A DNA stretch of 64,000 nucleotides from Mycobacteriales bacterium (GTDB lineage: Bacteria > Actinomycetota > Actinomycetes > JAFAQI01): positions 5,420 to 69,419 of the forward strand of contig DATAVE010000160.1 in NCBI GenBank assembly GCA_036267875.1. Reading direction: 5' to 3'. A model generated the notes under the pieces. That model was not told the origin of the DNA. It did not search any database and worked only from the letters and a program-made list of their open reading frames with translations. Position numbers and translations under genes: made by a program. How positions within the stretch are numbered: the first letter of the stretch is position 1; each line of letters opens with the position of its first letter. Of the stretch, positions 1-64,000 are shown in pieces.

Positions 1-590
1 TTACAGAGACGGGCGTCGACCCGCGGCCGAACAGCGAGTCCACGAGGTTGACGACGGCCTTCGAGGCGGCGTTCGCCAGCTGGGACTGCTCGAAGCATCC
101 GAACCCGACCAACGGCAACGACATCCCGACCGACTACATCATCGCGTGTGACACCAGGGACGTCGCTTCGGCGAAGTACCTGCTCGCGCCAGCTGCCCTG
201 GAGGGAACCGACGTGAAGACGGCGTCGGCAGGTCTGAGTACGCAGGGCGCGACTTGGCAGGTCAACGTTGAGTTCACCGGAGGTGGCTCAGGCAAGTGGT
301 TGTCCCTGACCAAGGCCGCGTACAACGCGACTGGCAGTTCTGACAGCGGGTTTGCTGACGGCTGTTCGCCGCCGAAGGGCTGCAACGCAGTCGCCATCGT
401 GCTGGACGGCGACGTCATCTCCGCGCCCGCCGTTCAATCCCCAGGCGGCATTCCCGGCGGTCTCGTCGATATCACGGGCAACTTCACCCAGACCCAGGCG
501 ACGAACCTTGCCGACGCGCTGAAGTACGGATCGCTGCCGCTGAAGTTCACCCAGACCGACGTCGAGACCGAGTCGGTCAGGTCACCGTGA
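1..590 (+). CDS. SecD-like periplasmic-domain protein, 5' end truncated by the window edge; it ends without the expected C-terminal membrane domain
   Basis: The frame is open from the window start. The motifs AIVLDGDVISAPAVQ...ITGNFTQTQATNLADALKYGSLPLKF match the SecD periplasmic head domain. A stop at 590 comes before any TM segments. Confidence 0.45.
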   Translation, partial: TETGVDPRPNSESTRLTTAFEAAFASWDCSKHPNPTNGNDIPTDYIIACDTRDVASAKYLLAPAALEGTDVKTASAGLSTQGATWQVNVEFTGGGSGKWLSLTKAAYNATGSSDSGFADGCSPPKGCNAVAIVLDGDVISAPAVQSPGGIPGGLVDITGNFTQTQATNLADALKYGSLPLKFTQTDVETESVRSP

Positions 591-987
591 GGTGGGTGTT
601 CATACCTGCCATCTTGTGGTGAGAGATGGGGCAGTAGACGTCGTACTTGCCCTTGCGAAGGGTGATCGTCTTGGTCGCGCTGTGGCCGGGGTTGACGATC
701 CCGATCAGGGTGTCCTCCTGGCCGGGGCCGTCGACGATCAGGCCGTGCTTGATCTTGCCCTTGTTGACTGCGGTGATCGTGACGCGACCGGCGTGCACGG
801 TGGTACGGCTCAACGCGATATGGAACTCGGTTTCGATCGCGCGAACTGTCTGCGTCGAGCTTGCGGCGACAAGCTTCGGACTGGCGGCACTTGCTGTGCC
901 GGTCATCGCGGTCGCGCCGAATGACGTAACCAGCGCGAGAGCGCTTCCGGCGACGACGGCGTGGCGGGTGAGCTGACGGCTGGGCAT
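577..987 (-). CDS. secreted cupredoxin-like (blue copper) protein
   Basis: N-terminal signal peptide. C-terminal YDVYCPISHHKMAGM has Cys/His/Met copper-ligand spacing typical of plastocyanin/azurin-like folds. Confidence 0.5.
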   Translation of the reverse strand: MPSRQLTRHAVVAGSALALVTSFGATAMTGTASAASPKLVAASSTQTVRAIETEFHIALSRTTVHAGRVTITAVNKGKIKHGLIVDGPGQEDTLIGIVNPGHSATKTITLRKGKYDVYCPISHHKMAGMNTHLTVT

Positions 988-1104
988 TGCGTCTCCTCAG
1001 GAATGCGGGGTGGATCGGCTTGTCCTTCAACACACGACGTGCTGTCTCCGCGGGTTCAGTTACCCGTCCGCGGAGACAGCACGCGCGAGATGCCTACTTG
1101 GTGG

Positions 1105-1800
1105 TTACTTCGCCGCGAAGTAGAGGAAGAGGTTGGTGTCGATGGGGCCGACAGCCTTCTTCGCCTTGATCTGGTTCGCGAGGAACGAGTAGGACGCGTG
1201 CTTGTTGATGGCCTTCCACTCGGCGAGGCTCGTCACGGCGACGACCTTGACGTCCCACCACTCAGCCTGGCCACCGTTGGTGGTCGTAATGAAGTGCTCG
1301 TGACCCGGGGTCATGAAGTTCTTCAGCGCGGCGGTGAGGGCAGCGTTGGAGTCAGCGGAGTACGGCGCGATGGTGTGGATCGTCGACTCGAGCGCACTCA
1401 GGTCGATCGTTCCGGGGTGGTCCACGCAGATCAGACCGGCCGGACACTCCATGCTCATTCCCGGGAGCTTCGACGCAAAGTTGCCGAGCGGCACGGTGAT
1501 GTACAGCGGGTCGAAGTCTTTTGCCGGGGGCTTGTTGTAGTTGACGCCTGCTTCACAGCCGCTGGACGCCGCGGACTTCACGGACGTGTCGCAGTAGAAG
1601 CCCTTGGTGTAGGTGAAGTTGACGGTGTGACCGTCATAGAAGGACTTGGTCATGCCGAACTCGTCGACGCCCTTGCCGACGTGGATGCCGTTGCTGGGCG
1701 TACTCGAGGTGCTGGCCGACGCGATCCCGATCCCGGCCGCTGTGACGGCAGCGATACCAGCCGCGAGAACCCTCACGCGGTTGCTGGTGATGAAGCTCAT
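1105..1800 (-). CDS. secreted hypothetical protein
   Basis: 231-aa ORF with a signal peptide (AAGIAAVTAAGIGIASA) and coding-like composition. No recognisable catalytic motif. Confidence 0.45.
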   Translation of the reverse strand: MSFITSNRVRVLAAGIAAVTAAGIGIASASTSSTPSNGIHVGKGVDEFGMTKSFYDGHTVNFTYTKGFYCDTSVKSAASSGCEAGVNYNKPPAKDFDPLYITVPLGNFASKLPGMSMECPAGLICVDHPGTIDLSALESTIHTIAPYSADSNAALTAALKNFMTPGHEHFITTTNGGQAEWWDVKVVAVTSLAEWKAINKHASYSFLANQIKAKKAVGPIDTNLFLYFAAK

Positions 1801-2002
1801 TGATGGTCTCCCTTCGCCCGACCGTCATCGGTCGGTGCAAGGGAGGTTCGGGGGCCGGTCAGATCCGGACCACATTTCGGCCAGATTGATTCGCCGCGTC
1901 AGGTGCTGGTGACCCGAACGCGATTGCCTTCCTGCATCGCCAGTCCGGCAACCACCCGTGCGCGCGGCGTCATGGTCACGAGCCTGCCATCTGTGCCAGC
2001 GG

Positions 2003-2731
2003 TCAGGTCCCGCCGATCGAGGTCCGACCGCCGCGCAGGTTGTGGTCGCCCGTTGCGAGATTGGCGGTCGCACCCGATCGTCTGCCGGCCATCAGCCCGC
2101 CGCGGTCGGAGATCGAGATCCGCGACGTGCTGAGCCGGGGAAACCGCTCCCGCAGCACCGTGGCCACCTCGTCTTCCCGGTTGCGTAGCGCGAGTGCGGT
2201 TGACGCTCCGCCCGACTCGGCAACGGCATCCGATCGCGCCTGCTGGAGTCGCTCGCCGACCTCGGCGGCGAAGCCGATCAGGAATGCTCGACGAAAGGCG
2301 CGCCCGCTGGCTGGCTGCCGTCGCAGGCTCGTCGCTGCCTGCAACAGCAAGCTGGTGAACAGCAGATCGACGAGCTGAAGGTCGCTGTCGAAGCCGACCA
2401 TCGTCGCCTTCGCCGACTCGCCGCTGTGGGTAATCACGCGCACCCCGTGGGCGCGGGCTACCGCGCTCAGTAGAACAACCTTGGCTGAGGCGTACGGCGA
2501 GTCGATCGCGATGGTTCGTACCTCGGGCTTCGTGCGTACGTCGGATCGCGCGGCGAGCAGCGCCTCGTCGATCGCGTGCTTGACGATCAGCCGCTCGGCC
2601 GCCGTCGCCGCGGCCTCGGCCTCGGCGGGAGGCGTGCCGGGATGCTCGGCCATCGCGAGCAGCTTGCGAATCCGAGCAAGTACGGCGTCGTCGACAGGCA
2701 TGCCCGCGATCGTGTCAGTGCGCCCCGACAC
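2003..2731 (-). CDS. DUF2786-like protein
   Basis: N-terminal LARIRKLLAMAEHPGTPPAEAEAA motif typical of DUF2786 proteins. Confidence 0.5.
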   Translation of the reverse strand: MSGRTDTIAGMPVDDAVLARIRKLLAMAEHPGTPPAEAEAAATAAERLIVKHAIDEALLAARSDVRTKPEVRTIAIDSPYASAKVVLLSAVARAHGVRVITHSGESAKATMVGFDSDLQLVDLLFTSLLLQAATSLRRQPASGRAFRRAFLIGFAAEVGERLQQARSDAVAESGGASTALALRNREDEVATVLRERFPRLSTSRISISDRGGLMAGRRSGATANLATGDHNLRGGRTSIGGT

Positions 2732-2800
2732 GATCCGCCGAGCCCAACGTAAGTTACGAAAGTCGGCACAAGTTAGGCCACCTACGTAGGGCTCGACCCC

Positions 2801-4072
2801 TCACGAACGCAAGGTACCGAGGCACTTGTAGAACGTGTGGATGACCTCGTTGCCGTAGTCGGGCTTGTGCGCCATTGCGTTGCGAACGAAGCCGCCGCTG
2901 ACTCGGCGTACCGGATCCGCAAACGCGACCTGACCGCCGGCGCCTAGTCCGCCAATCGCGGTTGGCGTCGGGCCGAACCAGCGCGGGCCCTTGGCCGGCG
3001 CGTCGTTGTAGAGATAGCCGAGCGTTCGCGTCACCGCGGTTGTCTTCTCGAGCTTGCCGAGCTTGACCATCCACTTCGGCAACGACTCGGTGATGGTCAC
3101 GTCGCCCGCCGTGATGACCGGCTGGCTCCACTTGCGTACCGACGCCTCGGATACGAACCGGCGGCCATCGACCTCGCCGCCGAGCGCCAGGATGGAGAAG
3201 AAGCGCGCCAGCGCCGGAGCAGTCGCAAGCCCGCTGCTGGCCATCACCTCGGCACGCAAGATTCCGCCGTGCTCCATCATGTCGACGACTTGCATCACCA
3301 GCGACGAGTCGCCGTTGCCTGCCATCGCCATCCCGGCGAACGTCGTCGGGTCGGTCATCTTGGTCATCACTCGCGGAATTAGCTGCTTCTGCGGGAAGCC
3401 CAGCTCATCGGGATCGAAGGTGATGACCTTCGCTACTCGCGCTAGGTCAGCGTCGGTCGCCGCGATGTGAATGTCGAGTCCGAGTGGCTCGATGACCTCG
3501 GTACGAAGGAACGTCCCCGGGCTCACGCCGGTGATGCGACGTACGACCTCGCCGACCAGCCAGCCGAAAGTCAGCGCGTGATAGCCGTGACGGGTGCCCG
3601 GCGCCCAGGCAAGCGGCTCCGCCGCGATCGCCGCCGCGATCGCCTTGTAGTCGTCCCAGCCCTCGCCGTCGCCCTTCATCAGGCGCAGCTGAGGCGGCAC
3701 CCGGATCGCGCCTGCGGTGTGCGACATCAGCTGACGGACGGTGACCTCGTCCTTGCCCGCGGCCGCAAACTCCGGCCAGTACTTCGCGACCTTCGCGTCG
3801 AGGTCGATCTCGCCTCGGTCGTCGAGCAGCTGCACGTCGAAGGCAAGAAAGGACTTGGTGACCGACATCAGAACCGCGAGGGTGTCGGGCTGCCACGCCA
3901 CGCCGGGCGAGGCGAAGCCGGTGCGGAGGTCGACGGTCAGATCGCCGTCGACGTACGCCGCAAAAGCGGCACCGCCTGCCCCCGCATGGGCTGAGTTCAC
4001 GAGAGCATCGCGGACTGGCTCGAACCCAGCGGCGACATAGCCGTGCTCGGTGTCCGACGTCGTCGTCGTCAC
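2801..4072 (-). CDS. serine hydrolase, beta-lactamase/esterase (class C-like) family; paralog of 29143-30405
   Basis: 423 aa with an S-x-x-K motif (SVTKS) near the N-terminus, a GVAWQPDT region and ELGFP; GTG start. About 50% of the N-terminus is shared with the ORF at 29143. Confidence 0.8.
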   Translation of the reverse strand: MTTTTSDTEHGYVAAGFEPVRDALVNSAHAGAGGAAFAAYVDGDLTVDLRTGFASPGVAWQPDTLAVLMSVTKSFLAFDVQLLDDRGEIDLDAKVAKYWPEFAAAGKDEVTVRQLMSHTAGAIRVPPQLRLMKGDGEGWDDYKAIAAAIAAEPLAWAPGTRHGYHALTFGWLVGEVVRRITGVSPGTFLRTEVIEPLGLDIHIAATDADLARVAKVITFDPDELGFPQKQLIPRVMTKMTDPTTFAGMAMAGNGDSSLVMQVVDMMEHGGILRAEVMASSGLATAPALARFFSILALGGEVDGRRFVSEASVRKWSQPVITAGDVTITESLPKWMVKLGKLEKTTAVTRTLGYLYNDAPAKGPRWFGPTPTAIGGLGAGGQVAFADPVRRVSGGFVRNAMAHKPDYGNEVIHTFYKCLGTLRS

Positions 4073-4087
4073 GCAAGCCTCCCTTGT

Positions 4088-4117
4088 GCGGTACCGAAAG
4101 CGCCCCTACAGTACCGC
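4088..4117. promoter_or_regulatory. candidate TetR operator: inverted repeat GCGGTAC-N16-GTACCGC in the divergent hydrolase/tetR intergenic region
   Basis: Perfect 7-bp arms read directly from the sequence, lying between the GTG start of the hydrolase (about 4072, minus strand) and the ATG of the TetR gene (about 4120). Confidence 0.4.
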
Positions 4118-4119
4118 GC

Positions 4120-4758
4120 ATGACGACGGTGTCCAGGGCCTCTGCTGCGCCCGCGCCGCCTGATCTGATGGCCGACAACAACTACGGCCCCCGTCATCTC
4201 GAGATTCTCGACGGACTCGAGACGATCGTCCTGACAGAAGGCTTCCGCGACCTCACCGTGGGTGGCCTTGCCGAGCGGCTGAGGTGCTCGCGACGGACGC
4301 TCTACGAGATCGCTGACAGCAAAGAGGGCCTCGTCCTCATCGTCATCGACCGGGTGATGCGCCGCCTCGCTCGCGTGGCACGCGACGCTGCTGCCCGTGA
4401 GGAGACGCTGCTCGACCAGGTACGCGCGTATCTCACCAAGGGCCTCACCGAGCTGCACCGCGCGACACTCAGCTTCACCGAGGACGTCGCTGCCTCGCCG
4501 GACGCGCAGCTGCTCGTCTCTTCGCACTTCAAGTACGCCCGCAGCATGGTCGAGCGAATGCTCGTCCGGGGGATGGAGACGGGCGAGTTCCGCGAGATCC
4601 ACCCGCGCATCACCGCCGAGACCTTCGACGCCGCCCTGATGCGCCTGCTCGACCCCGAGCTCCTGCGTGACGCGGGCGTGAGCTTCGCCGAGGCGGTCGA
4701 GGAGTACCTCACGTTGTTCACCGATGGCATCCGAGCGCCAGTGAGAGGAACCGCATGA
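4120..4758 (+). CDS. TetR family transcriptional regulator (alternative TTG start at 4084)
   Basis: HTH region LTVGGLAERLRCSRRTLYEIADSKEGL. Leaderless ATG at about 4120 immediately after the palindrome. Its stop overlaps the next gene (ATGA). Confidence 0.75.
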   Translation: MTTVSRASAAPAPPDLMADNNYGPRHLEILDGLETIVLTEGFRDLTVGGLAERLRCSRRTLYEIADSKEGLVLIVIDRVMRRLARVARDAAAREETLLDQVRAYLTKGLTELHRATLSFTEDVAASPDAQLLVSSHFKYARSMVERMLVRGMETGEFREIHPRITAETFDAALMRLLDPELLRDAGVSFAEAVEEYLTLFTDGIRAPVRGTA

Positions 4759-6299
4759 CCCTGACTCGTGGTCTGCACCGCACGGTCCAGCAGGACCCGG
4801 ATTCGATCATGACGGTCTACCGCGACCGCAAGCACACGCACGGCGAGGTGTTCGACCGCGTCGCGCGTCTCGGCGGCGCGTTGCGCGGGCTCGGCGTCAA
4901 CGACGGCGACCGGCTCGCGATCCTGGCGCTCAACTCCGATCGCTACTCCGACTTCCTGCTCGGTACGGCGTGGGCCGGCGGTGTGGTCAACCCGCAGAAC
5001 ATCCGCTGGGCGGCACCTGAGATCGCGTTTGCGCTCACGGACTCCGAGACCGGGATCCTCTTTGTCGACGACATGTTCGCCGGCATGGCAGGGCAGTTGC
5101 TCAACGATGTCGAGGCGCTGCACACGCTCGTCTACATCGGCGAGGCTGAGACGCCCGAGGGCATGCTCTCGATGGAGGAGCTGATCGCTGGCAGCGAGCC
5201 GGCTCCGGACCGCGCTCCTCGCGACAACGAGATGGTCGGGCTCTTCTACACCGGTGGCACGACCGGTCAGCCGAAGGGCGTGATGCTTAGCGCGGCCAAC
5301 CTGCTGACGTCCGCACTCGGCTCGATGTCATCGGGTTCGTTCGTTGGACCGAACTCGCGGTTTCTGCATGCGGCGCCGATGTTCCACCTCGCCGATCTCG
5401 CAGCCTGGTACTCGCTGCTGCAGCTGGGCTGCGAGCACATCATCGTCTCCCACTTCGACGTCGGGCTCGTCCTGCAGGCCTTCCAGGACCACCAGGTCAC
5501 AGACGTGCTGTTGGTGCCGACGATGATCCAGATGGTCACCGATGCACCGACGCTTTGCGAGTACGACGTGACCAGCGTCGAGCGGATCATCTACGGCGCA
5601 TCACCGATCGACGGCGACCTGCTGGCCCGCGCGATGAAGGCGTTCCCGAACGTCAGCTTCAGCCAGGCGTACGGCATGACGGAGCTCTCGCCGGTCGCGA
5701 CGATGTTGTCTGCCGAGGACCACACCGACGACCTGCACCCCAAGCGCCGGCGGTCCGCCGGACGGGCGGCGCCGCACGCGATGGTGACGATCGTCCGTGC
5801 GGACGGCAGCCTCGCTGACACTGGCGAGGTCGGCGAGATCGTCGTCGCCGGTCCGCACGTGATGCTCGGCTACTGGCAACGTCCAGAGGAGACCGCAGCC
5901 GCGCTACGGCCAGACGGGATGCATACCGGCGACGCCGGCTACCTCGACGAGGACGGCTATCTGTTCGTCGTCGACCGCATCAAGGACATGATCATCTCGG
6001 GCGGCGAGAACATCTACTCCGCGGAGGTCGAGAACGCCCTGTGCGCCCATCCCGCCGTCGCGACCTGCGCCGTCATCGGCGTTGCGGACGACAAGTGGGG
6101 CGAGATCGTCCACGCGGTCGTGGTCTTGCAGCCGGGTGCCGCAGCGACGGCTGACGAGCTTGTCGCCTTCACTCGGGAGCAGATCGCCGGTTACAAGGTG
6201 CCGCGTCGCGTCACCTTCACCGAGGCTCTGCCCATTTCGGGTGCCGGCAAGATCCTCAAGCGCGTGCTCCGCGACGAGCTCGCCTCCACCGGCGCCTGA
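4755..6299 (+). CDS. AMP-dependent acyl-CoA synthetase/ligase (FadD-like)
   Basis: AMP-binding motif LFYTGGTTGQPKGVML and C-terminal GEIVVAGPHVMLGYW...KVPRRV...GKILKR. Confidence 0.85.
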   Translation: MTLTRGLHRTVQQDPDSIMTVYRDRKHTHGEVFDRVARLGGALRGLGVNDGDRLAILALNSDRYSDFLLGTAWAGGVVNPQNIRWAAPEIAFALTDSETGILFVDDMFAGMAGQLLNDVEALHTLVYIGEAETPEGMLSMEELIAGSEPAPDRAPRDNEMVGLFYTGGTTGQPKGVMLSAANLLTSALGSMSSGSFVGPNSRFLHAAPMFHLADLAAWYSLLQLGCEHIIVSHFDVGLVLQAFQDHQVTDVLLVPTMIQMVTDAPTLCEYDVTSVERIIYGASPIDGDLLARAMKAFPNVSFSQAYGMTELSPVATMLSAEDHTDDLHPKRRRSAGRAAPHAMVTIVRADGSLADTGEVGEIVVAGPHVMLGYWQRPEETAAALRPDGMHTGDAGYLDEDGYLFVVDRIKDMIISGGENIYSAEVENALCAHPAVATCAVIGVADDKWGEIVHAVVVLQPGAAATADELVAFTREQIAGYKVPRRVTFTEALPISGAGKILKRVLRDELASTGA

Positions 6300-6302
6300 C
6301 GG

Positions 6303-7298
6303 CTACGCAGACTCGCGGATGACCACCGAGTGGGTCGGCAACGGCAGGCTCGACGTGTCCGTGCTCCCGTCGGCGCGGGCTTTCACGGCCTGCGCGATCG
6401 ACTCGGCGAAGACGGTGAAGTCGACGGTGATCGTCGTCAGCGCCGGCGTGAACGTGCGGCCCAGCGGGATGTCGTCGAGGCCCATGAGTGCGACGTCGTC
6501 CGGTACGACGACGCCCTCCGCGCTCAGCGCCGAGATGACCGCAATGGCGTACTCGTCGTTGTATGCGGCGATCGCTTCGGGCATCTCGCCGTTGCGGATC
6601 CACTCCTGCACGGCCCGTCGTGGATATCCCGGCTCGAAGGCCATGCGCTGCACCCGCAGCTCGATTCCAGCATCCCGAGCGGTACGACGCATTGCGGCGA
6701 GCGACCGCCTTTCGACGCGGATGTCCACGCCGAGCCGCGGCGGCAGCAAAGCGAGCACGTGACGGTGACCGCGCGCGGCGAGGTACTCGAGCTGCGTCAC
6801 ACGTTCGCTTCGCGCGTAGACGTCGCCGGCCGACTCCCAGCCCAACTGTCCAGGCAGGTTTCCCGACAGCACGGGTACGCCGGCCCGCCGAAGCTCCTCG
6901 AGAGCTGGGTCGTCGCTGGGCAGCAGAAGGTCGAGCACCGCCGCCGGAGCAAGTCGGCGCCATGCTTTGACCTGTGCCGATGCGCCGTCTCGCGGGGTGA
7001 AGTCGGGGACGAGGAACAGGCCTTCCCGCTCGAGCGCGCCGGCACAGGTCTCGACCAGGTTGGCGAGGGTGGGGATGAGAGTCAGCCCGGGCAGCGGGCA
7101 CACCACCGCGTCGGTGCGCCCGCGACGCAGGCCACGAGCGGCGGAGTTCGGCTGATAGCCGAGGTCGTCCGCAGCTTTGCGAACTCGCGTCCTCGTTCGC
7201 TCGCTGATTGCCTGACCAGGCGTGGAGTTGAGCACGTAGCTGACAGTCGCCTGCGAGACGCCCGCTCGTCGCGCCACATCGGCGCTGGTGACGGCCAC
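6303..7298 (-). CDS. LacI family transcriptional regulator
   Basis: N-terminal HTH VTSADVARRAGVSQATVSYVLN followed by a periplasmic-binding-fold effector domain. Confidence 0.85.
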   Translation of the reverse strand: MAVTSADVARRAGVSQATVSYVLNSTPGQAISERTRTRVRKAADDLGYQPNSAARGLRRGRTDAVVCPLPGLTLIPTLANLVETCAGALEREGLFLVPDFTPRDGASAQVKAWRRLAPAAVLDLLLPSDDPALEELRRAGVPVLSGNLPGQLGWESAGDVYARSERVTQLEYLAARGHRHVLALLPPRLGVDIRVERRSLAAMRRTARDAGIELRVQRMAFEPGYPRRAVQEWIRNGEMPEAIAAYNDEYAIAVISALSAEGVVVPDDVALMGLDDIPLGRTFTPALTTITVDFTVFAESIAQAVKARADGSTDTSSLPLPTHSVVIRESA

Positions 7299-7299
7299 G

Positions 7300-7396
7300 T
7301 GCCTCCCTCGACAGTCCGGTCAACCAAATGTAACTTATTCGATTCAGGACTGATTCGTATAAGTGATCTTCGGGCAAGTGTCAGAAGGGTCAGGCC
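7300..7396. promoter_or_regulatory. AT-rich divergent promoter/operator region between lacI and the SBP operon
   Basis: Locally AT-rich tract in a 70% GC background. It holds direct repeats ATTCGAT/ATTCGTA and a TATAAG -10-like hexamer upstream of the GTG start at 7397. Confidence 0.35.
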
Positions 7397-8914
7397 GTGG
7401 AGCTGAGACAGCGCCCGTCCCGTCGCGGTGGCCTCGCGGTCGCGGCGCTGTCCATCGCGCTGCTTGCCGGCTGTGGCAGCACCGTCGAGCCGTCGGCTGA
7501 GCGGACGATCGGCCCGATCCACGTCGGCATGGGTGCGCCGCCACAGGCCTCGACCACTCCGGTCACCGCTCCGTCTTCCGGCACGGCAGGCGGTCACCCG
7601 ACGTTGCCGTCCGTGACGTCGCCGGCTACGACCGGGGTGAGCACGGCTCCGGGTGTGACGACCACGCCCACCGGCACCCAGTCCACCCACGCGCCGGTGC
7701 AGACCGGGCCGATCACCGTCGGCTTCCTGACGACTGCGACGACGAACGCATCGCAGTACGGCGGATCGCTCGGCAATACGGTCAACGAGACGACGGTCGA
7801 CCAGGCGCTGATCAACGCGATCGACAAGCAGGGCGGTCTCGACGGCCGCCAGCTCAAGGTCATCTTCGCCCACACCGACACCGGCTCGACCAACTGGGAC
7901 AACGACTTCGAAGCGGCCTGCCAGACCTTCACCCAGGACCACCACGTCGATGTGGTGCTCGGCTACGAGTTCAACTACGAGCCCGACTTCGAGTCGTGTC
8001 TGGCCCAGCAGGGCATCCCGCACCTCGATGACGGCTTCAACGTCCCGAGCAGCGGCGAGCTCGCGAAGTACCCGCTGTTCTGGTCGCTGGATGTCCCGAC
8101 TATCGGACAGCGCTCGATCGAGAAGTTTCAGGGTGCGATCAACACGGGCTTTCTGACGTCCAAGAACAAGCTGGGGATTTTGCTCGACAGCTGCCCAGGC
8201 ACTCAGGATGCCTGGAACGGACAGGTGCTGCCGTTCCTGAAGTCCCACCACATCGACGTCGCCACGACCTTCACCGCTAGTTGCAACACCGGCAACAACG
8301 CAGGTGCGACCTCCGCAATCGGAAGCCTGACCAGTGGACTGCTGAAGTTCCGTAGTGCCGGGGTCGATCGCATCAGCTTCGTGGCGGTTTCCGAGGCACC
8401 GGTCCTCTACCTCGCGTCGGTCGCTGCGAACGCTCAGGGCTATCGGCCGGGCTGGATCGTCTCTTCGCTTGGTCAGCTGGCGATCATCGGTGGCGAGTCC
8501 CCGATGCCGCAAATGCAGAACACTCGCGGCTTCGGCTGGTTACCCAGCCAGGACGTTCCGCCCGCATACGCACCGAAGAAGAACGCAGCCCAGAGTCGCT
8601 GCATCTCGCTGCTCGCCTCGCAGAAGGTCTACCCGCGCTCGGCCGCTGACTACGGCTACGCCTACAACGCCTGCGAAGCCGTCTTCGTGTACGAGAAGGC
8701 ACTGAAGCTCGACGGCGGCAACTCCGATGGTCAGGCGATCAGCAACGCGATCGGAAATATCGGCAGCTTCCAGAGCACGTTGAACCTTGAAGGGAAGTCG
8801 GTGTTCTCGAGCGCTCGGCGCAACGACGCCCCGCAGGTCTACAAGCCGATCAACTGGGATGGCGGCTGTCACTGCTTCCGGTACGGCTCACAGACCTACC
8901 CGATGCCGTCGTGA
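7397..8914 (+). CDS. lipoprotein, LivK-like (type I periplasmic binding fold, HAAT family) substrate-binding protein A1
   Basis: Lipobox LLAGCGS, then a Thr/Pro-rich linker, then a PBP type-I domain (ITVGFLTTATTNASQYG...GGLDGRQLKVIFAHTDTG). C-terminal CHCFRYGSQ motif. Confidence 0.8.
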   Translation: MELRQRPSRRGGLAVAALSIALLAGCGSTVEPSAERTIGPIHVGMGAPPQASTTPVTAPSSGTAGGHPTLPSVTSPATTGVSTAPGVTTTPTGTQSTHAPVQTGPITVGFLTTATTNASQYGGSLGNTVNETTVDQALINAIDKQGGLDGRQLKVIFAHTDTGSTNWDNDFEAACQTFTQDHHVDVVLGYEFNYEPDFESCLAQQGIPHLDDGFNVPSSGELAKYPLFWSLDVPTIGQRSIEKFQGAINTGFLTSKNKLGILLDSCPGTQDAWNGQVLPFLKSHHIDVATTFTASCNTGNNAGATSAIGSLTSGLLKFRSAGVDRISFVAVSEAPVLYLASVAANAQGYRPGWIVSSLGQLAIIGGESPMPQMQNTRGFGWLPSQDVPPAYAPKKNAAQSRCISLLASQKVYPRSAADYGYAYNACEAVFVYEKALKLDGGNSDGQAISNAIGNIGSFQSTLNLEGKSVFSSARRNDAPQVYKPINWDGGCHCFRYGSQTYPMPS

Positions 8915-10485
8915 TGCGCACACGGTTGGTGTCGGCGACCGCGCTGGCGGCTGTCGCAGTTTTGGCCGGCTGCGGCAGCAGCGTCTCGTCGTCGCAGGCG
9001 ACGATCGGTCCCCTCAACGAAAGCCTCGGCGTACCTGGGTTCACAGTCGCGCCCGGAACGCCTGGTGCACCCATTGCAACGAGCCCCGCCACCGGCACGA
9101 CGGGGCCAGCGACGCCGACACAGTCCGCGTCACGTGGTCACGGCGCGACGTCGATCCCCACGTCCGTCGCATCGACCACAGAGATCCAGCCCAGCCAGTC
9201 TCTAGGTGGCGGTGCCACCTCGACTGCGCCGACACCGACCGGCGGGAGGACAACCTCGACGCCGGTGAAGGCGACCGGCCCGATCACGGTTGGCTTCCTT
9301 ACGACGGCGACAACCAACGCTGCTCAGTACGGCGCGTCGAACGGGAACACGGTCTCCGAGACCGGCATCGATGACGCGCTCGTCAATGCGCTCAACAAGC
9401 AGGGCGGGATCGACGGCCGGCAGCTCAAGGTCGTCTTCGCGCACACCGACACAGGCGGCAGCGACTGGGCGGGTGAGTTCCAGGCGGCCTGTTCGACGTT
9501 CACCCAGGACAACCACGTGGACGCGGTGCTGGGCTACGCGTTCGACTACGCGCCTGCGTTCGAGTCCTGCCTGGCCCAGAAGGGCATCCCGCACATCTCC
9601 GACTCCTACGCCGTCACGAGCCAAGCGGAGATGGCGAAGTATCCGCTGTACTGGTCGCTCGACACGCCGCCGATCGAGCAGCGCGAGATGGCGAAGTACG
9701 AGGGTGCCATCAAGACGGGCGTCCTTACACCCGCGAACAAGCTCGGCGTGATTCTCGACACCTGCGCGGGCAACCAGGCGGCATGGCAAGGCACGGTCCT
9801 GCCGTTCCTGCAGGCGCACCACATCAACGTTGCTCCGCCGTTCACCATTGCGTGTGGCACCGGCCAGAACGCCGGCATCGTCGCAACCGTCGGCTCGCTG
9901 ACGAACGTGTTGCTGCGGTTTCGTAGCGAGGGCGTCAACCGGATCAGCTTCGAGACGGCGGAGGGCCCGGCGCTGTTGCTCAGCAGCATCGAGGCGCAGA
10001 CGCAGGGCTATCACCCCGACTGGATCGTTTCCTCGCTCGCGGGACTTGCAGTGATCGGCGGCGAGACGCCGATCCCGCAGATGCAGAAGACCTACGGCTT
10101 CGGCTGGATACCGAGTGAAGACGTACCTCCGCAGTACGCGCCAGCCAAAGACGCGGCGCAGCTCCGGTGCCTCTCGTTGCTGCACTCGCAGAAGGAGTAT
10201 CCGAAGGCTGCTGCCGACTTCGTCTACGCCTACGACGCGTGCGAGGCGGTCTTCGTCTACGCCGATGCCCTCACGCACGACGGCGGAGACACGACCGGCA
10301 CGGCGGTGAGCCAGGCGATCGCATCGCTGGGCACGTCCTTCCAGAGCACGCTTAACCTCGGCGGCAAGTCGGACTTCTCGGCAGCGAGGCACAACGACGC
10401 TCCGATGGTCTACAAGCCGATCAACTGGGACGGCGACTGCCACTGCTTCCGCTATGGCTCGCAGACCTTCAAGATGCCGAGCTAG
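8911..10485 (+). CDS. lipoprotein, LivK-like substrate-binding protein A2 (tandem paralog)
   Basis: ATGA overlap with the upstream gene. Lipobox LAGCGSS, Thr/Pro linker, same PBP domain. C-terminal INWDGDCHCFRYGSQTFKMPS. Confidence 0.8.
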   Translation: MMRTRLVSATALAAVAVLAGCGSSVSSSQATIGPLNESLGVPGFTVAPGTPGAPIATSPATGTTGPATPTQSASRGHGATSIPTSVASTTEIQPSQSLGGGATSTAPTPTGGRTTSTPVKATGPITVGFLTTATTNAAQYGASNGNTVSETGIDDALVNALNKQGGIDGRQLKVVFAHTDTGGSDWAGEFQAACSTFTQDNHVDAVLGYAFDYAPAFESCLAQKGIPHISDSYAVTSQAEMAKYPLYWSLDTPPIEQREMAKYEGAIKTGVLTPANKLGVILDTCAGNQAAWQGTVLPFLQAHHINVAPPFTIACGTGQNAGIVATVGSLTNVLLRFRSEGVNRISFETAEGPALLLSSIEAQTQGYHPDWIVSSLAGLAVIGGETPIPQMQKTYGFGWIPSEDVPPQYAPAKDAAQLRCLSLLHSQKEYPKAAADFVYAYDACEAVFVYADALTHDGGDTTGTAVSQAIASLGTSFQSTLNLGGKSDFSAARHNDAPMVYKPINWDGDCHCFRYGSQTFKMPS

Positions 10486-10497
10486 GGGGACCGATAC

Positions 10498-11475
10498 ATG
10501 CCACGCAGCTACGGGGACCCGGACAAGCGAGGCCTGCCGCGGCACATGCGTCTCCTGTTCGGCGCGACCGAGGTGGCCCAGCGGTTCCACCTGGCTCCGT
10601 CCATGGAAGACGTGATCACCAAGCAGTCGCATGCGCAACGCCAGGTCGGCCACCCGGGATGGTGGATGACCTACCGGATCAACCCATCGGTCTCGACGTA
10701 CGAGGTCGCGATCGACAGCCGTGGCGGGCCGCTCGAGCTGCGGATCTACCGGCCGAGCAACGCCGGGCCTGAAGCGCCGATCGTCCTTTACATCCACGGC
10801 GGTGGATTCATGCTCGGCGGGCTCGAGGCGTGCGCCTGGATCTGCGGCGAGATCGCCGCGCAGACCGGCGCGGTGCTCGCCGCGGTCGAGTACCGGCTGG
10901 CTCCGGAGCACCCCTTCCCGGCCGGCCTCGACGACTGCCGCGACGCACTCGACTGGCTGGCGAAGGGGTCGCTGAGCGGCACCGATGCGAACCGCATCGC
11001 GGTTGCCGGTGACAGCGCGGGAGGCAACCTCAGCGCCGCGTTGTGCTTGGAGGCCCGGGACAGCGGCGGTCCGGCGATCGTCCACCAGACGCTGATCTAC
11101 CCGACGCTCGACTCGTCGCTGCGTGGCCAGTCGTGGGTTGACTGCGCAGGCGCCGGCGTCGACCGATCGGCCGGCGAGCAGATGTTCGAGGCGTACGCCG
11201 GTGCGGATCGAGAGAACCCGCTGGTGAGTCCGCTGCACTCGACCGATCTGTCCAACCTGCCGCCGGCGTTCATCGTCAACTCCGACTACGACGTGCTGCG
11301 CGACGACGGTTTTATGTACGCCGAGGCATTGCGTGCAGCGGGCGTCGAGGTGAGGCGCACCAACTACATCCGGGCACCCCACGGACTGCTGTCGATGCCC
11401 CGGCTTTTGCCGGTCGCCCGCCAGATGATCGCCGAGATCACCGGCGAGATCTCCCGCTACCTGCCGGTCGCCTGA
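10498..11475 (+). CDS. alpha/beta hydrolase, HSL-family esterase/lipase
   Basis: HGGGF oxyanion motif (LYIHGGGFMLGG) and GDSAGG nucleophile elbow. Confidence 0.8.
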   Translation: MPRSYGDPDKRGLPRHMRLLFGATEVAQRFHLAPSMEDVITKQSHAQRQVGHPGWWMTYRINPSVSTYEVAIDSRGGPLELRIYRPSNAGPEAPIVLYIHGGGFMLGGLEACAWICGEIAAQTGAVLAAVEYRLAPEHPFPAGLDDCRDALDWLAKGSLSGTDANRIAVAGDSAGGNLSAALCLEARDSGGPAIVHQTLIYPTLDSSLRGQSWVDCAGAGVDRSAGEQMFEAYAGADRENPLVSPLHSTDLSNLPPAFIVNSDYDVLRDDGFMYAEALRAAGVEVRRTNYIRAPHGLLSMPRLLPVARQMIAEITGEISRYLPVA

Positions 11476-11479
11476 ACCT

Positions 11480-12019
11480 ATGCAGCAGCGACGCGCCTTG
11501 CTTGCCCTGGCAGCGGGAGTGTCGCTTGCCCTGGGCGCGACGGGCTGCGCCACGAGCCTGCACGGCCTGGAGTTCCACAACGACAACCGGATGAAGATCG
11601 CCTCGCCGCATCAGAACCAGCTGGTGAGCGACCCCGTCACCCTGAGCTGGACCATGAAGGACTTCGCGGTTGCAGGTCTGGGCGATGGCCCAGTGCAGAA
11701 CGACACCGGATACTTCGCGGTCTTCATCGACCGCGCGCCGGTCAAGCCTGGGCAGACCCTTGCTTCCGTGAGCGAGAACACCCCGTCCTGCCAGCACACG
11801 ACGCTGTGTACGACGAAGTCGTATCTCGCCGGTGAGCAGGTCTACACGACAACCAAGGACGAAATCCGCCTCCCGCCGATCGCCGATCTGCTGAACAACC
11901 ACGAGTCCACGCAGTACCACCAGGCGACGGTGATCTTGATCAACACAGCAGGAGAGCGGATTAGCGAGAGTGCCTGGACGGTGGAGTTCCGGATGCACTC
12001 TTCCGGAGTGAACGACTGA
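11480..12019 (+). CDS. conserved lipoprotein of unknown function (paralog of 23525-24058)
   Basis: Lipobox LGATGCATS. The shared motif LSWTMKDF and its position immediately upstream of the MFS-LivF gene hold in both locus copies. Confidence 0.6.
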   Translation: MQQRRALLALAAGVSLALGATGCATSLHGLEFHNDNRMKIASPHQNQLVSDPVTLSWTMKDFAVAGLGDGPVQNDTGYFAVFIDRAPVKPGQTLASVSENTPSCQHTTLCTTKSYLAGEQVYTTTKDEIRLPPIADLLNNHESTQYHQATVILINTAGERISESAWTVEFRMHSSGVND

Positions 12020-14235
12020 TGGCCGCACGCAAGCAAGCCCCAGCGTCGGCGGCTGCCGCCGCGGATCGGGCTGCGGCGGAGATCGAGCAGACGAAGTCGA
12101 CGCTTCGCGAGCAGGCGCGCAGGACGCTGGGTGTCACAGGCGAGGACAGCACCGAAGCATTCAGGTTGCTGTTGCGGCGCAACCGCTTGTCGGTCTATCC
12201 GATCTTCGCCCTCGGGATGCTCTTCATCTGCGACGGTTTCCAGGGAACCGCGCTGGTCATCCTGTCGCCCAACGTCGCGGCCGCGCTGGGACTCGGCATT
12301 ACCGGGATCGGCGCGGCGCGGTCGATTGGGGCGTTTGCTGCGCTGGCATCGCCGATGCCGATGGCCGCACTGACTCAGCACAAGGCCCGACGGGCGGTGC
12401 TCTGTGTGATCACCGGGATCGCGTGGAGCTTCACGACGCTGTTCACCGGCTTCATCGTCTCCTCGCTCGGCCTGTTCGTGATCCTGGTCCTCGACGGGCT
12501 GAGCACGGGCACGGTGCTGGCACTGCATCCGCCGCTGATCATGGACAGCTACCACCCCTCGATGCGGGCGCGCGCCCTGTCGGCGTACTACGCGCTCGGT
12601 CAGTTCGGTGGCTTGGTCTGTCCGTTGCTCGTCGCGCTGCTGGCGGGCCCACTCAACCTCACCTGGCGTGGCGTCTTCCTCGTCCTCGGCCTCACCTCGC
12701 TGGCGATGTCGCTGCTGGCGGTGTTCCTGCGCGACCCGGGCTTCGGCAAGTGGGACACCGAGAAGCTCCGCGACAGTGTTCATGCCTCACACGGCGAGGG
12801 TGATCAGCTCGCCAAGGACGAGGTCGCGCTCGGCTTCTGGGAGATCGTGCGACGGGTCATGATGATCCCGACGATCAAACGCATCATGGCCTGCGCGGTC
12901 GTCCTCGGGATGTTGCTCATCCCGTTCCAGACCTACATCTCGTTCTTTCTGCTGCAGCGGTGGAACATGGACGCGAGCCACCGTGCGCTGTTCTTCGCCT
13001 ATGCCTCCGGCCTGACCATCATCGCGCTGATGATCTACGGCAGGATCGGAGAGCGGCAGTTCCGACGTACGCCGGCTCAGGTGCTTCGCGTGACGGCTTA
13101 CCTGCAGCTTGCGGGAATCGCCCTGCTGTTGTTCGGTGGGCTGTCGCCTTGGTTCGGCGGGATGCTCGCCGGCTTCGGGCTTGGCTCAGCCGTCGTCTAC
13201 ATCCTGTTTCCGGCAGTCACCCTCACGATCCTGTCGGTCGTTCCGGCGCACATGCGGGCGCACACCCAGTCGGTGTTCACGATCTTCGTCGGCTTGGGCA
13301 GTCTGCTCGGCGCGCTGCTGCTCGGCAACGTCGACGACCAGTACGGACCGACGGTGGCGATCGTCGTGATCGCTGCGGTGGGCTTCTTCGGAGCGGGACT
13401 GCTGGTGAGCGCCGCGAAGTTCGTCGTCGGGGACCTAGATCGGATGATCGACGACATCCTGGAAGAAGAGGAGATCAAGCGGATCACCGCCGCCGGCACT
13501 CACCTGCCGATGCTCGCGTGCCGCGGCATCGACTTCTCCTACGGCCAGCTCCAGGTCCTCTTCGGCGTCGACTTCACCGTCGACGACGGCGAGATGGTCG
13601 CGCTGCTCGGCACCAACGGCGCCGGCAAGTCGACGCTGTTGAAGGTCGTCTCCGGCATCGGAATCCCGAGCAAGGGCAGCGTCCGGTATCGCGGCCAGGA
13701 GATCACCTATCTCGATGCCGAGCGCCGACTTCGCCTCGGCATCACGCAGATCCCGGGCGGCCGCGCGGTGTTCGGACCGATGACGGTCCTGGAGAACCTG
13801 CGCAGCTACGGCTACAGCCTCGATGTCTCCCGGCGCGAGCTCAACCAGGCGATCGACTCCTGCTTCGAGGCATTCCCTCGGCTCCATGAGCGGCGGACGT
13901 CGCTTGCCGCCACGCTGTCCGGCGGCGAGCAGCAGATGCTCGGCCTGTCCAAGGCGTTGATGGTCAAGCCGAAGCTACTGGTCATCGACGAGCTCAGTCT
14001 CGGCCTGGCGCCGGTCATCGTCGGGCAGCTGCTCGAGATGGTGAAGCAGATCAACGCGGCAGGCACCGCCGTCGTGCTGGTCGAGCAGTCCGTGAACATC
14101 GCACTGAATCTCGTCGAGCACGCCTACTTCATGGAGAAGGGCGAGATGCGCTTCGACGGCAAGGCCGCCGACCTGCTCGCCCGTGACGATCTGCTGCGCG
14201 CAGTCTTCCTGCAAGGTGCGTCGGTGGCCGGATGA
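12019..14235 (+). CDS. fusion protein: N-terminal 12-TM MFS-like membrane domain plus C-terminal LivF-type ABC ATPase
   Basis: The first 470 aa show a 6+6 TM pattern with a central cytoplasmic loop. The C-terminus has Walker A GTNGAGKST, signature LSGGEQQMLGLSKAL and Walker B LLVIDELSLGLAP as in LivF. TGATG overlap with the upstream gene. Confidence 0.8.
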   Translation: MAARKQAPASAAAAADRAAAEIEQTKSTLREQARRTLGVTGEDSTEAFRLLLRRNRLSVYPIFALGMLFICDGFQGTALVILSPNVAAALGLGITGIGAARSIGAFAALASPMPMAALTQHKARRAVLCVITGIAWSFTTLFTGFIVSSLGLFVILVLDGLSTGTVLALHPPLIMDSYHPSMRARALSAYYALGQFGGLVCPLLVALLAGPLNLTWRGVFLVLGLTSLAMSLLAVFLRDPGFGKWDTEKLRDSVHASHGEGDQLAKDEVALGFWEIVRRVMMIPTIKRIMACAVVLGMLLIPFQTYISFFLLQRWNMDASHRALFFAYASGLTIIALMIYGRIGERQFRRTPAQVLRVTAYLQLAGIALLLFGGLSPWFGGMLAGFGLGSAVVYILFPAVTLTILSVVPAHMRAHTQSVFTIFVGLGSLLGALLLGNVDDQYGPTVAIVVIAAVGFFGAGLLVSAAKFVVGDLDRMIDDILEEEEIKRITAAGTHLPMLACRGIDFSYGQLQVLFGVDFTVDDGEMVALLGTNGAGKSTLLKVVSGIGIPSKGSVRYRGQEITYLDAERRLRLGITQIPGGRAVFGPMTVLENLRSYGYSLDVSRRELNQAIDSCFEAFPRLHERRTSLAATLSGGEQQMLGLSKALMVKPKLLVIDELSLGLAPVIVGQLLEMVKQINAAGTAVVLVEQSVNIALNLVEHAYFMEKGEMRFDGKAADLLARDDLLRAVFLQGASVAG

Positions 14236-17132
14236 AGTGGGGCCGCTGGGCGATCCGGGTCGCTGCGTTCGCTGCTGCGATTGCGGTGGCGAAGCTCGTG
14301 TTGGTCGAGTTGCACAAGCACGGACACCTCCAGACGTCCGCGACTCCGATGCAGGTCATCGTGCTGGGCGCGATGACCGGCATGACGTACGGGTTGCTCG
14401 GTGTTGGCCTGGTGCTGGTCTACCGAAGCAGCCGTGTCATCAACTTTGCGCACGGGAACATCGGCGCGTTCGGCGCCGCGCTGTTCGGTGTGATCGCCGT
14501 GAAGTGGCATGTGCCGTACTGGATTGCGTTCGTCCTGGCGATGGCGGTCTCGGGACTGGTCGGCGTCGGCACCGAGGCAGCAGCGGTACGCCGGCTTCGC
14601 AACGCGCCGTTGCTGATGAGCGTCGTCGTGACGCTCGGCATCGGGCAGTTCCTGGTCTTCTTCTCCCTCGTCATCAACTCGACGGCGGGTGCCGGCGCGA
14701 CGTACCCGAGCCCGCCGTTCATGCCTACGTTCCACGTGCAGTCGCTCTTCGTGACGCAGGCGTACTCGGGGATGCTGATCCTGTCGCCGATCGTCGTGGT
14801 CGGGCTGGCGGTCTTCCTGCGGGTGAGCAAGTTCGGGCTCGGGCTGCGTGCGGCGGCGGCCAACCAGGAAGCCGCGCGGATGGCCGGCATCTTTGCCGGC
14901 CGGATGTCGTCCCTCGCGTGGGCGATCGCCGGCGCGCTGTCGGCGTTCACAGCGATCCTCATCGCTCCGGCAGAGGGTTTCGTCAGCGGTGACTCGTTCG
15001 GGCCCGACCTGATCCTGCGGGCGATGACCGCGGCCGCGATTGGTCGGATGGACAACCTTCCGATCACGTTCTTCGCGGGTATCGGGCTTGGCGTCGTCGA
15101 GAACGTCCTGCTCTGGGACACCAGCAACTCAGACCTCGTCCAGATGGTGCTGTTCGTCGTCGTCCTCGGCGTGCTGCTGCTGCAGCGGCGGCGTGGCGGC
15201 AGAGGCGAGGAGAAGAGCAACTGGGCCTCGGTCCAGGCGCTGCGGCCACTGCCGGAGCAGCTTCGACGCCTGCCGTCGGTGCGGCTGCTCGGCCCTTTGG
15301 TCATGGTTGTCTTCTTCGGTGTGCTGGCGCTGGCGCCGCTCGCGATCGACAACAGTGGCTCGGTCACCCTCATCTACTTCATCGCGGTTGCGGTCGTCGG
15401 CTTGTCGATCAGCCTGCTGACCGGGCTCGGCGGTCAGCTCACGCTGGGACAGTTCATGGTTGCGGCGGTAGGCGCCGTCGTGTCCTTCCAGGTGTCCAGC
15501 CGGATCGGCGACTTCCCGCTGGCGCTGTTGTACGCCGGACTCGCCGCGGGCGTCGTATCGGTGCTGATCGGATTGCCGGCACTTCGGCTCCGCGGGCTGA
15601 TGCTGACGATCACGACGCTCGCATTCGCGCTCGCCGGGCCGTGGCTGCTCAGCAGGTCGTTTGCCTTGGGTGACGGGGTCAACCCCGGTGCGCCCATTGT
15701 CGATGGCCATCCGCTCGACAACGGCCACAACTACTACTACTTCGCGCTGGCCGTGTTCTTCATCTGCTTTGTCATCGCCTCGAACGTACGTCGCAGTGGT
15801 TTCGGCCGACTACTGATCGCGGTTCGCGACAACGAAGACAATGCCCGTGCGTTCGCGATCCGCGCGACGACCGCGAAGATGCAGGGCTATCTCATTGCCG
15901 GCTTCATCGCCGGCGTCGGCGGCGCGATCTACGCGCATTCGCGTACCGAGATCGACGGCTCGATCTTCGCGAGCAGGACGTCGATCGACGTTGTCGTCAT
16001 GTCGGTGCTGGGCGGCATCTCTTCGCTGGCCGGCCCGATCATCGGGTGCGCCTGGATCATCGGCATCCCCAAGATCCCGAATCTCGGCAACCTCGGGCTC
16101 GCGGCGACGTACTTCGGTGCCACGGCGATGATCCTTTGGCGACCGAACGGCCTCATCAGCTTCGTCGAGGCGCCGCGGCGCATCGTTGTCACCGCGCTCG
16201 CGCGGCTTCACGGCATCGACGGCAAGGCTGCGTTCGCCGACCAACGATCGGTCGCGGTCGTGGCGTCGACCGCCGTCGCAGCTGCCGCGATTCCCGCTCG
16301 TCCGGCCGCACCCGTCCCGCCGCAACGGCTTGCGGTGCGCCCGACGATCCTCGAGGCCCGCAGTCTGATGAAGCGCTTCGGCGGGGTGACGGCGGTCAAC
16401 GACGTGTCGTTCTCGGTCCTTGCTGGTGAGACGCTCGGTCTGATCGGCCCGAATGGCGCCGGCAAGACCACAACCTTCGAGCTGCTCGGAGGCTTCACCA
16501 AGCCCGACCGCGGATCGGTCACCTTCGAGCGGCGCGACGTGTCACACCTCGGGCCCGAGGGACGGGCGCGGCTCGGACTGATCCGATCGTTCCAGGACGC
16601 CGCGCTGTTCCCGACGATGACCGTCGAGGAGACCGTGGTTCTGGCTCAGGAGCGGATCAGCGGTACGTCGTTCATCGGGTCCGTGCTCGCCATCTCAGGT
16701 CGTAGCGAGCGGGCCAAGAAGGCGCGTGCTCGCGAGCTGATCGCGATGCTCGGCCTCGACGCCTATCGGGATCGACAGATCCGCGAACTGTCGACCGGCA
16801 CCAGGCGGATCAGCGAGATCGCGTGTCTGGTCGCACTCGAGCCGACCTGCCTACTGCTCGACGAGCCGTCCTCCGGCATCGCCCAACGCGAGACCGAGGC
16901 CCTCGGCGTTCTGCTCGACGATCTCAAGCGTCAGCTCGACCTGACACTGGTCGTGATCGAGCACGACATTCCACTGATCATGGGAATCTCCGACCGGATC
17001 GTCGCGATGGCCGACGGTGCCGTCATCGCCGAGGGGACGCCGGACGTCGTGCGCAACAACGCGATGGTGATCGACGCATACCTCGGCGGCAGCATCACCG
17101 CGATCGAGCGATCGGGGGTAGGTCGTGCGTAG
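14232..17132 (+). CDS. triple fusion LivH-like permease, LivM-like permease, LivG-like ABC ATPase (HAAT family)
   Basis: 966 aa. The N-terminus has LivH motifs (INFAHGNIGAFGA). The middle is a LivM-like 8-10 TM block, followed by an Ala/Pro linker. The C-terminal ATPase has [16 protein letters not shown] and LLLDEP. ATGA overlap with the upstream gene. Confidence 0.8.
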   Translation: MKWGRWAIRVAAFAAAIAVAKLVLVELHKHGHLQTSATPMQVIVLGAMTGMTYGLLGVGLVLVYRSSRVINFAHGNIGAFGAALFGVIAVKWHVPYWIAFVLAMAVSGLVGVGTEAAAVRRLRNAPLLMSVVVTLGIGQFLVFFSLVINSTAGAGATYPSPPFMPTFHVQSLFVTQAYSGMLILSPIVVVGLAVFLRVSKFGLGLRAAAANQEAARMAGIFAGRMSSLAWAIAGALSAFTAILIAPAEGFVSGDSFGPDLILRAMTAAAIGRMDNLPITFFAGIGLGVVENVLLWDTSNSDLVQMVLFVVVLGVLLLQRRRGGRGEEKSNWASVQALRPLPEQLRRLPSVRLLGPLVMVVFFGVLALAPLAIDNSGSVTLIYFIAVAVVGLSISLLTGLGGQLTLGQFMVAAVGAVVSFQVSSRIGDFPLALLYAGLAAGVVSVLIGLPALRLRGLMLTITTLAFALAGPWLLSRSFALGDGVNPGAPIVDGHPLDNGHNYYYFALAVFFICFVIASNVRRSGFGRLLIAVRDNEDNARAFAIRATTAKMQGYLIAGFIAGVGGAIYAHSRTEIDGSIFASRTSIDVVVMSVLGGISSLAGPIIGCAWIIGIPKIPNLGNLGLAATYFGATAMILWRPNGLISFVEAPRRIVVTALARLHGIDGKAAFADQRSVAVVASTAVAAAAIPARPAAPVPPQRLAVRPTILEARSLMKRFGGVTAVNDVSFSVLAGETLGLIGPNGAGKTTTFELLGGFTKPDRGSVTFERRDVSHLGPEGRARLGLIRSFQDAALFPTMTVEETVVLAQERISGTSFIGSVLAISGRSERAKKARARELIAMLGLDAYRDRQIRELSTGTRRISEIACLVALEPTCLLLDEPSSGIAQRETEALGVLLDDLKRQLDLTLVVIEHDIPLIMGISDRIVAMADGAVIAEGTPDVVRNNAMVIDAYLGGSITAIERSGVGRA

Positions 17133-18147
17133 CCGCCGGCTGGCGATCGCCGCGTGGGTGATGGCGTTCGGGTTTGGCGGCGTAGGCGCCGCGTCGGCGC
17201 TGCCGATTGCCGGGCACGTCAGGGTCGGCGCCCATCTCATCCGCGACAGCCGGGTCGGCGACCGCGCTGAGGCTTGGTACTCGACGCCGTCCGGCTCGCT
17301 CTGTATCCCACTGGTCGGCTGCCTGCCGCTTCCACTGCCGGTAGCGCTGCCACCGCCGTTGAGCTTCCCGGCTGGGACCCTGCATGTCGGCGTGACGCTG
17401 GGCGCTGAGTCTGCGCGCGCCTACGTCGTACCCGACCTGCCTTCCGACGTAGCGTCGCTGCCGCCAACCGGGGTGCTGATCCTGCCGGTCGACAACAGTC
17501 CGCTCGCCGGGACGTTGGACCTCGGGTCGTCGCGGATCAAGGCGTGCCTGACCACCGGGCGAGCGCCGACGCAGCCGACCGCCAAAGCGGCCAGCGCCGG
17601 CTCACCGCCGTCCGTCGATTGCACAGTGTCGACGCCGGCGAGGTACGACGCGGCGATCAAGGCGTTCCGGGTCGACCTCACGCCGTTCCTCGCAAAGTGG
17701 CAACACGGCCGAGCCGACCATGGGATCGCGCTGCTGCCTGGCTTGGCAGGCGCCAGCCGGCTGGCCGAGTGGCAGGTCGCTTTCGACGGCAGGGGATCGA
17801 CCTCGCCGACGGTCTACTCGCTGCTCGCCAACGCCGGGTCGGGCCGGCCGCCGACAACGCCGACCCCGACTCCGAGCTCCCCGCCATCGATTGCGGCCAG
17901 TCCACCTACGATCACCGTCCCGCTACCTGGCGTGAGCGGCGTCGAGCCGCCAGTCGCGCCACCCGCGATCGCGCCGTCGGCGCAAGCTGAGGTCTACCTG
18001 GTCCGCCCTACGGGCTTCCGCTATCCGGCGATCTTCATCGCCCCGCTGGCGATCCTCGCCGGCGTCGTCTTCTTCGGCCGGTTGTTCACCGGCTCGAGTG
18101 TTCGACCACGCAGAACGAGAATGGGAGCTGAGAGCAGCGATGGCTGA
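17125..18147 (+). CDS. secreted Pro/Thr-rich protein with a C-terminal TM anchor (paralog of 19445-20464)
   Basis: Signal peptide, a conserved AEAWYSTP...C..L..C block, a Pro-rich linker and a C-terminal hydrophobic helix. GTG start overlaps the LivHMG stop by 8 nt. Confidence 0.55.
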   Translation: MRSRRLAIAAWVMAFGFGGVGAASALPIAGHVRVGAHLIRDSRVGDRAEAWYSTPSGSLCIPLVGCLPLPLPVALPPPLSFPAGTLHVGVTLGAESARAYVVPDLPSDVASLPPTGVLILPVDNSPLAGTLDLGSSRIKACLTTGRAPTQPTAKAASAGSPPSVDCTVSTPARYDAAIKAFRVDLTPFLAKWQHGRADHGIALLPGLAGASRLAEWQVAFDGRGSTSPTVYSLLANAGSGRPPTTPTPTPSSPPSIAASPPTITVPLPGVSGVEPPVAPPAIAPSAQAEVYLVRPTGFRYPAIFIAPLAILAGVVFFGRLFTGSSVRPRRTRMGAESSDG

Positions 18148-18469
18148 TCTAGGTACTGAGCGTCGGCAGCCGTGGCTGCGAGCGATCACCGATCCGGCAT
18201 CGACCCTGCCCGTCTACCTGGGCGTGGTGGTCGCGGCTGTCGGGTTCGTGCTGCTCGTCATCGGCTGGTCCGACGTCGCGGGGACGGTCGACGTCGGACG
18301 GCAGATGCCGTACCTGATGTCGACCGGACTGCCGGGCATCGCGCTGGTGATGGTCGGACTGGTTGTGGTGAACATCAGCATTCGGCGTCAGGACAGCGCC
18401 GAGCGCGCCCGGCAGATGAGCGCGCTGACCGAGACGCTCGACAAGCTGCGGGCGTCGGACTCGAAGTGA
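18140..18469 (+). CDS. small 2-TM membrane protein (GW-motif family), member 1
   Basis: 109 aa with two hydrophobic helices (VVAAVGFVLLVIGWS; LPGIALVMVGLVVV) followed by an RRQD charged tail. 8-nt overlap with the upstream gene. Paralogous to 19161-19448. Confidence 0.5.
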   Translation: MADLGTERRQPWLRAITDPASTLPVYLGVVVAAVGFVLLVIGWSDVAGTVDVGRQMPYLMSTGLPGIALVMVGLVVVNISIRRQDSAERARQMSALTETLDKLRASDSK

Positions 18470-18741
18470 GTCGGCTGCGCGCGGTTGCGGTGCTGGCGGC
18501 GATCTTCGTCGTCGGCTTCGTGGCGTTCGGCTGGGCTTGGCACGGCGCCCGCCACGCGACGTACGTTCCGCTGCAGGCGCCGTGGGTGATCTCGGGAGGA
18601 CTGGGCGCGATCGCGCTGGTCGGGCTCGCGATCGCCGCGTGGCACATCGACCTCGCGCGCCGCGACGACATCAAGCATCGCTCCGATTGGGATGACTTCA
18701 CCCAGGACCTCAGCGAGGCACTGGCCGAGCGCCAGACCTGA
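18466..18741 (+). CDS. small 2-TM membrane protein, member 2
   Basis: GTG start overlapping the upstream stop. Same architecture (TM-GW-loop-TM-RRDD tail). Paralogous to 18796-19164. Confidence 0.45.
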   Translation: MSRLRAVAVLAAIFVVGFVAFGWAWHGARHATYVPLQAPWVISGGLGAIALVGLAIAAWHIDLARRDDIKHRSDWDDFTQDLSEALAERQT

Positions 18742-18765
18742 TCGGCGGTGCTAGTAGGCGCCTTC

Positions 18766-18775
18766 CCAGATCTGG
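18766..18775. repeat. perfect 10-bp palindrome CCAGATCTGG on the symmetry axis between the convergent locus copies
   Basis: Read directly from the sequence. Lies in the 54-nt gap between the stops at 18741 (+) and 18796 (-). Confidence 0.5.
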
Positions 18776-18795
18776 CGTCCGCCGTTGGCGAGATG

Positions 18796-19164
18796 CTACT
18801 TCTTTCTGGTGCGCGCCGGCTTGGCCGGTATGGCGAGCTGCGCGACGGCCGATCGAAGCTCGCGGGCGAAGCCGGCAAGCTCGTGCACATGCCGCGCCTC
18901 TTCGCGGCGGCTCAGATGCGCCGACAGCGCCGCGGCCGAAAGCCCAGCAAGAGCCAGTCCGCCGATCCCGCCGGAGATCAGCCACGGCAGCTCGCTCGCG
19001 ACATCCCGGGTGTGGTCATCCCCGACGTAGCCGGCGATCATCAGGCCGAACCCGGCAAGGACCAGCAGGGTGAGGATCACCGTCGCACGAACGCCCGGGT
19101 CGAGCAGGCTGGCCACCCAACGGGGCAGCGTCAGCGTGACCTGCTCGCGTCCCTTGTCAGTCAT
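18796..19164 (-). CDS. small 2-TM membrane protein, member 2' (copy B)
   Basis: Start MTDKGREQVTL; helices ILTLLVLAGFGLMIAGY and ISGGIGGLALAGLSAAAL. ATGA overlap with the upstream gene. Confidence 0.45.
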   Translation of the reverse strand: MTDKGREQVTLTLPRWVASLLDPGVRATVILTLLVLAGFGLMIAGYVGDDHTRDVASELPWLISGGIGGLALAGLSAAALSAHLSRREEARHVHELAGFARELRSAVAQLAIPAKPARTRKK

Positions 19165-19448
19165 CGACTCTCGATCGAGGACCGGAGGTCGTGCAGCGCG
19201 TCGGTCAGGGCCGCCATCTCGCGCGAACGCTTGGCGCCGTCCTGTCGGCGGGCGGCGACGTTGATGACGACCAACCCGACCATGACCAGTCCGATGCCGG
19301 GAAGGCCCGCGGACAGGACGTAGGGAACCTGCTGCCAGGAGTTGGGCTTGCCCGCGGCTTCTGACCAGCCGATGAGGATCAGCGCGAACCCGGCGAGGGC
19401 CAGCACGATGCCGACGTACGTCGGGATCCGGGACTCTGGCTCCGTCAT
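19161..19448 (-). CDS. small 2-TM membrane protein, member 1' (copy B)
   Basis: Start MTEPESRIPTYVGIVLALAGFALILIGWSE; its ATG overlaps the stop of the upstream gene. About 60% identical to 18140-18469. Confidence 0.5.
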   Translation of the reverse strand: MTEPESRIPTYVGIVLALAGFALILIGWSEAAGKPNSWQQVPYVLSAGLPGIGLVMVGLVVINVAARRQDGAKRSREMAALTDALHDLRSSIESR

Positions 19449-20464
19449 GACTGGTGTCTCCTTGGTGTGGCATCGGATGTGAAGACTCGTACGAAGAAGA
19501 CCGCGCCGAGCAACATCAGCAGCGGCACGATGAACACGACGGGATAGCGGAAGCCGCGGCCGACCGTGGTCGGGTAGGCGACCTCGGTCTGCGGTGCGAT
19601 CTCGGGCGCACCGGCGGGCGGCACCTCGACTGTGGTGGTGCCCGGCAAGGTAACGCCCGGAATCGCTGGGGCCACCGTCGCGCCTGACGGCGTCGGCATC
19701 GGCACGATGGGCGTGCTGCCGCCCGGGCTCACCGATGCGCTGGTCGTGATCAGTGAGTGGATTCTCGTCGTCGGTGTTGCCGTCGTGTGGGCCGCGAAAG
19801 TGACCAGCCACGTCGAGGTCAGGGACTTGTCTGCAGTGCTTGGGCTGGGGATCAAGGCGATCCCGTCGCGCGGGCGACCGATCTCCCATCCCCGCAGGAA
19901 CGGCGTGAGATCGAGGGTGAAGGCGTTGTGCTTCGCGTCGTACTTCAGCGGTGCGTTGACGAAGCAGTCAGTCTTCGGAAGCGCGCCGGTGCCTCCAGAC
20001 GGTGCGTCCGGAAACTTCTGAGTCACCGCGCAAGCCTCGATCTTCGCTGTCGCCGGCGAGATGGTGCCCGCCGTGGGACTGGTGTCGATCGGCAGGACCA
20101 TCTGGCCGTGCGCGTCCGTGCCCTTGTGCACCGCGCTCAGGTCAGGCAGCACATAGGCGCGCTCGGATTCCTGGCCGAGGATGTTGCCGACCCGGATCGA
20201 GTTCAGCGGGGCGAGCGAGAGCAGCTTCGAGACGATCGCGCCGAGCTGCGGGCACAGCGGGATCGACGCGCACTTCGGGATCGGCAACGTGGTGTACCAG
20301 GTCTCGGCCACGTCGGGCACGCCGTTCGTCGAGGCGGGCGGCTGCGCGACGGAAGTGGCGTGGAAAGGGTTGGCACCGATCGACATCGCGGCGGCCGGGG
20401 TCAACGGCAATACGGCGACGCCGACCGCGACTGTGGCGACCGCGATACGTGCGAGGCGGGTCAT
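19445..20464 (-). CDS. secreted Pro/Thr-rich protein with a C-terminal TM anchor (copy B)
   Basis: Start MTRLARIAVATVAVGV overlaps the SBP stop (ATGA). Shares the AETWYTTLP...C..LC block and a C-terminal anchor FIVPLLMLLGAVFFV. Confidence 0.55.
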   Translation of the reverse strand: MTRLARIAVATVAVGVAVLPLTPAAAMSIGANPFHATSVAQPPASTNGVPDVAETWYTTLPIPKCASIPLCPQLGAIVSKLLSLAPLNSIRVGNILGQESERAYVLPDLSAVHKGTDAHGQMVLPIDTSPTAGTISPATAKIEACAVTQKFPDAPSGGTGALPKTDCFVNAPLKYDAKHNAFTLDLTPFLRGWEIGRPRDGIALIPSPSTADKSLTSTWLVTFAAHTTATPTTRIHSLITTSASVSPGGSTPIVPMPTPSGATVAPAIPGVTLPGTTTVEVPPAGAPEIAPQTEVAYPTTVGRGFRYPVVFIVPLLMLLGAVFFVRVFTSDATPRRHQS

Positions 20465-21972
20465 CCGATCGCCTGCTCGCCGGAGGTGTACTGGAAACAC
20501 TTGCAACCTGAGGAGTAGGCACCCATGCGGATGGCGTCGACCCCGTCTGAGCGGTTGGCGGTGTCGACCCCGAACGTCTGATCGGAGTGGTAGGACGAAC
20601 CGACTGAATGTGTCGCGGCGACGAAGGTGCTGCGGGTGAGCGCCTGGCCGGCCGGAATCGCCGCGACGACCGCGTCGAGATAGTCGAACTCATCGCAGAT
20701 CTGGATCGTTCCGGCCTTCTCGTTGGCGGTCGTGATCGGTTGGCCGTGGGTGTGCATGTAGGACAGGCAGGCATTGCCGCCGGGGCGGATGCTGCTCGTA
20801 TCTGCGACATCCTGCGCGGGGATCCAGCCGACGAACTCCGCTCCCGCCAGCTCCCGCGCGGAGATGTTCGAGGCGAGGTCACCCAAGGGCTCGTCACTGG
20901 AAAGGGCGTACTTCGGGTAGTAGCCCTGCGGACCTGCCTCGAGGCCGAAGCCGGCCGAAAGAAAGCCGTTGTTCTCGACGAACATCAGGTTGGTGATGCC
21001 CTCGGAGCGGAAGCGCAGGTCCGCGCCCTCCATCTGCGTGAGCAGCGCGGTGAGGTCACCGGTCGAGGCGACGTAGTGCAGCGCGATCTTGTCCTGAACA
21101 TCGATGTGGCGGGCCCGAAGCTCCGCTTCCAGGACCTTCTCGCCGGCGACGTACGGCGCCGTCTCGTAGTAGAGGATTCCGACCTTCGCGCCCGGTTGGA
21201 ACCAATGGGCTGCCACCAGTCGAGGAACCTCGATCTTCGCGAGCCGATCGAGGCTGATCGAGTTCGGGAAGACGGCTCCGGACAGCGACGCCAGGTCGCT
21301 GTCGGTGTATCCGGTGACGTTGGCGTTGACGATCCCGGCGACGCCACCGCTTAGTGCGCAGCGCAGGAAGTTGTCGGTCATCCCGAAGTCGAACACGACC
21401 TGTACCGGGTGGTCCTGCGTGAACTCGTCGCAGGCGCCCTGCTCGTACGTCGACTGCGAGGTGTTCGGGTTGATGTCGTAGAAGTAGGGCTTGATCGGGT
21501 GGCCGGACAGCCCGCCGGCCTTGTTGATCTTTGCGATCTCCAGGTCAGCGACCGCGCGCCCGTCCGCGGAAGCGAGGCCCTTGCCGATCCCGCTGAGGAC
21601 CGTCGAGCTGGCGGCGGCGTCGAGGTATGGGAACCCGATCGTGATCGGGGTGTGCGCGCTGACGGCCGGTCCGGTCGGCGTTGCCGAGCTAGCGCGCGTG
21701 GGTGAGCTGCCGGCCGCGATGGTCGTTGTGGCGCCTTGGGCGGGCAGCACATTGATCGAAGGGCCTGCACTGGAACCGGCGACGCTCGGAGTGCCCGTCG
21801 TGCTTGCACCGCTGGTTGGCACAGCGACCGTCGTGGGAGTTCCGCCGGCCGTGATCGTCTGGACCTGAGCGTCCTGGGTGCCGACAGCACGGGGCTCGAG
21901 GGTGGACCCGCAGGCGACCAGGGAGAGCATCACGATCGTGCCTACCGCGGCTCGGTGAAGCGAGTGACTCAT
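20461..21972 (-). CDS. lipoprotein, LivK-like substrate-binding protein B1
   Basis: Start MSHSLHR...LSLVACGS overlaps the upstream stop (ATGA). Thr-rich linker, PBP type-I domain with the FTQDH motif. C-terminal CKCFQYTSG. Confidence 0.8.
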   Translation of the reverse strand: MSHSLHRAAVGTIVMLSLVACGSTLEPRAVGTQDAQVQTITAGGTPTTVAVPTSGASTTGTPSVAGSSAGPSINVLPAQGATTTIAAGSSPTRASSATPTGPAVSAHTPITIGFPYLDAAASSTVLSGIGKGLASADGRAVADLEIAKINKAGGLSGHPIKPYFYDINPNTSQSTYEQGACDEFTQDHPVQVVFDFGMTDNFLRCALSGGVAGIVNANVTGYTDSDLASLSGAVFPNSISLDRLAKIEVPRLVAAHWFQPGAKVGILYYETAPYVAGEKVLEAELRARHIDVQDKIALHYVASTGDLTALLTQMEGADLRFRSEGITNLMFVENNGFLSAGFGLEAGPQGYYPKYALSSDEPLGDLASNISARELAGAEFVGWIPAQDVADTSSIRPGGNACLSYMHTHGQPITTANEKAGTIQICDEFDYLDAVVAAIPAGQALTRSTFVAATHSVGSSYHSDQTFGVDTANRSDGVDAIRMGAYSSGCKCFQYTSGEQAIG

Positions 21973-23462
21973 CCGATCGGCTGCGGACCGGAGGTGTACT
22001 TGAAGCACTTGCAGCCTTCGTCGTACGCACCCATCCGAATCGCATCGGCTCCGTCGGAGCGGCTCGAGGTGTTGACGCTCAGCGCGTTGTCCGACTTGAA
22101 CGACGACCCGACAGCGTGGGTCGCCGCGACGAAGGTGCTGCGGGTGAGCGCCTGACCGGCAGGGATCTTCGCGACGACGGCTGCCAGGTAGTCGAACTGC
22201 TCGCAGATCGCGATCGAGCCCGCAATCTCGTTCGGGGTCGACATCGGCTGCCCATGCTGGTGCATGTAGGTCATGCAGGCCTTGCCGCCAGCCGGGATGT
22301 CACTCGTGTCGGGGACATCCTCGGACGGCACCCATCCCACGAACTGGGCGCCCTCGAGCTCGCGGGCGGAGACGTTCGCGTCGACGTTGCCGAGCGGCTC
22401 GTCGCTGGTGAACGCGTACTTCGGGTAGTAGCCCTGAGGTCCCGCCTCCAGCCCGAAGAAGCCCGACAGGAAGGCGTTGGTCTCGACGAACATCATGTTG
22501 GTCACGCCCTCGGTGCGAAAGCGCAGATCTGCACCCTGTGCCTGGGTCAGCAGCGTGGTGAGGTCGCTCGTCGACGCGACCGGGTGCATCGCGATCCGGT
22601 CCTTCACTGCGATGTGGTTGGCGGCGAGGTCGGACTCCAGGTCCTTCTCCGCGGTGATGTACGGCGCGGACTCCTCGTAGAGGATGCCGATCTTGGCGCC
22701 GGGCTGGAACCAGTGCGTCGCGACGAGGCGCTGCACCTCGATCTTGGCGAGCCGGTCCAGGCTGATGCCATCCGGGTAGACCAACCCCGGCAGCGAGGCC
22801 AGGTCGGCCGAGGTGAGCCCAGGCACGCCTGTGTCGATGATTCCGGCGATGCCTCCTGACAACGCACACCGCTGGAAGTTGAGACTCATCCCCGGATCCA
22901 TGTCGATCTGGACCGGGTGGTCCTGGGTGAACTGGTCGCAGGTGCCCTGCTCGTAGGTCGCCTGAGGGGTGTTCGGGTTGATGTCGTAGAAGTACGGCTT
23001 GATCGGATGCCCGCTCAGGCCGCCAGCCTTGTTGATCCGCGTTATCTCGAGCTCGGTGACCTTCAAGGTGTCCGCTGAAGCCAGACCCTTGCCGATCCCG
23101 CTGAGGACGGATGAGCTCGTCGCCGCGTCGATGTAGGGAATGCCGACGGTGATCGGCGTGTGGTCACTCACTGTTGGGGCGCTCGATGTCGAGCCGCCGG
23201 TCGTCGGCTCGCCGCTGGTCGCGATCGTGGGCGTCGCGCCATCGGTAGGGAGTACGTCGACCGACGACGGGGTCGTGCCAGGCGCTGAGGTGGTCGTGAC
23301 GACCGATGGCCCAGTGGCGCTCGTCGGCGTGCCGGCGCCCTGGATCACCTGCACTTGCGAGCCGGATGTGGCGACACCACGAGGCTCGAGTGTGGAGCCG
23401 CAGGCCGCTAGCGAAAGGGCCGCGACCGCGACGAAGACCGGGCCCATTAACCGCCGCGACAT
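21969..23462 (-). CDS. lipoprotein, LivK-like substrate-binding protein B2
   Basis: Preferred start MSRRLMGPVFVAVAALSLAACGS; an alternative GTG lies 24 nt upstream. Same domain. C-terminal CKCFKYTSGPQPIG. Confidence 0.8.
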   Translation of the reverse strand: MSRRLMGPVFVAVAALSLAACGSTLEPRGVATSGSQVQVIQGAGTPTSATGPSVVTTTSAPGTTPSSVDVLPTDGATPTIATSGEPTTGGSTSSAPTVSDHTPITVGIPYIDAATSSSVLSGIGKGLASADTLKVTELEITRINKAGGLSGHPIKPYFYDINPNTPQATYEQGTCDQFTQDHPVQIDMDPGMSLNFQRCALSGGIAGIIDTGVPGLTSADLASLPGLVYPDGISLDRLAKIEVQRLVATHWFQPGAKIGILYEESAPYITAEKDLESDLAANHIAVKDRIAMHPVASTSDLTTLLTQAQGADLRFRTEGVTNMMFVETNAFLSGFFGLEAGPQGYYPKYAFTSDEPLGNVDANVSARELEGAQFVGWVPSEDVPDTSDIPAGGKACMTYMHQHGQPMSTPNEIAGSIAICEQFDYLAAVVAKIPAGQALTRSTFVAATHAVGSSFKSDNALSVNTSSRSDGADAIRMGAYDEGCKCFKYTSGPQPIG

Positions 23463-23477
23463 TGGTTGATAATCCCC

Positions 23478-23493
23478 CTGTAGCACTCTACAG
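23478..23493. promoter_or_regulatory. palindrome CTGTAG-N4-CTACAG in the divergent promoter region of copy B
   Basis: Perfect 6-bp arms in the 63-nt gap between divergent starts 23462 (-) and 23525 (+). Confidence 0.35.
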
Positions 23494-23524
23494 TCAAGGC
23501 TGACTGTAAGATGGGGAGCTGCGA

Positions 23525-24058
23525 ATGGTCCGGTTGCGGGGCGCTCTATGCGTCACGCTCGGGCTTGCGATCTTCGGACTGAGCGGCTGCGCAACCAGCC
23601 TTGCTGGCCTGGATTTCCGAACCGACAAACGGTTGTCGTTCATCGAGCCGCATAGTCGTGAGCAGGTCAAGCTGCCCGTGCACCTGGCATGGACCATGAA
23701 GGACTTCACCCCGGCCGCGCCCGGTTCCCAGCCACCGACCAAGACCGCGGGCTACTTCGCGATCTTCGTCGATCACACTGCGATCAAGCCGGGGCAGTCC
23801 ATGCGCGCGGTTGCTCACGGCGACTCGTTTTGCGAGTCCAATCCGAAGTGTCCGGATCGCGGCTATCTGGCGGAGCGACAGATCTATACGACGACCGCGA
23901 CGTCGTACGTGCTGCACAACGTGCTGCCGATCACGAACAACGACGAGCACGTCCAGCTGCACGCGGCGGTCATCGTGCTGATGGACACGGCGGGTAACCG
24001 CATCGGCGAGAGCTCATGGGAGATCGACTTCCGCACGGTCAACGAGAGTGACACGTGA
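23525..24058 (+). CDS. conserved lipoprotein of unknown function (copy B)
   Basis: Lipobox GLSGCATS and the shared motif LAWTMKDF. Paralog of 11480-12019. Confidence 0.6.
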   Translation: MVRLRGALCVTLGLAIFGLSGCATSLAGLDFRTDKRLSFIEPHSREQVKLPVHLAWTMKDFTPAAPGSQPPTKTAGYFAIFVDHTAIKPGQSMRAVAHGDSFCESNPKCPDRGYLAERQIYTTTATSYVLHNVLPITNNDEHVQLHAAVIVLMDTAGNRIGESSWEIDFRTVNESDT

Positions 24059-26229
24059 GCGAGCTCACCACCGACGCGATGCGCGAGCGGGCGCGGGCAA
24101 CACTGGGCGTCTCGGGTGACGGTCACAAGGAGCGGTTTCGTGACGTCGTACGTCGTGAGCACCTGTCCTACTACCCGATCCTTGCGCTCGGGCTGCTGAG
24201 CGTCGCGGACAACTTCCAGGGCTACGCGTTCACCGTCCTGACTCCGGACATCAGCCGCACCCTCGGCCTGACGATCGGCGCGATCCTGGTCGGCGTCGCA
24301 CTCAAGGGATTCGCCACTGCGATCGCGCCGCTCCCGGTCGCCGCGCTGTCGCAGAACCGCGCTCGTCGCGCCTTGCTCTGCATCATCACCGGTCTGGCGT
24401 GGAGCATCCTCACCCTGACCAGCGGCTTCGTCATCTCGCTGGCCGGGCTGATCACGGTCCTTGTCCTCGACGGGTTGAGCACCGGCAGTGTCACGTCGTT
24501 GCACGCGCCGCTCGTGATGGACAACTACCCGCCCCCGATCAGAGTGCGCGCGATGTCGTCCTACGCCGCTTTCCAGCTGCTGGGCAGCGTGGCGTCGCCA
24601 CTGCTGGTCGGCCTGCTCGGCGGCATCGCCGGATTCACCTGGCGTGGGGTCTTCTTGATCCTCGGCGGGATGTCGGTGCTGATGACGGTCGCCGCTCTCG
24701 GCTTGCGTGACCCGGGCTTCGGCAAGTGGGACACCGACCAGCTCAAGGCGAGTGTCCGGGAGGAGACCGGCGCAACGGTTCCTGCGGCGCAGGCCGACGC
24801 GCTGTCGGCGCAGGACGTCGCGCTCGGCTTCTGGGAGATCTGCCGGCGGATGCTGCTCATCCCGACCAACCGTCGGCTCTACGCAGGCGCTGCAACCTTC
24901 GGGATGTTGAGCATCCCGCTCACCGCGTTCCTGTCTTACTTCCTCTCGCAGCGTTGGAACCTGGGCGCCGGACAGCGCGGGCTGTTCTTCGCCTTCTACT
25001 CGTTCACCGGCGTAGTCGCGATCCTGCTGTACGGCGGTCGCGGCGAGCGGCAGTACCGCGAGTCGCCGTCGAAGGTGCTGCGAGCCGGCGGCATCGCGCT
25101 CGCGATCGGCGTCGTACTCGCCGCGGTCGGTGCGGAGATGCCGGTGTTCGGCGCGATGCTCGCGATGTTCGGCCTTGCGGGCGCCTCGATCGCGGTGCTG
25201 CTGCCGCTCCTCTATATAGCGCTGCTGTCGATCGTCCCGGCGAACATGCGACCGCACGCTCAGGCCCTGGTCGCGATCTTCGTCGCGATCGGTGGACTGC
25301 TGGGTGCGCTGCTGCTCAGCGGATTTCAGAGCCAGTTCGGGCTGAAGGGTTCGCTCGTCGCGCTTGCGATCCCGGGCGTCATCGGGGCACTCATCGTGGC
25401 CAGCGCGGGGTCGTTGATCGAGGCCGACCTGGACCGGATGATCGACGCGGTCCTCGAAGAGGAGGAGATCCGGCAGCTGCGGGCAGCGGGCAGCCACCTG
25501 CCGATGCTCGCCTGCAAGGGCGTCGACTTCTCCTACGGTCAGCTGCAGGTGCTGTTCGGCGTCGACTTCACCATCGACGACGGCGAGATGGTCGCGCTGC
25601 TCGGGACCAACGGCGCGGGCAAGTCGACGCTGCTCAAGGTCATCTCGGGAATCGGGCTGCCGTCGGCAGGCAGCGTGCGATACCGAGGCGAGGAGATCAC
25701 CTACCTCGATGCGGAACGGCGGCTGCGACTCGGTATCACCCAGGTGCCCGGCGGACACGCGGTCTTCGGACCGCTGACCGTGATCGAGAACCTTCGCACC
25801 TACGGCTACTCGCTCGGCGCTGACCGCAAGCGCGTCGAGGCCGGGATCGACACCTGCCTGAATACCTTCCCGCGACTCGAGGACCGTCGAAACTCACTCG
25901 CCAGCACGTTGTCCGGTGGCGAGCAGCAGATGCTCGGACTGTCCAAGGCGCTGATGATCAAGCCCAAGCTGCTGCTCATCGACGAGCTGTCGCTCGGCCT
26001 TGCGCCGGTGATCGTTGGACAGCTCTTGGAGCTGGTCCGGCAGATCAACGCCGAGGGCACCGCAGTGGTGCTCGTCGAGCAGTCGGTCAACATCGCACTC
26101 AACCTTGCCCACCACGCGTACTTCATGGAGAAGGGCGAGGTTCGCTTCGACGGACGCAGCGCCGACCTGCTTGCCCGCGACGACCTGCTCCGTGCGGTCT
26201 TCCTGCAGGGCGCAGGAGCTCAGAAATGA
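24055..26229 (+). CDS. fusion protein: MFS-like 12-TM domain plus LivF-type ABC ATPase (copy B)
   Basis: Collinear with 12019-14235. ATPase motifs GTNGAGKST and LSGGEQQMLGLSKAL. GTGA overlap with the upstream gene. Confidence 0.8.
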   Translation: MSELTTDAMRERARATLGVSGDGHKERFRDVVRREHLSYYPILALGLLSVADNFQGYAFTVLTPDISRTLGLTIGAILVGVALKGFATAIAPLPVAALSQNRARRALLCIITGLAWSILTLTSGFVISLAGLITVLVLDGLSTGSVTSLHAPLVMDNYPPPIRVRAMSSYAAFQLLGSVASPLLVGLLGGIAGFTWRGVFLILGGMSVLMTVAALGLRDPGFGKWDTDQLKASVREETGATVPAAQADALSAQDVALGFWEICRRMLLIPTNRRLYAGAATFGMLSIPLTAFLSYFLSQRWNLGAGQRGLFFAFYSFTGVVAILLYGGRGERQYRESPSKVLRAGGIALAIGVVLAAVGAEMPVFGAMLAMFGLAGASIAVLLPLLYIALLSIVPANMRPHAQALVAIFVAIGGLLGALLLSGFQSQFGLKGSLVALAIPGVIGALIVASAGSLIEADLDRMIDAVLEEEEIRQLRAAGSHLPMLACKGVDFSYGQLQVLFGVDFTIDDGEMVALLGTNGAGKSTLLKVISGIGLPSAGSVRYRGEEITYLDAERRLRLGITQVPGGHAVFGPLTVIENLRTYGYSLGADRKRVEAGIDTCLNTFPRLEDRRNSLASTLSGGEQQMLGLSKALMIKPKLLLIDELSLGLAPVIVGQLLELVRQINAEGTAVVLVEQSVNIALNLAHHAYFMEKGEVRFDGRSADLLARDDLLRAVFLQGAGAQK

Positions 26230-26233
26230 CACG

Positions 26234-29146
26234 GTGCTCCAAGTGACGAGAAAGAACCTGCTCAGCATCGCGGTCGGCGCGGTCGTCGTCGTGCTGTTGA
26301 AGCTGATCAGCGCCGAGCTCGCCAGGCACGGCGTCATCCACGCGTCGACTCCCGGCACCGTGATCCTGCTCGGCACGATCATCGGGATGACCTATGGGCT
26401 GCTGGCCGTCGGTCTGGTCCTGATCTATCGGACCAACCGGATCATCAACTTCGCGCACGGCCAGATCGGCGCGTTCGCGGCGGCGTTCTTCGCGCTGTGC
26501 GCCGTGAAGTGGCACTTCCCGTACTGGGCTGCGTTCCCTGTGGCGCTCGTTGTGGCGGGGATGACCGGCGCCGCGGCCGAGACCGCCGTCGTACGCCGGC
26601 TACGCACTGCGCCTCGGGTCGTCAGCGTGGTGGCCACGCTCGGCGTCGGCCAGTTCCTGGTGATCTTCGGGCTGCTCATCAACCCGTCCTCGAGCGCGGG
26701 ATCGCTGTTCCCGCAGCCGTCGTTCCTGCCGACCTTCAACGTCGGCGCACTTCGGGTGACCCCGGCGTACTCCGGGATGCTCATGCTCTCGCCGGTACTC
26801 GTGCTGGCGATCGCGGTATTCCTCAAGCGCAGCAGGTTCGGCCTCGCGGTCCGGGCGGCTGCTGCCAACCCGGACGCGGCCCGGATGGCGGGCATCTTCG
26901 CCAGCCGAACCTCCTCACTCGCCTGGGCGATCGCCGCGGTCTTGTCTGCGTTCACCGCGATTCTGACCGCGCCGACTCAGGTCGTCTCCGGCGCCAGCAG
27001 CTTCGGGCCGTCGCTGTTGCTTCGGGCGCTCGCGCCCGCCGTGCTCGCCCGGATGCAGAACATCCCGCAGGCGCTCATCGGCGGCATCGGGCTGGGGATC
27101 CTCGAGCAGATCCTGTTCTGGAACTACCACTCGTCCGGGGTGGTGGAGATCGTGCTGTTCTTCATCATCCTTGGCGCCTTGCTCCTGCAAAAGCAGCGCG
27201 GCGGGCGAGACGAGGAGAAGGGCAGCTGGGCATCGGTGCAGGCGCTGCGGCCGTTGCCGGAGGCCTACCGGAAGGTTTTCGCGATCCGCCGACTCGGGCT
27301 GATCACAGGCGTCGTATTCATCGGCCTGATCGCGCTGGTTCCGCTGGTCGCGAGTAACAGCCAGACGAACACCTTCACGGGGATCATGGCGGCCGCGATC
27401 GTCGGGTTGTCGATCGGTCTGCTGACCGGACTCGGTGGCCAGCTGACGCTCGGGCAGTTCGCGATTGCCGCGGTCGGCGCCATCGTGTCGTTCCAGGTCT
27501 CCAGGAGGATCGGCGACTTCCCGCTGGCGCTGCTCTACGCCGCGATCGTCTCTGGTGTCGTGTCGGTGCTCATCGGGCTGCCTTCCTTGCGGATTCGCGG
27601 GCTCATGCTGACCGTGACGACGCTGTCATTCGGGCTGGCTGCTACCGACTGGGCGCTGATGCAGCCGTGGGCCTTTGGCGGCACGAGCCGCCCACCCGGC
27701 GCCCCGATCGTCTTCGGCCACTCGCTGACGACCGGCCACTCCTATTACTACTTCGCGCTTGCGATCTTCGTCATCGCACTGGTGGTCTGTCGAAACGTAC
27801 GTACTGGAGGCTTCGGCCGGCTCCTTGTCGCGGTGCGGGACAACGAGGACAACGCCCGTGCCTTCGGCATCACGGCGAGCCTCGTGAAGATGCAGGGATA
27901 CTTCCTTGCCGGCGCGATCGCCGGCATCGGAGGTGCTGCGTTCGGTCACGCGCACAGCTACCTCAGTCCCGACGTCTTTCCGTCGAGCACCAGCATCGAT
28001 GTCGTGGTCATGACCGTGCTGGGCGGAGTGTCGGTGCTCGGCGGCCCGATCATCGGCGCGATCTGGGTGATGGGCCTGCCGTTGCTCAACCTCGGCAACA
28101 TCGGCCTGGCCGGCACCCAGCTCGGCGCGTTGGCGCTGATCCTGTGGAAGCCGTCCGGTCTCGTGGGCCTGTTCGAACCGATCCGCCAACTGGTCATCCG
28201 CGCGATCGCCAAGCGGGCCGGCGTCTTCCTCGGCGAGACCGCACCAGTTGCTGACGTGCCGCCGCAAGAGGCGACGGTCGCGCACGTACGCGAGTGGTCG
28301 GTCGCCGGCTCCAAGCTGCCTCCGGTTGCGGGCGCACGGCTACTCGAGGCGCGAGGTCTGCAGAAGCGCTTCGGCGGCGTCGTCGCCGTGAACGATGTGT
28401 CCTTCATGGTGCGGGCCGGCGAGACTCTGGGATTGATCGGCCCGAACGGTGCCGGCAAGACGACGACGTTCGAGATGCTCGGCGGCTTCACGAAGCCTGA
28501 CCGAGGTCACGTGTTCTTCGATCACCGCGACATCTCCTCGCTCGGTCCGGAGCGCCGCGCGGACCTCGGGCTGATCCGGTCGTTCCAGGACGCGTCGTTG
28601 TTCCAGACGATGACGGTCAAGGAGACGGTGATGCTCGCGCTCGAGCGCACCTCACCGACTCGGTTTGCCGCGGCGTTCCTCGGCGTGACTCCGGGTGAGC
28701 GTCGCAAGGAGCAGCGTGCCCGCGAGCTGCTTGGCATGCTCGGACTGGACCGCTACCGCGACTTCCAGATCGGCCAGCTATCGACCGGTACGCGACGGAT
28801 CACCGAGATCGCCTGCCTCGTCGCGCTGCAGCCGTCCTGTCTGCTGCTCGACGAGCCGTCGTCAGGTGTTGCGCAACGCGAGACCGAGGCGCTCGGCGTG
28901 CTGCTGCAGGACCTCAAGGCCCAGCTTGGCCTCACCCTCGTGATCATCGAGCACGACATCCCGCTGGTCAGCGCGCTCTCGGACCGGATGATCGCCATGG
29001 CCGATGGCGCGATCATCGCCGAAGGAACTCCCGAGCAAGTGCAGTCCAACTCCCTGGTGATCGACGCCTACCTCGGCGGCAGCCTGACCGCGATCGAGCG
29101 GTCCGGCCCAGCCCGGCCCTCGCGCAGAAAGGCAGTGACCGTATGA
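26234..29146 (+). CDS. LivH-LivM-LivG triple fusion (copy B); GTG start assigned by alignment to copy A (26243 is an alternative)
   Basis: Collinear with 14232-17132 ([13 protein letters not shown]; GPNGAGKTT; LSTGTRR). The ORF is open further upstream, but homology begins at [11 protein letters not shown]. Confidence 0.75.
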
Positions 29147-30405
29147 CCGCTCCAGCCCTCCTCGAGGTCGACGGCTTCGTCGCAGCTGGCTTCGAGCCGG
29201 TCGCTGACGCGTTACGCGAAGCATCGGATCTGGGCGCCGGCGGCGCGGCGTTCGCGGCGTACGTCGACGGTCGGCTCGCGGTCGACATCCGGGCCGGATG
29301 GGCGCGACCGGGGCAGCCATGGCAGGACGACACCGTGATGCTGATCGCGTCGGTGACCAAGGGTCTCGCCGCGTTGTGCATCGAGCTGTTGAACGACCGC
29401 GGCCTGATCGACATGGACGAGAAGGTCACGACGTACTGGCCGGAGTACGGGCAGAACGGCAAGCAGGACACGACCGTCCGGATGATCCAGATGCATACCT
29501 GCGGTGTGATCGGCTTCCCGACCGTGCACCAGCTTCTCGCGTGGGATGGCACCGGCTGGGACGACCTCGCTGGCATCGCCGCGGGACTCGCCGCCGCCAA
29601 GCCCGCGTGGGAGCCGGGGACGCAGCACGGATACCACGCGGTGACGTACGGCTGGCTGGTCGGCGAGCTCGTCCGCCGGGTCACCGGAGGGATGACACTC
29701 GGGCAGTTCTTCGCAACGGAGTACGCCACTCCGCTCGGCGCCGACGTGCACATCGGCGCGACGCCGGACGTTCTCGCGCGGATGGCTCAGGTCTATGTCA
29801 GCAGCCCGGATGAGCTCAAGGGCCCGGAGAAGTTCGTGATGAATCTCGTGAGCAAGCGGCTACGCGGCAACACTCTCGCCGGGCAGGCGTTTCTGAGCGA
29901 CGGCAAGGCCTCGATCATGGACTCGATCGACAAGCTGCTGGAGAACGACAAGTTCTTGACCGCAGAGGTCCCGGCGAGCAACGGGCTGGCGACCGCTCGA
30001 GGTCTAGCGCGTTCATTCCAGGTTCTCGCCCAGGGCGGCGAGGTTGACGGTCACCGCTATCTGTCGGCTGAGTCGGTGCAGGAGTGGATCAAGCCGGCCG
30101 CACGTCGCGGCGACTACATCCTGAAGAAGTCGATCCCGTTCGCCGGCGTACTCGGGCTGGAGAAGAAGACGCTGCTGACCCGGACGCTTGGCTACGGGGC
30201 GAACGAACCGGCGCCGGGCGCCAAACCTGCATACGGCCCGACGCCCCAGACGGTTGCGGCGGAGGGCGCCGGCGGCCACATCATGTTCGCCGACCCGGTA
30301 CGCCGCGTGAGTGTCGGTTTCGTGCGCAGCCAGATGAGCGGCAAGCACAACACTTCAGACCCGCTCTTCGCCGCGCTCTACTCCTGCCTCGATTCCCCGA
30401 AGTAG
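29143..30405 (+). CDS. serine hydrolase, beta-lactamase/esterase family (paralog of 2801-4072)
   Basis: S-x-x-K motif SVTKG. N-terminus GFVAAGFEPVADALREASDLGAGGAAFAAYVDG parallels 2801-4072. ATGA overlap with LivHMG. Confidence 0.8.
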   Translation: MTAPALLEVDGFVAAGFEPVADALREASDLGAGGAAFAAYVDGRLAVDIRAGWARPGQPWQDDTVMLIASVTKGLAALCIELLNDRGLIDMDEKVTTYWPEYGQNGKQDTTVRMIQMHTCGVIGFPTVHQLLAWDGTGWDDLAGIAAGLAAAKPAWEPGTQHGYHAVTYGWLVGELVRRVTGGMTLGQFFATEYATPLGADVHIGATPDVLARMAQVYVSSPDELKGPEKFVMNLVSKRLRGNTLAGQAFLSDGKASIMDSIDKLLENDKFLTAEVPASNGLATARGLARSFQVLAQGGEVDGHRYLSAESVQEWIKPAARRGDYILKKSIPFAGVLGLEKKTLLTRTLGYGANEPAPGAKPAYGPTPQTVAAEGAGGHIMFADPVRRVSVGFVRSQMSGKHNTSDPLFAALYSCLDSPK

Positions 30406-30482
30406 CACACGACCTGCCCGCCCGGCGGTCGGTATGCGGCGAATCGCCCGAATCGGGGCCCAGGTCGTGTGCTACTTCGGGG
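30395..30482. terminator. 22-bp perfect inverted repeat (CCCCGAAGTAGCACACGACCTG ... CAGGTCGTGTGCTACTTCGGGG) with a 44-nt spacer between convergent genes; putative bidirectional terminator or structured element
   Basis: Read directly from the sequence. The arms overlap the stop codons of the hydrolase (+) and the TetR gene (-). Confidence 0.5.
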
Positions 30483-30483
30483 A

Positions 30484-31083
30484 CTAGTCGTCGAGGAGGA
30501 GGTGCGCTACCCGCTTCCAGGCGGCGACTCGCATAGACGTCGCTCGCTCGCTGCGAACCACCTGGGCACGCATCGCGGCTCGCATCGCATCGACGACGAC
30601 CAGCAACACGGTCTCGTAGTTCGGGTGGTCGACATACTCCGGCCATTGGGCGGCGGCCATTGCGCGGATCTGCTCGCTGAGCATCCGGTTCTGCCGGGTC
30701 AGCGCCTCGCGCAGCTCAGGGTCGTTGCGGGCAGCCGCCCATAGCTCGTCCGCGGCGAGCGCGAGCGGGCTGTTGCCGACCCGCCACAGTGCATCGATGC
30801 CCTTGTCGATGCCGCGGTGCTCCGGTGAGGTGGTCGATTCGTAGAACACCTGCCGCTGTCCCGCGAACAGCTCGTCGACGGCGGCGACGAGCAGCTCGGC
30901 TCGGGACGGGAAGTGGTGGAGCAGTGCACCGCGCGATACGCCGGCACGTCGCTGAACCTCGAGCGTCGTCGTCTTCGAATGCCCCAGCTCGACAAGAGAG
31001 TCGATCGCCGCGGCGATGATGCGGCCACGGGTCTCTGCACTGCGCTCGGCCTGAGTACGCCGAGGCCCTGCGGTCGTCGTCAC
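30484..31083 (-). CDS. TetR family transcriptional regulator
   Basis: HTH TTTLEVQRRAGVSRGALLHHFPSRAEL. Last gene of the beta-oxidation operon. Confidence 0.8.
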   Translation of the reverse strand: MTTTAGPRRTQAERSAETRGRIIAAAIDSLVELGHSKTTTLEVQRRAGVSRGALLHHFPSRAELLVAAVDELFAGQRQVFYESTTSPEHRGIDKGIDALWRVGNSPLALAADELWAAARNDPELREALTRQNRMLSEQIRAMAAAQWPEYVDHPNYETVLLVVVDAMRAAMRAQVVRSERATSMRVAAWKRVAHLLLDD

Positions 31084-31090
31084 GAATCGC

Positions 31091-32335
31091 TCAGCTGAGC
31101 AGGCCGCGCGCGACGTGGGTGATCTGTACCTCGTTGCTCCCGGCGTAGATCATCAGTGACTTTGCGTCACGGGCGAGCTGCTCGACGCGGTACTCCGACA
31201 TGTAGCCGTTGCCGCCGAAAAGCTGCACTGCCTCCATGGCAACCTCGGTGGCTGCCTGCGAGGAGTAGTACTTCATCGCGGAGGCCTCGGCCAGCGTCGG
31301 CGTCTGGCCCGCGCGACGCAGCTCGATGGTGCGGAACACCATGTTCTGCACGTTCTGCCGAGCCACTTCCATGTTGGCGAGCTTGAGCTGGATGAGCTGG
31401 AACTCACCGATCTTCTGACCCCACAGCTCGCGGTTCTTCGAATAGTCGATGCACAGCGACAGGCACTCCTCGATGACGCCCAGGGACATCGCCGCAATGC
31501 CGATCCGCTCCGTCGTGAAGTTCGAGCGCGCGCTGTCCCGACCGTCCTGGCCACTACCGCCACCATTGAGCAGGCGGTCCTCGCCGACGTGGAGGTCAGA
31601 GAAGAACAGCTGACCGGTGGGCGAGGAGTGGATGCCCATCTTCTTGAACGGCTTGGACTGGGTGAGGCCTTCCATGCCGGCGTCCAGCACGAAGGTCAGC
31701 ACCGGACGGCGGCGCTTGTCGTCGTTGCTGCCGTCGTCGAGCTTGGCGTAGACGACCATCGTGTCGGCGTACGGACCGTTGGTGATGAAGGTCTTCTCGC
31801 CGTTGAGGACATAGCCGTCGGCGACCGGGCGGGCCGTCGTCGTCATTCCACCGAACGCGTCCGAGCCGGAGTTCGGCTCGGTGATCGCCCACGCGCCGAC
31901 CTTCTCGAAGCTCATCAGGTCGCGCGCCCAGCGCTCCTTCTGCTCGATGCTGCCGCGCGAGGAGATCGTGCCGCCCGCGAGGCCCATGCTGACGCCCATC
32001 GCGGCGGTCAGCCCCATCGCGACCTTGGTCAGCTCGATCGACAGGATGAGCTGCATGGCATCGTCGCCTCCGGCGACGCTATCTGCAGAGTCCGCGCCAC
32101 CCTCGCCGTCGGAGTCCGACGAGGCGGCCGTGCTGCCCTTCTCCTTGGCGATCCGCTTGTCGAACGCGTCGGCCATCATCGCGTCGATGCCGAACGTCGC
32201 GAACAGCTTGCGGATCAGCGGGTACGGCAGCATCTCACCGGACTCGAGTGCGTCCATGTGCGGCCGGATCTCGGCATTGGCGAAGTCCCGGATCGCGTCC
32301 CGGATTGCGAGCTCGGTGTCAGACCAGCCGATCAT
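31091..32335 (-). CDS. acyl-CoA dehydrogenase with a low-complexity Asp/Ser/Gly insertion
   Basis: ACAD N-, middle and C-terminal motifs (WITEPNSGSDA...; GGNGYMSEYRVEQLARDAK). Acidic insertion KEKGSTAASSDSDGEGGADSADS. Confidence 0.8.
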   Translation of the reverse strand: MIGWSDTELAIRDAIRDFANAEIRPHMDALESGEMLPYPLIRKLFATFGIDAMMADAFDKRIAKEKGSTAASSDSDGEGGADSADSVAGGDDAMQLILSIELTKVAMGLTAAMGVSMGLAGGTISSRGSIEQKERWARDLMSFEKVGAWAITEPNSGSDAFGGMTTTARPVADGYVLNGEKTFITNGPYADTMVVYAKLDDGSNDDKRRRPVLTFVLDAGMEGLTQSKPFKKMGIHSSPTGQLFFSDLHVGEDRLLNGGGSGQDGRDSARSNFTTERIGIAAMSLGVIEECLSLCIDYSKNRELWGQKIGEFQLIQLKLANMEVARQNVQNMVFRTIELRRAGQTPTLAEASAMKYYSSQAATEVAMEAVQLFGGNGYMSEYRVEQLARDAKSLMIYAGSNEVQITHVARGLLS

Positions 32336-32356
32336 CTATGTACCCCTCTTGAAGCG

Positions 32357-33237
32357 TCAGGACCAGTCGGTGAGGCGCTGCTCTACCTCGGTGATTGTCC
32401 ACGGCTTGTCGGTCTCCGCCTTGTTGGCGTAGCTCCACCCGGCGAGCTCGGAGATGTGACTGCCAGCGACCTCGTAGACCTTGCCGGTGATGCCGCAGTT
32501 GGCGGTCGACAGGTATGCGACGAGCGGTGAGATCCCGGCCGGGTCGAATGGGTCGAGTGCGCCTGGGTCCTCGGGCTTGGCCATCATCACGTCGATGCCC
32601 GGCGTCGCCAGGGTGAGGCGGGTCCGCGCAAGCGGCGTGATCGCGTTGGCGCGTACGCCGTAGCGGCCGAGCTCCTGAGCCGCGACGAGCGTCATCGCGG
32701 CGATGCCCGCCTTGGCGGCGCCGTAGTTGACCTGGCCCGGGTTCGGCAGTGTCGTACCGGAGCTGGACGAGGTGTTGACGATCGCCGCGTTGACCGTGGC
32801 GCCCGACTTGCTCTGGTCCTTCCAGTACTCCGCCGCGTGGCGCATCACGCAGAAGTGACCCTTGAGGTGAACCGCGATGACTGCGTCCCACTGCTCTTCG
32901 GACAGGCCCGCGAGGAAGCCGTCGCGCAGGATGCCCGCGTTGTTGATGACGACGTCGAGCTGACCGAACTCCTCGACTGCCTGAGCGACGAGGCTTTTGC
33001 CGCCGTCCCAGGTCGCGACGTTGTCGGTGTTGGCGACAGCGTGGCCACCGAACGCCTTGATCTCCTCGACTACCTCTTGCGCCGGGCCGGTGTCCGAGCC
33101 GGAGCCGTCGTTCGCGCCGCCGAGGTCGTTGATCACGACCGCCGCACCCTCACGGGCGAACAGCAGCGCGTGCTCACGACCGATTCCGCGACCAGCTCCG
33201 GTGATGACAGCCACGCGGCCGTCGAGTGCTCCCACTT
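32357..33237 (-). CDS. short-chain dehydrogenase/reductase (SDR), MFE-2 N-terminal-like 3-hydroxyacyl-CoA dehydrogenase
   Basis: Rossmann motif VITGAGRGIG and an S/YxxxK region. GTG start preceded by AGAGGGG. The long N-terminal extension in the ORF track is rejected. Confidence 0.7.
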
Positions 33238-33263
33238 CGTATGCCCCTCTATATATAGGTGTG

Positions 33264-34124
33264 TCAGTCCGCGATGACGGCGAGGCCGTCCTTGATGACG
33301 ACGTCGTCACCGACACGGGTCTCGAATGCGTAGTTGGTTGCGCCGGCCGAGGAGCCGGTGGCGAAGAACGTCGACTCGATGTCCTGGCCCGGGATGACCG
33401 GCTTGGAGAACCGGACGGCGAGCCGGCGAAGCCGCTCGGTGTGACCGTTGCCCAGCTCGGTGAGCGCAGCCCACGACGTGAAGGCCATCGAGCACAGCCC
33501 GTGGGCGATGATCCCCGGCAGGCCGACCGACTTTGCGAACTCCGCATCCAGGTGGATCGGCATCGGGTCACCCGAGGCGGGCGAATACCGGAACGTCTGG
33601 TCCTCGTCGACGTGCTGGACGGTCTTGGCCACCGGTGCCAGGCCGTGCGCAGCTGCGTCGAATGCGTGCGTCGGGGCGAGCTCCCCGACCGACTCGCCGG
33701 CGTCGATACCGCGGATGAAGGTCGACACGTACTGCTCGTTGACGAGGTCGCCGTTGGCGTCATGCGTCTCGATGTAGACCGCACCGACCGTGCCGCTGGC
33801 CTTGCCCGCGTAGCCGATCACCTTGCCGCGCGAGGTGAGCTGGTCGCCCGCCTTGATCGGACGGTGGAAGGTGAAGTCCTGCTCGCCGTGCAGCACGAAC
33901 GGCGCGATGGTGTCGGGTGCGACCGCGAACAGCTGGCTCAGCAGGATGTCGAAGATGGGTACGACGGCGAACACCGGCGGCGCGATCTCACCGGAGAGGT
34001 GAGCCGCGATCGGGTCGTTCGTCGCCGCGGCGTACGCCGCGATCCGCTCGGCGGTGACGTCGAAGAGCTTGTTGTCGCTCCAGAGGCCGACGCCAGCCGG
34101 GTTGAACTTCGTCGTCTCGCTCAT
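33264..34124 (-). CDS. MaoC-like (R)-specific enoyl-CoA hydratase, double hotdog
   Basis: Hotdog motifs; start MSETTKF overlaps the thiolase stop (ATGA). Confidence 0.75.
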
Positions 34125-35317
34125 CGGTTGGCCGGGCGGTACGCCGTTACGACAGCGGCGCCGCCGAGGCCGATGTTGTGCTGGAGCGCGACCTTCGCGC
34201 CGTCGACCTGACGGGCGTCGGCGGTGCCGCGCAGTTGCCAGGTGAGCTCCGCGCACTGCGCGAGGCCGGTGGCGCCGAGCGGGTGGCCCTTGGAGATCAG
34301 ACCGCCGGACGGGTTGACGACCCAGCGGCCGCCGTACGTCGTGTCGTCGTTGTCGACGAGCTTGCCGCCTTCGCCTTCCGCACACAGGCCGAGCGCTTCG
34401 TAGGTCAGCAGCTCGTTGGCGGAGAAGCAGTCGTGCAGCTCGATGACCTGGACATCGTCGGCGCTGATACCGGCCTGGTCGTAGACCTTGCGGGCGGCTT
34501 CCTTGCTCATGTCGTAGCCGACGAGAGTGGCCGCCGAGTTGTTCTCGAACGTGCTGCGCATGTCGGTGACCATGGCCTGTCCGACGATCTCGATCGCGCG
34601 GTCACCGAGACCGTGCTCCTCGACGAACTTCTCGCTGGCGATGACCGCCGCGCCGGAGCCGTCAGAGGTCGGCGAGCACTGCAGCTTGGTCAGCGGCAGC
34701 TTGTCGTAGATGACCTTCGACTCCTTGATCTCGTCGAGGGTGTAGACGTCCTGGAACTGCGCGTAGGGATTGTTCGCGGAGTGGCGGTGGTTCTTCTCGC
34801 CGATCTTCGCGAAGTGGTCCGGCGTGGTGCCGTACTTCTCCATGTGCTCGACGCCCGCGGCGCCGAACATCCATGGTGCGAGCGGAAGCGCCATCTCGCG
34901 CTTCTCGTTGAGCGCGAGGACGTGCTTCTGCATCGGGTTCTCGCGGTCCTCGAACGTCGCCTGGAGCGAGCCGCGCTGCATCTTCTCGAAGCCGAGGGCC
35001 AGGGCGCACTCGGCGACGCCGCTGCGGACTGCCTGGTTGGCGAGGTAGAGCGCCGTCGAGCCGGTCGAGCAGTTGTTGTTGACGTTGATGACCGGGATGC
35101 CGGTCAGGCCCAGCTCATAGACCGCGCGCTGGCCGCAGGTGGACTCGCCGTACACGTAGCCGACGTAGGCCTGCTCGATCGCCTCGTAGGAGACGCCGGC
35201 GTCTTCGAGCGCCTTCGTGCCGGACTCCCGTGCCATGTCGGGGTAGTCCCATTCGCGGCTTCCGGGCTTCTCGAACTTCGTCATCCCGACGCCGATGACG
35301 TAGGTCTTCGCGGGCAT
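34121..35317 (-). CDS. SCP2-type thiolase / lipid-transfer protein (Ltp-like)
   Basis: Thiolase fold with [11 protein letters not shown] and C-terminal GHPLGATG. Confidence 0.8.
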
Positions 35318-35446
35318 ATCTCACCTCGTTGTGAAGGGGTCGACTGCGCCGTCCGGTCGGTCGTGGAGGCCACTGGCCGCCGTAGGCGTCAGAGTTCGCA
35401 CTCTTACGGTCAATCATGACTGTTTGTCAGTTTTGCGTCAATGCGG

Positions 35447-35464
35447 ACGTGATGATCATCACGT
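35447..35464. promoter_or_regulatory. 18-bp perfect palindrome ACGTGATGATCATCACGT upstream of the beta-oxidation operon; candidate operator
   Basis: Read directly in the intergenic region between the thiolase start (35317, -) and the CHAP gene start (35520, +). Confidence 0.4.
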
Positions 35465-35519
35465 ACGGAAGCCGCGGGTCGTTAATGGAGCGGTAACCCC
35501 GCCCGAGTTGGATGGACTC

Positions 35520-36020
35520 ATGCGCAAGTTGGGGATCGCTGGGGCTGTCCTGGGCTGTTTGGCGGTCGTTGCTCCCGCGCAGGCAGCAGGCGGCTATCCG
35601 TGGGCAAATGTGGGCGTCGGCCAGATGGATTCGTGGGGTTTCAACGCCAGGCAGTGCACGTCGTACGTCGCCTGGCGGCTGCATCAGTCGGGTGACGCCG
35701 CGTTCCAGGACAACATGATTGCGCCGACGGGACGGTCGGTGCAGTGGGGCAACGCCGACCATTGGGCCATCGCAGCTCGGCAGCTCGGCTACGTCGTCAG
35801 CAAAACACCCGCGGTCGGAACCGTCGCCCAGTGGAACAGCTTCGAGAAGTCGAGCTATAAGGGCTGGACGATCACCGCATCGGCCTACGGTCACGTCGCC
35901 TACGTCGTTGCGGTCTACAGCGATGGCTCGGTCAAGGTCGACGAGTACGACGCGACGCGCTCGCATGGCTTCAGCACTGAGCGCCTTCGAGCACCGAGGT
36001 TCCTCTACATCCGCGGTTGA
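35520..36020 (+). CDS. secreted CHAP-domain protein (putative peptidoglycan amidase/peptidase)
   Basis: Signal peptide, then a CHAP-like Cys/His pair (QCTSYVAWR ... GHVAYVV). Confidence 0.65.
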   Translation: MRKLGIAGAVLGCLAVVAPAQAAGGYPWANVGVGQMDSWGFNARQCTSYVAWRLHQSGDAAFQDNMIAPTGRSVQWGNADHWAIAARQLGYVVSKTPAVGTVAQWNSFEKSSYKGWTITASAYGHVAYVVAVYSDGSVKVDEYDATRSHGFSTERLRAPRFLYIRG

Positions 36021-36937
36021 TACGTGCTGTACTCCTCGCCGTGTCATGGCAGAGCAAGGCCGTAGAGGGTGTGCTTCGAGTGCTCGGCGCGAAGCGCCGT
36101 GGCGACAGCGCAGAGAAGATGCAGCGGGTAGTCGCGAAGTCGCGGACCAAGGTGAAAGACCCGGCTCCGAAGGCCAAATGGTTGACCGACCTCAACCTCG
36201 CCGACACCACCGCATTCGGCATGCGGGTCTTCGAGCTGACGCCGCGGTCCGGCGCCTCCGATCAGCGGGTCGTCTACCTGCACGGTGGGTCGTACACCTT
36301 CGAAGTCGCGGGTCCGCACTGGACGTTCCTGACCCACCTCGCGCGGACGACGGGGGCGCAGGTCTCGGTGGCGATCTACCCGCTGGCACCCGAGACGACC
36401 GCCGCCAAGACGGTCCCGATCGCTACCGACTGGGCCGAGAGCATCATCGACGCGAGCGAGCCCGGCACGGTCACCGTCATGGGGGACAGCGCCGGCGGCG
36501 GCCTGTCGCTTGCCGTCGTGCAGCAGCTGCTGGCTCGTGGCAAGCAGCCGCGGCAGACCGTGCTGATCTCACCCTGGCTCGACGTCACGATGACCGACCC
36601 GGCGCTGGCTGCGATCGACCCGAACGACGCGATGCTGAGCATTGGCGGTCTGGCGCATTGCGGCAAGCTCTACGCCGGCGATCTCGATGTGACGGACCCG
36701 TTGGCGAGCCCGCTGTTCGGCGAGCTCGACGGCCTCGCGCCGATCGAGGTCTATACGGGGACGCACGACATCCTGAACGTCGATGCGCACAACCTGGTCA
36801 AGCGCGCTGCGGGGCACAACGTCGAGGTCCGGCTGCACGAAGAGGCGGACATGCCGCACGTCCACCCGCTGCTTGCGATCATTCCGGAGGGCAAGCGCGC
36901 TCGCGACCAGATCGTCGCCAACGTACGTAGCGCGTAG
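36017..36937 (+). CDS. alpha/beta hydrolase, esterase/lipase (HSL family); start uncertain
   Basis: VVYLHGGSY oxyanion region, GDSAGGG nucleophile elbow, C-terminal HVHP. Confidence 0.65.
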   Translation: MIRAVLLAVSWQSKAVEGVLRVLGAKRRGDSAEKMQRVVAKSRTKVKDPAPKAKWLTDLNLADTTAFGMRVFELTPRSGASDQRVVYLHGGSYTFEVAGPHWTFLTHLARTTGAQVSVAIYPLAPETTAAKTVPIATDWAESIIDASEPGTVTVMGDSAGGGLSLAVVQQLLARGKQPRQTVLISPWLDVTMTDPALAAIDPNDAMLSIGGLAHCGKLYAGDLDVTDPLASPLFGELDGLAPIEVYTGTHDILNVDAHNLVKRAAGHNVEVRLHEEADMPHVHPLLAIIPEGKRARDQIVANVRSA

Positions 36938-36964
36938 CCGCCAAACCTGGTGGAGTGAGCCACC

Positions 36965-38536
36965 GTGGACGAACACGATTTCCAAAGACGGTTCGACCGC
37001 GTCGGGACGTACGTCTCCTGGATCACCGCGGCCGCGCTTGCCGGAACGCTGACCTTCGACCAATACGGGTCGAACCACCCGCAGCGGCACTGGGTCTACC
37101 TGGTACTGATGGGCGTCTGCGCGCTCATCGCGATCGGCTACGGCTCGCAGCTGCTGATCGCCGGCCGGACCGGGAGCGCCGGCCGGCTGAGGTTGTCCAC
37201 GACCGGTTCGATCATCCAGCTGGTCCTGAGTACGGCGGGTCTCACCTGGCTGTGCGCGATCACCGACGGCATCGCTCGGCCGTTCTGGTTGTTCTTTCTC
37301 GTCGCGCAGATCCCGGCGGCGATCAGCCTGCCCGTGTTGGTGACGGTCTTCTTCGGCTTCATGGCTTCGGGCGGCGTGGTGCTGTCCTCCTTCATCGCCG
37401 GCACTGCCACCGACAACAACCGCGGCTCGATGCTCTTCGTCTGCACCTTGCTTCCTGCCGCGGCTTGGTACATCGCGGTGATCACCGACGGAATCCGCCG
37501 AGCGCAGGAGAGCGCGGTCGCCGACAAGCACCGGCTCGACGCCGGCGTCGACGAGTTGTCGACCGTCATGGCGAAAGCAGCGCAGGGCGATCTTGGTACG
37601 TCGGTCACTGCGGAGGCATTCGACGACGAGTCGCTGCAGAAGCTCAGCAGCTCACTGGACTACACACTCGGCTCGCTTCGGTCGCTGGTCGGTCAGATCC
37701 GCGGAGGTGGCGAGCAGATCAGCGCGTCCGCACAGGAGCTGCTTGCCTCGGCAGAGGACCACGCAGCTTCGGCGACTCAGCAGTCGTCCGCTGTCTCCGA
37801 GACGACGTCGACCATCGAGGAGCTCGCTGCTACGGCGGCGCAGATCGCGGACACCTCGGAGTCAGTCGCGCGCTACGCCGCCGAGACGTTGCGCCACGCC
37901 GAGGACGGCCGCGAGGCCGTGTCCGCTTCCGTCGAGGCGATGGACACGATCGCGATGCGCGTCGAGCAGATCGGCACCCGGGCGATCTCGCTCGGTCAGA
38001 AGGGCCACGAGATCGGCCGGATCCTCGAGGTGATCAACGACCTTGCCGACCAGACCAACCTGCTCGCGTTGAACGCCGCCATCGAGGCGGCTCGGGCGGG
38101 CGAGAACGGCCGCGGCTTCGCGGTTGTTGCCGCCGAGGTCCGCAAGCTCGCCGAGCGGGCGCAGCAGTCGACCGGTCAGATCTCGGCGATCGTGTCGGAG
38201 ATCCAGGCGGAGACCTCGGCGACGATCCTCGCGAGCGAGGAAGGCAGCAAGGACGTCCGCCACGGCTCCGAGCTCGCCCACGTTGTCGTCGATGCGCTCG
38301 AGCGGATCAGCGGCATGGTCGACGAGACCACCACTGCCGCGAAGGAGATCTCCGTCGCCACTCAGCAGCAGCGGTCCGCGTCCGACCAGGTCGTCGCTGC
38401 GATGACCCAGGTGTCCGATGTCTCGCGTCAGTACGCCGTCGGCTCCAAGCAGTCCGCGGCGGCGGCGGCCCAGCTCAACAACTTGGCGGCCGAACTCCGT
38501 GCAGCGATCTCCCAGTTCCGAGTCGAGCCGCGTTGA
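36965..38536 (+). CDS. methyl-accepting chemotaxis protein-like transducer with a multi-TM N-terminal domain
   Basis: C-terminal MCP signalling domain ([34 protein letters not shown]). N-terminal about 200 aa has 5-6 hydrophobic helices and no periplasmic ligand-binding domain. Confidence 0.75.
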
Positions 38537-38704
38537 TAGCGCTGGCGAGATGGGCGGCATCTGCGACGAGGATGAGCTTCGCTCCGCTGGGGAGTCGCCG
38601 ATCGAGAACCTCTGGAGCGACCCATCCATGGCCCGGCAGATCGTGAGAATCACCGCGTCGCATCCCAAGCCAAAGCTGCGCGGGCTTAGGTGCCACTCAG
38701 TTAG

Positions 38705-40291
38705 CTAGGCGACGAGTCCGGTTCGTCGTGCTTCGTCGTAGTGGCGGTTGCACCAGTCACGGAAGTTGTCGCCGAAGGCGTGGAGGTTGTCGACCGCGAA
38801 CGCCATTTCTTGATATTGCTCATCGGTGAGTGGCGGTGGTTCGGCAAGTGGCTCGTCGGGGTACGGCGGGTCGGGGTCGAAGTCGGGTAGCCGGTCGAGG
38901 ATCGCGGCGAGCGTGTCGCCCCGCTCATCTTCAGGTGACAAGGGTTCGGGTAACGGGAACCAAGCTGGCTTCTTGGTGTAGGTGTAGCCGAGGTAGCTGG
39001 TCCATTTCTCGGTGCCCTCGGGTCCGACGTCGAGCTTCCACAGCTTCTTGGTCTTCATCTGGTGGTGCATGAGGCAGAGCGGTCCGAGGTTGTCCTCATC
39101 GGTGCGTCCGCTGTCGTGTCGCTCCTTTCGGTGGTCGATCTGGCAGGTGTCGGCAGATCGGCCACAGCCGGGCATTCCGCAGGTGGGGTGCTCGGCTTCG
39201 ACGAGCCGCGCCAGTGCCGCGGAGGGCCGGTAGGCCTTGAGTCCGAGGTCGAGAGCCTTGCCGGTGAGCGGGTCGGTGATGAGTCGGCGCAGGGTGGAGT
39301 CGGCGGCGATGCGCCGGGCGGCCTCAGCGGTGATGGGTCCGTAGCCGACAAGCTCGCCAGGCTGGTCGTTGAGGCCGAGGTAGGTGGCGAGGTCCAGGTT
39401 GAGCCGGGTTTCGACGCGCCTGGCGATTCCAGTCCCGTTGGCCATGGCCGCGCCGCCGTACACGAGGTCATAGAGCGCGTCGAAGCGGCGGACCCCGGCC
39501 GGACGGGCATCGCCGCTGCGGGCCATCGCATCGGCGTGCTGGTTGATGGCGGTCATGATCTGCTGGGCCTTGTCGGCCGGCCCATGCGCGACGAGGCTCG
39601 CCATCCCGTCGTTGTCCGGGTAGAACTGCACGTCTGCTTCGTTCTTCGCCGCGGCTGCCCGTCGCTTGGCGCCCTCCGGGTCGAGCGCAAGAATGAGTTT
39701 GCGGGCGGCTTTCGCGATCTCTGACGGGGTCCACTCCCGGTCGATGGCAAGCGGAATCACCTGGGCGTCGACCGCCACGGTGACGCGGGCGGTGCAGTTG
39801 TGTGTGGCTCGCTCTACCGACTTCAGGTGCGACAGGGTGATGTCGCCGCGGTCGAGGGCTTCCCACGACTTCGGCAGGCAGTCGGCGACCCGCTCGACCA
39901 GCGCGACGTCGGTGATCGCGGTCGAATAAGGGATGTGGGTGGCGCATGCGATCTCCTGCGCGGCGAGCATCCGGGCGTTGCCGAGGGAGAGATCGAGCCT
40001 GCCGTGCAGGCGATGCACCGTGTCCGACGTCGCGATCATCCGGCGGGCGGCCAGGTGGGATTCGAGCTTGCCCCACAGTGCCTGTACTTGCACGGCGAGG
40101 TACGCGTCCATCGGCAGGGCTGTGATCGCTTCGAGCTCGACCATCAGGCCGGCGCCGACCGGCATCTCCTCAGCGACCGCGATCCGCGCAGCGGTGCGAC
40201 CGAAAGCCGACTGCAGCTCGGATCGCATGACTCGAACATACGTTCGAGTCATGCGATCAGTCAAGAGGTGAGACCCGTTTGTTTGCAACAA
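38705..40291 (-). CDS. HNH endonuclease-domain protein of the DUF222 / 13E12-repeat family (mobile-element-like)
   Basis: C-terminal HNH motif CGMPGCGRSADTCQIDHRKERHDSGRTDEDNLGPLCLMHHQMK; DUF222-like N-terminal region. Confidence 0.8.
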   Translation of the reverse strand: MLQTNGSHLLTDRMTRTYVRVMRSELQSAFGRTAARIAVAEEMPVGAGLMVELEAITALPMDAYLAVQVQALWGKLESHLAARRMIATSDTVHRLHGRLDLSLGNARMLAAQEIACATHIPYSTAITDVALVERVADCLPKSWEALDRGDITLSHLKSVERATHNCTARVTVAVDAQVIPLAIDREWTPSEIAKAARKLILALDPEGAKRRAAAAKNEADVQFYPDNDGMASLVAHGPADKAQQIMTAINQHADAMARSGDARPAGVRRFDALYDLVYGGAAMANGTGIARRVETRLNLDLATYLGLNDQPGELVGYGPITAEAARRIAADSTLRRLITDPLTGKALDLGLKAYRPSAALARLVEAEHPTCGMPGCGRSADTCQIDHRKERHDSGRTDEDNLGPLCLMHHQMKTKKLWKLDVGPEGTEKWTSYLGYTYTKKPAWFPLPEPLSPEDERGDTLAAILDRLPDFDPDPPYPDEPLAEPPPLTDEQYQEMAFAVDNLHAFGDNFRDWCNRHYDEARRTGLVA

Positions 40292-40314
40292 AAGCCAGGC
40301 ACTCGGGACGAACG

Positions 40315-41274
40315 CTATGCGGCCGATTGCGATCCTTGCGGCGCGTGGCCGCCCGAACCCGCAGGAGGCCCCTGGTGTCCGCCTCCCGAGCCAGTGCCTT
40401 GTGGCGGGAGCGGGCGGGTTGGTGGAGTGCTGGGCGGCGTGTCGGTGCCGGTTCCCGCGCCGCTGCCGAGGCCACCCTGGCCGGTGAGAGTCGGTGGCGG
40501 TGAGGGGCGCAGACCCCCGTCGGTCGGTTCGGGACTCGCTACGACCGTTGCGGTGCCCGTCCCGTCGCCGTTGCCGGAGCCGTAGCGGATCGGCGTGCCT
40601 GGGCTGGAACCCGATGCGTTCGCCCCAGCGCCACCGGAGCTCGACGAGCTGTTGCCCGAGTTGGCACGTGGTGGCGGCGGAGCTACTCGTCGTTCGAGGG
40701 AGAACAGCTGTGCCCGCAGTGCAGGTCGCTGCTCGGGAGGCGCGAGTGGCAATAGACGGGTGACGTGGACGAGGTCGGCACGCGCCTCGGACACCAGCCG
40801 CTTGCGCGCCGTCGGCGCCGCCTTCTTTGCGTCAGCGATCAGCGCAGTCGCGTGTTGCAGCAGCTGGTGCGACTCGGTAGTAGCGGTCGCGGAGGGCGAG
40901 ACGATCACCGGGTGGGCGCGACTGATCAACACCGTCGCCGCGACGACGACCGCAGCAAGGGCGGTGCCCATTGCCGGAACCAGCACCCGCCACGTCACCC
41001 GCCGGGCTGGCGCGGGCGCCGGCGTAAGGCGAAGCTGCTCGACCGGAATCGGCTGGGTGTCGAGGTCGGCCACGCCGACCGTGAGGTCTACGTCGTACGC
41101 GAAGTCCAGCAATGCGTTGGCGAACGCATCGCCACCGATAGATGTTGCGTCACGCGCGCCCACGGCGGTCAGCAGCGCGTCGGTGTGCGCGAGCTGGCCG
41201 TCGCCTGGCTTCATCGCGCCGAGGCCAAGCCGGCGATGGGTCCATTCGCGGCGGATATTGCCTCCCCTGCTCAT
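40315..41274 (-). CDS. putative membrane anti-sigma factor
   Basis: Directly downstream of the ECF sigma gene and overlapping it (ATGA-type). Single TM segment (LVPAMGTALAAVVVAATVLI). Pro/Gly-rich C-terminus. Confidence 0.5.
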   Translation of the reverse strand: MSRGGNIRREWTHRRLGLGAMKPGDGQLAHTDALLTAVGARDATSIGGDAFANALLDFAYDVDLTVGVADLDTQPIPVEQLRLTPAPAPARRVTWRVLVPAMGTALAAVVVAATVLISRAHPVIVSPSATATTESHQLLQHATALIADAKKAAPTARKRLVSEARADLVHVTRLLPLAPPEQRPALRAQLFSLERRVAPPPPRANSGNSSSSSGGAGANASGSSPGTPIRYGSGNGDGTGTATVVASPEPTDGGLRPSPPPTLTGQGGLGSGAGTGTDTPPSTPPTRPLPPQGTGSGGGHQGPPAGSGGHAPQGSQSAA

Positions 41275-41903
41275 CGCTGCACCTCCTCGGCGTCGGCCTG
41301 CTGGGTATAGAGGCTGCGCAGCTTGGTCACCGCGCGGTGTTGCAGGACATGGACGCTCCCCGGCGAGAGTCCCAGTGCCTGAGCCGTCTCCTTGCCAGAA
41401 AGGCCGACGACGGTACGAAGCAACAGCACCTCACGCTGCGTGCCAGGCAGCTGTCGGAGCAGCCGTTCCATGCGCTTGGTGGAGTCACTCGTCACGGCGC
41501 GCTCTTCCGGCCCGAGGTCGGCGTCGGCAACCGCGAGTACGCCGCGGGTGTCGTCGTCCAGCTCAACTGGCCGGGCGATCGCGCCCTGTCTGACCTGTCG
41601 GCGTACGCCGTCGGTGAGCTTGTTGCGAGCGACCGTGAAGACGAAGCCCCACATCGAGCGGCCGGTCTCGCGCCACTCGGGGACGATCTTCACGACTGCG
41701 AGGCAGACCTCCTGAGCGAGGTCCTCGGCGTCGTCGCGAGACATCCGTTGCGCGCCGGCGTAGCGAACCACCGCCCGGCGTACCTCGCGGAGCAGCTCGT
41801 CGAGCGCTCCGATGTCGCCGATCTTGGCTCGGCCGACCAGCACGTTGAGGCCGTCATCGGCAGCATCGGCTGCCTCGACCCCCTTGCGCGCCACTGGCCC
41901 CAC
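41271..41903 (-). CDS. ECF-type RNA polymerase sigma-70 factor
   Basis: Region 2 (AEDLAQEVCLAVVKIV..., FTVARNKLTD) and region 4 HTH (LSGKETAQALGLSPGSVHVLQHRAVTKLR). Confidence 0.8.
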   Translation of the reverse strand: MGPVARKGVEAADAADDGLNVLVGRAKIGDIGALDELLREVRRAVVRYAGAQRMSRDDAEDLAQEVCLAVVKIVPEWRETGRSMWGFVFTVARNKLTDGVRRQVRQGAIARPVELDDDTRGVLAVADADLGPEERAVTSDSTKRMERLLRQLPGTQREVLLLRTVVGLSGKETAQALGLSPGSVHVLQHRAVTKLRSLYTQQADAEEVQR

Positions 41904-42070
41904 TTCCGGATATCGCTCGAGACTGGCGAAACCGTAACGAGTCCGCCAGCGCGTTGGCTGAACGGAACCTGTGCGATTCCTGGGAATCGCACAGTCCTGT
42001 TACGAGGTCGCTCGCCAGGTCGTTCTGCTCTGCGAACGGCCCTCACTCCCGAACGATGGAAGGACCCCAG

Positions 42071-42688
42071 ATGAAGGCACGACTCTCGACCGGACTGCGC
42101 GTCGCCGCGTGGTCGGCGAGCTCGCTGCTCGTGGTCGGCGCGGCCGCGGGAACCGCGTCCGCTGCTACCCACCACGCGAAGCACGTGAAGAAGCACTCGA
42201 CAGCCAAGGACACGACGACCGGCACTACGCCCACCACCGGGACCGGCACGACCGGTACCGGTACCGCGCGGCCGACTCCGCCGCAGATGCTGCACGGCAC
42301 CGAGACGGTCGAGACCACGGACGGCACGTTCGAGGTCTACGCGAATCAGGTCGGCACGGTTTCTGCGGTCACCGCGACGTCGATCACCGTCGTGAGCGCG
42401 GACAAGTTCTCTGCGACGTACGTCATCGACTCCTCGACCAAGATCGTCAAGAACGGCGCCACCGCGGACGCCACCGGCGTCGCGACCGGCGACACCGTCA
42501 TGGTTCAGGCCGAGCAGGACGACGCGGCGCTCACCGCGATTGGCATCTTCGACGGCAAGCCCACTGCGGGCCAGGGCGGTCAGGGCGGTCCTGGTCAAGG
42601 TGGTCCGGGTGGACCCGGCGGGCACGCCGGTCCGCCGCCCGCGGGTCAGGGCCCGCAAGGCGCGTCCGAGAGCGGCAGCGACAGCTGA
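42071..42688 (+). CDS. secreted Thr/Gly-rich protein of unknown function
   Basis: Start MKARLSTG with a signal peptide. Thr-rich linker and C-terminal GQGGQGGPGQGGPGGPGG low-complexity tail. Confidence 0.45.
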   Translation: MKARLSTGLRVAAWSASSLLVVGAAAGTASAATHHAKHVKKHSTAKDTTTGTTPTTGTGTTGTGTARPTPPQMLHGTETVETTDGTFEVYANQVGTVSAVTATSITVVSADKFSATYVIDSSTKIVKNGATADATGVATGDTVMVQAEQDDAALTAIGIFDGKPTAGQGGQGGPGQGGPGGPGGHAGPPPAGQGPQGASESGSDS

Positions 42689-42704
42689 CGTAGTCCGCTT
42701 GCAA

Positions 42705-42750
42705 GTACGACGAGCCCGTGACCGAGTGGTCGCGGGCTCGTCGTACTTTC
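42705..42750 (+). terminator. rho-independent terminator: 14-bp perfect stem GTACGACGAGCCCG/CGGGCTCGTCGTAC followed by TTTCGG
   Basis: Read directly; lies 17 nt after the stop at 42688. Confidence 0.6.
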
Positions 42751-43092
42751 GGTGGGCCGCATGTCTCGCCTGGTACGACGCTGCTCGGCAATGGCCTTGG
42801 TCGCAACGGTGGTCCTGCCGGTGGCCAATGTGTCGGCCTCGCCTCAGGTCCGGCAGCGCGACGTGCGTCGCGCCAATCTCATCCAGGCATCGACTCGCTG
42901 CCGGACTATTACCCGGGGTTCGTGCGCTGGCAGCTGACGACCGACATCAGATGAACCGACACTTCGGTGGTCCGGGCCGATCCGGGTCACGCGGCGTGGA
43001 GTTCTCCGCCGACTGCATGGCGATCTTGCAGGGCGCGACCTGGACGCACTACACGCACTGCGACAACCCGACCTGGCGTCCCGGCCGGATAG

Positions 43093-44058
43093 CTACGAAC
43101 CGCTCGAGCTGGTGCCTGCCTCCTCCAAAGCCGACAGCGTCGCCGGGTGGATCGGCGGGTGACGAAGCATCTCGCGCCACCGGGCTGCGTCGTACGTGCT
43201 CGCCGGTGTCGAGGTCAGGAACTGCTTGACCACGTTGGCGAACCGATCGGGCTCGTCGTGATGCGGGAAGTGCCCTGAGTTGGCGAAGATCTCCAGGCGG
43301 CTGCCCGGCAAGGCGCGGTGCGCCGCGTGGGCGTGGCGTACCGGAATGATCCGGTCGCGCTCGCCCCACATGATCATCGTCGGCAGCCCGCTCGCGAGGT
43401 AGCAGCGATCGAGCATCGTCACGACCTGGCCGCGCGCGTCGACGCCGGCGCGCAATGTCCGCAAGAAGGCGCTGCGGGCGCGTCCGGACGACAGTCCGTC
43501 GAATCGGCGTACGACGTAGTCGGTGTCCGGGCCCAGCCCGACGCCTGGTGCGTGCCGTACGACCGGGGTCGCGTTACGGATCAGCCAGCGCATCGCCGGC
43601 TGCGTGACGAGTGGCAGTACGAGCTCCGCGCCAGGTGCAGCAGCGGCTCGCAGCAACGGATGGACCGAGCGACCGAGTCCGCCGCTGCCGACGATCACCA
43701 ACCGCTCGCATCGTTCGGGGAACTGGTACGCGAACTGCATCGCGATGCCGCCACCAAGCGAGTGACCGAGGACGCTGACCCGCTCGATGTCGAGCGAAGA
43801 GATGAGGTCGCGCATCCCGCAGGCATAGGCGCCGATCGCGTAGTCGGCGCGCGGCCGATCGGACTCGCCGTGGCCGAGCAGGTCGGGTGCGATGACCGTG
43901 AAGCGGCGGGCCAGCGGCTCGATGACGTCGGCCCAAGTCTCTGAGCTGTCACCAATTCCGTGGAGCAACAGCAGTGGCGGGCCCGAACCGCCGATCCGAT
44001 AGGCGCGGCGGTAGCCATGGATCACGCGCCGCTGCAGCGTGACCTTCTCGGTTGTCAC
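43093..44058 (-). CDS. alpha/beta hydrolase fold protein
   Basis: LLLLHGIGDSSETW and the GHSLGGGIA nucleophile elbow. Confidence 0.75.
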   Translation of the reverse strand: MTTEKVTLQRRVIHGYRRAYRIGGSGPPLLLLHGIGDSSETWADVIEPLARRFTVIAPDLLGHGESDRPRADYAIGAYACGMRDLISSLDIERVSVLGHSLGGGIAMQFAYQFPERCERLVIVGSGGLGRSVHPLLRAAAAPGAELVLPLVTQPAMRWLIRNATPVVRHAPGVGLGPDTDYVVRRFDGLSSGRARSAFLRTLRAGVDARGQVVTMLDRCYLASGLPTMIMWGERDRIIPVRHAHAAHRALPGSRLEIFANSGHFPHHDEPDRFANVVKQFLTSTPASTYDAARWREMLRHPPIHPATLSALEEAGTSSSGS

Positions 44059-44121
44059 AGGTGCAGACCATCGCGCCGTCGTCTCGGCCGTGCGTCCGCG
44101 GTGTGTCGGGCGCGTTTCGGT

Positions 44122-45519
44122 CTAGGTGATCGGCGTCTTGGTGAAGACCCGGCGACCATCCGCCGTGATGACCGAGGCGACGGTGTGGGTCGGACCGTTG
44201 CGGTCGTACACCACTGTGCTGGCCTCTTCCATGCCTGCGGTTGGGTCCTCCGGCGAGCCGACCGGGCGCGCGTCGTGGTCGACCTGGTTGTTGCAGTCGA
44301 TGTAGCGGAACCGCTCCGGCGGCTGCGAGCCGTAGATGCCGAAGGCGTGCTTCGTCGCGCATCCGCCGTTGGCGTGGATCAACCCGTTGCCGCCCTCGCG
44401 AACCAGCGGAACCATCGCCGCGATCGCATGCCCGGAGGAGTTGGCAATCGCCGCGCCGGCGAAGCCAAGGCCGCCCGTCACGGTCAGCGGCCGGTCGAGA
44501 TCGATGCCGAGCTCGGCGGCCGACATCTGCACGATCGACGGGAAGCAGGCGTACAGGTCTATGTGCTCGATCTGCGCGATGTCCAGGCCGGACTCCTCGA
44601 GTGCGGTCTTGCCCGCGGCCGCGAGGGCGGGCACCCCGTGCAGCAGCCGTCGTTGCGCAACCGTCCAGGTCTCGTGGCTCGTCGTACACACCTGGGGGAA
44701 CACCATGCGATCAGCAGCGATGCCCGCGGCTCGTGCGGCGGAGACGCTGCACAGCAGCAGCGCCGAGGCCATGTCGACCTGGTTGTTGGCGACCATGCAC
44801 TTCGTGTACGGAAAGGAGATCATCCGGTTGTCGGGCGTGGCCTCACGAATGGTCGCGGCGTCGTACGGCCGTCGGTCCCATGCGTACGGGTTTGCGACGG
44901 CGATGTCGTTGAAGCGTGACCACAGCGCCGAGATCCGGTCGCGATGCTCGCCGACCGTCGTCGCCATCGCACGTCGCATGCTGTCCTCGAACAACGCGTA
45001 GAACGTGACCGGGCCACCAAGCTCGAGGGTCTCGACCACCACCTCGTCGGGGATGTCGCCGACTCGCTCGGGGATGCCCGTGCCGGGATCGCGGCACCAC
45101 TGCGCCTCTTGGCCGGCGCGCTCCAGTCGCTGCCGGGATGATCGCGCTTCACCGCCGACGATGAGTGCGACGTCGAGCTCGCCGTTGGCGATCCGTTGTG
45201 AGGCGAGTGAGACGAGCTCCTGCGGTGAGGTGCCGCTCAAGAACGTCAGGCAGGTCACGGCATCGGGCGAGCCGATCTGCTGGCCGATCACCTGTCCGGG
45301 GTTCGCGTAGCCCCAGAAGCCGCCGACCACGCCGATCCAGTCGACCTTGGCGAGCAGCGCAGGAACGCCGGTGTCGTCAGCTGCTGCGCGCGCCGCATCG
45401 ACCATGAGCTCGATCGGACCGCGCAGATCCGCAGCGTCCATCGAGGCATCTGGTCGTTGGATCGTCTGGGCGGCGCCAACTATTGCCGGCGTCGCTGCGT
45501 CGACGGGACCCCCGTTCAC
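44122..45519 (-). CDS. thiolase-like family protein
   Basis: Thiolase-fold signatures (CATKHAFGIYG..., GLGFAGAAI) without a clear canonical active-site context. Confidence 0.6.
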   Translation of the reverse strand: MNGGPVDAATPAIVGAAQTIQRPDASMDAADLRGPIELMVDAARAAADDTGVPALLAKVDWIGVVGGFWGYANPGQVIGQQIGSPDAVTCLTFLSGTSPQELVSLASQRIANGELDVALIVGGEARSSRQRLERAGQEAQWCRDPGTGIPERVGDIPDEVVVETLELGGPVTFYALFEDSMRRAMATTVGEHRDRISALWSRFNDIAVANPYAWDRRPYDAATIREATPDNRMISFPYTKCMVANNQVDMASALLLCSVSAARAAGIAADRMVFPQVCTTSHETWTVAQRRLLHGVPALAAAGKTALEESGLDIAQIEHIDLYACFPSIVQMSAAELGIDLDRPLTVTGGLGFAGAAIANSSGHAIAAMVPLVREGGNGLIHANGGCATKHAFGIYGSQPPERFRYIDCNNQVDHDARPVGSPEDPTAGMEEASTVVYDRNGPTHTVASVITADGRRVFTKTPIT

Positions 45520-45719
45520 CTGACAACAGTCTCATTTCGCGTGCCTGCGACTTGATTGCGGTAGGTATGGCCCGAAATGCCCACGTGGAAATGAGACGTA
45601 AGGCTGATGAACCGCGCTGGCTCCTGCACGTCTAATGAGACGTAGGGATCGCTGCGACTCACAGGTAGCTCACAGCGACGGTTAAGGCCAGAATCAGTGG
45701 CCGCGATCAGAGTGGAGAC

Positions 45720-46229
45720 ATGGACGCGACGAGCCGGGCGATTGCCGCCGCGCAACGTGACCGAGTGCGTCGCCGGGTGCGGCGAATCACCGCTGTCACC
45801 GGCGTCGGTGCTGCGCTCGGCACCGGCGCGATCGTGGTTGCGTTGGACGTCCCGGCCGCTAGCTCGGCCGCGGCCGACACCGGTACGACGGTGTCGTCCA
45901 CGACTCCGACGACGACCTCGACGACCTCGACGACACCCCCGCAGTCGCTGACGAGCACCAAGAGCGCCGGCCACGTGCGCCACAAGAAGACGACGCAGAA
46001 GGCGGTCGGGTCCTCGTCGACGCCATCGAGCGCCGGCACGTCGACGACAACGACAGTCACGAGTCCGACGGCGAAGCCGACTCACAAGACGACGACGAGC
46101 ACCCCGACGACTGCCCCGGCGGTTGTTTCCACGCCGACGCCTGTGACGACTACGACGGTCACGACGCCGACCCAGCCGACGTACACCTATCCGCAGCAGC
46201 CGACCGGTGGCACGAGCGGCGGCAGCTGA
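45720..46229 (+). CDS. secreted/membrane Thr-Pro-rich low-complexity protein
   Basis: One hydrophobic segment, then a long TTPTTTSTTSTTPP tract. ATGA-type overlap with the downstream ApbE gene. Confidence 0.4.
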   Translation: MDATSRAIAAAQRDRVRRRVRRITAVTGVGAALGTGAIVVALDVPAASSAAADTGTTVSSTTPTTTSTTSTTPPQSLTSTKSAGHVRHKKTTQKAVGSSSTPSSAGTSTTTTVTSPTAKPTHKTTTSTPTTAPAVVSTPTPVTTTTVTTPTQPTYTYPQQPTGGTSGGS

Positions 46230-47203
46230 TGACCGCTCTGACTCCGACGCGGCGCGACCTGCATCGCGCCTACGCCGCGCAGCACGCCTACGGCATCGCG
46301 GACTGGCCAGCGCTGGGTACGACGGCACAGCTCGTCGTCACCGACGCATCCGCGTTGCACGACGCATGCGCCGCCGTCGAACAGGTGCTGCTCGACATCG
46401 ACCTAGCGGCGAGCAGGTTCCGGCCCGACTCCGAGCTGGCGTTGCTCAACGCTGCGAGCGGTGACTGGGTGCCGGTCAGCCCGCTGCTCGCGTGCGCGCT
46501 GCGGATTGCGATCGACGCTGCCGACTGGACCGACGGATTGGTCGATCCGACGGTCGGCGGCGTCCTCGTCGACCACGGCTATGACAGAACCTTCACGGCG
46601 GTCGCGCCCGATGGTCCGCTGGTGATCGGCATCCGGGACGTGCCAGGCCGGGCTGCGATCGAGCTCGACGAAGACACGGGTCGGGCACGCGTCCGAGACG
46701 GTGCGATGGTCGACCTCGGCGCGACAGCCAAGGCACTGGCCGCCGACCTCGCGTCGACAGCGGCACTCGAGGTCGCCGGTGGTGGCGTGCTGGTCAGCCT
46801 TGGCGGGGACATCGGCGTCGGCGGTGACGCGCCGGACGGTGGTTGGCCGATCACGGTGACCGACCGCAGCGACTTGTCGCTGCCGGCGGACGACGGCACG
46901 ACCGAGTACGTCGCGATCAGCGAGGGCGCGCTCGCCACGTCGAGCACCCGCGCCCGCAGGTGGCGTCGCGGCGGTCACGAGCTGCACCACCTCATCGACC
47001 CGCGTTCCGGTGGCCCGGCCAACGGCCCGTGGCGGACGGTCAGTGTCACGGCGAAGACGTGCACCCTCGCCAACACCGCGTCGACGGCGGCGATCATTGC
47101 TGGGCACGAGGCCGAGGGCTGGCTCAGTGCCCGCGGATTGGCCGCGCGCCTGGTCGCCCATGACGGCGCGGTTGTTCACGTCGGCGACTGGCCCGAATCA
47201 TGA
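46229..47203 (+). CDS. apbE: FAD:protein FMN transferase (ApbE family)
   Basis: ApbE-like layout (GTTAQLVV...; DPTVGG; SLGGDIGV). Overlapping start/stop with its neighbours. Confidence 0.75.
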   Translation: MTALTPTRRDLHRAYAAQHAYGIADWPALGTTAQLVVTDASALHDACAAVEQVLLDIDLAASRFRPDSELALLNAASGDWVPVSPLLACALRIAIDAADWTDGLVDPTVGGVLVDHGYDRTFTAVAPDGPLVIGIRDVPGRAAIELDEDTGRARVRDGAMVDLGATAKALAADLASTAALEVAGGGVLVSLGGDIGVGGDAPDGGWPITVTDRSDLSLPADDGTTEYVAISEGALATSSTRARRWRRGGHELHHLIDPRSGGPANGPWRTVSVTAKTCTLANTASTAAIIAGHEAEGWLSARGLAARLVAHDGAVVHVGDWPES

Positions 47204-47799
47204 CGACCCTGGCCGCATCGTTCACCTCCTCATCGCAGCTCTGGTATCTGACCCGCGCCACCGCGATCGTCGCGTTCGTCCTGATGACGGTTTCGTTCGG
47301 ACTGGGGCTCGCATCTACGCAGCGGCTCCGGGAGATGCGCTACTGGCCGCGGTTCGCGACGCAGCACCTGCACCGAAACGTCGCGCTGCTCGCCCTTGGC
47401 TTCACGCTGCTGCACATCGTGACGACCATGATCGACACCTTCGTCCACGTCGGCTGGTGGTCGGTGGCGGTGCCGTTCGTGTCGCACTACCGAACCCTCG
47501 GGATGGCGATGGGCACGTTGTCCTTCGACGCCGTCGTACTCGTCATCGTGACCAGCCTGCTTCGCGATCGGCTCTCGCTGCGCACCTGGCGGGTCATCCA
47601 CTGGACGACGTACGCGCTCTGGCCGCTTGCGTTCGGGCATTTCCTGCTCACCGGTACCGATGCGGCTCACGGCCGGTGGGGTCTCTACCTCGCGCTCGGC
47701 TCGCTCGGCGTGCTCTCGGTCGCGACTGCCGCGCGCTGGCTGACCAGTGAGCGACGCAACTCACTCACCGCCGTACCTCGCGTGGCAGGCGCTCGATGA
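47200..47799 (+). CDS. ferric-reductase-like transmembrane (heme b-binding, FRD/MsrQ-like) domain protein
   Basis: 199 aa, 5-6 TM segments, with conserved His pairs in the helices (HLHRNVALL...LLHIV; HWTTY...GHFLL). Confidence 0.65.
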   Translation: MTTLAASFTSSSQLWYLTRATAIVAFVLMTVSFGLGLASTQRLREMRYWPRFATQHLHRNVALLALGFTLLHIVTTMIDTFVHVGWWSVAVPFVSHYRTLGMAMGTLSFDAVVLVIVTSLLRDRLSLRTWRVIHWTTYALWPLAFGHFLLTGTDAAHGRWGLYLALGSLGVLSVATAARWLTSERRNSLTAVPRVAGAR

Positions 47800-49076
47800 C
47801 CGTGGCGATCGAAGAGCCTCGGACGACGTCGGGCTCGTCTGGTCGGCTGCTGTCCGGGTTGACGACAGACAGCTCGGTCGGCCTCGCGCGCCACCACGAA
47901 GTCTGGGGTCCGCTGCCTGGGCTTCGTGCTACTGCGCTGATCGATGAGATCGAATCGGCCGGGCTGCTCGGCCGTGGTGGTGCCGGCTTCCCGGTCGCGC
48001 GCAAGCTGTCGGCCGTTGCGGCGGGGAAGGGTCCGGCGGTCGTTGTCGCCAACGGCTGCGAGGGCGAGCCGGCCAGCGCGAAGGACACCATGTTGCTGGC
48101 GCGGGTCCCGCACCTGGTGCTCGACGGCATTCAGCTCGCCGCTCGCGCGGTCGGCGCGGATCGCGCCTACCTGGCCGTGCACTCCGGCTCGTCGGCCATT
48201 CCCTATCTGCGTGCCGCTCTTGCCGAGCGTGGCCGCGAGGCGGTTGGCGTGACGCTCGGGCCCCTTCCGCGGCGGTACGTCGCAAGTGAGGAGTCAGCGA
48301 TCGTCAGCTGGCTCAATGGTGGCGATGCCCTGCCGGCGTATACGCCGCCGCGACCGTTCGAGCGCGGGGTCAATCGTCGCCCGACGCTGATCAGCAACGT
48401 CGAGTCGCTCGCCCAGCTCGCGACGATCGCGCGGTACGGCGCCGAGTGGTACCGCGGCATCGGCGACCGCTGGGAGCCGGGCACGATGCTGGTCACCGTC
48501 AGCGGACACCGTGTAGATGGACGCAGCGTCGAGCGGCGCGTTGCGGAGGTGGCGACCGGTACGACGATCGGCCGCATCTTCACCGCCGCAGGTCTGTCGC
48601 TTCGCGGCTCGGACGCGGTGCTGGTCGGCGGCTACTTCGGCAGCTGGCTGCCGGCGGCGCAGGCCGCGCGACTGCCGCTGACTCATGCCGCGCTCCGCGG
48701 TGCAGGCGCAGCGCTTGGCGCCGGGGTGCTCGTAGCGCTGCCCCCGGGTAGCTGCGGGATCGCCGAGACCGCGCGAGTCGCGTCATACCTTGCCGCCAAC
48801 AGCGCACGGCAGTGCGGGCCATGCCTCAACGGGCTGCCTGCGATCGCGGGTGCGATGAACGCGCTCGCCGCCGGTGCGTGGGACGACCGGACCTGGCCGG
48901 CACTGAGTCGATGGCTCGACGTCGTACCTGGGCGGGGAGCATGCCGGCATCCCGACGGTGCGGTGCGGCTCGTCGCAAGCGCGTTGTCGACCTTCGCCGC
49001 CGACGTCGAACGGCATCGGGACGGCCAGCCGTGTGACGGCATCACGGCGGTGCCGTTCCTACCGGTGCCGCGATGA
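47796..49076 (+). CDS. NuoF-like (complex I 51-kDa family) NAD(H)/FMN/4Fe-4S oxidoreductase
   Basis: GRGGAGFP FMN/NADH motif, VVANGCEGEPASAKD, and a C-terminal Cys cluster ARQCGPCLNGLP. Confidence 0.75.
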   Translation: MTVAIEEPRTTSGSSGRLLSGLTTDSSVGLARHHEVWGPLPGLRATALIDEIESAGLLGRGGAGFPVARKLSAVAAGKGPAVVVANGCEGEPASAKDTMLLARVPHLVLDGIQLAARAVGADRAYLAVHSGSSAIPYLRAALAERGREAVGVTLGPLPRRYVASEESAIVSWLNGGDALPAYTPPRPFERGVNRRPTLISNVESLAQLATIARYGAEWYRGIGDRWEPGTMLVTVSGHRVDGRSVERRVAEVATGTTIGRIFTAAGLSLRGSDAVLVGGYFGSWLPAAQAARLPLTHAALRGAGAALGAGVLVALPPGSCGIAETARVASYLAANSARQCGPCLNGLPAIAGAMNALAAGAWDDRTWPALSRWLDVVPGRGACRHPDGAVRLVASALSTFAADVERHRDGQPCDGITAVPFLPVPR

Positions 49077-49106
49077 ACCCGGTGTCGAAGTGAACACGGT
49101 GTCGAA

Positions 49107-49301
49107 GTGAAGGTGGAGCTGAATCCCATCCTGTGCACTGCGCATGGGCTCTGCGCGGATCTGTTGCCCGAGCGGATCGCGCTCGATGAGTGGGGCTACC
49201 CGATTCTCGAGCCGGGCGAGCTGCCCGACGATGTCGTTGCGCACGCCCGCCGCGCGGCCCGCGCCTGCCCCACTCGCGCGTTGGTCCTGTCCCGCGGATA
49301 G
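49107..49301 (+). CDS. small ferredoxin
   Basis: 64 aa with C-x-x-x-C...CP motifs (ILCTAHGLCADLLP ... ACPTRAL). GTG start. Confidence 0.55.
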   Translation: MKVELNPILCTAHGLCADLLPERIALDEWGYPILEPGELPDDVVAHARRAARACPTRALVLSRG

Positions 49302-49350
49302 GGGTCGATTTCGGCGTTTCGGCTGGGTCGCCGCGGGCTACCCTTCTCGC

Positions 49351-50178
49351 ATGCGTAGATGCTCCCTTCTTGCCTCAACTGTCGCCTCGGTTGGTGTTTG
49401 TGTGGCTCTCGCCGCAACCAGCGCACCGATTGCGGTGGCCAGCGGTGTGACGCAAGGAAGGCTCGTCAAGACCAGCGCCCATGAGCTGCTGCCTACCCGC
49501 GGCGGGAGCGCGACCAGCCTCAACTGGGGCGGCTACGCCGTCACTCCGGCAAGCCACGACGTGACGGCGGTGACATCGACGTTCGTCGTACCGAAGGCAG
49601 GTCTGATCCTGCCGGGCTTTGCCGCGAGCTGGGCCGGCATCGGCGGCTACAACTCCTCAGACCTGATCCAGGCGGGGGTCACCGAGAACTCGCTGCCGAC
49701 GAACCCGATCAGCGGCCCGCAGTACGGCGCTTGGTACGAGATCCTTCCAGCCTCCGAGACGCCCGTCAGCAACTGCGCCGGCAACAGCGCGTGCACCGTC
49801 AAGCCGGGCGACTCGGTGACGGTCAACATCCACCAGACCTCGCCGGGTCAGTGGAACATCTCGATCGCCGACCCGACAGAAGGCTGGACGTTCGACAAGG
49901 CGCAGGCGTACGCGTCGACCGAGTCCTCCGCCGAATGGATCCTCGAGGCGCCGACGGTCATCGCGCAGACGATCCTCGCCGGCGTCGGCACGGCGCACTT
50001 CGGCCCGACCTCGACGTTTACCACGGCCAGTGGCGGCACCCAGACGATCGCGCAGGGCGACCCGACCTCGATCGCGCTGTCGCCCGGCCTGATCAACGAG
50101 GCGACCCCGTCCGCGCTCGCCGCAGACGGCCAGTCCTTCAACGTCTGCGCCTACGCCCAAAGCTGCGCCACCCCCTAA
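49351..50178 (+). CDS. secreted peptidase of the G1 (eqolisin / scytalidoglutamic peptidase) family
   Basis: Signal peptide, then G1 hallmarks NWGGYA, SWAGIGG and QAGV...WYE. Confidence 0.65.
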   Translation: MRRCSLLASTVASVGVCVALAATSAPIAVASGVTQGRLVKTSAHELLPTRGGSATSLNWGGYAVTPASHDVTAVTSTFVVPKAGLILPGFAASWAGIGGYNSSDLIQAGVTENSLPTNPISGPQYGAWYEILPASETPVSNCAGNSACTVKPGDSVTVNIHQTSPGQWNISIADPTEGWTFDKAQAYASTESSAEWILEAPTVIAQTILAGVGTAHFGPTSTFTTASGGTQTIAQGDPTSIALSPGLINEATPSALAADGQSFNVCAYAQSCATP

Positions 50179-50221
50179 CCGGCCACCCATCGTGACCAAG
50201 CAATGTCACATTGCCTGGGCG

Positions 50222-51946
50222 TCAGCCTTCGGAGGCTGTGCCGGCGAGATGGCGAGCCATCCTCAGCACTACCGCCATGATCGTCAGAGTTGGGTTATTC
50301 GCTCCGGCGGTGGCGAAGACGCCGCCGTCGTGCACGTAGACGTTTTCGGTGGTGTGCACCCGGCCCCATTCATCGACTACTGAGGTCCTCTCGTCGGTGC
50401 CCATCTGCATCCCGCCGAGGACGTGCCGGGTCAGCGGCAGCGAGGCGGTGGCGCCCATGAGCGGCGTGTTCGCCGGGACGGCGGCGGACACCGTCGCTCC
50501 GGCCGCCTTCAGGACTGCGGTGATGAACGGGATGTAGAACTCCTGCGCCACCGTTTCGTGCTTGCCGGGCGCGTAGGTGATTCGCGGTACGGGGAAGCCG
50601 TGCCGGTCCTTCACCTTCGGGTCGAGGGTGACGTTGTTCGACAGGTACGGCAGGTCGTGGCCGAGCATCTGGATGCCGGCGATCCGGTCGCGCAGCAGGG
50701 AGGTGCGCATCAGCTCCTTGAAGGTCCGGCCGAAGGGCTGTTCGGGCAAGACCGCGCTGAGGATGTACTGGTAGAACTGCGCCTCCGCAAGCACCTCCTC
50801 GCTGCCGCCGAGCTCGCACAGCCCGCCGCGGATGTAGGGCAGACCCTGCAGCTTCGCGAACGCCTTCGCGCCGATGAAGTCCGGGTCGGCGAAGTCCTCG
50901 AGGCAGTGCGTCTCGGCGCCCCAGCTCTTGTAGGCGTGCAGCCGCTCGTCGAGGAACAACCCGAAGCCCGACGTGAAGTAGTGGAACATCAGGCGCTTGC
51001 CGATCCGGTCATGCGGGTCGGGTAGCCCAGACATCAGCGCGAGCCGCGCGCTCTCGATGCCAGACGCCGCAAGGATCACGACGTCTCCGCGCTCGACCCC
51101 GCGTCGGCCGTGCTGGTCGATCCACGCCAACCCCGTCGCGCGCCGACCCTTCATCTCGACCTTGTGCACCATCGTCTCCGAGCGCAGCTCGACGCGACCG
51201 GTCAGCAGAGCGCGGTGCAACAGGTCGAGGGCGCTGCCTCGCGCCGACGTCGGGCAGCCGTACGCGTCGCAGAACCCGCAGTTGTTGCAGATCGGTCGAC
51301 CGTTGTACGGCTGCGAGTTGATCGCGTGCGGGAATGGATATGGGTGCATGCCCAGGGCCTTGGCGCCATCGGAAACGAGCTTGGACGCGCGTTGCGGCGG
51401 ACCAGGCGGCATCGGGTAGCCCTTGTTCCGCGGCGCATGCTTGAGCACCGGGTCCTTCGGCATCGCGGCCATGTCGCCCTGGATGCCGATCGTCTCTTCG
51501 AGCTCGTCGTAGAGATGCGAGAGAGCGGAGTACTCGAACGGCCAGTCCGCGACGTCCGCACCTGGTTGCGGACCCAGCATCGACAGCTGCTTGAAGTCGA
51601 TGTCCCAGAAGCGCGGCATGGCCGCGCCGTAGTGGATGGTGCCGCCGCCGACCGTGACCGGAAGCTCGTTGACCGGTCCGACGTAGTAGCCGCTCTTCTG
51701 GCTGGCGCTGGTGCGGAAGGTGCGCGGGTACGCCGTCGGGTCCGGCTGCTCGAAGTTGCGGGTCAGCTTGAGGTTGTCGTTGGAGAAGACCGTCTTCGGC
51801 GGCCACTCCTTGCCGAGACCGGTGAAGTAGTTCGGGCCCTTCTCCAGCATGACGACGTGCCACCCGGCCTCGGCCAGAGTCATCGCGGTCACGCTCGCGC
51901 CGGCACCTGAGCCGGCGATGACGGCTTTACGCATCGACTCAGCCAC
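50222..51946 (-). CDS. GMC-family FAD-dependent oxidoreductase
   Basis: N-terminal FAD motif AVIAGSGAGASVTAM..LAEAGWHVVMLEKG and a C-terminal GMC region. Confidence 0.85.
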   Translation of the reverse strand: MAESMRKAVIAGSGAGASVTAMTLAEAGWHVVMLEKGPNYFTGLGKEWPPKTVFSNDNLKLTRNFEQPDPTAYPRTFRTSASQKSGYYVGPVNELPVTVGGGTIHYGAAMPRFWDIDFKQLSMLGPQPGADVADWPFEYSALSHLYDELEETIGIQGDMAAMPKDPVLKHAPRNKGYPMPPGPPQRASKLVSDGAKALGMHPYPFPHAINSQPYNGRPICNNCGFCDAYGCPTSARGSALDLLHRALLTGRVELRSETMVHKVEMKGRRATGLAWIDQHGRRGVERGDVVILAASGIESARLALMSGLPDPHDRIGKRLMFHYFTSGFGLFLDERLHAYKSWGAETHCLEDFADPDFIGAKAFAKLQGLPYIRGGLCELGGSEEVLAEAQFYQYILSAVLPEQPFGRTFKELMRTSLLRDRIAGIQMLGHDLPYLSNNVTLDPKVKDRHGFPVPRITYAPGKHETVAQEFYIPFITAVLKAAGATVSAAVPANTPLMGATASLPLTRHVLGGMQMGTDERTSVVDEWGRVHTTENVYVHDGGVFATAGANNPTLTIMAVVLRMARHLAGTASEG

Positions 51947-52721
51947 GACGCCAGACTCCGCTCGCGTAGGTCTGCGCGATCTTCTCGAAGTCGCCCAGCA
52001 GCATGGACACGATCCCCGTCGGATCGACGATGTCGACGTCGATCTGTGCCATCTCCTTGGCGGTGTAGCCGCGAGGCTGGCTATCGCCCGGGTAGCCGAT
52101 CTCCTTCCAACCGGCCAAGCCCTTGTTCCCGCCGTACTCGGGATTGGAGTACATCCCCTCGATCGTGTGGCCGAACATCACGGTCGTGAACGGCGCGACG
52201 CCGGACTTGGCGAGGATCAGGTCCTGCTGGATCGTCGACACCTTCGTGAAGTCGCCGTTCGCGTGCGCGTCGAGCGACTTCACCCCGGCGCGATAGGTCT
52301 TCTGCAGCTCCTTGACCCGCGCTCGCCACGCCCCTGCCTGCGCCCGGTCGGGCTTCACGAAGGTCTTCATGTGGTCGGGGCCGCCCTTGGTGTGACGGTT
52401 GCTCCATGGCCCGCCCGCGAACAGCTTCGGCGTCGAGAACGAGAACATCGCCAGCAGTGTGTCGATGTAGCGCACCACATCGCACTCATGCGCGCCCGGA
52501 TGGCCGATCTCGAGGAGGTCGTCCTCCGGCCCGGGCGCGATCCGCCGAGTGGCGGCGTCGACGACCGCCGCCTCGTGCGCCGAGAAGAACTTGTACGCCG
52601 ATCCCCCTGCTTTTTGAGAAGCCGCCGCCGCGGCCTGTGACTCGGCGAGCAGATCGGGGACGAGTGCGGCGAGCGGCAGCAGAGCCGTCGTACCGAGGAC
52701 GCGTCGGCGGGTGATGTTCAT
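51939..52721 (-). CDS. gluconate 2-dehydrogenase subunit 3-family protein with a Tat signal
   Basis: Start MNITRRRVLGTTALLPLAAL (twin-Arg). 8-nt overlap with the downstream GMC gene. The upstream extension in the ORF track is rejected. Confidence 0.65.
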   Translation of the reverse strand: MNITRRRVLGTTALLPLAALVPDLLAESQAAAAASQKAGGSAYKFFSAHEAAVVDAATRRIAPGPEDDLLEIGHPGAHECDVVRYIDTLLAMFSFSTPKLFAGGPWSNRHTKGGPDHMKTFVKPDRAQAGAWRARVKELQKTYRAGVKSLDAHANGDFTKVSTIQQDLILAKSGVAPFTTVMFGHTIEGMYSNPEYGGNKGLAGWKEIGYPGDSQPRGYTAKEMAQIDVDIVDPTGIVSMLLGDFEKIAQTYASGVWRRG

Positions 52722-52743
52722 GGGCCTCAGCCTGACACGCGTG

Positions 52744-53733
52744 TCAGCCTTTGAAGGTGCTGGCGCCCCGATCGCCGTACGGGTCGTCGCGCTCGGCAAC
52801 CGCCTGGCGGAAGCCGACCGAAGCGGCGCGTTGCTGGAACGCGTAGCCCTCGCGGGTGTGCCGGGCGATCCCGTCAAAGACGGTCGACACCATTGTGGAG
52901 TTCGCGACTCCCGACGCGAGCAATGAGCTGTTGAGTGCGAGCTTCGCCATGATCAGCTGGTTGATCGGCATCCGGGCGATCCGCTCGAGCAGGTTCTCGG
53001 TGCGCGCGTCCAGGTCCGCAGCCGTTGGCGCCTCGATCGCGAGCCCCCATTCCAACGCCTCGGCACCGGAGATCGTGTCGCCGGTGAACAGCAGACGTTT
53101 GGCGCGCTGGTCGCCGATCCGGTGCGCCCACATCCCGGCGGCGGGGATGCCCCAGACCCGGGTCGGCGGGTAGCCGATCTTGGTGTCGTCCGCGGCGATG
53201 ATCTGGTCGGCGTAGAGCGCGATGTCCGTGCCACCCGCGACACAGAAGCCGTGCAGCTTCGCGACCGTCGGCTTGTTGGAATGAAGCAGCGAGGAGAAGC
53301 CGCGGTTGAAGCGGCTCATCATCGCGTAGTCGACCATCGGGTCCCAGGTCGCGTTGGGGTCGTGGTTGGCCACCTGTACGCCGGAGGCCAGCACGGTCCC
53401 TGACCGCCGCGCAGACGGCGACCGACCGCTCTCGTCCAGCCGCTCCGCGAATGCCGCGAGGTCGTAGCCGCCACAGAATCCCTTGCCGCGACCCGACACA
53501 CAGATCACGTGCACCGCCGGATCGAGGTCCGCGCGCTCGACCGCGTCGGCGAGCTCGATCGGGGTGTCGTAGGTGATCGCGTTGCCCTGATCGGGCCGGT
53601 TGAAGGTGATTCGCGCGATCCGTCCGGTGACCTCGTAGGTCATCGTGCGATAGCCGGGATGCTCGGCGGGCTCGCCCGCGAGATCGGCAGTCGGAGAGTC
53701 GTCGTACCACTCGGCAGGTCGGTCTTCAGTCAC
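52744..53733 (-). CDS. crotonase-superfamily protein, MenB / DHNA-CoA-synthase-like, with an internal insertion; start uncertain (alternative ATG at 53643)
   Basis: ITFNRPDQGNA ... GKGFCGGYDL motifs. The N-terminal extension (AEWYDD...TMTYEV) resembles that of MenB. Confidence 0.6.
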   Translation of the reverse strand: MTEDRPAEWYDDSPTADLAGEPAEHPGYRTMTYEVTGRIARITFNRPDQGNAITYDTPIELADAVERADLDPAVHVICVSGRGKGFCGGYDLAAFAERLDESGRSPSARRSGTVLASGVQVANHDPNATWDPMVDYAMMSRFNRGFSSLLHSNKPTVAKLHGFCVAGGTDIALYADQIIAADDTKIGYPPTRVWGIPAAGMWAHRIGDQRAKRLLFTGDTISGAEALEWGLAIEAPTAADLDARTENLLERIARMPINQLIMAKLALNSSLLASGVANSTMVSTVFDGIARHTREGYAFQQRAASVGFRQAVAERDDPYGDRGASTFKG

Positions 53734-53772
53734 GGCGGCAGCGTACGACCGAGGGCCGGTAGGGTCCGCCTC

Positions 53773-55719
53773 ATGGTGGGGGAACCGGCACGACGCCGAA
53801 GGCGATCGAACGCAAAACAGGCTGGGGCTGGCACGACGCCGATCGCCGAGGGCGACGTGCGGGTGCGTCCTCCCGATCCCAGCGCTCGCGACAAGCTGCG
53901 CTACCGCTTCGATGCACTGCTCGCACGTGGACCGTTGGGCGTCATCGCGCTGCTGTTCGCGATCACGATGGCATTCGTCCTCGTTTCGGCAGCGATCATC
54001 GCGCTCGCTGGCTCCCACTACGGGCAGAACGGAAGCACCTACCACGGCTTCGGCGAGGACTTCTGGCAGAGCCTGCTGCGGGTACTCGACACCGGCACCA
54101 TCGCGAATGACCCGCATTGGGGCGAACGGATCGTCGCCTTGGTGGTCACACTCGCCGGCATCATCATCGCCAGTGCCCTGATCGGCATCATCGCCACCGG
54201 TTTCGAGCAGCGCATCGAAGCCTTGCAGCGCGGCCGCGGCGCCGTGATCGAGAGCGGCCACACCCTGATCCTGGGCGTCTCGCCGCGGCTCTACTCCATC
54301 CTCTCCGAGCTGATCACCGCCAACGAAAGCCAACGCCGGCCGGCCATTGTCGTGCTCTCGACGATGGAGAAGTCAGAGATCGAGGACGAGGTTGCTTCCC
54401 GCGTCGACGACCTCGAGAACACCCGGCTCGTATTCCGCACTGGAGATCCCGCGAACCCCGCCAACCTCGAGCGGGTGGCGATCGGTACTGCGCGATCCGT
54501 CGTCGTGCTGGCCGACGAGGAGTCCGACGGCGACGCGGGCGCGGTCAAGGCGACGCTCGCGGCGTACTCGATGATGCCGGCCGGGGAAGCCTCGATCGTC
54601 GTCGAGCTCGGGTCGGAGAGCACCGCGGAGGCGCTGGTCGCGGCGTGTGGCGACCGGGTGCTACCGGTGCACGCGGCCGACATCATCTCGAAGGTCGTCG
54701 CACAGGCGTGCCGGCAGGCCGGCCTTGGTGCCGTCTATCGCGAGCTCCTCGACTTCGACGGCGACGAGATCTACGAGACTGATACCGCCGAGGTCGTCGG
54801 CCGCCGCTTCGGCGACATCCTGCTTGCCTACAACGGATGCACGGTGATGGGCGTCAAGCACGCGGACGGGACGTTGAACCTCGGTCCGTCGATGGATCTG
54901 GTGATTGCCGAGGGCGACCGGCTCTTCGTCGTCGCGGAGGACGACAGCGTCGTGCACTTCAGCGGCGACTCGTCCATCACTGCGGCCCCGGCGGCAGACG
55001 GCGCTGCGGCACCCGGAGCCGCAGAGCGTTTGCTGATCATCGGCTGGTCCGACCTGGGTGGGCGGATCGTCAGCGCGCTTGACGGCATGCTGTCCGCGGG
55101 CACAACGCTGCGAATCGCGGTCGATCCGGAGATCCTCGCTCCGGCCGACATCGCTGTTCCGCCGATCGCCCATCAGGTCGAGGTCATCGCCAACACCGGG
55201 ATCGCCGACCTGGGCGTCGAGCAGTTCGACCAGATCTTCGTGTTGGGCTACCGCGGTCACATGTCGATGTCGGATGCCGACGCCCGCACGCTGCTTACGA
55301 TCATCACGCTCAACCGCAGACTTGCCGACGCCGGGCATCGGCCGCGGGTGGTGGCCGAGGTCCTGGAGTCGCGCACCGTGCCGATCGCGGCGACGGCAGG
55401 CATCGACGACTTCGTCGTGAGTGACGACCTCGCCAGCCTGCTGATCGCGCAACTGTCCGAGAACGCTCAGCTCGCGAAGGTCTTCGGTGAGCTGTTCGGG
55501 TCGACCGGCCCGACGATCGCGATGCAGCCAGCTTCGCGATACGTCGCGCTCGGCGAACACTCATGGGGCTCGGTCGTGCTCGCCGTCGCCAAGCGCGGCG
55601 ACGTGGCCCTCGGGTTCCGAAGTGCCGATATGGCGGTGGTGGTAAACCCGAAGGAGTCAGGCCCGCTCGGATTCGGCGAGCACGAGCAGATCGTCGTACT
55701 CACCCGCTCTGCGCCGTGA
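53773..55719 (+). CDS. CASTOR/POLLUX-like putative ion channel with tandem RCK (TrkA-N-like) domains
   Basis: N-terminal 2-TM pore-like module (LRVLDTGTIANDPHW) lacking GYG. Two Rossmann-like RCK repeats (HTLILGVSPRL...; RLLIIGWSDLGGRI...). The upstream part of ORF 53509 is rejected. Confidence 0.6.
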   Translation: MVGEPARRRRRSNAKQAGAGTTPIAEGDVRVRPPDPSARDKLRYRFDALLARGPLGVIALLFAITMAFVLVSAAIIALAGSHYGQNGSTYHGFGEDFWQSLLRVLDTGTIANDPHWGERIVALVVTLAGIIIASALIGIIATGFEQRIEALQRGRGAVIESGHTLILGVSPRLYSILSELITANESQRRPAIVVLSTMEKSEIEDEVASRVDDLENTRLVFRTGDPANPANLERVAIGTARSVVVLADEESDGDAGAVKATLAAYSMMPAGEASIVVELGSESTAEALVAACGDRVLPVHAADIISKVVAQACRQAGLGAVYRELLDFDGDEIYETDTAEVVGRRFGDILLAYNGCTVMGVKHADGTLNLGPSMDLVIAEGDRLFVVAEDDSVVHFSGDSSITAAPAADGAAAPGAAERLLIIGWSDLGGRIVSALDGMLSAGTTLRIAVDPEILAPADIAVPPIAHQVEVIANTGIADLGVEQFDQIFVLGYRGHMSMSDADARTLLTIITLNRRLADAGHRPRVVAEVLESRTVPIAATAGIDDFVVSDDLASLLIAQLSENAQLAKVFGELFGSTGPTIAMQPASRYVALGEHSWGSVVLAVAKRGDVALGFRSADMAVVVNPKESGPLGFGEHEQIVVLTRSAP

Positions 55720-57802
55720 GGTCGTAGACCGTCGTGCCACCGATCGTCGTCGAGGTGTACGTCGACTCGACCCACGAGGTGATCGCGGAGCCGGTGTCGG
55801 TGCCGCCCTGGCCCTGACCCGCACCCATCCCGGTGCCGCCGGGGATGAAGTAGTGAATCTTGCCTTCGGCGACCCAGGCCTTGAACTGCGCCAGCGTGGG
55901 TGACGGGTCGGTGCCGTTGAAGCCACCGATCGCCATCACCGGCTCGTCGCTGCCGAGCTGGTAGCCGGCGGCGTTCTGCGATCCGACCGTTGCGGCTGCC
56001 CAGCGGTAGCTCGACGCGTCAGCCTCGAGTGCGGCCACCAGAGCCGACGACGGGGTCGGCGCGTCGAGCAGCCCGCCAGCGCCACCCGTGAGGCCCCGGC
56101 CGAGCGATCCGCCGCTTCCGAACTGACCACCGATTCCGGGAAGTCCGCCCGTCGCCGACTGACCGCCCGGCCCGAAACCGCCGCCGGGAAAGCCACCAAA
56201 GTTTGGAATGCCTCCACCGGTCTGCCCGCCTGTCCCGCCGGCAAACCCGGGGAATCTGCCGGCTCCGCCGGGCGCGCCGCCTCGGCCTGGCCCGAAGCCG
56301 CCAGCGACCGACGGCCCGGCCGTCGGCAGCGAGCCGGTGTGTGGCGTCGCAGCAGTGGCAATGGAGTACGCCGCAGGACTTGCGAGCGATGCGACGAGTG
56401 CGACGCCTGCGATTGCTGGTGCGAGCCGTCGGTTGAGATACGGCGCGGCGAGGATTGCGAGTGCTACCGCCGTACCGATTGCCGGGACGACGAATCGCAG
56501 CCACGGGTGCCAGTCCGGAGTGCGGTCGAGCAGCGCCCAGGCCCACCAGGAGCTGAGCAGAACTGCTGCCGAGAGCGCGACGCGGGCGAACAACTCACCG
56601 CGGTGCTCCCACATCGTGACGGCGCCGATGCCGACGAGCGCGCCGGTCGCCGGGGCGAGGGCGACTGTGTAGTACGGGTGGATGATCCCGGACATGTAGC
56701 TGAAGGTCAGCCCGGTCACGAGCAGCGAGCCGCCCCAGAGGATCAGCTGCGCGCGGCGGCCATCGGTGCGCGGCGCGCGGCGGAGCTGCCAGAACATCGC
56801 GACGAGCAGGAGCAGCGCGGTCGGGATGAGCCACGCGGCCTGGCTGCCGAACTCGTTGCTGAACATCCGCAGCAGGCCGGTCTTGCCCCACATGCTGACG
56901 TTGGTGCCACCACCACCGCCTCCGACACTGCCGGTCTCGCTTCCGGTGATCCGGCCGAGGCCGTTGTAGCCAAAGATCAGATTGAGCAGGCTGTTGTTCT
57001 GCGAGCCGCCGATGTAGGGCCGCGAGGAAGCCGGCCACAGTTCGACGATCGCGACCCACCAACCGGACGCGACGACCATCGCGACGCCGGCGGCGAGCAG
57101 GGAAAGGATCCGCCGCTTGAGTGTGGTGTCCGCTGCGATCAGATATGCAAGACCGAAGGCGGGTACGACGAGGAACGCCTGCATCATCTTGGTGATGAAG
57201 CCGGTGCCGACGAGTAGCCCGGCGAACAGCAGCCACCTCGTAGCGCCTCGGGTTGGCGCGGCGTCGACGGCACGAGTGACGGCGTATGACGCGGCGACCA
57301 GCAGCAGGACCAGCATCGCGTCGGGGTTGTTGAACCGGAACATCAGCGTGGCGATCGGTGTGAGCGCCAGCGTCGCGCCGGCGATGAGGCCGGCGGTAGC
57401 GCTGAAGTGCCGTCGTACCGTCACGTAGAGCAGCCCCACTGCCGCGACTCCCATCAGGGCTTCGGGCACCAGGATCGACCAGCTGTTGACGCCGAAGATC
57501 CGGGCGGAGATGTCCATCACCCAGAGAAACGCGGGCGGCTTGTCGACCGTGATCGAGTTCCCAGAGTCGAGCGAGCCGAAGAAGAACGCCTTCCACGAGT
57601 GCGTGCTCGCCTGGACGGCGGCGCTGTAGAAGCTGTTCGCCCAACCCGATGCCCCGAGCCCCCAGATGTAGAGGAATCCCGTACTCGTCAGCAGCGTGAG
57701 CAGCGCAGGTCGTACCCACCTCGGGTCGCCAGGACGCTCGGCGGGGGGCTCGGATACGAGCTCCGGCGGGGCCTCGGGCAGCGGCTCGAGGAACGTGGTC
57801 AT
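55700..57802 (-). CDS. GT-C membrane glycosyltransferase (GT39/ArnT-like) with an internal Gly-rich low-complexity region
   Basis: N-terminal motifs WANSFYSAAVQAS...SITVDKPP...LWVM; 12+ TM segments. A roughly 90-aa Gly/Pro repeat-like tract is encoded near 56050-56320. Confidence 0.7.
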   Translation of the reverse strand: MTTFLEPLPEAPPELVSEPPAERPGDPRWVRPALLTLLTSTGFLYIWGLGASGWANSFYSAAVQASTHSWKAFFFGSLDSGNSITVDKPPAFLWVMDISARIFGVNSWSILVPEALMGVAAVGLLYVTVRRHFSATAGLIAGATLALTPIATLMFRFNNPDAMLVLLLVAASYAVTRAVDAAPTRGATRWLLFAGLLVGTGFITKMMQAFLVVPAFGLAYLIAADTTLKRRILSLLAAGVAMVVASGWWVAIVELWPASSRPYIGGSQNNSLLNLIFGYNGLGRITGSETGSVGGGGGGTNVSMWGKTGLLRMFSNEFGSQAAWLIPTALLLLVAMFWQLRRAPRTDGRRAQLILWGGSLLVTGLTFSYMSGIIHPYYTVALAPATGALVGIGAVTMWEHRGELFARVALSAAVLLSSWWAWALLDRTPDWHPWLRFVVPAIGTAVALAILAAPYLNRRLAPAIAGVALVASLASPAAYSIATAATPHTGSLPTAGPSVAGGFGPGRGGAPGGAGRFPGFAGGTGGQTGGGIPNFGGFPGGGFGPGGQSATGGLPGIGGQFGSGGSLGRGLTGGAGGLLDAPTPSSALVAALEADASSYRWAAATVGSQNAAGYQLGSDEPVMAIGGFNGTDPSPTLAQFKAWVAEGKIHYFIPGGTGMGAGQGQGGTDTGSAITSWVESTYTSTTIGGTTVYDLTAQSG

Positions 57803-58941
57803 GGCATGCTCCGGAAGACTCGACGTAGGCCGACGAACCGCAGCACGGTCGCCGAGAGGTTGGCGATGACAAGAACTACGAGCTCAGTGGAACGGGTTGG
57901 GGACGCAGTCACGACGTGCAGTACCGCGATCGACCCTGAGGTGACCACGAGTGCGACGGCGAAGATGCCGAGACCTTGCAGCTGATGACGAACTGCGTCC
58001 GTCTTGCCTCGGATGTCGAAGGTGAGCCGGCGGTTGGCGGAGGTGTTGGCGATTGCCGTCACCAGCAGGGCGAGGGCGTTGGCGAGCTGAGCGGCCATCG
58101 TCGTACGTAGAGCGGCGTAGAGCGCGACGTAGGCAAGAGTGCTCGCGACGCCGATCCCGGCGAAACGAATCACCTGGCCAGCGGACCGCCCGCGCAGCAC
58201 TAGTCGGACGACACCCTTGAGGTCGGCGATGACGGTCGGCACGATGTCGACCCGGCTGTCCGGGTCGTCGGTCCAGTCGACTGGGACCTCGTGGATGCGC
58301 AAGCCTTCGCGCTCGGCGAGGACGAGCAGCTCGGTATCGAAGAACCATGCCTCGTCGTCGACGAGCGGGAGAAGGCGCTTTGCGACATCGGCGCGGATCG
58401 CCTTGAAGCCGCACTGCGCATCGCTGAACCGGGTAGCGAGGACCGAGTGCAGGATCGTGTTGTAGCTGCGCGAGATCAGCTCGCGCTTCGGTCCGCGAAG
58501 GACCCGCGCGTTGCCAGCGAGTCGGGTGCCGATCGAGATGTCGGAGTGGCCGGACAGCAGCGGCGCGACGAGGGGCAGCAGCGCTTTGAGGTCGGTCGAG
58601 AGGTCGACGTCCATGTAGGCGAGGACGGCCGCGTCACTGGCCGACCAGGCGCGGCGCAGCGCGCGGCCGCGACCCTTTTCGGGGAGCCGGATCAGCCGTA
58701 CGTCGGAGAGCTCTCGGGTGAGGTCCTGTGCGATGACGTAGGTCGCGTCGGTGCTTGCGTTGTCGACGATCGTGATTCGCGCGGATAGCGGGAAGGACGT
58801 TGCGAGGTAGGTGCGGAGCCGGCGTACCGAGGCTTCGAGGCTTGCCTGCTCGTTGTAGACCGGGATGACGATGTCGACCGCGGGTGCGGTCTCGGCGTTG
58901 CCGATTGCCGCTGCGGGGCGGAGGTCGAGTGCGGTGCTCAT
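57799..58941 (-). CDS. GT2 polyprenol-phosphate glycosyltransferase (DPM1/GtrB-like) fused to a C-terminal GtrA-like domain
   Basis: VDIVIPVYNE...DNASTD...DVDLS GT2 motifs; C-terminal 4-TM GtrA-like region. ATGA overlap with the downstream GT-C gene. Confidence 0.8.
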   Translation of the reverse strand: MSTALDLRPAAAIGNAETAPAVDIVIPVYNEQASLEASVRRLRTYLATSFPLSARITIVDNASTDATYVIAQDLTRELSDVRLIRLPEKGRGRALRRAWSASDAAVLAYMDVDLSTDLKALLPLVAPLLSGHSDISIGTRLAGNARVLRGPKRELISRSYNTILHSVLATRFSDAQCGFKAIRADVAKRLLPLVDDEAWFFDTELLVLAEREGLRIHEVPVDWTDDPDSRVDIVPTVIADLKGVVRLVLRGRSAGQVIRFAGIGVASTLAYVALYAALRTTMAAQLANALALLVTAIANTSANRRLTFDIRGKTDAVRHQLQGLGIFAVALVVTSGSIAVLHVVTASPTRSTELVVLVIANLSATVLRFVGLRRVFRSMP

Positions 58942-59018
58942 GACGATCAGAGTCGCGGCCGGAGATCAACGAAACGTGAGTCCCACCTGCAAGTTCCCTG
59001 TGAATGCCAGAGCGATAC

Positions 59019-60911
59019 CTACGTGCCATCCGCTCCAAGGTCGTAGAGCGTGGTGCCGTCAACCGTGACAGCCGTGAAGTTGGCTTCGACCCACGAGGTG
59101 ATCTCCGACGCAGTGAGCCTCCCGACGCCGGCCCGATTGGCCGAGATGCCGGTGCCACCGACGATGAAGAAGTGGATCTTGCCCTGCGCGACCCAGGTCT
59201 CGAACTGCGCCAGCGTGGGTGTGGGATCTGTGCCGTTGTAGCCGCCGATCGCCATTATCGCCTTGTCGGTAGCGAGCTCGTAGCCTGCGGCGTTCTCCGA
59301 ACCGACCGTCGCAGCGACCCAGCGGGAACGCGAGGCATCAGTCTCGAGCGCCTGGGCCACCGCACCAGGAACCGTTGGAGCGTCGAGCAGACTGCTGTAG
59401 TTGTGGCTGGTCGTGCTCGCGGGACCGGCGGTCGGCAGCGAGCCGGAGTGCAATGCGCCGGCCGTCGCGATCGAGTACGCCGCGGGCCCGGCGATGGAGG
59501 CAAACAGCGCGGCCACAGCGATCACTGGGCCAAACCGTCGCCCGAGGAACGGCGTGGCAGCGATCCCGACGATCGCAGCTCCACCGGCGAAAACCACGAG
59601 GACCCGAAGCTCGACATGCCAGGTCGGGTCCCGGTCCAGGAGCTGCACGGCCCACCAGGTCGTCAAGCCGACCGCAGCAGCCAGGACGATCCTCGAGGAC
59701 CGCTCGTTTCGGCGCGCCCACAACGACGTCGCGCCGATGCCGACGAGAGCGCCGATCGCCGGCGTGAGAGCGACCGTGTAGTACGGGTGGGTGATGCCGG
59801 ACATCAGGCTGAACGTCAGCCCGGTCCCGAGCAGCCATCCGCCCCAGATCACGAGCTGCGCGCGTCGCGGATCGGTACGAGGCGTGCGCCGGCTCAGCCA
59901 GAGCATCGTTACGAGCAGCAACAGCGCGGCCGGGATCAACCAGGAAGCCTGTGCCCCGAACTTGATGCTGAACAGTCGCAGGAGGCTGGGATTGCCGACT
60001 CCGCTGATCCCGACTGAGCCGGTCTCATGTCCGGTCAGGCGGCCCAGGCCGTTGTAGCCGAACACCAGGCTCAGAATGCTGTTGTTCTGCGAGCCGCCGA
60101 TGTAAGGCCGCGACGACGCCGGCCACAGCGTCACGATCGCGATCCACCAGCCGGAGCCGACGAGCATCGCCGCACCCGCCGCGAGCAGCTGCCGCACGCG
60201 TCGCTTCAGCGAGGTGTCCGCGGCGATCAGATAGGCAAGACCGAAGGCAGGTACGACCAGGAAGGCCTGCATCATCTTCGTGATGAAGCCGGTGCCGACA
60301 AGCAGCCCGGCGAAGAGCAGCCACCGTGTCGATGAAGCTCGTGTTGATGCACCCCCTGTCGAGGAGGCCGATTCGATCGCGCGGTTGACGGCGTACGCCG
60401 CAGCCACGAGCAACAGCACGAGGAACGCGTCAGGGTTGTTGAAGCGGAACATCACCGTCGCGACTGGCGTCAGGGCCATCACCGCACCGGCCAGCAGACC
60501 GGCGGCCGGCGAGAAGATCCGGCGCACCGTCAGGTAGAGCAGGCCGACTGCCGCGACGCCCATCAGTGCCTCGGGCACGAGGATCGAGGCGCTGTTCACG
60601 CCGAAGATCCGCGCCGAGAGGTCCATCACCCACAACGCGGCGGGTGGCTTGTCGACGGTGATCGAGTTCGCGGAGTCGAGCGAGCCGAAGAAGAACGCCT
60701 TCCACGAGTGCGTGCTCGCCTGCACAGCGGCGCTGTAGAAGCTGTTCGCCCAGCCGGCTTGGCCGAGGCCCCAGATGTAGAGGAGTCCGGTCCCGACGAG
60801 CAGTGACACGACGCTCGGCCGGACCCATTTGGGATCTTGCGTCGGGCTGCGCACGACGACTGCCGGGACGACCGGTGCGCGCCGCGACGGTGCTTCGAGG
60901 AGGGTCGTCAC
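59019..60911 (-). CDS. GT-C membrane glycosyltransferase (paralog of 55700-57802, no Gly-rich insert)
   Basis: Near-identical N-terminal motifs (WANSFYSAAVQASTHSWKAFFFGSLDS). Confidence 0.7.
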   Translation of the reverse strand: MTTLLEAPSRRAPVVPAVVVRSPTQDPKWVRPSVVSLLVGTGLLYIWGLGQAGWANSFYSAAVQASTHSWKAFFFGSLDSANSITVDKPPAALWVMDLSARIFGVNSASILVPEALMGVAAVGLLYLTVRRIFSPAAGLLAGAVMALTPVATVMFRFNNPDAFLVLLLVAAAYAVNRAIESASSTGGASTRASSTRWLLFAGLLVGTGFITKMMQAFLVVPAFGLAYLIAADTSLKRRVRQLLAAGAAMLVGSGWWIAIVTLWPASSRPYIGGSQNNSILSLVFGYNGLGRLTGHETGSVGISGVGNPSLLRLFSIKFGAQASWLIPAALLLLVTMLWLSRRTPRTDPRRAQLVIWGGWLLGTGLTFSLMSGITHPYYTVALTPAIGALVGIGATSLWARRNERSSRIVLAAAVGLTTWWAVQLLDRDPTWHVELRVLVVFAGGAAIVGIAATPFLGRRFGPVIAVAALFASIAGPAAYSIATAGALHSGSLPTAGPASTTSHNYSSLLDAPTVPGAVAQALETDASRSRWVAATVGSENAAGYELATDKAIMAIGGYNGTDPTPTLAQFETWVAQGKIHFFIVGGTGISANRAGVGRLTASEITSWVEANFTAVTVDGTTLYDLGADGT

Positions 60912-61360
60912 GGCGAGGTCCGGGCCACGCGGAAAACCCGGCGCAGCAGCACGAACCGGAGCGCAGTCGCAGCAAGGTTCGCAACGACGAGTACGGCGAT
61001 CTCAGTGATGCGTGCGGGATCTGGCGACGAGAGGTGAAGCGCGGCGAGCGAGCCGGAGGTGATCGTCAGTGCCACCGCGAAGACGCCGAGGCCCTGCAGC
61101 TGGTGGCGCATGACGTCGCGGCGACCCTGCACCGCGAACGTCACTCGGCGGTTGGCTGCGGTGTTGGCGATCGCGGTGGCGAAGAGCGCGAGGGCATTGG
61201 CGAGCAGCGACGGCATCGCCGTACGGAGGCCGGCGTACAGCCCGATGTAGGCAGCCGTGCTGACGATGCCGATCGCCGCGAACCGCACGAGCTGCCTCGA
61301 CGGCCGCATCGGCGCCATTGAGATTCGCAGCCGCGGAGTGGCCTCGATCACCGTGCTCAT
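60908..61360 (-). CDS. GtrA-family membrane protein (putative lipid-linked sugar flippase)
   Basis: 150 aa, 4 TM segments, FAAIGIVSTAAYIGLYAGL...ANRRVTF. ATGA overlap with the downstream GT-C gene. Confidence 0.7.
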   Translation of the reverse strand: MSTVIEATPRLRISMAPMRPSRQLVRFAAIGIVSTAAYIGLYAGLRTAMPSLLANALALFATAIANTAANRRVTFAVQGRRDVMRHQLQGLGVFAVALTITSGSLAALHLSSPDPARITEIAVLVVANLAATALRFVLLRRVFRVARTSP

Positions 61361-61469
61361 GGGCCCAGTGTCTGGGCAAAGTCCCCGCCAAAGAAGAGGC
61401 GCGAATGGGGCAAATGCCCGTGGGGCCGAATTCAGTCATTTGTGACTATGCGCGGGTGGTTCTGACGTA

Positions 61470-62233
61470 CTACGAGCGGGGCTCCCAGCTGAAGTAACGG
61501 ACCGAGATGACTATCCCGCCGACTCCCCATGCGGCGACGACGAGGACGTCGCTCCACCGGAACGGCGTACCGAGAAAGCCCGCAAGCATGCCGTCGGCAA
61601 AGTGCCGGACCGGGAAGATTCGGCCGACCCACTTCACCCAACTCGCTGAGTCATCGCCGATCGGGATGAAGACACCGGACAGAAACAGCAGCGGCAGGAT
61701 CGATGCCTGTACGACGGGTGCGGCCGCATCGACGTTGGGGATCGCAGCGGTGATCGCGAAGCCGAGAGCGCTGAACGACATGGCACCGACCGCGAGCATC
61801 ACGAGGAACCTGACGAGCGTCATCCCGCTGGGGATCTCGGCGCTATAGGCCGCACGGCCGAAGCCAGCGGTGAGGACGACGAGCAGCAGCGCGATCAGCA
61901 TCGCGTGGAGGACGCGGGCAGCGAAGAACGCGAGTGGCGGCATGGGAGTGCCGTTGACGCGTTTGAGTACGCCGAAGTCGCGTTGCGAGGCGAGCGAGAT
62001 CGACACGTAGGTGTAGCAGGCCGAGATCACCCCGAAGGCGGCCATCTGCGCGACGTAGTACGTCGACTGATGCAGCCGCCGCCCGAACAGGAAGACGCTG
62101 CCGTCGCCGAGTAGCGACGTGAAGATCACCAACAGCATCAGTGGGAACAGGAAGGTGAAGAACGCTGCCGTCGGGTTGCGCCAGTAGGTCTTGTTCACGA
62201 ACCGCAGCTGCAGCGCGGTGAGCCGCAGCGTCC

Positions 62234-62237
<4 letters not shown>
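61470..62237 (-). CDS. ABC-2 type transporter permease
   Basis: 255 aa with 6 TM segments. Overlaps the upstream ATPase gene. Confidence 0.75.
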
Positions 62238-63135
<898 letters not shown>

Positions 63136-63139
<4 letters not shown>

Positions 63140-64000
63140 CCCACACCCTTAGGGGCCTGCTGCTTCATGAAGCCGAACATATAGCCGGCAATGCGCCGCA
63201 TCTGGATCTCATCTGACCCCTCGGTGATTCGGTACCGGCGGTGGTGACGGTAGATGTGCTCGAACGGCTTGTGTCGGGAGTAGCCCAGCCCACCGTGCAC
63301 CTGCATTGCTTGGTCGGCTGCGTCGCAGCACAGCCGGTTCGCCCAGTAGTTGCACATCGACACTTCGCGCGACGCCGTGAAGACTCCTTCGGTGTCCATT
63401 CGCCATGCCGTCTTGTGGATCAGCGCGCGCACCATCTCCGCCCGCGTCTCGAGCTCGACCAGCGGAAACTGGATCGCCTGGTTCGTCGCAAGCGGCTTGC
63501 CGAACGGCGCGCGGCTCTTCGCGTACTCGACCGATTCGTTGATGCAGAACTGCGCGGCGCCGAGACTCGATGCGGCTTGGCGGATCCGGTTCTCGTTGAA
63601 GAAGTGCTGCACGACGGCGAGCCCGCGACCTTCGCCGCCGAAGATCGCGGAGTCAGGGACCCGTACGTCGGTCAACGTGATGTGCGCGTGGTCGGTCGGC
63701 ATGTTGAAGGTCCAGAGGTACTCCTCGACCTTGAAGCCCGGGGCGTCAGTCGGGACGAGGAACGCCGTGATGCCGCGACCGTCGCCGGCTTCACCTGACG
63801 TGCGGGCCATGATCATGTCGGCGGTTGCGGCGTGGATGCCGGTGTTCCAGGTCTTCTCGCCGTTGATGACCCACTCGTCGCCGTCGCGTACGGCGGTGGT
63901 CTCCATGTGCGTTGCGTCCGAGCCGTGATCGGGCTCGGTGATCCCGAACGCGAAGAACTTCTTGCCCCGCAGCAGCCCGTCGATCCAGTCGGCCTTCTGC
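63136..64000 (-). CDS. acyl-CoA dehydrogenase, N-terminus beyond the window edge (partial)
   Basis: ACAD middle and C-terminal motifs (WITEPDHGSDA..., GGLGYSRHKPFEHIYR). The frame stays open to position 64000. Confidence 0.8.

Follow-up and report, generated by a model that had tools for sequence, protein, structure and literature searches.

How do two large gene sets carrying the same protein families come to lie tail to tail in one stretch of DNA? The question is raised by the window analysed here, 64,000 nt from a Mycobacteriales bacterium, in which a sequence-only reading had described 7397-18741 and 18796-30405 as an old inverted duplication that kept its gene order. We consider it probable that these are instead two ancient paralogous clusters, A and B, joined by an insertion, and that each encodes an unusual LivHMGF-type importer. 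The ORF coordinates of both copies were borne out, as was their layout, collinear in copy A and divergent in copy B (family letters in brackets):

A1 (S), 7397-8914, plus strand: tandem lipoprotein binding protein with lipobox, divergent Peripla_BP_6 (LivK-like)
A2 (S), 8911-10485, plus: tandem lipoprotein binding protein with lipobox, divergent Peripla_BP_6 (LivK-like)
A3, 10498-11475, plus: hormone-sensitive-lipase-family esterase, no signal peptide, copy A only
A4 (L), 11480-12019, plus: conserved Ig/FN3-like lipoprotein, translationally coupled to A5
A5 (M), 12019-14235, plus: complete MFS domain (about residues 56-470) followed in the same chain by a LivF-type ATPase (498-738)
A6 (P), 14232-17132, plus: one chain with LivH and LivM permease domains and a LivG-type ATPase
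A7 (R), 17125-18147, plus: signal peptide, jelly-roll ectodomain, four conserved Cys, Pro-rich stalk, C-terminal TM anchor
A8a (a), 18140-18469, plus: small 2-TM protein with cytoplasmic helix
A8b (b), 18466-18741, plus: small 2-TM protein with cytoplasmic helix, paralogue of A8a
B8b (b), 18796-19164, minus: small 2-TM protein
B8a (a), 19161-19448, minus: small 2-TM protein
B7 (R), 19445-20464, minus: Pro-rich anchored jelly-roll protein
B2 (S), 20461-21972, minus: tandem lipoprotein binding protein
B1 (S), 21969-23462, minus: tandem lipoprotein binding protein
B4 (L), 23525-24058, plus: Ig-like lipoprotein
B5 (M), 24055-26229, plus: MFS-LivF fusion (Pfam)
B6 (P), 26234-29146, plus: LivH-LivM-LivG fusion (Pfam)
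B9 (E), 29143-30405, plus: cytoplasmic beta-lactamase-fold esterase, PF00144

Pairwise BLASTP recovers all the A/B pairs proposed and so supports old paralogy of the two sets as versions of one multi-gene uptake system. Amino-acid identity across the eight gene pairs is 62% for A6/B6 (LivHMG), 60% for A5/B5 (MFS-LivF), 55% for A8a/B8a, 41% for A4/B4, 39% for A7/B7, 34% for A8b/B8b and only 26-27% (E 1e-19 to 1e-25) for the binding proteins compared between copies, so the range is 26-62% rather than the 35-60% first estimated. Within a copy, the binding proteins are 59% (A1/A2) and 67% (B1/B2) identical. The beta-lactamase-like hydrolases assigned to the two copies, B9 and U1 (2801-4072), are also a matched pair (50%, E 1e-120); the alpha/beta hydrolase A3 has no partner in copy B. 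The two small 2-TM proteins per copy are present, in a frame other than that of the longest ORFs, and independent contigs carry gene calls for A8a (109 aa) and A8b (91 aa); neither matches a Pfam family. From A4 to A8b, and inside each B operon, genes overlap by 1-8 nt or are separated by 4-nt gaps. For example, the B7 start overlaps the B2 stop (ATGA).

The mirror symmetry proposed about 18.77 kb does not hold. In sensitive blastn, the one long A-versus-B DNA match, 12350-17116 against 24326-29106 (70% over 4868 nt), covers the transporter core and is direct; inverted matches are short and fall only within 17640-18457 against 19946-19176, in the last three genes. The last stop codons are indeed separated by 54 nt (18742-18795), and the palindrome CCAGATCTGG reported on the axis exists at 18766-18775 (plus strand), but it has no special status. 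The window has 122 perfect 10-nt palindromes, where first-order Markov shuffles have 136 +/- 10; a 54-nt spacer would hold one or more with a probability of ~0.1, and the motif is absent from the 19-nt spacer of the sister species. Three features delimit what lies between copy A and the right flank:

Left junction, 18742-18798: the 54-nt spacer, holding CCAGATCTGG, and the flank-derived stop codon of B8b
B block, 18799-30392: an 11,594-bp unit, absent in four relatives with colinear flanks and present in L088
Right-junction hairpin, 30394-30483: perfect 23-nt arms and 44-nt loop, between B9 and a convergent TetR gene

The limits of the B block were set by blastn end points and boundary alignments. 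A synteny comparison shows that four relatives (L002 and L081-L083) keep copy A and both flanks colinear without copy B, with about 90-145 nt in place of the window's 11.7 kb and a flank identity of 77-85%; L001 carries another insert, of 2.3 kb, at the copy A/right-flank site. In L088 the B block sits between other flanks, its homology to the window running exactly from 18799 to 30392, and b shows translational coupling to a carboxylesterase gene absent from the window. B8b and B9, the end genes of the block, both take their stop codons from flanking DNA in the window. The last three codons and stop of B9 derive from the hairpin arm, such that the protein ends in CLDSPK rather than in CLD as in L088. 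The hairpin, with a folding energy of -67.5 kcal/mol (z -8.25), looks terminator-like; its arms are conserved in L079 and L081-L083, and relatives have the orthologous hairpin immediately 3' of copy A. Given the empty sites in four relatives and the B block elsewhere in L088, the best account of copy B is an 11.6-kb insertion beside a conserved 23-bp-stem hairpin. The block with cluster B would have entered the short space between A8b and the hairpin, and the tail-to-tail adjacency would reflect insertion behind copy A, not mirror duplication. No transposase, integrase or target-site duplication was found at the B block, and the 57 nt to its left have no counterpart in L081. Protein comparisons point the same way: A5 shares 75-86% identity with its own orthologues, B5 shares 68-72% with homologues elsewhere (Mycobacteriales MAGs, Kribbella, Nonomuraea), and a neighbour-joining tree places A5 with L001 and L002 and B5 in a different large clade. 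By sequence, A and B are each closer to relatives in other genomes than to each other.

How do other accounts of the adjacency fare? An in-place inverted duplication of an ancestral 11-kb locus, with later divergence and re-inversion of the L-M-P block of B, fits the tail-to-tail copies 54 nt apart, the mirror order of R, a and b with its short inverted matches, and the families common to both copies. It is very improbable, being already contradicted by the closer relatives of A and B in other genomes, the site empty in four relatives, the B block found with other flanks, the direct main match, the lack of mirror order for S or L-M-P, and a palindrome that is at chance level and not conserved. 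It is unlikely, but conceivable, that A|B adjacency is ancient, going back to the ancestor of the A clade, and that B was later lost by a precise deletion from the lineages of L001, L002 and L081 and moved elsewhere in L088. Two species with 80-83% DNA identity to each other keep the adjacency, and the b|TetR spacer is variable, as the other insert in L001 illustrates. Such a history requires at least two events (loss and relocation) rather than one; it also has to accommodate B end genes that use flank stop codons in the window, an L088 locus with b coupled to the esterase gene and a shorter E with its own stop, and relatives that retain an intact hairpin right after b. We infer insertion as the direction of the change; should the window's lineage branch outside L001, L002 and L081, a single insertion and a single deletion would be equally parsimonious at this site, and L088 could hold the rearranged form. 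That the clusters were mis-joined in assembly across similar sequence has next to no probability. The copies are indeed 70% identical in DNA over 4.9 kb, and the source appears to be metagenomic, but the junction lies outside the similar regions and is spanned by contigs from three JGI samples (L085, L086 and L087) at 99.7-100% identity and by the sister-species contig L091 at 80%.

With insertion of the B block as the preferred history, what does each cluster encode? Pfam finds PF07690 and PF00005 in A5 and B5, and PF02653 (in two stretches), PF00005 and PF12399 in A6 and B6. The best NCBIfam matches of the transporter ATPases are LivF and LivG (NF008626 for A5, E 3e-57; NF008449 for A6, E 1.4e-63), with LivF, LivG, UrtD and UrtE scores all under the equivalog cut-offs; for A6, the 60 top-ranking PDB matches are confined to the ATPase domain. 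Each cluster is most likely a LivHMGF-type (HAAT) binding-protein-dependent ABC importer of unusual build. Like LivJ/K-LivHMGF (LIV-I) of E. coli and other HAAT systems (TC 3.A.1.4, including UrtABCDE), it has two BPD_transp_2 permease domains, a LivG-type ATPase with a C-terminal BCA_ABC_TP_C motif, a LivF-type ATPase and Peripla_BP_6-type binding proteins. Unlike those systems, it combines LivH, LivM and LivG in one 966-aa chain, places LivF behind a full MFS domain, uses lipoprotein binding proteins so divergent that they miss the Pfam threshold, and adds a conserved Ig-like lipoprotein and the R-a-b trio. The cluster is found widely across soil Actinomycetota, and we found no description of it in the literature. 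In a set of 50 loci that extend 7 kb or more to each side of the M gene, 48 have L, 47 have P, 43 have S and 27 have a or b; R occurs in 19, never without a or b, and a second M gene in none.

The MFS domain is less alike between A5 and B5 (48%) than the nucleotide-binding domain (82%), and a search with it at E <= 1e-3 matched no more than 540 sequences among 1.84 billion representatives. Among the best 150 of those 540 matches, 66 are at least 640 aa long, with a C-terminal Walker A in 64 of the 66; fusion to an ATPase is thus the rule for this MFS subfamily. Many residues are invariant across 80 sequences compared, including a family-specific loop, DPGxGxxD, and the motif-A aspartate is replaced by an invariant glutamine, so the domain may not work as a normal carrier. 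It aligns full-length, though very weakly (E 1e-4), with DgoT (6e9n; residues 78-474 against 49-442); the glutamine, the loop and the nearly constant ATPase fusion set it apart from DgoT-type anion:cation symporters. In the mechanism we propose, the LivG part of the LivH-LivM-LivG polypeptide would pair with LivF, and this dimer would tether an extra membrane domain, the complete 12-TM MFS domain ahead of LivF, to the permease. Could the MFS domain instead transport, with the ATPase regulating, in an exporter or a machine for handling envelope lipids? The fusion itself, the small and divergent MFS subfamily, the resemblance of R to polymer-binding modules and glycosyltransferase genes elsewhere in the window would be in keeping with this. 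However, no system that combines LivH/LivM-type permeases, LivG/LivF ATPases and type I binding proteins is known to be anything but an importer (TC 3.A.1.4); with binding proteins linked at 43 of the 50 loci and catabolic genes as neighbours, export is distinctly improbable.

For import, the two lipid-anchored, highly divergent LivK-like binding proteins of each cluster would hand over substrate. Their lipoboxes are LLAGC and VLAGC in A1 and A2, and LVAC and LAAC in B2 and B1. The label "LivK-like" stands as remote homology: Pfam gives nothing above threshold for the window's four binding proteins, but PF13458 is matched by 26 of 39 family members, and the family profile finds HAAT binding proteins of solved structure (4gnr, E 1.1e-8). 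The Ig-like lipoprotein would be made together with the MFS-LivF protein. The trio of a stalked, membrane-anchored jelly-roll protein (R) and two small 2-TM proteins (a and b) would work on the envelope side; its tie to the transporter is suggested by gene linkage, with R missing from 31 of 50 loci. R has no Pfam or NCBIfam match and only 12% identity to DNRLRE-domain/CBM96 modules, such as chondroitin-sulfate-binding 8wab_B and alginate-binding 7vbo_A (PMC9971899). Those are modules of glycan-degrading enzymes, whereas R stands alone, C-terminally anchored on a Pro-rich stalk.

What might be imported? The flanking genes bear on this:

U1, 2801-4072, minus: cytoplasmic beta-lactamase-fold (LipL-like) esterase, PF00144, E 1e-48
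TetR regulator, 4084-4758, plus (Pfam)
Acyl-CoA-synthetase-like AMP-binding enzyme, 4755-6299, plus (Pfam)
LacI-family regulator, 6303-7298, minus (Pfam)
TetR regulator, 30484-31083, minus (Pfam)
Acyl-CoA dehydrogenase, 31091-32335, minus (Pfam)
SDR, 32357-33244, minus (Pfam)
MaoC hydratase, 33264-34121, minus (Pfam)
Thiolase-like protein, 34121-35317, minus (Pfam)
Abhydrolase_3 esterase, 36017-36937, plus (Pfam)

U1, a paralogue of B9, is part of the extended copy-A locus; its orthologues lie upstream of copy A in L001 and L002. The upstream TetR and AMP-binding genes are syntenic in L081, the LacI gene is confined to the window and its sister species L084, and L081, L002 and L001 match the right flank (30484-36937) colinearly, with 81-85% nucleotide identity. 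A3 matches PF07859 (E 2.5e-62) and, under the curated cut-off, NCBIfam LipP1 (E 5e-78). Cytoplasmic esterases of three folds that recur beside the clusters, an acyl-CoA-synthetase-like enzyme and beta-oxidation-type neighbours suggest esters or hydrophobic carboxylates as the candidate substrate class. With binding proteins about 26% identical and cores about 60%, the A and B systems probably import different but related compounds. A possible parallel is CamABCD, which may be a Liv-type system with fused subunits. It takes up cholate metabolites in Rhodococcus jostii RHA1, and is described as an actinobacterial ABC importer for hydrophobic acid catabolites beside catabolic genes (PMC8399759, PMC7593942). 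The best 120 homologues include no Rhodococcus proteins.

Copy B also has a candidate control region of its own, between its two divergent operons:

Copy-B divergent control region, 23463-23524: back-to-back promoter-like sites and two 16-nt palindromes

The only two sigma-70-like matches in 17000-31500 both lie here. The B1 ATG (23462) is ~7 nt past the -10 hexamer, so the B1 transcript may be leaderless.

Two clusters of transport genes lie side by side in the window, copy A at 7397-18741 and copy B at 18796-30405, and G+C content is 64-70% across the whole window. Start codons were refined with the sequence and independent gene calls. Letters in the list mark the gene families: S, binding protein; H, the esterase A3; L, Ig-like lipoprotein; M, MFS-LivF; P, LivH-LivM-LivG; R, Pro-rich anchored jelly-roll protein; a and b, small proteins with two transmembrane segments (2-TM); E, beta-lactamase-fold esterase.

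Genes of copy A and copy B
7397-8914, + strand: A1, binding protein (S)
8911-10485, + strand: A2, binding protein (S)
10498-11475, + strand: A3, esterase (H)
11480-12019, + strand: A4, lipoprotein (L)
12019-14235, + strand: A5 (M)
14232-17132, + strand: A6 (P)
17125-18147, + strand: A7 (R)
18140-18469, + strand: A8a (a)
18466-18741, + strand: A8b (b)
18796-19164, - strand: B8b (b)
19161-19448, - strand: B8a (a)
19445-20464, - strand: B7 (R)
20461-21972, - strand: B2, binding protein (S)
21969-23462, - strand: B1, binding protein (S)
23525-24058, + strand: B4 (L)
24055-26229, + strand: B5 (M)
26234-29146, + strand: B6 (P)
29143-30405, + strand: B9 (E)

The ORF listing and translations bear out the layout described in the sequence-only reading: copy A is collinear, with all genes on the + strand, and copy B consists of two divergent operons, one with the binding proteins and one with the transporter. 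The convergent stop codons of the two copies are indeed separated by only 54 nt. Within an operon, most adjacent genes share 1-8 nt, usually in the form ATGA or GTGA. Upstream of copy A are genes for TetR and LacI regulators and an acyl-CoA-synthetase-like gene, and the right flank has genes for a TetR regulator and beta-oxidation-type enzymes. A protein with DUF2786 and DUF7168 domains is encoded at 2003-2731 (-), just outside U1, the beta-lactamase-fold esterase at 2801-4072.

The two gene sets are paralogous. BLASTP supports every pair that had been proposed, with identities between the copies of 60% for M, 62% for P, 41% for L, 39% for R, 55% for a and 34% for b, and the suggested pairing of the beta-lactamase-like hydrolases is sound as well (B9 and U1 are 50% identical). 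The identities thus span 26-62% and not the earlier estimate of about 35-60%; the binding proteins are only 26-27% identical between the copies, as against 59% (A1/A2) and 67% (B1/B2) within a copy. Esterase A3 has no partner in copy B. The small proteins a and b are also paralogous to each other (18140-18741 and 18796-19448; 23%-29% identity, E 1e-4 to 6e-7), so the pair stems from an old tandem duplication, and many loci have a second a-like gene in place of b.

Are the copies the product of an inverted duplication in place, as the sequence-only reading proposed? That interpretation is largely wrong. The DNA symmetry claimed about 18.77 kb fails, since the sole long match between the copies is direct (12350-17116 with 24326-29106, 70% over 4868 nt) and inverted matches occur as short stretches only, all inside about 0.8 kb of the R-a-b block. 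DNA comparison of A with B thus gives neither an anti-diagonal over the whole repeat nor a mirrored gene order. Nor are the copies each other's closest relatives: A5 and B5 are 60% identical, and each is closer to proteins elsewhere. A5 is 75%-86% identical to its own orthologues (L001, L002, L081 and L084, homologous loci of other genomes), and B5 is 96% identical to a protein of another such locus, L088, and 68%-72% identical to many others. A neighbor-joining tree agrees, placing A5 with L001/L002 and B5 at the base of a different large clade. Relatives have copy A and both flanks around an empty site, where a duplication in place would predict either both copies or an unrelated locus. Perfect 10-nt palindromes number 122 in the window (shuffled sequences have 136 +/- 10), and the one on the supposed axis, CCAGATCTGG, is among them. 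This density, about one per 500 nt, is the shuffled rate; the chance of such a palindrome in 54 nt is about 0.1, and the axis palindrome is missing from the sister species. For the same reasons, it was rejected as a recombination or terminator signal, and a pattern scan found no terminator-like site in the 54-nt spacer. The apparent symmetry and the axis palindrome are coincidence. Hence, tail-to-tail paralogues need an empty-site and phylogeny check before they are labeled an inverted duplication.

How did the two clusters become neighbors? The junction itself is real: contigs from three JGI samples span it with 99.7%-100% identity, and the sister species (L084 and L091, 99.7% identical where they overlap) keeps the adjacency at 80% identity, though its spacer is 19 nt long and lacks the palindrome. 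The site is empty in L081-L083, two Mycobacteriales assemblies and one Logan contig. Their gene order is TetR, AMP-binding enzyme, S, H, L, M, P, R, a, b, followed about 90 nt past b by TetR(-), acyl-CoA dehydrogenase(-), SDR(-), MaoC(-), thiolase(-), esterase(+) and MCP. They align with window 4661-18733 and 30467-38530 at 77%-85% identity (blastn). Since the flanks align around an empty site, window 18742-30466 is an indel. L002 has the same empty-site arrangement. L001 has a different 2.3-kb gene between b and TetR, so this spacer appears to be a variable spot. The L001 gene (16739-19012, -) encodes a 757-aa secreted protein that looks beta-helix/IPT-like by eye.

L088 has the B block between other flanks, in the order b(-), a(-), R(-), S remnant(-), S(-), L(+), M(+), P(+), E(+). 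Its homology to the window begins at 18799 and ends at 30392. At these edges, the proteins differ at their C-termini: b ends in ...KKPS* in L088 and in ...KK* in the window, where the stop codon comes from the flank, and E ends in ...CLD* in L088 and in ...CLDSPK* in the window, where three codons read into the arm of a hairpin. The 3' end of b in L088 overlaps the start of the next gene, which encodes a type-B carboxylesterase; a search of the window found no copy of that gene. The S remnant of L088 (2380-2811, -), a 143-aa ORF, is what an internal deletion left of the second binding-protein gene: a lipoprotein signal N-terminus joined to about 70 C-terminal residues of a B2-like protein.

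The hairpin at 30394-30483, which abuts the right edge of the B block, has perfect 23-nt arms and a folding energy of -67.5 kcal/mol (z -8.25). An orthologous hairpin lies directly 3' of b in the empty-site genomes. Copies (window 30394-30483; L081 11608-11689 and 19121-19201; L079 16182-16263; also L082, L083, L089 and L090) share conserved arms, CGAAGTAGCACAC...GTGTGCTACTTCG, with variable loops of about 45-55 nt, in different actinobacterial genomes. Convergent genes flank all three copies for which gene context was read (the window and both in L081). Rfam has no family anywhere in the window, hairpin included. An exact scan of a metagenome collection gave only two hits, and the idea of an abundant dispersed element was dropped. 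At the left boundary of the block (18793-18802), there is a 9-nt match to the hairpin arm with one mismatch; about 1.9 such matches are expected per window, and this one may be due to chance.

The simplest reading is a single insertion of an 11.6-kb block into the spacer between b and the hairpin, in an ancestor common to the window organism and its sister species. Neither a transposase or integrase in or beside the B block nor a target duplication was found. Composition gave no support for a foreign origin, with GC content and GC3 equal to those of the flanks. Several MAGs have two copies on different contigs. Because the A clade has no root, an ancient adjacency that was later broken up by loss and relocation is a conceivable, though unlikely, alternative. 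With insertion as the preferred reading, the structural event is the placement of a paralogous cluster beside its relative, and it is ordinary as genome structure.

Of more interest is the cluster itself, a widespread, strongly conserved Liv-type importer. A6 and B6 each contain two stretches matching the LivH/LivM-type permease family PF02653 (E 5e-53 and 1.5e-47), followed by a LivG-type ATPase with PF12399 (BCA_ABC_TP_C) at its C-terminus. M and P of both copies show Walker A, signature and Walker B motifs, and the best NCBIfam matches are to LivG for P (E 1.4e-63) and to LivF for M (E 3e-57), neither of which reaches its equivalog cut-off. The cluster thus resembles the HAAT family (TC 3.A.1.4, LivHMGF) in its two LivH/LivM permease domains, LivG and LivF ATPases, and type I binding protein. 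However, HAAT systems canonically consist of five separate polypeptides, whereas here H, M and G are fused and an MFS domain is fused to F. The predicted importer therefore varies the HAAT architecture but keeps the fold. No description of MFS-LivF or HAAT fusions came up in literature searches, and public records name M just "MFS transporter" or "ATP-binding protein."

The N-terminal part of M has the 12-TM MFS fold (PF07690; A5 E 7.6e-29, B5 E 5.9e-25) and aligns full-length with DgoT. The position of motif A (G-x-x-x-D-R/K-x-G-R-R/K, TM2-TM3), placed by eye, reads AALTQHKARR in A5, such that the motif-A aspartate would be replaced; Q120 and R125 are invariant in 80 sequences. Further invariant MFS residues include D159, H170, D176, R183, R185, a DPGxGxxD loop, E275, R278 and R279. 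Across 80 loci, identity to A5 averages 79% in the ATPase (minimum 71%) and 46% in the MFS domain. Such conservation of the LivF-type ATPase between orders, and even between phyla, is unusual. Searched alone, the MFS domain matched 540 of 1.84 billion representatives at E <= 1e-3, and among the best 150 of these 540 matches, 66 are at least 640 aa long, 64 of them with a C-terminal Walker A. The MFS subfamily is thus small and almost always fused.

All four binding proteins (A1, A2, B1 and B2) have lipoboxes. Against PF13458, they reach E 0.002 at best, below the Pfam threshold, and a single sequence searched against the PDB gave only noise. Across the family, PF13458 is matched by 26 of 39 members (best E 1.4e-15), and the 39-member profile matches solved HAAT binding proteins (4gnr, E 1.1e-8). 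The lipoprotein and small-membrane-protein partners are without a Pfam or NCBIfam model. The L and R profiles had no matches among PDB sequences, and a and b, which belong to no Pfam family, have in common a P[YW]xxSxGLxG motif where TM2 begins. A7 had no NCBIfam or Pfam match at E <= 0.01; it agrees with DNRLRE/CBM96 in fold but not in a sequence match to the family model. Cytoplasmic esterases of three folds recur beside family members; none of A3, B9 and U1 has a signal peptide.

When one genome per species was scanned, 80 loci with relatives of M were found, spanning Mycobacteriales, Frankiales, Kribbella, Nonomuraea, Actinomadura, Haloechinothrix, Acidimicrobiia and Dormibacterota. In the 50 loci with at least 7 kb on either side of M, it is linked to L (48/50), P (47/50), S (43/50) and a or b (27/50). 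R is linked in 19 of the 50, never without a or b; E is linked in 11, H in 7, and a second M gene in none. From locus to locus, the S, L-M-P and R-a-b modules change in order and orientation. Some B-clade loci, several in number, have a menC-like gene inserted between P and R, meaning that R-a-b is a separate transcription unit there. Such enolase-superfamily genes, menC- or N-acylamino-acid-racemase-like by eye, are found at L006 15216-16322, L008 15465-16946 and L019 15203-16309, all (-).

What might the cluster do? The LivG domain of P would pair with the LivF domain of M, and this pairing would put the MFS domain beside the LivH/LivM permease. Ligand would be supplied by the lipoprotein binding proteins, and L, co-translated with M, is probably on the outer face of M. 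R, a and b would assemble into a complex in the membrane, with its stalked jelly-roll domain extending into the wall. Identity between A and B is about 26% for the binding proteins and about 60% for the cores, which argues that the two copies take up different ligands. The esterases and the acid-activating and beta-oxidation genes nearby argue for esters or hydrophobic acids as substrates. Members of the HAAT family import amino acids, urea, amides or organic acids. A bolder and rather unlikely proposal is that MFS-LivF keeps a secondary-carrier-type membrane domain permanently docked to and gated by the ATPase dimer of a binding-protein-dependent ABC importer, and that together with L and the stalked R-a-b, it forms an envelope-reaching apparatus for uptake of hydrophobic esters or acids in soil Actinomycetota. 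If true, such a hybrid MFS-ABC machine would be a transporter architecture without a studied example. Knowing what is imported and what the MFS domain does could explain the uptake of ester-type or hydrophobic carbon sources by soil actinobacteria, and could also show ways to combine primary and secondary transporter modules.

Expression of copy B may be controlled from the 62-nt B1/B4 spacer, where two sigma-70-like matches, the only ones in 17000-31500, are placed back to back. Two adjacent 16-nt palindromes, CTGTAGCACTCTACAG and CAGTCAAGGCTGACTG (23479-23510), overlap these promoter-like sites and are candidate operators. Judging by where the -10 hexamer sits with respect to the B1 ATG, the B1 transcript may be leaderless.

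Beyond the right flank, a DUF222 and HNH endonuclease gene (38705-40291, -) adjoins the MCP gene; at this position, L081 has a 360-aa gene without a Pfam match and its second hairpin copy. At the far end of the window, 53509-55719 and 57799-63906 encode a Castor/Pollux-type RCK channel protein, a GT2-GtrA glycosyltransferase, a PMT_2/YkcB-type mannosyltransferase and an ABC-2 exporter pair. The glycosyltransferase, mannosyltransferase and ABC-2 genes look like envelope glycan genes.

Follow-up and report, generated by a model that had tools for sequence, protein, structure and literature searches.

The question raised by this locus is what a pair of cysteines separated by a single residue does close to the C-terminus of each of four LivK-like, lipid-anchored solute-binding proteins (SBPs). 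The window, by which we mean the whole 64,000-nucleotide stretch of Mycobacteriales DNA that was analysed, encodes them in two tandem pairs. SBP1 (7397-8914, forward strand; a lipoprotein of 505 residues ending in ...WDGGCHCFRYGSQTYPMPS), SBP2 (8911-10485, forward; a lipoprotein of 524 residues ending in ...WDGDCHCFRYGSQTFKMPS) and SBP4 (21969-23486, reverse; 505 residues, ending in ...DEGCKCFKYTSGPQPIG) are as given in the list of open reading frames. For SBP3, on the reverse strand and ending in ...SSGCKCFQYTSGEQAIG, the list extends the frame to 22008 (20461-22008); a start at the ATG at 21972 (20461-21972, 503 residues) is more likely, because the frame then overlaps the stop codon of SBP4 as ATGA and opens with a signal peptide, MSHSLHRAAVGTIVMLSLVAC, that is normal for a lipoprotein. 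Translation confirmed this ATGA as the start/stop overlap between SBP4 and SBP3, and a GTGA between SBP1 and SBP2. SBP2 is 59% identical to SBP1 and SBP4 67% identical to SBP3, whereas SBP3 is only about 26% identical to SBP1 and SBP2; SBP1 is also identical to one protein (P0001) from a metagenome-assembled genome (MAG). All four carry CHCFRY or CKCF(Q/K)Y 10-15 residues before the C-terminus. The translated motif codons lie at 8867-8884 (C491-H-C493-F-R-Y of SBP1) and 10438-10455 (C510-H-C512-F-R-Y of SBP2) on the forward strand, and at 20488-20505 (CKCFQY, SBP3) and 21996-22013 (CKCFKY, SBP4) on the reverse strand, so that the four reading frames, each with its terminal Cys-x-Cys (CxC), are those described in an earlier, sequence-only reading of this DNA.

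That reading had called the proteins LivK-like. AlphaFold2 models of SBP1 and SBP3 (mean pLDDT 85.6 and 83.4) exceed a pLDDT of 90 in the binding domain, which spans residues 104-505 of SBP1, and the modelled domains show the alternating β/α pattern of the type I periplasmic-binding-protein fold; the SBP3 model has the same fold and C-terminal hairpin as that of SBP1. In Foldseek comparisons with the PDB, the best match of SBP1 was 4n0q (TM 0.78) and that of SBP3 was 4evs. The leading hits were LivJ/LivK-type SBPs (4n0q, 4q6b, 4evs, 4gnr, 1z15, UrtA and AmiC; TMt 0.72-0.79 at 10-15% identity), and the top 50, at probability 1.00, were LivJ/K-type SBPs, UrtA, AmiC and ANP/mGluR ectodomains. The SBP family profile matches LivJ 4gnr at E=3e-6, and hhalign of this profile with E. 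coli LivJ aligned only 62 mid-protein columns, too little to place the C-terminus on the lobes of LivJ. Single-sequence searches of these window proteins against Pfam, NCBIfam and the PDB gave sub-threshold matches only. The LivK-like label is therefore upheld at the level of fold and profile but not by single-sequence Pfam assignment: no Pfam family matched any of the four SBPs at E<=0.01 (best, PF13433 at 11-15 bits), and none reaches the 31.7-bit gathering threshold of PF13458 (Peripla_BP_6). Relatives straddle that threshold, namely P0003, which is 81% identical to SBP1 (35.6 bits), a Kribbella homologue (34.9), P0087 (32.4) and P0008 (26.9). The family is large, with 2,422 representatives at E<=1e-30, almost entirely from metagenomic Actinomycetota and including the cultured Kribbella sp. 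NBC_01484 (CP109437.1, SBP at about 7,603,154-7,604,491, complement); a genome scan with a narrower family alignment had only MAGs among its matches. On the models, the four genes would encode lipid-anchored SBPs, predicted to bind ligands, of a large actinobacterial subfamily at the fringe of LivJ/LivK (Peripla_BP_6).

Comparison with characterized proteins shows how far the likeness extends. E. coli LivJ and LivK and other HAAT-family SBPs (4n0q, 4gnr, 1z15, 2liv) share with the window SBPs the two-lobed type I fold (TM 0.72-0.79), an N-x-x-G-G-x-x-G-R motif after helix 1, a C-terminal β-hairpin and linkage to LivH/M/G/F-type genes. The window SBPs differ in being 10-15% identical to LivJ/LivK and under the Pfam cut-off, in being lipid-anchored through a tether of 80-100 residues, and in having an extra last strand and a tail that starts with the CxC, where the Pfam model ends. 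Their cysteine pairs number three or four, against a single disulfide in LivJ, C53-C78, at positions that are not equivalent. Amongst the best structural matches are the aromatic-acid SBPs of Rhodopseudomonas palustris (RPA0985 4evs, 4eyg and CouP 4f8j) and a fatty-acid SBP of Thermomonospora curvata (4n03), SBPs of the LivK fold whose ligands are carboxylic acids, not amino acids. Such ligands fit here because of the acyl-CoA-ligase, esterase and acyl-CoA-dehydrogenase neighbourhood; the likeness is one of structure, and no C-terminal sequence similarity was detectable between the two groups. The R. palustris and T. curvata proteins serve ordinary unfused transporters, in contrast to the fusions described below.

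Each SBP has a lipobox of the form L-A/V-G/A-C-G-S (LAGC, LAGC, LVAC and LAAC, fitting [LVI][ASTVI][GAS]C, at residues 21-33). Its cysteine in SBP1, Cys26 (codon 7472-7474, forward), is at least 90% conserved across the family, and a lipobox-like pattern occurs in 116 of the 142 family representatives. The tether follows directly and is 77 residues long in SBP1 (residues 27-103; 7475-7705, forward), 101 in SBP2 (8974-9276, forward), 86 in SBP3 (21652-21909, reverse) and 80 in SBP4 (23160-23399, reverse). The tethers are rich in T/S/G/P/A, with 20-23% Thr and fewer than 8% charged residues, and are disordered in the SBP1 and SBP3 models (pLDDT <50). The long, low-complexity tethers noted previously are thus a property of these four proteins but not a constant of the family, the Kribbella homologue having about 22 residues. 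Processing by Lgt and Lsp would leave a lipidated cysteine that keeps the SBP on the membrane, and a disordered spacer of some 80-100 residues would let the two-lobed domain extend into the wall. A Thr/Ser/Pro-rich disordered segment near a lipidated N-terminus is the sequence pattern of an actinobacterial O-mannosylated lipoglycoprotein, and by analogy with other Mycobacteriales lipoproteins the spacer is probably O-glycosylated. LpqH, the 19-kDa antigen, likewise has a lipobox cysteine followed immediately by an unstructured Thr-rich stretch, on which it is glycosylated (O-mannosylated; PMC5341126), although that stretch is of about 20 residues, against 77-101 here, and the folds are unrelated.

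The SBP genes adjoin genes of LivH/LivM/LivG/LivF type. In the first cluster (system A), a small lipoprotein (11480-12019, forward; 179 residues, no Pfam match, one Cx5C pair) is followed by an MFS_1 domain fused to a LivF-type ABC ATPase (12019-14235, forward; Pfam and NCBIfam) and by a LivH::LivM::LivG fusion (14232-17132, forward) containing two BPD_transp_2 stretches, ABC_tran and BCA_ABC_TP_C. A secreted Pro/Thr-rich protein with a C-terminal transmembrane anchor (17125-18147, forward) and two small membrane proteins (about 18098-18469 and 18466-18741, forward) follow, all lacking Pfam matches. System B has its small lipoprotein at 23525-24058, MFS::LivF at 24055-26229 and LivH::LivM::LivG at about 26234-29146, all forward; downstream of SBP3, on the reverse strand, tblastn located the Pro-rich protein (19445-20506) and the small membrane proteins (19161-19448 and 18796-19164). 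Both clusters match PF02653, PF00005 and PF12399, with LivG and LivF as best NCBIfam hits, which is the gene linkage of HAAT systems. Judged by gene content, the two clusters encode paralogous importers of HAAT type that are unusual in their MFS::LivF and LivH::LivM::LivG fusions, and the tandem SBPs would hand their substrate to these importers. MFS::LivF has 286 homologues, and nearly all of 120 among the matches listed have the same fusion; the small lipoprotein gene is always immediately upstream. Synteny of SBP and transporter is kept elsewhere, with a family SBP near an MFS::LivF-type transporter in at least seven loci from Mycobacteriales and other Actinomycetota MAGs, Kribbella and an Acidimicrobiales-type contig. 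Our literature search found no description of an architecture combining MFS::LivF, LivH::LivM::LivG and an accessory lipoprotein, and nothing on MFS-LivF fusions.

The surrounding genes bear on the substrate. Upstream are an AMP-binding, acyl-CoA-ligase-like gene (4755-6299, forward), which precedes the SBP in related MAGs as well, and a LacI-family regulator (6303-7298, reverse) divergent from SBP1. An Abhydrolase_3 esterase of the hormone-sensitive-lipase type (10498-11475, forward; Pfam E=2.5e-62, signal peptide not evident) separates SBP2 from the small lipoprotein gene, and lies directly 3' of the SBP in related loci (L001-L012). A PF00144 β-lactamase-family serine hydrolase (29143-30405, forward) lies 3' of the system B transporter and has a paralogue at 2819-4042 (reverse). 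Recurrent neighbours of family SBPs are genes for cytosolic esterases, β-lactamase-family hydrolases, peptidases, amidases and an acyl-CoA ligase. Since hydrolases, peptidases and acyl-CoA ligases recur, small ester or amide compounds are suggested as substrates, by neighbours that vary between loci; an Rfam search of the window found no riboswitch or other RNA to hint at a ligand. The proposal that tandem paralogues give each transporter two specificities is plausible: each duplication is old, and neither copy has been lost.

Where, then, does the CxC sit? DSSP analysis of the SBP1 model gives strands at 481-488 and 493-496 joined by a loop at 489-492, so that the motif is predicted to form the turn and last strand of the C-terminal β-hairpin; the coupling register of this hairpin (i+j=983) places C491/H492 at the tip. 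The CxC projects onto positions 342-343 of the 343 in the PF13458 profile, some 12 residues follow it, and no PDB chain matched the C-terminal 65 residues. The motif is therefore outside the canonical model, as had been claimed. SBP1 and SBP2 agree best over residues 481-500 (95%, against about 60-70% elsewhere). Literature searches on a CxC motif in SBPs found nothing relevant.

Cysteine statistics were taken from 260 near-full-length family members, in SBP1 numbering. C175, C201, C402 and C426 occur in every one; C266 and C296 are present together in 190, and C491 and C493 in 251, in a fixed alignment column, with neither pair ever represented by one member alone. The CxC is retained in 137 of 142 representatives of at most 50% mutual identity, and the 10-residue segment that holds it ranks sixth in conservation within the domain. 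Such conservation is far beyond chance, and readings of the motif as a chance feature or an annotation artefact were rejected. Sequences without the CxC form three independent lineages, in all of which C402 and C426 have survived 41-82% sequence divergence and the Φ-x-Y strand is retained; SBP3 and SBP4 are without C266/C296. There are thus eight cysteines in the mature domain (six in SBP3/4), whose pairwise co-occurrence is perfect in the 260 sequences, as expected of a disulfide client. Direct-coupling analysis, with an effective sequence number of about 210, is usable only for the strongest pairs, and C491-C493 and C266-C296 are within the top 20; the couplings L406-A422 and R401-E433 define a helix-helix register (i+j about 828, equal to 402+426) that sets C402 opposite C426. 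Because pairs are kept or lost jointly and C402/C426 persist where the CxC is absent, the mature domain would contain four consecutive pairs, 175-201, 266-296, 402-426 and 491-493. The CxC is one of these conserved consecutive pairs, a pattern by which oxidative folding usually shows itself in proteins that actinobacteria export.

Amongst the options raised previously (disulfide, metal site or docking contact), a local disulfide is the one that the joint losses favour, although losing both cysteines together is just as much to be expected if they bind a metal as a bidentate site or act as a pair of thiols in docking or redox chemistry. We regard as most likely, from joint loss and couplings, a local Cys-x-Cys disulfide that staples the family-specific tail and is not a ligand or metal site. 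The mycobacterial DsbA/VKOR system oxidizes exported proteins, in which consecutive disulfides are documented (PMC12421883). In the actinobacterium, such a system would oxidize the cysteine pairs as the chain emerges, the CxC being the fourth, at the tip of the last hairpin and the end of the canonical Peripla_BP_6 model. Its disulfide would stiffen the turn and so pin the extra strand and tail (Φ-x-Y-x-G-x4-5-P), which may pack on both lobes by the hinge; these contacts are suggested by couplings that, at this effective sequence number, are noisy for tail residues. The reading as a whole, in which actinobacterial LivK-fold, lipid-anchored SBPs with a CxC staple feed two HAAT-type importers with ester or amide substrates, seems to us slightly more probable than otherwise.

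Other arrangements of the same thiols have to be considered, the more so as a disulfide within Cys-x-Cys is strained and seldom seen in known structures. Each of C491 and C493 might instead be bonded, chemokine-style, to distant C402 and C426, tying the hairpin to helices 397-407 and 416-438. These four, the last cysteines of the chain, are all highly conserved, and some tail couplings reach the segment 383-454 (N450-P502, D386-Y496). Such cross-strapping is nevertheless unlikely: C402 and C426 outlast the CxC in the three lineages, whereas C266/C296 are always lost as a unit, the helix register opposes C402 to C426, and DsbA-type oxidation favours consecutive cysteines (PMC12421883). Persistence of C402/C426 also rules out a four-cysteine Zn or Fe-S site, in keeping with CxC replacements (Arg, Ser, Ala, Gly, Ile, Gln) that are no metal ligands. 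It is very unlikely that the CxC remains reduced as a two-thiolate site, either for metal (Cu(I), or Zn with another ligand) or as a redox switch on hinge closure or transport. Joint retention, the His between the cysteines of SBP1 and SBP2, and the position of the turn beside a hinge-crossing strand are compatible with it. However, the residue between the two cysteines is free to vary (S 62, G 17, T 15, A 13, R 9 and others in the 137 representatives, with H once), no His, Met or Asp partner is found among the near-invariant columns, the compartment is oxidizing, the remaining six cysteines show the pairwise disulfide pattern, and the conserved neighbourhood holds no metal-homeostasis genes. 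CxC motifs with metal or redox roles are found in CCS (domain 3), Hsp33 and Erv2/Mia40. There, as in the SBPs, two cysteines one residue apart can close an 11-membered disulfide ring, but in these non-homologous proteins the motif belongs to a flexible segment or an active site and has defined partners, whereas the SBP motif, with its variable middle residue, is in a confidently predicted β-turn of an exported binding protein.

Recognition is a further role for the hairpin and tail, which might dock onto the MFS::LivF/LivH::LivM::LivG transporter or the accessory lipoprotein, perhaps through a transient mixed disulfide. The linkage to MFS::LivF-type transporters, the conservation of residues 481-500 and the location of the tail outside the Pfam domain would all suit this role. 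We consider it quite unlikely, given that clades without the CxC keep the Φ-x-Y strand and that conservation of a core strand is equally accounted for by folding constraints; moreover, the mature regions of the small accessory lipoprotein and the Pro-rich protein have two and four cysteines, even numbers that leave no partner with an odd thiol. A more elaborate version, in which a strained hinge-side disulfide opens and closes to control docking or lobe closure, making hairpin and tail a recognition or redox-gating element of an undescribed hybrid importer, can be given little credence. If true, the transporter, with an MFS-like domain of 12 helices covalently joined to the LivF ATPase, would be supplied by many LivK-fold lipoprotein paralogues, each of them paired with a cytosolic hydrolase of its own.

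On the preferred reading of a local disulfide, the CxC of these SBPs would allow a Cys-x-Cys disulfide to be put to the test in a protein that bacteria export, and four consecutive pairs ending in CxC-Φ-x-Y provide a simple sequence diagnostic for the family. The MFS-like domain, if functional, would extend what is known of type I ABC importers. The family itself amounts to thousands of clusters at 50% identity, is confined to soil Actinomycetota, most of them uncultured, and is invisible or marginal to Pfam. Kribbella sp. NBC_01484 gives a cultured entry point to it, and the family marks a nutrient-uptake capacity that has so far gone unannotated.

The four substrate-binding proteins (SBPs) encoded in the window were proposed by the sequence-only reading to combine a lipobox, a tether and a terminal Cys-x-Cys (CxC), and this was borne out for all four open reading frames (ORFs), each of which has a lipobox, by the ORF listing and by translation of the motif codons. 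SBP1 (7397–8914, + strand, C-terminus GGCHCFRYGSQTYPMPS, motif codons 8867–8884) and SBP2 (8911–10485, +, GDCHCFRYGSQTFKMPS, 10438–10455) are joined by a GTGA overlap. On the − strand lie SBP4 (21969–23486, EGCKCFKYTSGPQPIG, 21996–22013) and SBP3 (SGCKCFQYTSGEQAIG, 20488–20505), the listed ORF of which (20461–22008) has a mechanical start at 22008, within SBP4. The true start of SBP3 is most likely the ATG at 21972, because this gives an ATGA overlap with the SBP4 stop and a normal lipoprotein signal peptide; the JGI gene call for an identical protein starts still later (489 aa). SBP1 shares 59% identity with SBP2, and SBP3 67% with SBP4, against ~26% between the two pairs; the window has ~67% G+C.

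That these proteins are 'LivK-like' cannot be read from ordinary annotation, since none of the four has a Pfam match at E ≤ 0.01 and a PDB search with a single sequence gave nothing meaningful; the best sub-threshold matches are to Peripla_BP_5 (11–15 bits) and UrtA (TIGR03407, ~15 bits over ~55 residues). AlphaFold2 models of SBP1 and SBP3, built with family alignments, have mean pLDDT values of 85.6 and 83.4 (above 90 from residue ~104 onward, below 50 in the tether), and for both Foldseek ranks LivJ/LivK-type binding proteins first in the PDB, with target-normalised TM-scores of 0.72–0.79 at 10–15% identity. The top matches include Brucella 4n0q, Desulfitobacterium 4q6b/4mlc, the Rhodopseudomonas palustris aromatic-acid binders 4evs/4eyg/4f8j, LivJ (4gnr/1z15/2liv), UrtA and AmiC; the family profile also matches LivJ 4gnr (E = 3e-6), in the N-terminal third. 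Relatives straddle the 31.7-bit threshold of PF13458 (Peripla_BP_6): several are just over it, among them P0003, a homologue with 81% identity to SBP1 (35.6), and one from Kribbella (34.9), and one further relative scores 26.9, on which basis the family is placed by sequence as a fringe branch of Peripla_BP_6. The earlier description thus stands for the fold, but the window proteins fall short of the curated PF13458 threshold and so are not clean members. SBP1–4 are predicted to belong to the LivJ/LivK fold and to work like HAAT-family SBPs, from which they differ in their lipid anchor and long tether, in having three or four cysteine pairs, and in a C-terminal extension starting at the CxC.

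There is evidence that the cysteines of the family are kept or lost in pairs. In an alignment of 260 near-full-length members (SBP1 numbering), C175, C201, C402 and C426 are invariant (260/260), whereas C266 and C296 (190/260) and C491 and C493, the CxC (251/260), each occur only with their partner. The nine CxC exceptions comprise one truncation and eight sequences with both positions substituted, the latter from three independent lineages (homologues P0068, P0079, P0080 and P0081; P0096, P0200 and P0202; and P0137); members of the same kind occur in the related loci L013, L014 and L016. All retain C402, C426 and the strand after the CxC site (hydrophobic-x-Tyr). In the clade of P0096, P0200 and P0202, with L013, L014 (9884–11491) and L016 (9740–11497), the CxC is replaced by G-G-R, R-G-R or N-K-G, with F-x-Y and the other cysteines kept. 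With 266+296 and 491+493 as units of loss, the pattern implies four consecutive pairs, in which 175 would pair with 201, 266 with 296, 402 with 426 and 491 with 493.

Mean-field direct-coupling analysis (effective sequence number ~210) places C491–C493 among the top 20 couplings, together with C266–C296, which serves as a positive control. The helix–helix couplings L406–A422 and R401–E433 have a register of i+j ~828, that of 402+426, and the hairpin couplings N486–G497, D488–R495 and K483–T500 (i+j = 983) imply a tight turn with C491/H492 at its tip. DSSP assignments for the SBP1 model (strand 481–488, loop 489–492, strand 493–496, short bridge 501–502) agree with these couplings, and the SBP3 model has the same strand and loop pattern. 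Via matching relatives, the CxC projects to positions 342–343 of the 343 in PF13458; it is thus, as had been claimed, no standard feature of the LivK fold, and the last strand and tail extend beyond the canonical domain. A PDB search with the C-terminal 65 residues found no similar chain.

The most economical reading of the CxC, from the couplings and the joint loss, is oxidative folding. In mycobacteria DsbA/VKOR oxidises exported proteins, of which ~64% contain an even number of cysteines, and consecutive disulfides have been reported (PMC12421883). The CxC would form a local disulfide with an 11-membered ring spanning the hairpin turn, and this may stiffen the C-terminal strand and tail peculiar to the family. 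The tail is coupled most strongly to both lobes (G378–I485 and I326–T500 to the C-lobe, L210–W487 and N450–P502 to the N-lobe), which would place it near the hinge.

Alternatively, the CxC might be bonded to C402/C426 in a cross-strapped arrangement, against which the CxC-less lineages argue. Were it instead reduced, as a two-thiolate metal or redox site, a fixed middle residue and further ligands might be looked for; however, the middle residue is unconstrained (S 62, G 17, T 15, A 13, R 9 and others among 137 representatives, followed by F/L/M, any residue and then Y), extra ligands are not conserved, and the compartment is oxidising. The region might also serve for docking to the unusual transporter: residues 481–500 are the stretch most conserved between SBP1 and SBP2 (95%), and family-wide the motif window ranks sixth in conservation within the domain. 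Overall, the CxC is best explained as a structural disulfide, a feature of an ordinary kind although its Cys-x-Cys geometry is unusual. Literature searches returned no paper on a CxC motif in such SBPs.

The tethers of the four SBPs extend 77–101 residues after the lipobox (family median 82, range 50–117); they contain 20–23% Thr and <8% charged residues, and Ser, Gly, Pro and Ala are also abundant. In LpqH the O-mannosylation site is a Thr-rich unstructured stretch immediately after the lipidated Cys (PMC5341126), a pattern that the window tethers match although they are several times longer; glycosylation of lipoproteins is reported to be general in Mycobacteriales and Corynebacterium. The tethers are plausibly glycosylated, protease-resistant spacers. 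A family member in Kribbella sp. NBC_01484 (445 aa, C-terminus GCKCFTYATPPAPIG) has all eight cysteines and a tether of only ~22 residues, so that the long tether is lineage-specific, unlike the cysteine signature.

The SBPs belong to two paralogous systems, tail to tail. System A comprises a beta-lactamase-family hydrolase (2819–4042, −), an AMP-binding ligase (4755–6299), a LacI regulator (6303–7298, −), SBP1 and SBP2, an Abhydrolase_3 esterase (10498–11475), a 179-aa lipoprotein (11480–12019), an MFS_1::LivF fusion (12019–14235), a LivH::LivM::LivG fusion (14232–17132), a secreted, C-terminally anchored Pro-rich protein (17125–18147) and two small membrane proteins (to 18741). In system B, SBP4, SBP3, the Pro-rich protein and two small membrane proteins run from 23486 down to 18796 (−), and divergently (23525–30405) lie the small lipoprotein (23525–24058), MFS::LivF (24055–26229), LivH::LivM::LivG (~26234–29146) and a beta-lactamase-family hydrolase (29143–30405). 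The order ligase–SBP–esterase–lipoprotein–MFS::LivF–LivHMG–Pro-rich–membrane proteins recurs in other MAGs, from the syntenic loci of which the LacI gene is missing, and the small lipoprotein, MFS::LivF and LivHMG form a core found also in Kribbella, an Acidimicrobiales-type contig and others. A 98-bp spacer (7299–7396) separates the LacI gene from SBP1; it appears by eye AT-richer than its flanks and contains a 24-nt imperfect palindrome (arms 7324–7347 and 7350–7373, 75% complementary, 2-nt gap), a candidate operator.

In the first fusion a 12-helix MFS_1 domain is N-terminal to a LivF-type ABC ATPase. It occurs also in L001, L004, L011, L015, L016, L025, L026 and L027, and has 286 homologues across Actinomycetota, cultured Kribbella species included, with the same fusion in nearly all among the 120 matches listed; literature searches found no paper on this architecture. 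Always immediately 3′ is the gene for LivH, LivM and LivG as one polypeptide of ~970 aa (two BPD_transp_2 stretches, ABC_tran and BCA_ABC_TP_C); the L026 homologue has additional helix-hairpin-helix Pfam matches. Always directly 5′, often start/stop-coupled, is the small lipoprotein (175–180 aa; also L025 9464–10000, L026 9477–10004, L027 9474–10004), which has one Cx5C pair, no match in Pfam or NCBIfam, and is probably an accessory subunit. The trio 3′ of the transporter (17125–18741, +; 18796–20506, −; L027 15219–17002) is made up of a secreted protein (~340 aa, four cysteines) that has a Pro/Thr-rich stalk and is anchored by a C-terminal TM segment, and of two membrane proteins of 93–133 aa, none with a Pfam match; the two window copies converge at ~18741/18796. 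Near the window end, a further pair of LivG/LivF-like ATPase ORFs (61470–63906, −), 28–30% identical by tblastn to the fused ATPase domains, is probably part of an ordinary HAAT operon.

Family SBPs often occur in several copies, with esterases or PF00144 hydrolases as partners (L003, L009, L010, L012, L017). The habitual neighbours of family SBP genes are cytosolic hydrolase genes, seen also with the three hydrolases of the window and in L025–L027: Abhydrolase_3 esterases and PF00144 beta-lactamase-family enzymes, with M19/M20 peptidases, MR_MLE-type epimerases, penicillin amidase and amidohydrolase in other loci. As a hypothesis only, the substrates may thus be small esters or amides, delivered by many SBPs to few transporters, and each SBP with its hydrolase may form a module for a different ester or amide. 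Orthologues of each of SBP1–4 are separately kept in other contigs, so both tandem duplications are old and maintained, which is consistent with distinct specificities of the tandem SBPs but is no proof of them.

Word-indexed searches gave 137 homologues, nearly all metagenome or MAG proteins of Mycobacteriales and Frankiales, one of them, from a 'Mycobacteriales bacterium' MAG, identical to SBP1. Exhaustive profile searching of 1.84 billion cluster representatives gave 5,839 hits at E ≤ 1e-3, of which 2,422 have E ≤ 1e-30; when a single genome of each GTDB species was scanned, 21 loci were recovered, in MAGs only, and cultured Kribbella was reached via the transporter partner. An L009 homologue (9827–11488, E = 3e-168 against the family HMM) ends in 40 unrelated Gly/Ser/Thr/Ala-rich residues, which suggests a frameshift or an assembly error shortly before the CxC. 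The family is large, unannotated and attached to an unusual transporter, and its CxC-less clade provides natural 'mutants' for comparison with paralogues of the same genomes that have the CxC.

Follow-up and report, generated by a model that had tools for sequence, protein, structure and literature searches.

Can both membrane subunits and an ATPase of an ABC importer of the Leu/Ile/Val (LIV) type be carried on one polypeptide, and what would such a protein transport? The question is raised by a 64,000-nucleotide stretch of DNA (hereafter the window) from a Mycobacteriales bacterium (contig DATAVE010000160.1). Two loci in it each contain a long gene that a preliminary description read as a LivH-LivM-LivG fusion, unusual for a type I importer and accompanied by an MFS-LivF protein.

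Single-chain transporter genes and their operons

The two genes (G1 and G2; Table 1) encode genuine, conserved single-polypeptide fusions. The open reading frame of G1 contains no internal stops, and Pfam assigns to its product two BPD_transp_2 domains, followed by ABC_tran (residues 722-880) and BCA_ABC_TP_C (PF12399; residues 931-953). G2 holds the same four domains in one open frame, and the single-chain architecture claimed for both copies is thus borne out by frame continuity and by domain mapping, with BPD_transp_2 found twice and then ABC_tran. The proteins are 62% identical across 953 residues, and codon-position GC is uniform along the fusion genes (GC3 0.86-0.87). The start ATG of G1 and the TGA stop of the upstream MFS-LivF gene (F1) share the letters ATGA, a translational coupling that upholds the reported adjacency of the two. 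G2 has two candidate starts: GTG 26234 (970 aa), 5 nt past the F2 stop, and GTG 26243 (967 aa), the latter being the JGI-called start for P0082, a protein 100% identical to G2 from residue 4. The G2 stop overlaps the ATG of a downstream esterase gene (P).

Table 1. Features of the two transporter loci, with positions in the window
Feature	Coordinates	Strand	Remarks
B, divergent HAAT-type binding lipoprotein, 505 aa	7397..8914	+	Lipobox; 59% identity to C
C, second locus 1 binding lipoprotein, 524 aa	8911..10485	+	Sequence comparison, family profile
D, cytoplasmic Abhydrolase_3 esterase, accessory	10498..11475	+	Pfam E 2.5e-62
E1, conserved small lipoprotein, 179 aa	11480..12019	+	Lipobox LGATGC
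F1, MFS-LivF fusion, 738 aa, partner ATPase	12019..14235	+	MFS_1 68-432, ABC_tran 516-658
G1, LivH-LivM-LivG fusion, 966 aa	14232..17132	+	Single ORF, Pfam, homologues
LivH-like permease domain of G1	14358..15167	+	Pfam residues 43-312; 10-helix half ~1-317
Permease-permease connector of G1	15183..15287	+	Residues 318-352, Arg/Lys-rich
LivM-like permease domain of G1	15288..16247	+	Residues 353-672; Pfam 380-612
Flexible Ala/Pro-rich tether of G1	16248..16343	+	Residues 673-704
LivG-type nucleotide-binding domain of G1	16344..17111	+	Residues 705-960
H, secreted protein with C-terminal membrane anchor, 340 aa	17125..18147	+	8-nt overlap with G1 stop
a1, small 2-TM membrane protein, 109 aa	18140..18469	+	55% identity to a2
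b1, small 2-TM membrane protein, ~95 aa	18454..18741	+	Start uncertain; 34% identity to b2
b2, small 2-TM protein, locus 2, 122 aa	18796..19164	-	ATG overlaps a2 stop
a2, small 2-TM protein, locus 2, 95 aa	19161..19448	-	ATG overlaps K stop
K, locus 2 paralogue of H	19445..20506	-	Likely start ATG 20464
L, locus 2 binding lipoprotein	20461..22008	-	Likely start ATG 21972; in family profile
M, locus 2 binding lipoprotein, 505 aa	21969..23486	-	Family profile
E2, paralogue of E1, 177 aa	23525..24058	+	41% identity to E1, E 4e-51
F2, second MFS-LivF fusion, 724 aa	24055..26229	+	Same Pfam and NCBIfam results as F1
G2, second LivH-LivM-LivG fusion, 970 aa	26234..29146	+	Pfam domains as in G1
P, beta-lactamase-family serine hydrolase, accessory	29143..30405	+	Pfam E 6e-46

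Both permease domains of G1 are recognized securely (BPD_transp_2, PF02653; E 1.7e-28 over the whole profile for the LivH-like domain and E 1.3e-26 for the LivM-like domain). The modelled LivH-like half consists of five TM helices, a beta hairpin, TM6, a cytoplasmic coupling helix (residues 200-217) and four further helices, and the LivM-like half repeats the order of five TM helices, hairpin, TM6 and coupling helix (residues 523-541). Between them lies a connector, probably cytoplasmic, with nine Lys and Arg in 34 residues; it is well conserved in sequence and is 36 residues long in all 88 aligned homologues. The tether before the ATPase differs in character, being 32-78 residues long among homologues, unconserved in sequence and, in the AlphaFold model of G1, at pLDDT <50 over residues 673-700. 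Its description as Ala/Pro-rich applies well to G1, where Ala and Pro make up 51% of residues 666-704 against 18% of the whole protein, and less well to G2 (31% only). The G1 ATPase has LivG as its top NCBIfam match, at 214.5 bits under an equivalog cut-off of 362, and its PDB relatives are the LivG-like 4wbs, 6hs3 and 1g9x, as well as LptB. In the 88-sequence alignment, each of its Walker motifs, its signature (LSTGTRR) and its H-loop (IEHD) is conserved at 90% or more.

It is very improbable that the long frame is translated as three proteins from internal starts, or that it reflects a sequencing or assembly artefact in which stops were erased. The best candidate for such a start would be an in-frame ATG just within the ATPase of copy 1, at codon 713 and with a weak Shine-Dalgarno-like motif of 4 nt, but copy 2 lacks this ATG, no Shine-Dalgarno-like start was found at the permease-permease junction of either copy, and none at any junction is common to both. 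The fixed length of the connector peptide argues in the same direction. Internal promoters, raised in the preliminary description together with ribosome-binding sites as a sign of separately translated genes, were likewise not seen, with no promoter-like site found in 11000-19500. An artefact is countered by the uninterrupted frame shared by the two window paralogues and at least 120 full-length homologues of G1 (58-92% identity) on independent contigs and in isolate genomes; because these are independent, they exclude chance or assembly error as the origin of the fusion.

The partner MFS-LivF proteins, F1 and F2, are 60% identical. The ATPase of F1 has LivF as its top NCBIfam match (193.7 bits vs a cut-off of 441) and contains the motifs LSGGEQQ and VEQ; like the LivG-type ATPase, the LivF-type ATPase retains Walker A, Walker B with its Glu, and the signature. 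A full-length MFS domain is joined to the LivF ATPase without exception in this clade. Among solved structures its one relative is the anion:cation symporter DgoT, with a match over all 12 helices at E 1.8e-4. A homologue of F adjoins that of G upstream in 76 of 80 genome loci.

These genes belong to operons with closely spaced or overlapping members and a conserved order: small lipoprotein (E), MFS-LivF, LivHMG, an optional anchored protein (H/K) and two small 2-TM proteins (a and b). Of the 66 loci with room for it, 60 have an E homologue upstream of F; in locus 2 the stop of E2 overlaps the start of F2. Homologues of H and a occur downstream of G and on its strand, in 34/80 loci and in 49 of the 74 with room, respectively, and b follows a in 35 loci. 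H and K share 40% identity, b1 is ~29% identical to a1, and the genes called for the orthologous MAG locus include a counterpart of a1. E1 and H have no Pfam or PDB relative, and profiles of E and of H/K were also without matches in the PDB; Pfam searches with E, H, K and the four small 2-TM proteins gave noise only, and an Rfam scan found no RNA element in the window. The esterases D and P (the latter with LipL as its top NCBIfam match, under that model's cut-off) were rejected as core components because few loci carry them (8/81 and 13/81, respectively).

Divergent HAAT-type binding lipoproteins accompany the conserved operon, with two per locus in the window and such proteins at a distance of ≤10 kb in ~50 of 81 loci. 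L is 67% identical to M and 27% identical to C. The window's own proteins reach no Pfam threshold (Peripla_BP_5, E 0.015), and in the PDB the family profile finds HAAT binding proteins and nothing else (4gnr at E 2.7e-9, further 4q6w, 4mpt, 4n03, 3h5l and 4obb). A Kribbella relative scores 32.4 bits with Peripla_BP_6 (gathering score 31.7), and Peripla_BP_6 is also recorded for an Actinocrispum relative. The earlier proposal that the whole transporter is built from two polypeptides can be retained for the membrane and ATPase core, but not beyond it, given the co-occurrence of binding lipoproteins, small lipoprotein, 2-TM proteins and anchored protein.

Distribution of the fusion

Relatives of G1 are encoded by 244 stretches among the genomes of 185,579 species searched, and the best 80 of these 244 loci all belong to Actinomycetota (80/80). 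When the best 150 clusters at 50% identity are considered, 109 match across both junctions in one stretch, covering query residues ~40-960 at 32-56% identity, and a further step of fusion, in which a single TMD-TMD-NBD-NBD chain includes two ATPases, is represented by 30 clusters. RefSeq and UniProt already hold named entries with the H-M-G architecture under generic, automatically assigned names (e.g. 'ABC transporter permease subunit'), among them proteins of Actinocrispum wychmicini (WP_132117635.1/A0A4R2JRW5; 61% identity to G1) and Streptomyces mirabilis (WP_351762094.1; 41%). Homologous fusions elsewhere, suggested by the preliminary description as an object of search, are therefore plentiful, and its term 'unusual' does not hold within Actinomycetota. 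Being common and already named, the single-chain fusion is a variant and not a discovery. In the searchable literature, no described LivH-LivM-LivG or MFS-LivF fusion and no functional study was found.

Membrane fold and proposed transport mechanism

The AlphaFold model of G1 (pLDDT 82.5, pTM 0.84; the pTM values of two predicted models, 0.84 and 0.86, are rated confident) presents the membrane domain as 10+10 helices, that is, as the 10-helix BtuC-like permease fold of type II importers; the BPD_transp_1-type fold of type I importers, with ~5-6 core helices per domain, is not what is modelled. The nearest solved folds are the type II permeases HmuU and FhuB, and the naturally fused FhuB matches over 445 residues. 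The type I label of the preliminary description is thus at odds with the model, which is the basis for the fold assignment, as solved permeases in the PDB have no sequence or profile match to the membrane part even at E 10 and sequence therefore does not decide the class. The resemblance to FhuB (E. coli ferrichrome importer FhuCDB, PDB 7lb8) is one of fold: sequence identity is 13%, and FhuB lacks a fused ATPase, works with a FhuC homodimer, and belongs to the FecCD family with a cluster A binding protein, whereas Pfam assigns the window's permease domains to BPD_transp_2 and its binding proteins are LivJ-like, not cluster A. Solved type II-like permeases usually pair with cluster A rather than LivJ-like binding proteins, so docking geometry cannot be taken from them. 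The model suggests that in 'amino-acid type' importers a LivJ-like binding protein may serve a membrane domain of type II-like fold.

With a probability of roughly 0.75, the chain supplies the whole channel and one of the two ATPases to an ABC importer of the HAAT lineage (TC 3.A.1.4) that depends on binding proteins. The characteristic parts of this family are present, namely two BPD_transp_2 domains, a LivG-type ATPase with BCA_ABC_TP_C, a LivF-type ATPase and a LivJ-like (Peripla_BP_6, cluster B) binding protein, the last recognized through the family profile and relatives; by the equivalog scores given above, neither ATPase qualifies as a LivG or LivF orthologue. Domain content, continuity, conservation, gene order, overlaps and the model fold can be read directly, and for the transporter we infer complex formation, import direction and substrate class. 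The chain would run from the LivH-like 10-helix domain through the fixed cytoplasmic connector to the LivM-like 10-helix domain, and from there through the disordered tether to the LivG-type ATPase. Since the two termini of either 10-helix half are predicted to lie on the cytoplasmic side, joining the halves head to tail and adding a C-terminal ATPase would be straightforward in topology, as for FhuB. The second ATPase would come from the translationally coupled upstream gene, joined to its 12-helix MFS domain, while the two divergent lipoproteins of each locus would capture substrate outside the membrane. The LivH/LivM pseudo-heterodimer would then alternate between outward- and inward-facing states as the LivG/LivF heterodimer binds and hydrolyses ATP, and the fusion would hold the three parts at 1:1:1 and ensure that they are inserted together.

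The closest characterized plan is that of E. coli LIV-I (LivJ/LivK-LivH-LivM-LivG-LivF), whose relatives in HAAT include Pseudomonas BraCDEFG and cyanobacterial UrtABCDE. The window shares with LIV-I the four core domains, the H-M-G order, LivJ-like binding proteins, the BCA_ABC_TP_C tail of the LivG-type ATPase and a LivF-type ATPase with the typical VEQ H-loop. It differs in fusing three core subunits, in the N-terminal MFS domain carried by LivF, in its long, very divergent binding lipoproteins with a Pro/Thr-rich stalk, and in the added conserved genes E, a, b and H/K. A possible relationship to the Rhodococcus camABCD cholate-metabolite transporter was considered and dropped.

The MFS domain opens other readings. 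One holds that the system is not a binding-protein-dependent importer at all: the MFS domain would be the true path, regulated or energized by the ABC part, or the system would export or flip lipid-like molecules. The invariable fusion of a full-length MFS domain to LivF, the DgoT match across its 12 helices, and the presence of E, a, b and H/K, foreign to any known HAAT importer, speak for this reading. It is nevertheless quite improbable, as binding lipoproteins lie nearby in most loci examined and in the same operons in the window, the coupling helices are kept in both permease halves and the catalytic motifs in both ATPases, and every characterized BPD_transp_2 system is, to our knowledge, an importer (TC 3.A.1.4, 3.A.1.2). 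Another proposal, doubtful at present, is that of an obligate actinomycetotal ABC-MFS hybrid, in which the MFS domain would provide an ATP-coupled second path for translocation or sensing and E, the 2-TM pair and H/K would be true subunits.

Substrate and implications

Database names suggest an ordinary Leu/Ile/Val importer of the LIV-I type with fused subunits. This is consistent with the top NCBIfam matches (LivG and LivF), with Pfam families of the branched-chain amino-acid system, and with the neighbours of the Kribbella and Actinocrispum loci, which include an aminotransferase, a dipeptidase and a proline-racemase-like gene. However, the matches fall far under the equivalog cut-offs, Pfam misses the window's own divergent binding lipoproteins, and several paralogous systems occur per genome. 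The window locus, moreover, lies among genes for an acyl-CoA ligase, esterases, an acyl-CoA dehydrogenase, a MaoC hydratase and a thiolase, and a 79%-identical orthologous locus has the same acyl-CoA ligase, esterase and beta-oxidation surroundings. Proteins annotated as binding branched-chain amino acids also often bind other ligands: in Rhodopseudomonas palustris, the ligands of most COG0683 binding proteins with a 'branched-chain amino acid' label were instead aromatic, fatty or dicarboxylic acids (PMC3223731). A plain Leu/Ile/Val importer is accordingly unlikely.

For the HAAT importer favoured here, Leu, Ile and Val are improbable substrates. A better candidate is a hydrophobic organic acid, ester or amide, which the cell would hydrolyse or activate with CoA in its cytoplasm. 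A parallel is offered by RPA3723-3725 of R. palustris, beside pimFABCDE, where a BCAA-type importer with several paralogous binding proteins, which bound fatty and dicarboxylic acids, adjoins acyl-CoA ligase and beta-oxidation genes (PMC3223731). That system is proteobacterial, with no mention of subunit fusion or an MFS domain in the cited part of the source, and we take the analogy to cover substrate class only. Since accessory enzymes vary by lineage, with a dipeptidase, an amidohydrolase and an aminotransferase near the Kribbella and Actinocrispum genes, the substrate class is weakly constrained and probably differs between paralogues.

The current branched-chain amino-acid annotation of this module thus rests on weak grounds, and what the module takes up is probably acids, esters or amides of plant or lipid origin. 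HAAT LivHM membrane domains matched no solved structure in the PDB copy searched (by sequence and profile), and a naturally occurring single chain, in which stoichiometry is fixed, could suit cryo-EM and biochemistry; the combination of type II-like membrane fold and LivJ-like binding protein merits mechanistic study. If the ABC-MFS hybrid were real, it would constitute a multi-component uptake system without a characterized counterpart. The steady partnership of the single-chain protein with an MFS-ATPase fusion and several small proteins points to an unstudied uptake module of soil Actinomycetota.

The fusion proteins and their authenticity

The single-chain permease-permease-ATPase arrangement (LivHMG) proposed for both transporter loci was confirmed, whereas its earlier interpretation was supported in part. 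In copy 1 (G1), an uninterrupted ORF, Pfam mapping placed BPD_transp_2 twice (residues 43-312, covering the full profile, and 380-612), followed by ABC_tran (722-880) and the LivG-specific tail BCA_ABC_TP_C (931-953); copy 2 (G2) is 62% identical. The start codon of G1 and the TGA stop of the upstream MFS-LivF gene overlap as ATGA. G2 has two plausible GTG starts, the first lying 5 nt past the upstream stop and the second being that used for the metagenome protein P0082 (100% identical); the mechanical ORF list begins G2 at a TTG within the upstream gene. The LivG-type domain retains Walker A, Walker B including its Glu, and the H-loop His, with the signature LSTGTRR. An Ala/Pro-rich linker before the ATPase describes copy 1 well (51% Ala+Pro in residues 666-704, against 18% across the whole protein) and copy 2 less so (31%). 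Across homologues this tether varies from 32 to 78 residues without conserved sequence, and the connector joining the two permeases, which is well conserved, measures 36 residues in every one of the 88 aligned homologues; in G1 it holds nine Lys/Arg in 34 residues.

Features of the two transporter loci and their surroundings (window positions)
Feature	Position	Strand	Description
Flanking lipid/acid-catabolism set	2801-7298 and 30484-38536		
E1	11480-12019	+	Small lipoprotein family
F1	12019-14235	+	MFS-LivF: MFS_1 domain joined to LivF-type ATPase
G1	14232-17132	+	LivH-LivM-LivG fusion, 966 aa
H	17125-18147	+	Paralogue of K; signal peptide, C-terminal membrane anchor
a1	18140-18469	+	Small 2-TM, unannotated
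b1	18454-18741	+	Small 2-TM, unannotated
b2	18796-19164	-	Small 2-TM, unannotated
a2	19161-19448	-	Small 2-TM, unannotated
K	19445-20506	-	Paralogue of H; signal peptide, C-terminal membrane anchor
E2	23525-24058	+	Small lipoprotein family
F2	24055-26229	+	MFS-LivF: MFS_1 domain joined to LivF-type ATPase
G2	ends 29146	+	Second LivHMG fusion; start GTG 26234 (970 aa) or GTG 26243 (967 aa)

A single reading frame could in principle arise from a frameshift artefact, or conceal three separately translated genes. The one point in favour of the latter is a weak internal-start candidate at codon 713 of G1, near the ATPase, which is missing in G2; at the permease-permease junction, no start codon in frame is accompanied by a Shine-Dalgarno-like motif, and no promoter-like site was found within 11000-19500. 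Searching 5.8 billion proteins by word index recovered at least 120 full-length relatives in one frame (950-1060 aa, 58-92% identity); they stem from numerous independent contigs as well as isolate genomes, among them Kribbella, Nonomuraea, Actinomadura and Actinocrispum. Given these homologues, the connector kept as a fixed-length conserved peptide, and the lack of shared internal starts or a promoter, both alternatives are very unlikely.

Fusions of this kind are also widespread. When one genome was scanned for each of 185,579 species, 244 stretches proved to encode a relative; the best 80 all belong to Actinomycetota, with two or three paralogues in several genomes. An exhaustive HMMER search covered 1.84 billion 50%-identity representatives; among its best 150 clusters, 109 align to query residues ~40-960 in one stretch (32-56% identity), and 30 representative clusters of 1190-1420 aa cover the same region. 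Three longer relatives were scanned with Pfam, two within this length range and a third of 1571 aa, and each contains two permease and two ATPase domains per chain. The database homologues P0152, P0157 and P0167 (1274-1571 aa) carry the whole transporter core in one chain, while P0135 and P0141 (~1650-1750 aa) have 700-800 extra C-terminal residues lacking a Pfam match. A subset of LivHMG homologues (P0008-P0014, P0017, P0018 and others; alignment A1, columns ~1040-1100), though neither G1 nor G2, bears a helix-hairpin-helix domain (PF12826, PF14520, PF00633) after the ATPase, a DNA-binding-type module that is odd on a transporter.

The preliminary description's view of the fusion as unusual is thus not upheld. 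Because members are already present in RefSeq and UniProt (WP_132117635.1 / A0A4R2JRW5; WP_351762094.1 from Streptomyces mirabilis), fuller fusions exist, and a literature search found no paper describing or testing LivHMG or longer fusions, LivHMG represents an architectural variant, catalogued but uncharacterised, within a known transporter family and not a new kind of system.

Predicted fold of the membrane domains

An AlphaFold2 model of G1 built with the 88-sequence alignment was confident (pLDDT 82.5, pTM 0.84), with low confidence only at the connector core (322-326), tether (673-700) and C-terminal tip (961-966). Both membrane halves are modelled alike, with a short beta hairpin separating the first five helices from the sixth, then a cytoplasmic helix and four further helices; the cytoplasmic helix bears a conserved motif in the LivH-like half (RAAAANPEAARM) and likewise in the LivM-like half. 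The positive-inside rule would put the two termini of each half in the cytoplasm, so that tandem fusion and a C-terminal ATPase would need no topological adjustment. Structure searches with the full G1 model gave ATPase domains only. The nearest solved folds to the membrane part are the type II permeases HmuU (4g1u_B, score 14.2) and HI1471 (2nq2_B, 12.1), FhuB (7lb8_B, 12.7; aligned over 445 residues and thus across both halves) and the type II-like (ABC-3) permease PsaC (7kyp_B, 12.3). Type I importers have 5-6 helices per domain and type II importers 10-12 (PMC5807212). Given these matches and a helix pattern beyond 5-6, the earlier type I label is unsupported, and the model points to a type II-like fold, with FhuB as the nearest counterpart, among solved structures, to the permease-permease fusion.

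A conserved module and its neighbours

Window proteins were compared with 80-81 genome loci, with counts restricted where stated to loci with room. MFS-LivF adjoins the fusion gene upstream in 76/80 loci. Its MFS part is a complete 12-helix domain whose only solved relative, matched over all 12 helices at E 1.8e-4, is the organic-anion symporter DgoT, and its LivF-type domain has the signature LSGGEQQ and the H-loop VEQ, a feature of E. coli LivF. Upstream of MFS-LivF, the small lipoprotein E occurs in 60 of 66 loci with room; across the family two Cys, as well as Asp, His and Glu positions, are invariant, and no Pfam or PDB relative of it was found. Downstream of LivHMG on the same strand lie a (49/74 loci with room) and H/K (34/80). 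The paralogue b directly follows a in 35 loci, and the a/b pair occurs in ~50/81. H and K are secreted, with a Pro/Thr-rich stalk, and gave no family match or PDB relative; the a and b genes sit downstream of them with overlapping start and stop codons, matched no Pfam family, and are 55% (a1/a2) and 34% (b1/b2) identical. Lipoproteins of 440-520 aa lie inside 10 kb in ~50/81 loci; in the PDB, their family profile matched HAAT-type binding proteins and nothing else (4gnr, E 2.7e-9, among others), and the members from Kribbella and Actinocrispum are recognised by Pfam as Peripla_BP_6.

Both window loci hold the full component set, with 1- to 8-nt overlaps at most gene junctions. Locus 1 reads B-C-D-E1-F1-G1-H-a1-b1 on the + strand; in locus 2, M-L-K-a2-b2 (- strand) diverges from E2-F2-G2-P, where B, C, L and M are binding lipoproteins. 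The hydrolases D and P (esterase/beta-lactamase family) were rejected as core components, being present in 8/81 and 13/81 loci. With lipoproteins, E, a, b and H/K co-occurring, the proposal of a transporter built from two polypeptides applies to the channel-plus-ATPase core, not to the whole. The MFS-ATPase partner and the accessory proteins of unrecognised family, beyond 14232-17132, are the more surprising elements.

The flanking set comprises a beta-lactamase-family hydrolase, TetR and LacI regulators, acyl-CoA ligase, acyl-CoA dehydrogenase, MaoC hydratase, thiolase, a second Abhydrolase_3 esterase and a methyl-accepting chemotaxis protein. At an orthologous locus in a Mycobacteriales MAG (L083, 79% identical), the TetR, acyl-CoA dehydrogenase, MaoC and thiolase genes directly follow b; the second transporter locus (18796-30405) is therefore an extra ~11.6 kb block relative to that genome.

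Proposed function and significance

LivHMG systems are best interpreted as binding-protein-dependent importers. Substrate would be picked up by the lipoproteins and translocated along a path formed by the single-chain LivH/LivM pseudo-heterodimer, while the tethered LivG domain and the LivF domain of the MFS-LivF protein would hydrolyse ATP as a pair. That the system is an obligate ABC-MFS hybrid machine containing new subunits is unlikely. Leu/Ile/Val would be the substrate suggested by the Liv names, but scores fall far short of the NCBIfam equivalog cut-offs, the binding proteins have diverged strongly, and acyl-CoA ligase, cytoplasmic esterases, TetR, acyl-CoA dehydrogenase, MaoC and thiolase are encoded nearby in the window and orthologous locus. 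In a study of Rhodopseudomonas palustris, the ligands of most COG0683 'branched-chain amino acid' binding proteins were aromatic, fatty or dicarboxylic acids, and one cluster of this type lies beside the pim beta-oxidation operon (PMC3223731). With moderate confidence, the most likely function is to take up hydrophobic organic acids, esters or amides. Substrates probably differ between paralogues, since the neighbours differ in Kribbella and Actinocrispum (two beta-lactamase-family hydrolases, M19 dipeptidase, amidohydrolase and aminotransferase).

Domain fusion is commonplace among ABC transporters, which, with the wide and already annotated occurrence of LivHMG, limits its novelty. For the membrane part of G1 (14232-16259), phmmer and family-profile searches (E 10) of a PDB copy detected no chain with a sequence match. 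As the membrane domains of the family thus matched no solved structure in the PDB searched, this genuine and conserved fusion is potentially useful in structural work on the family.
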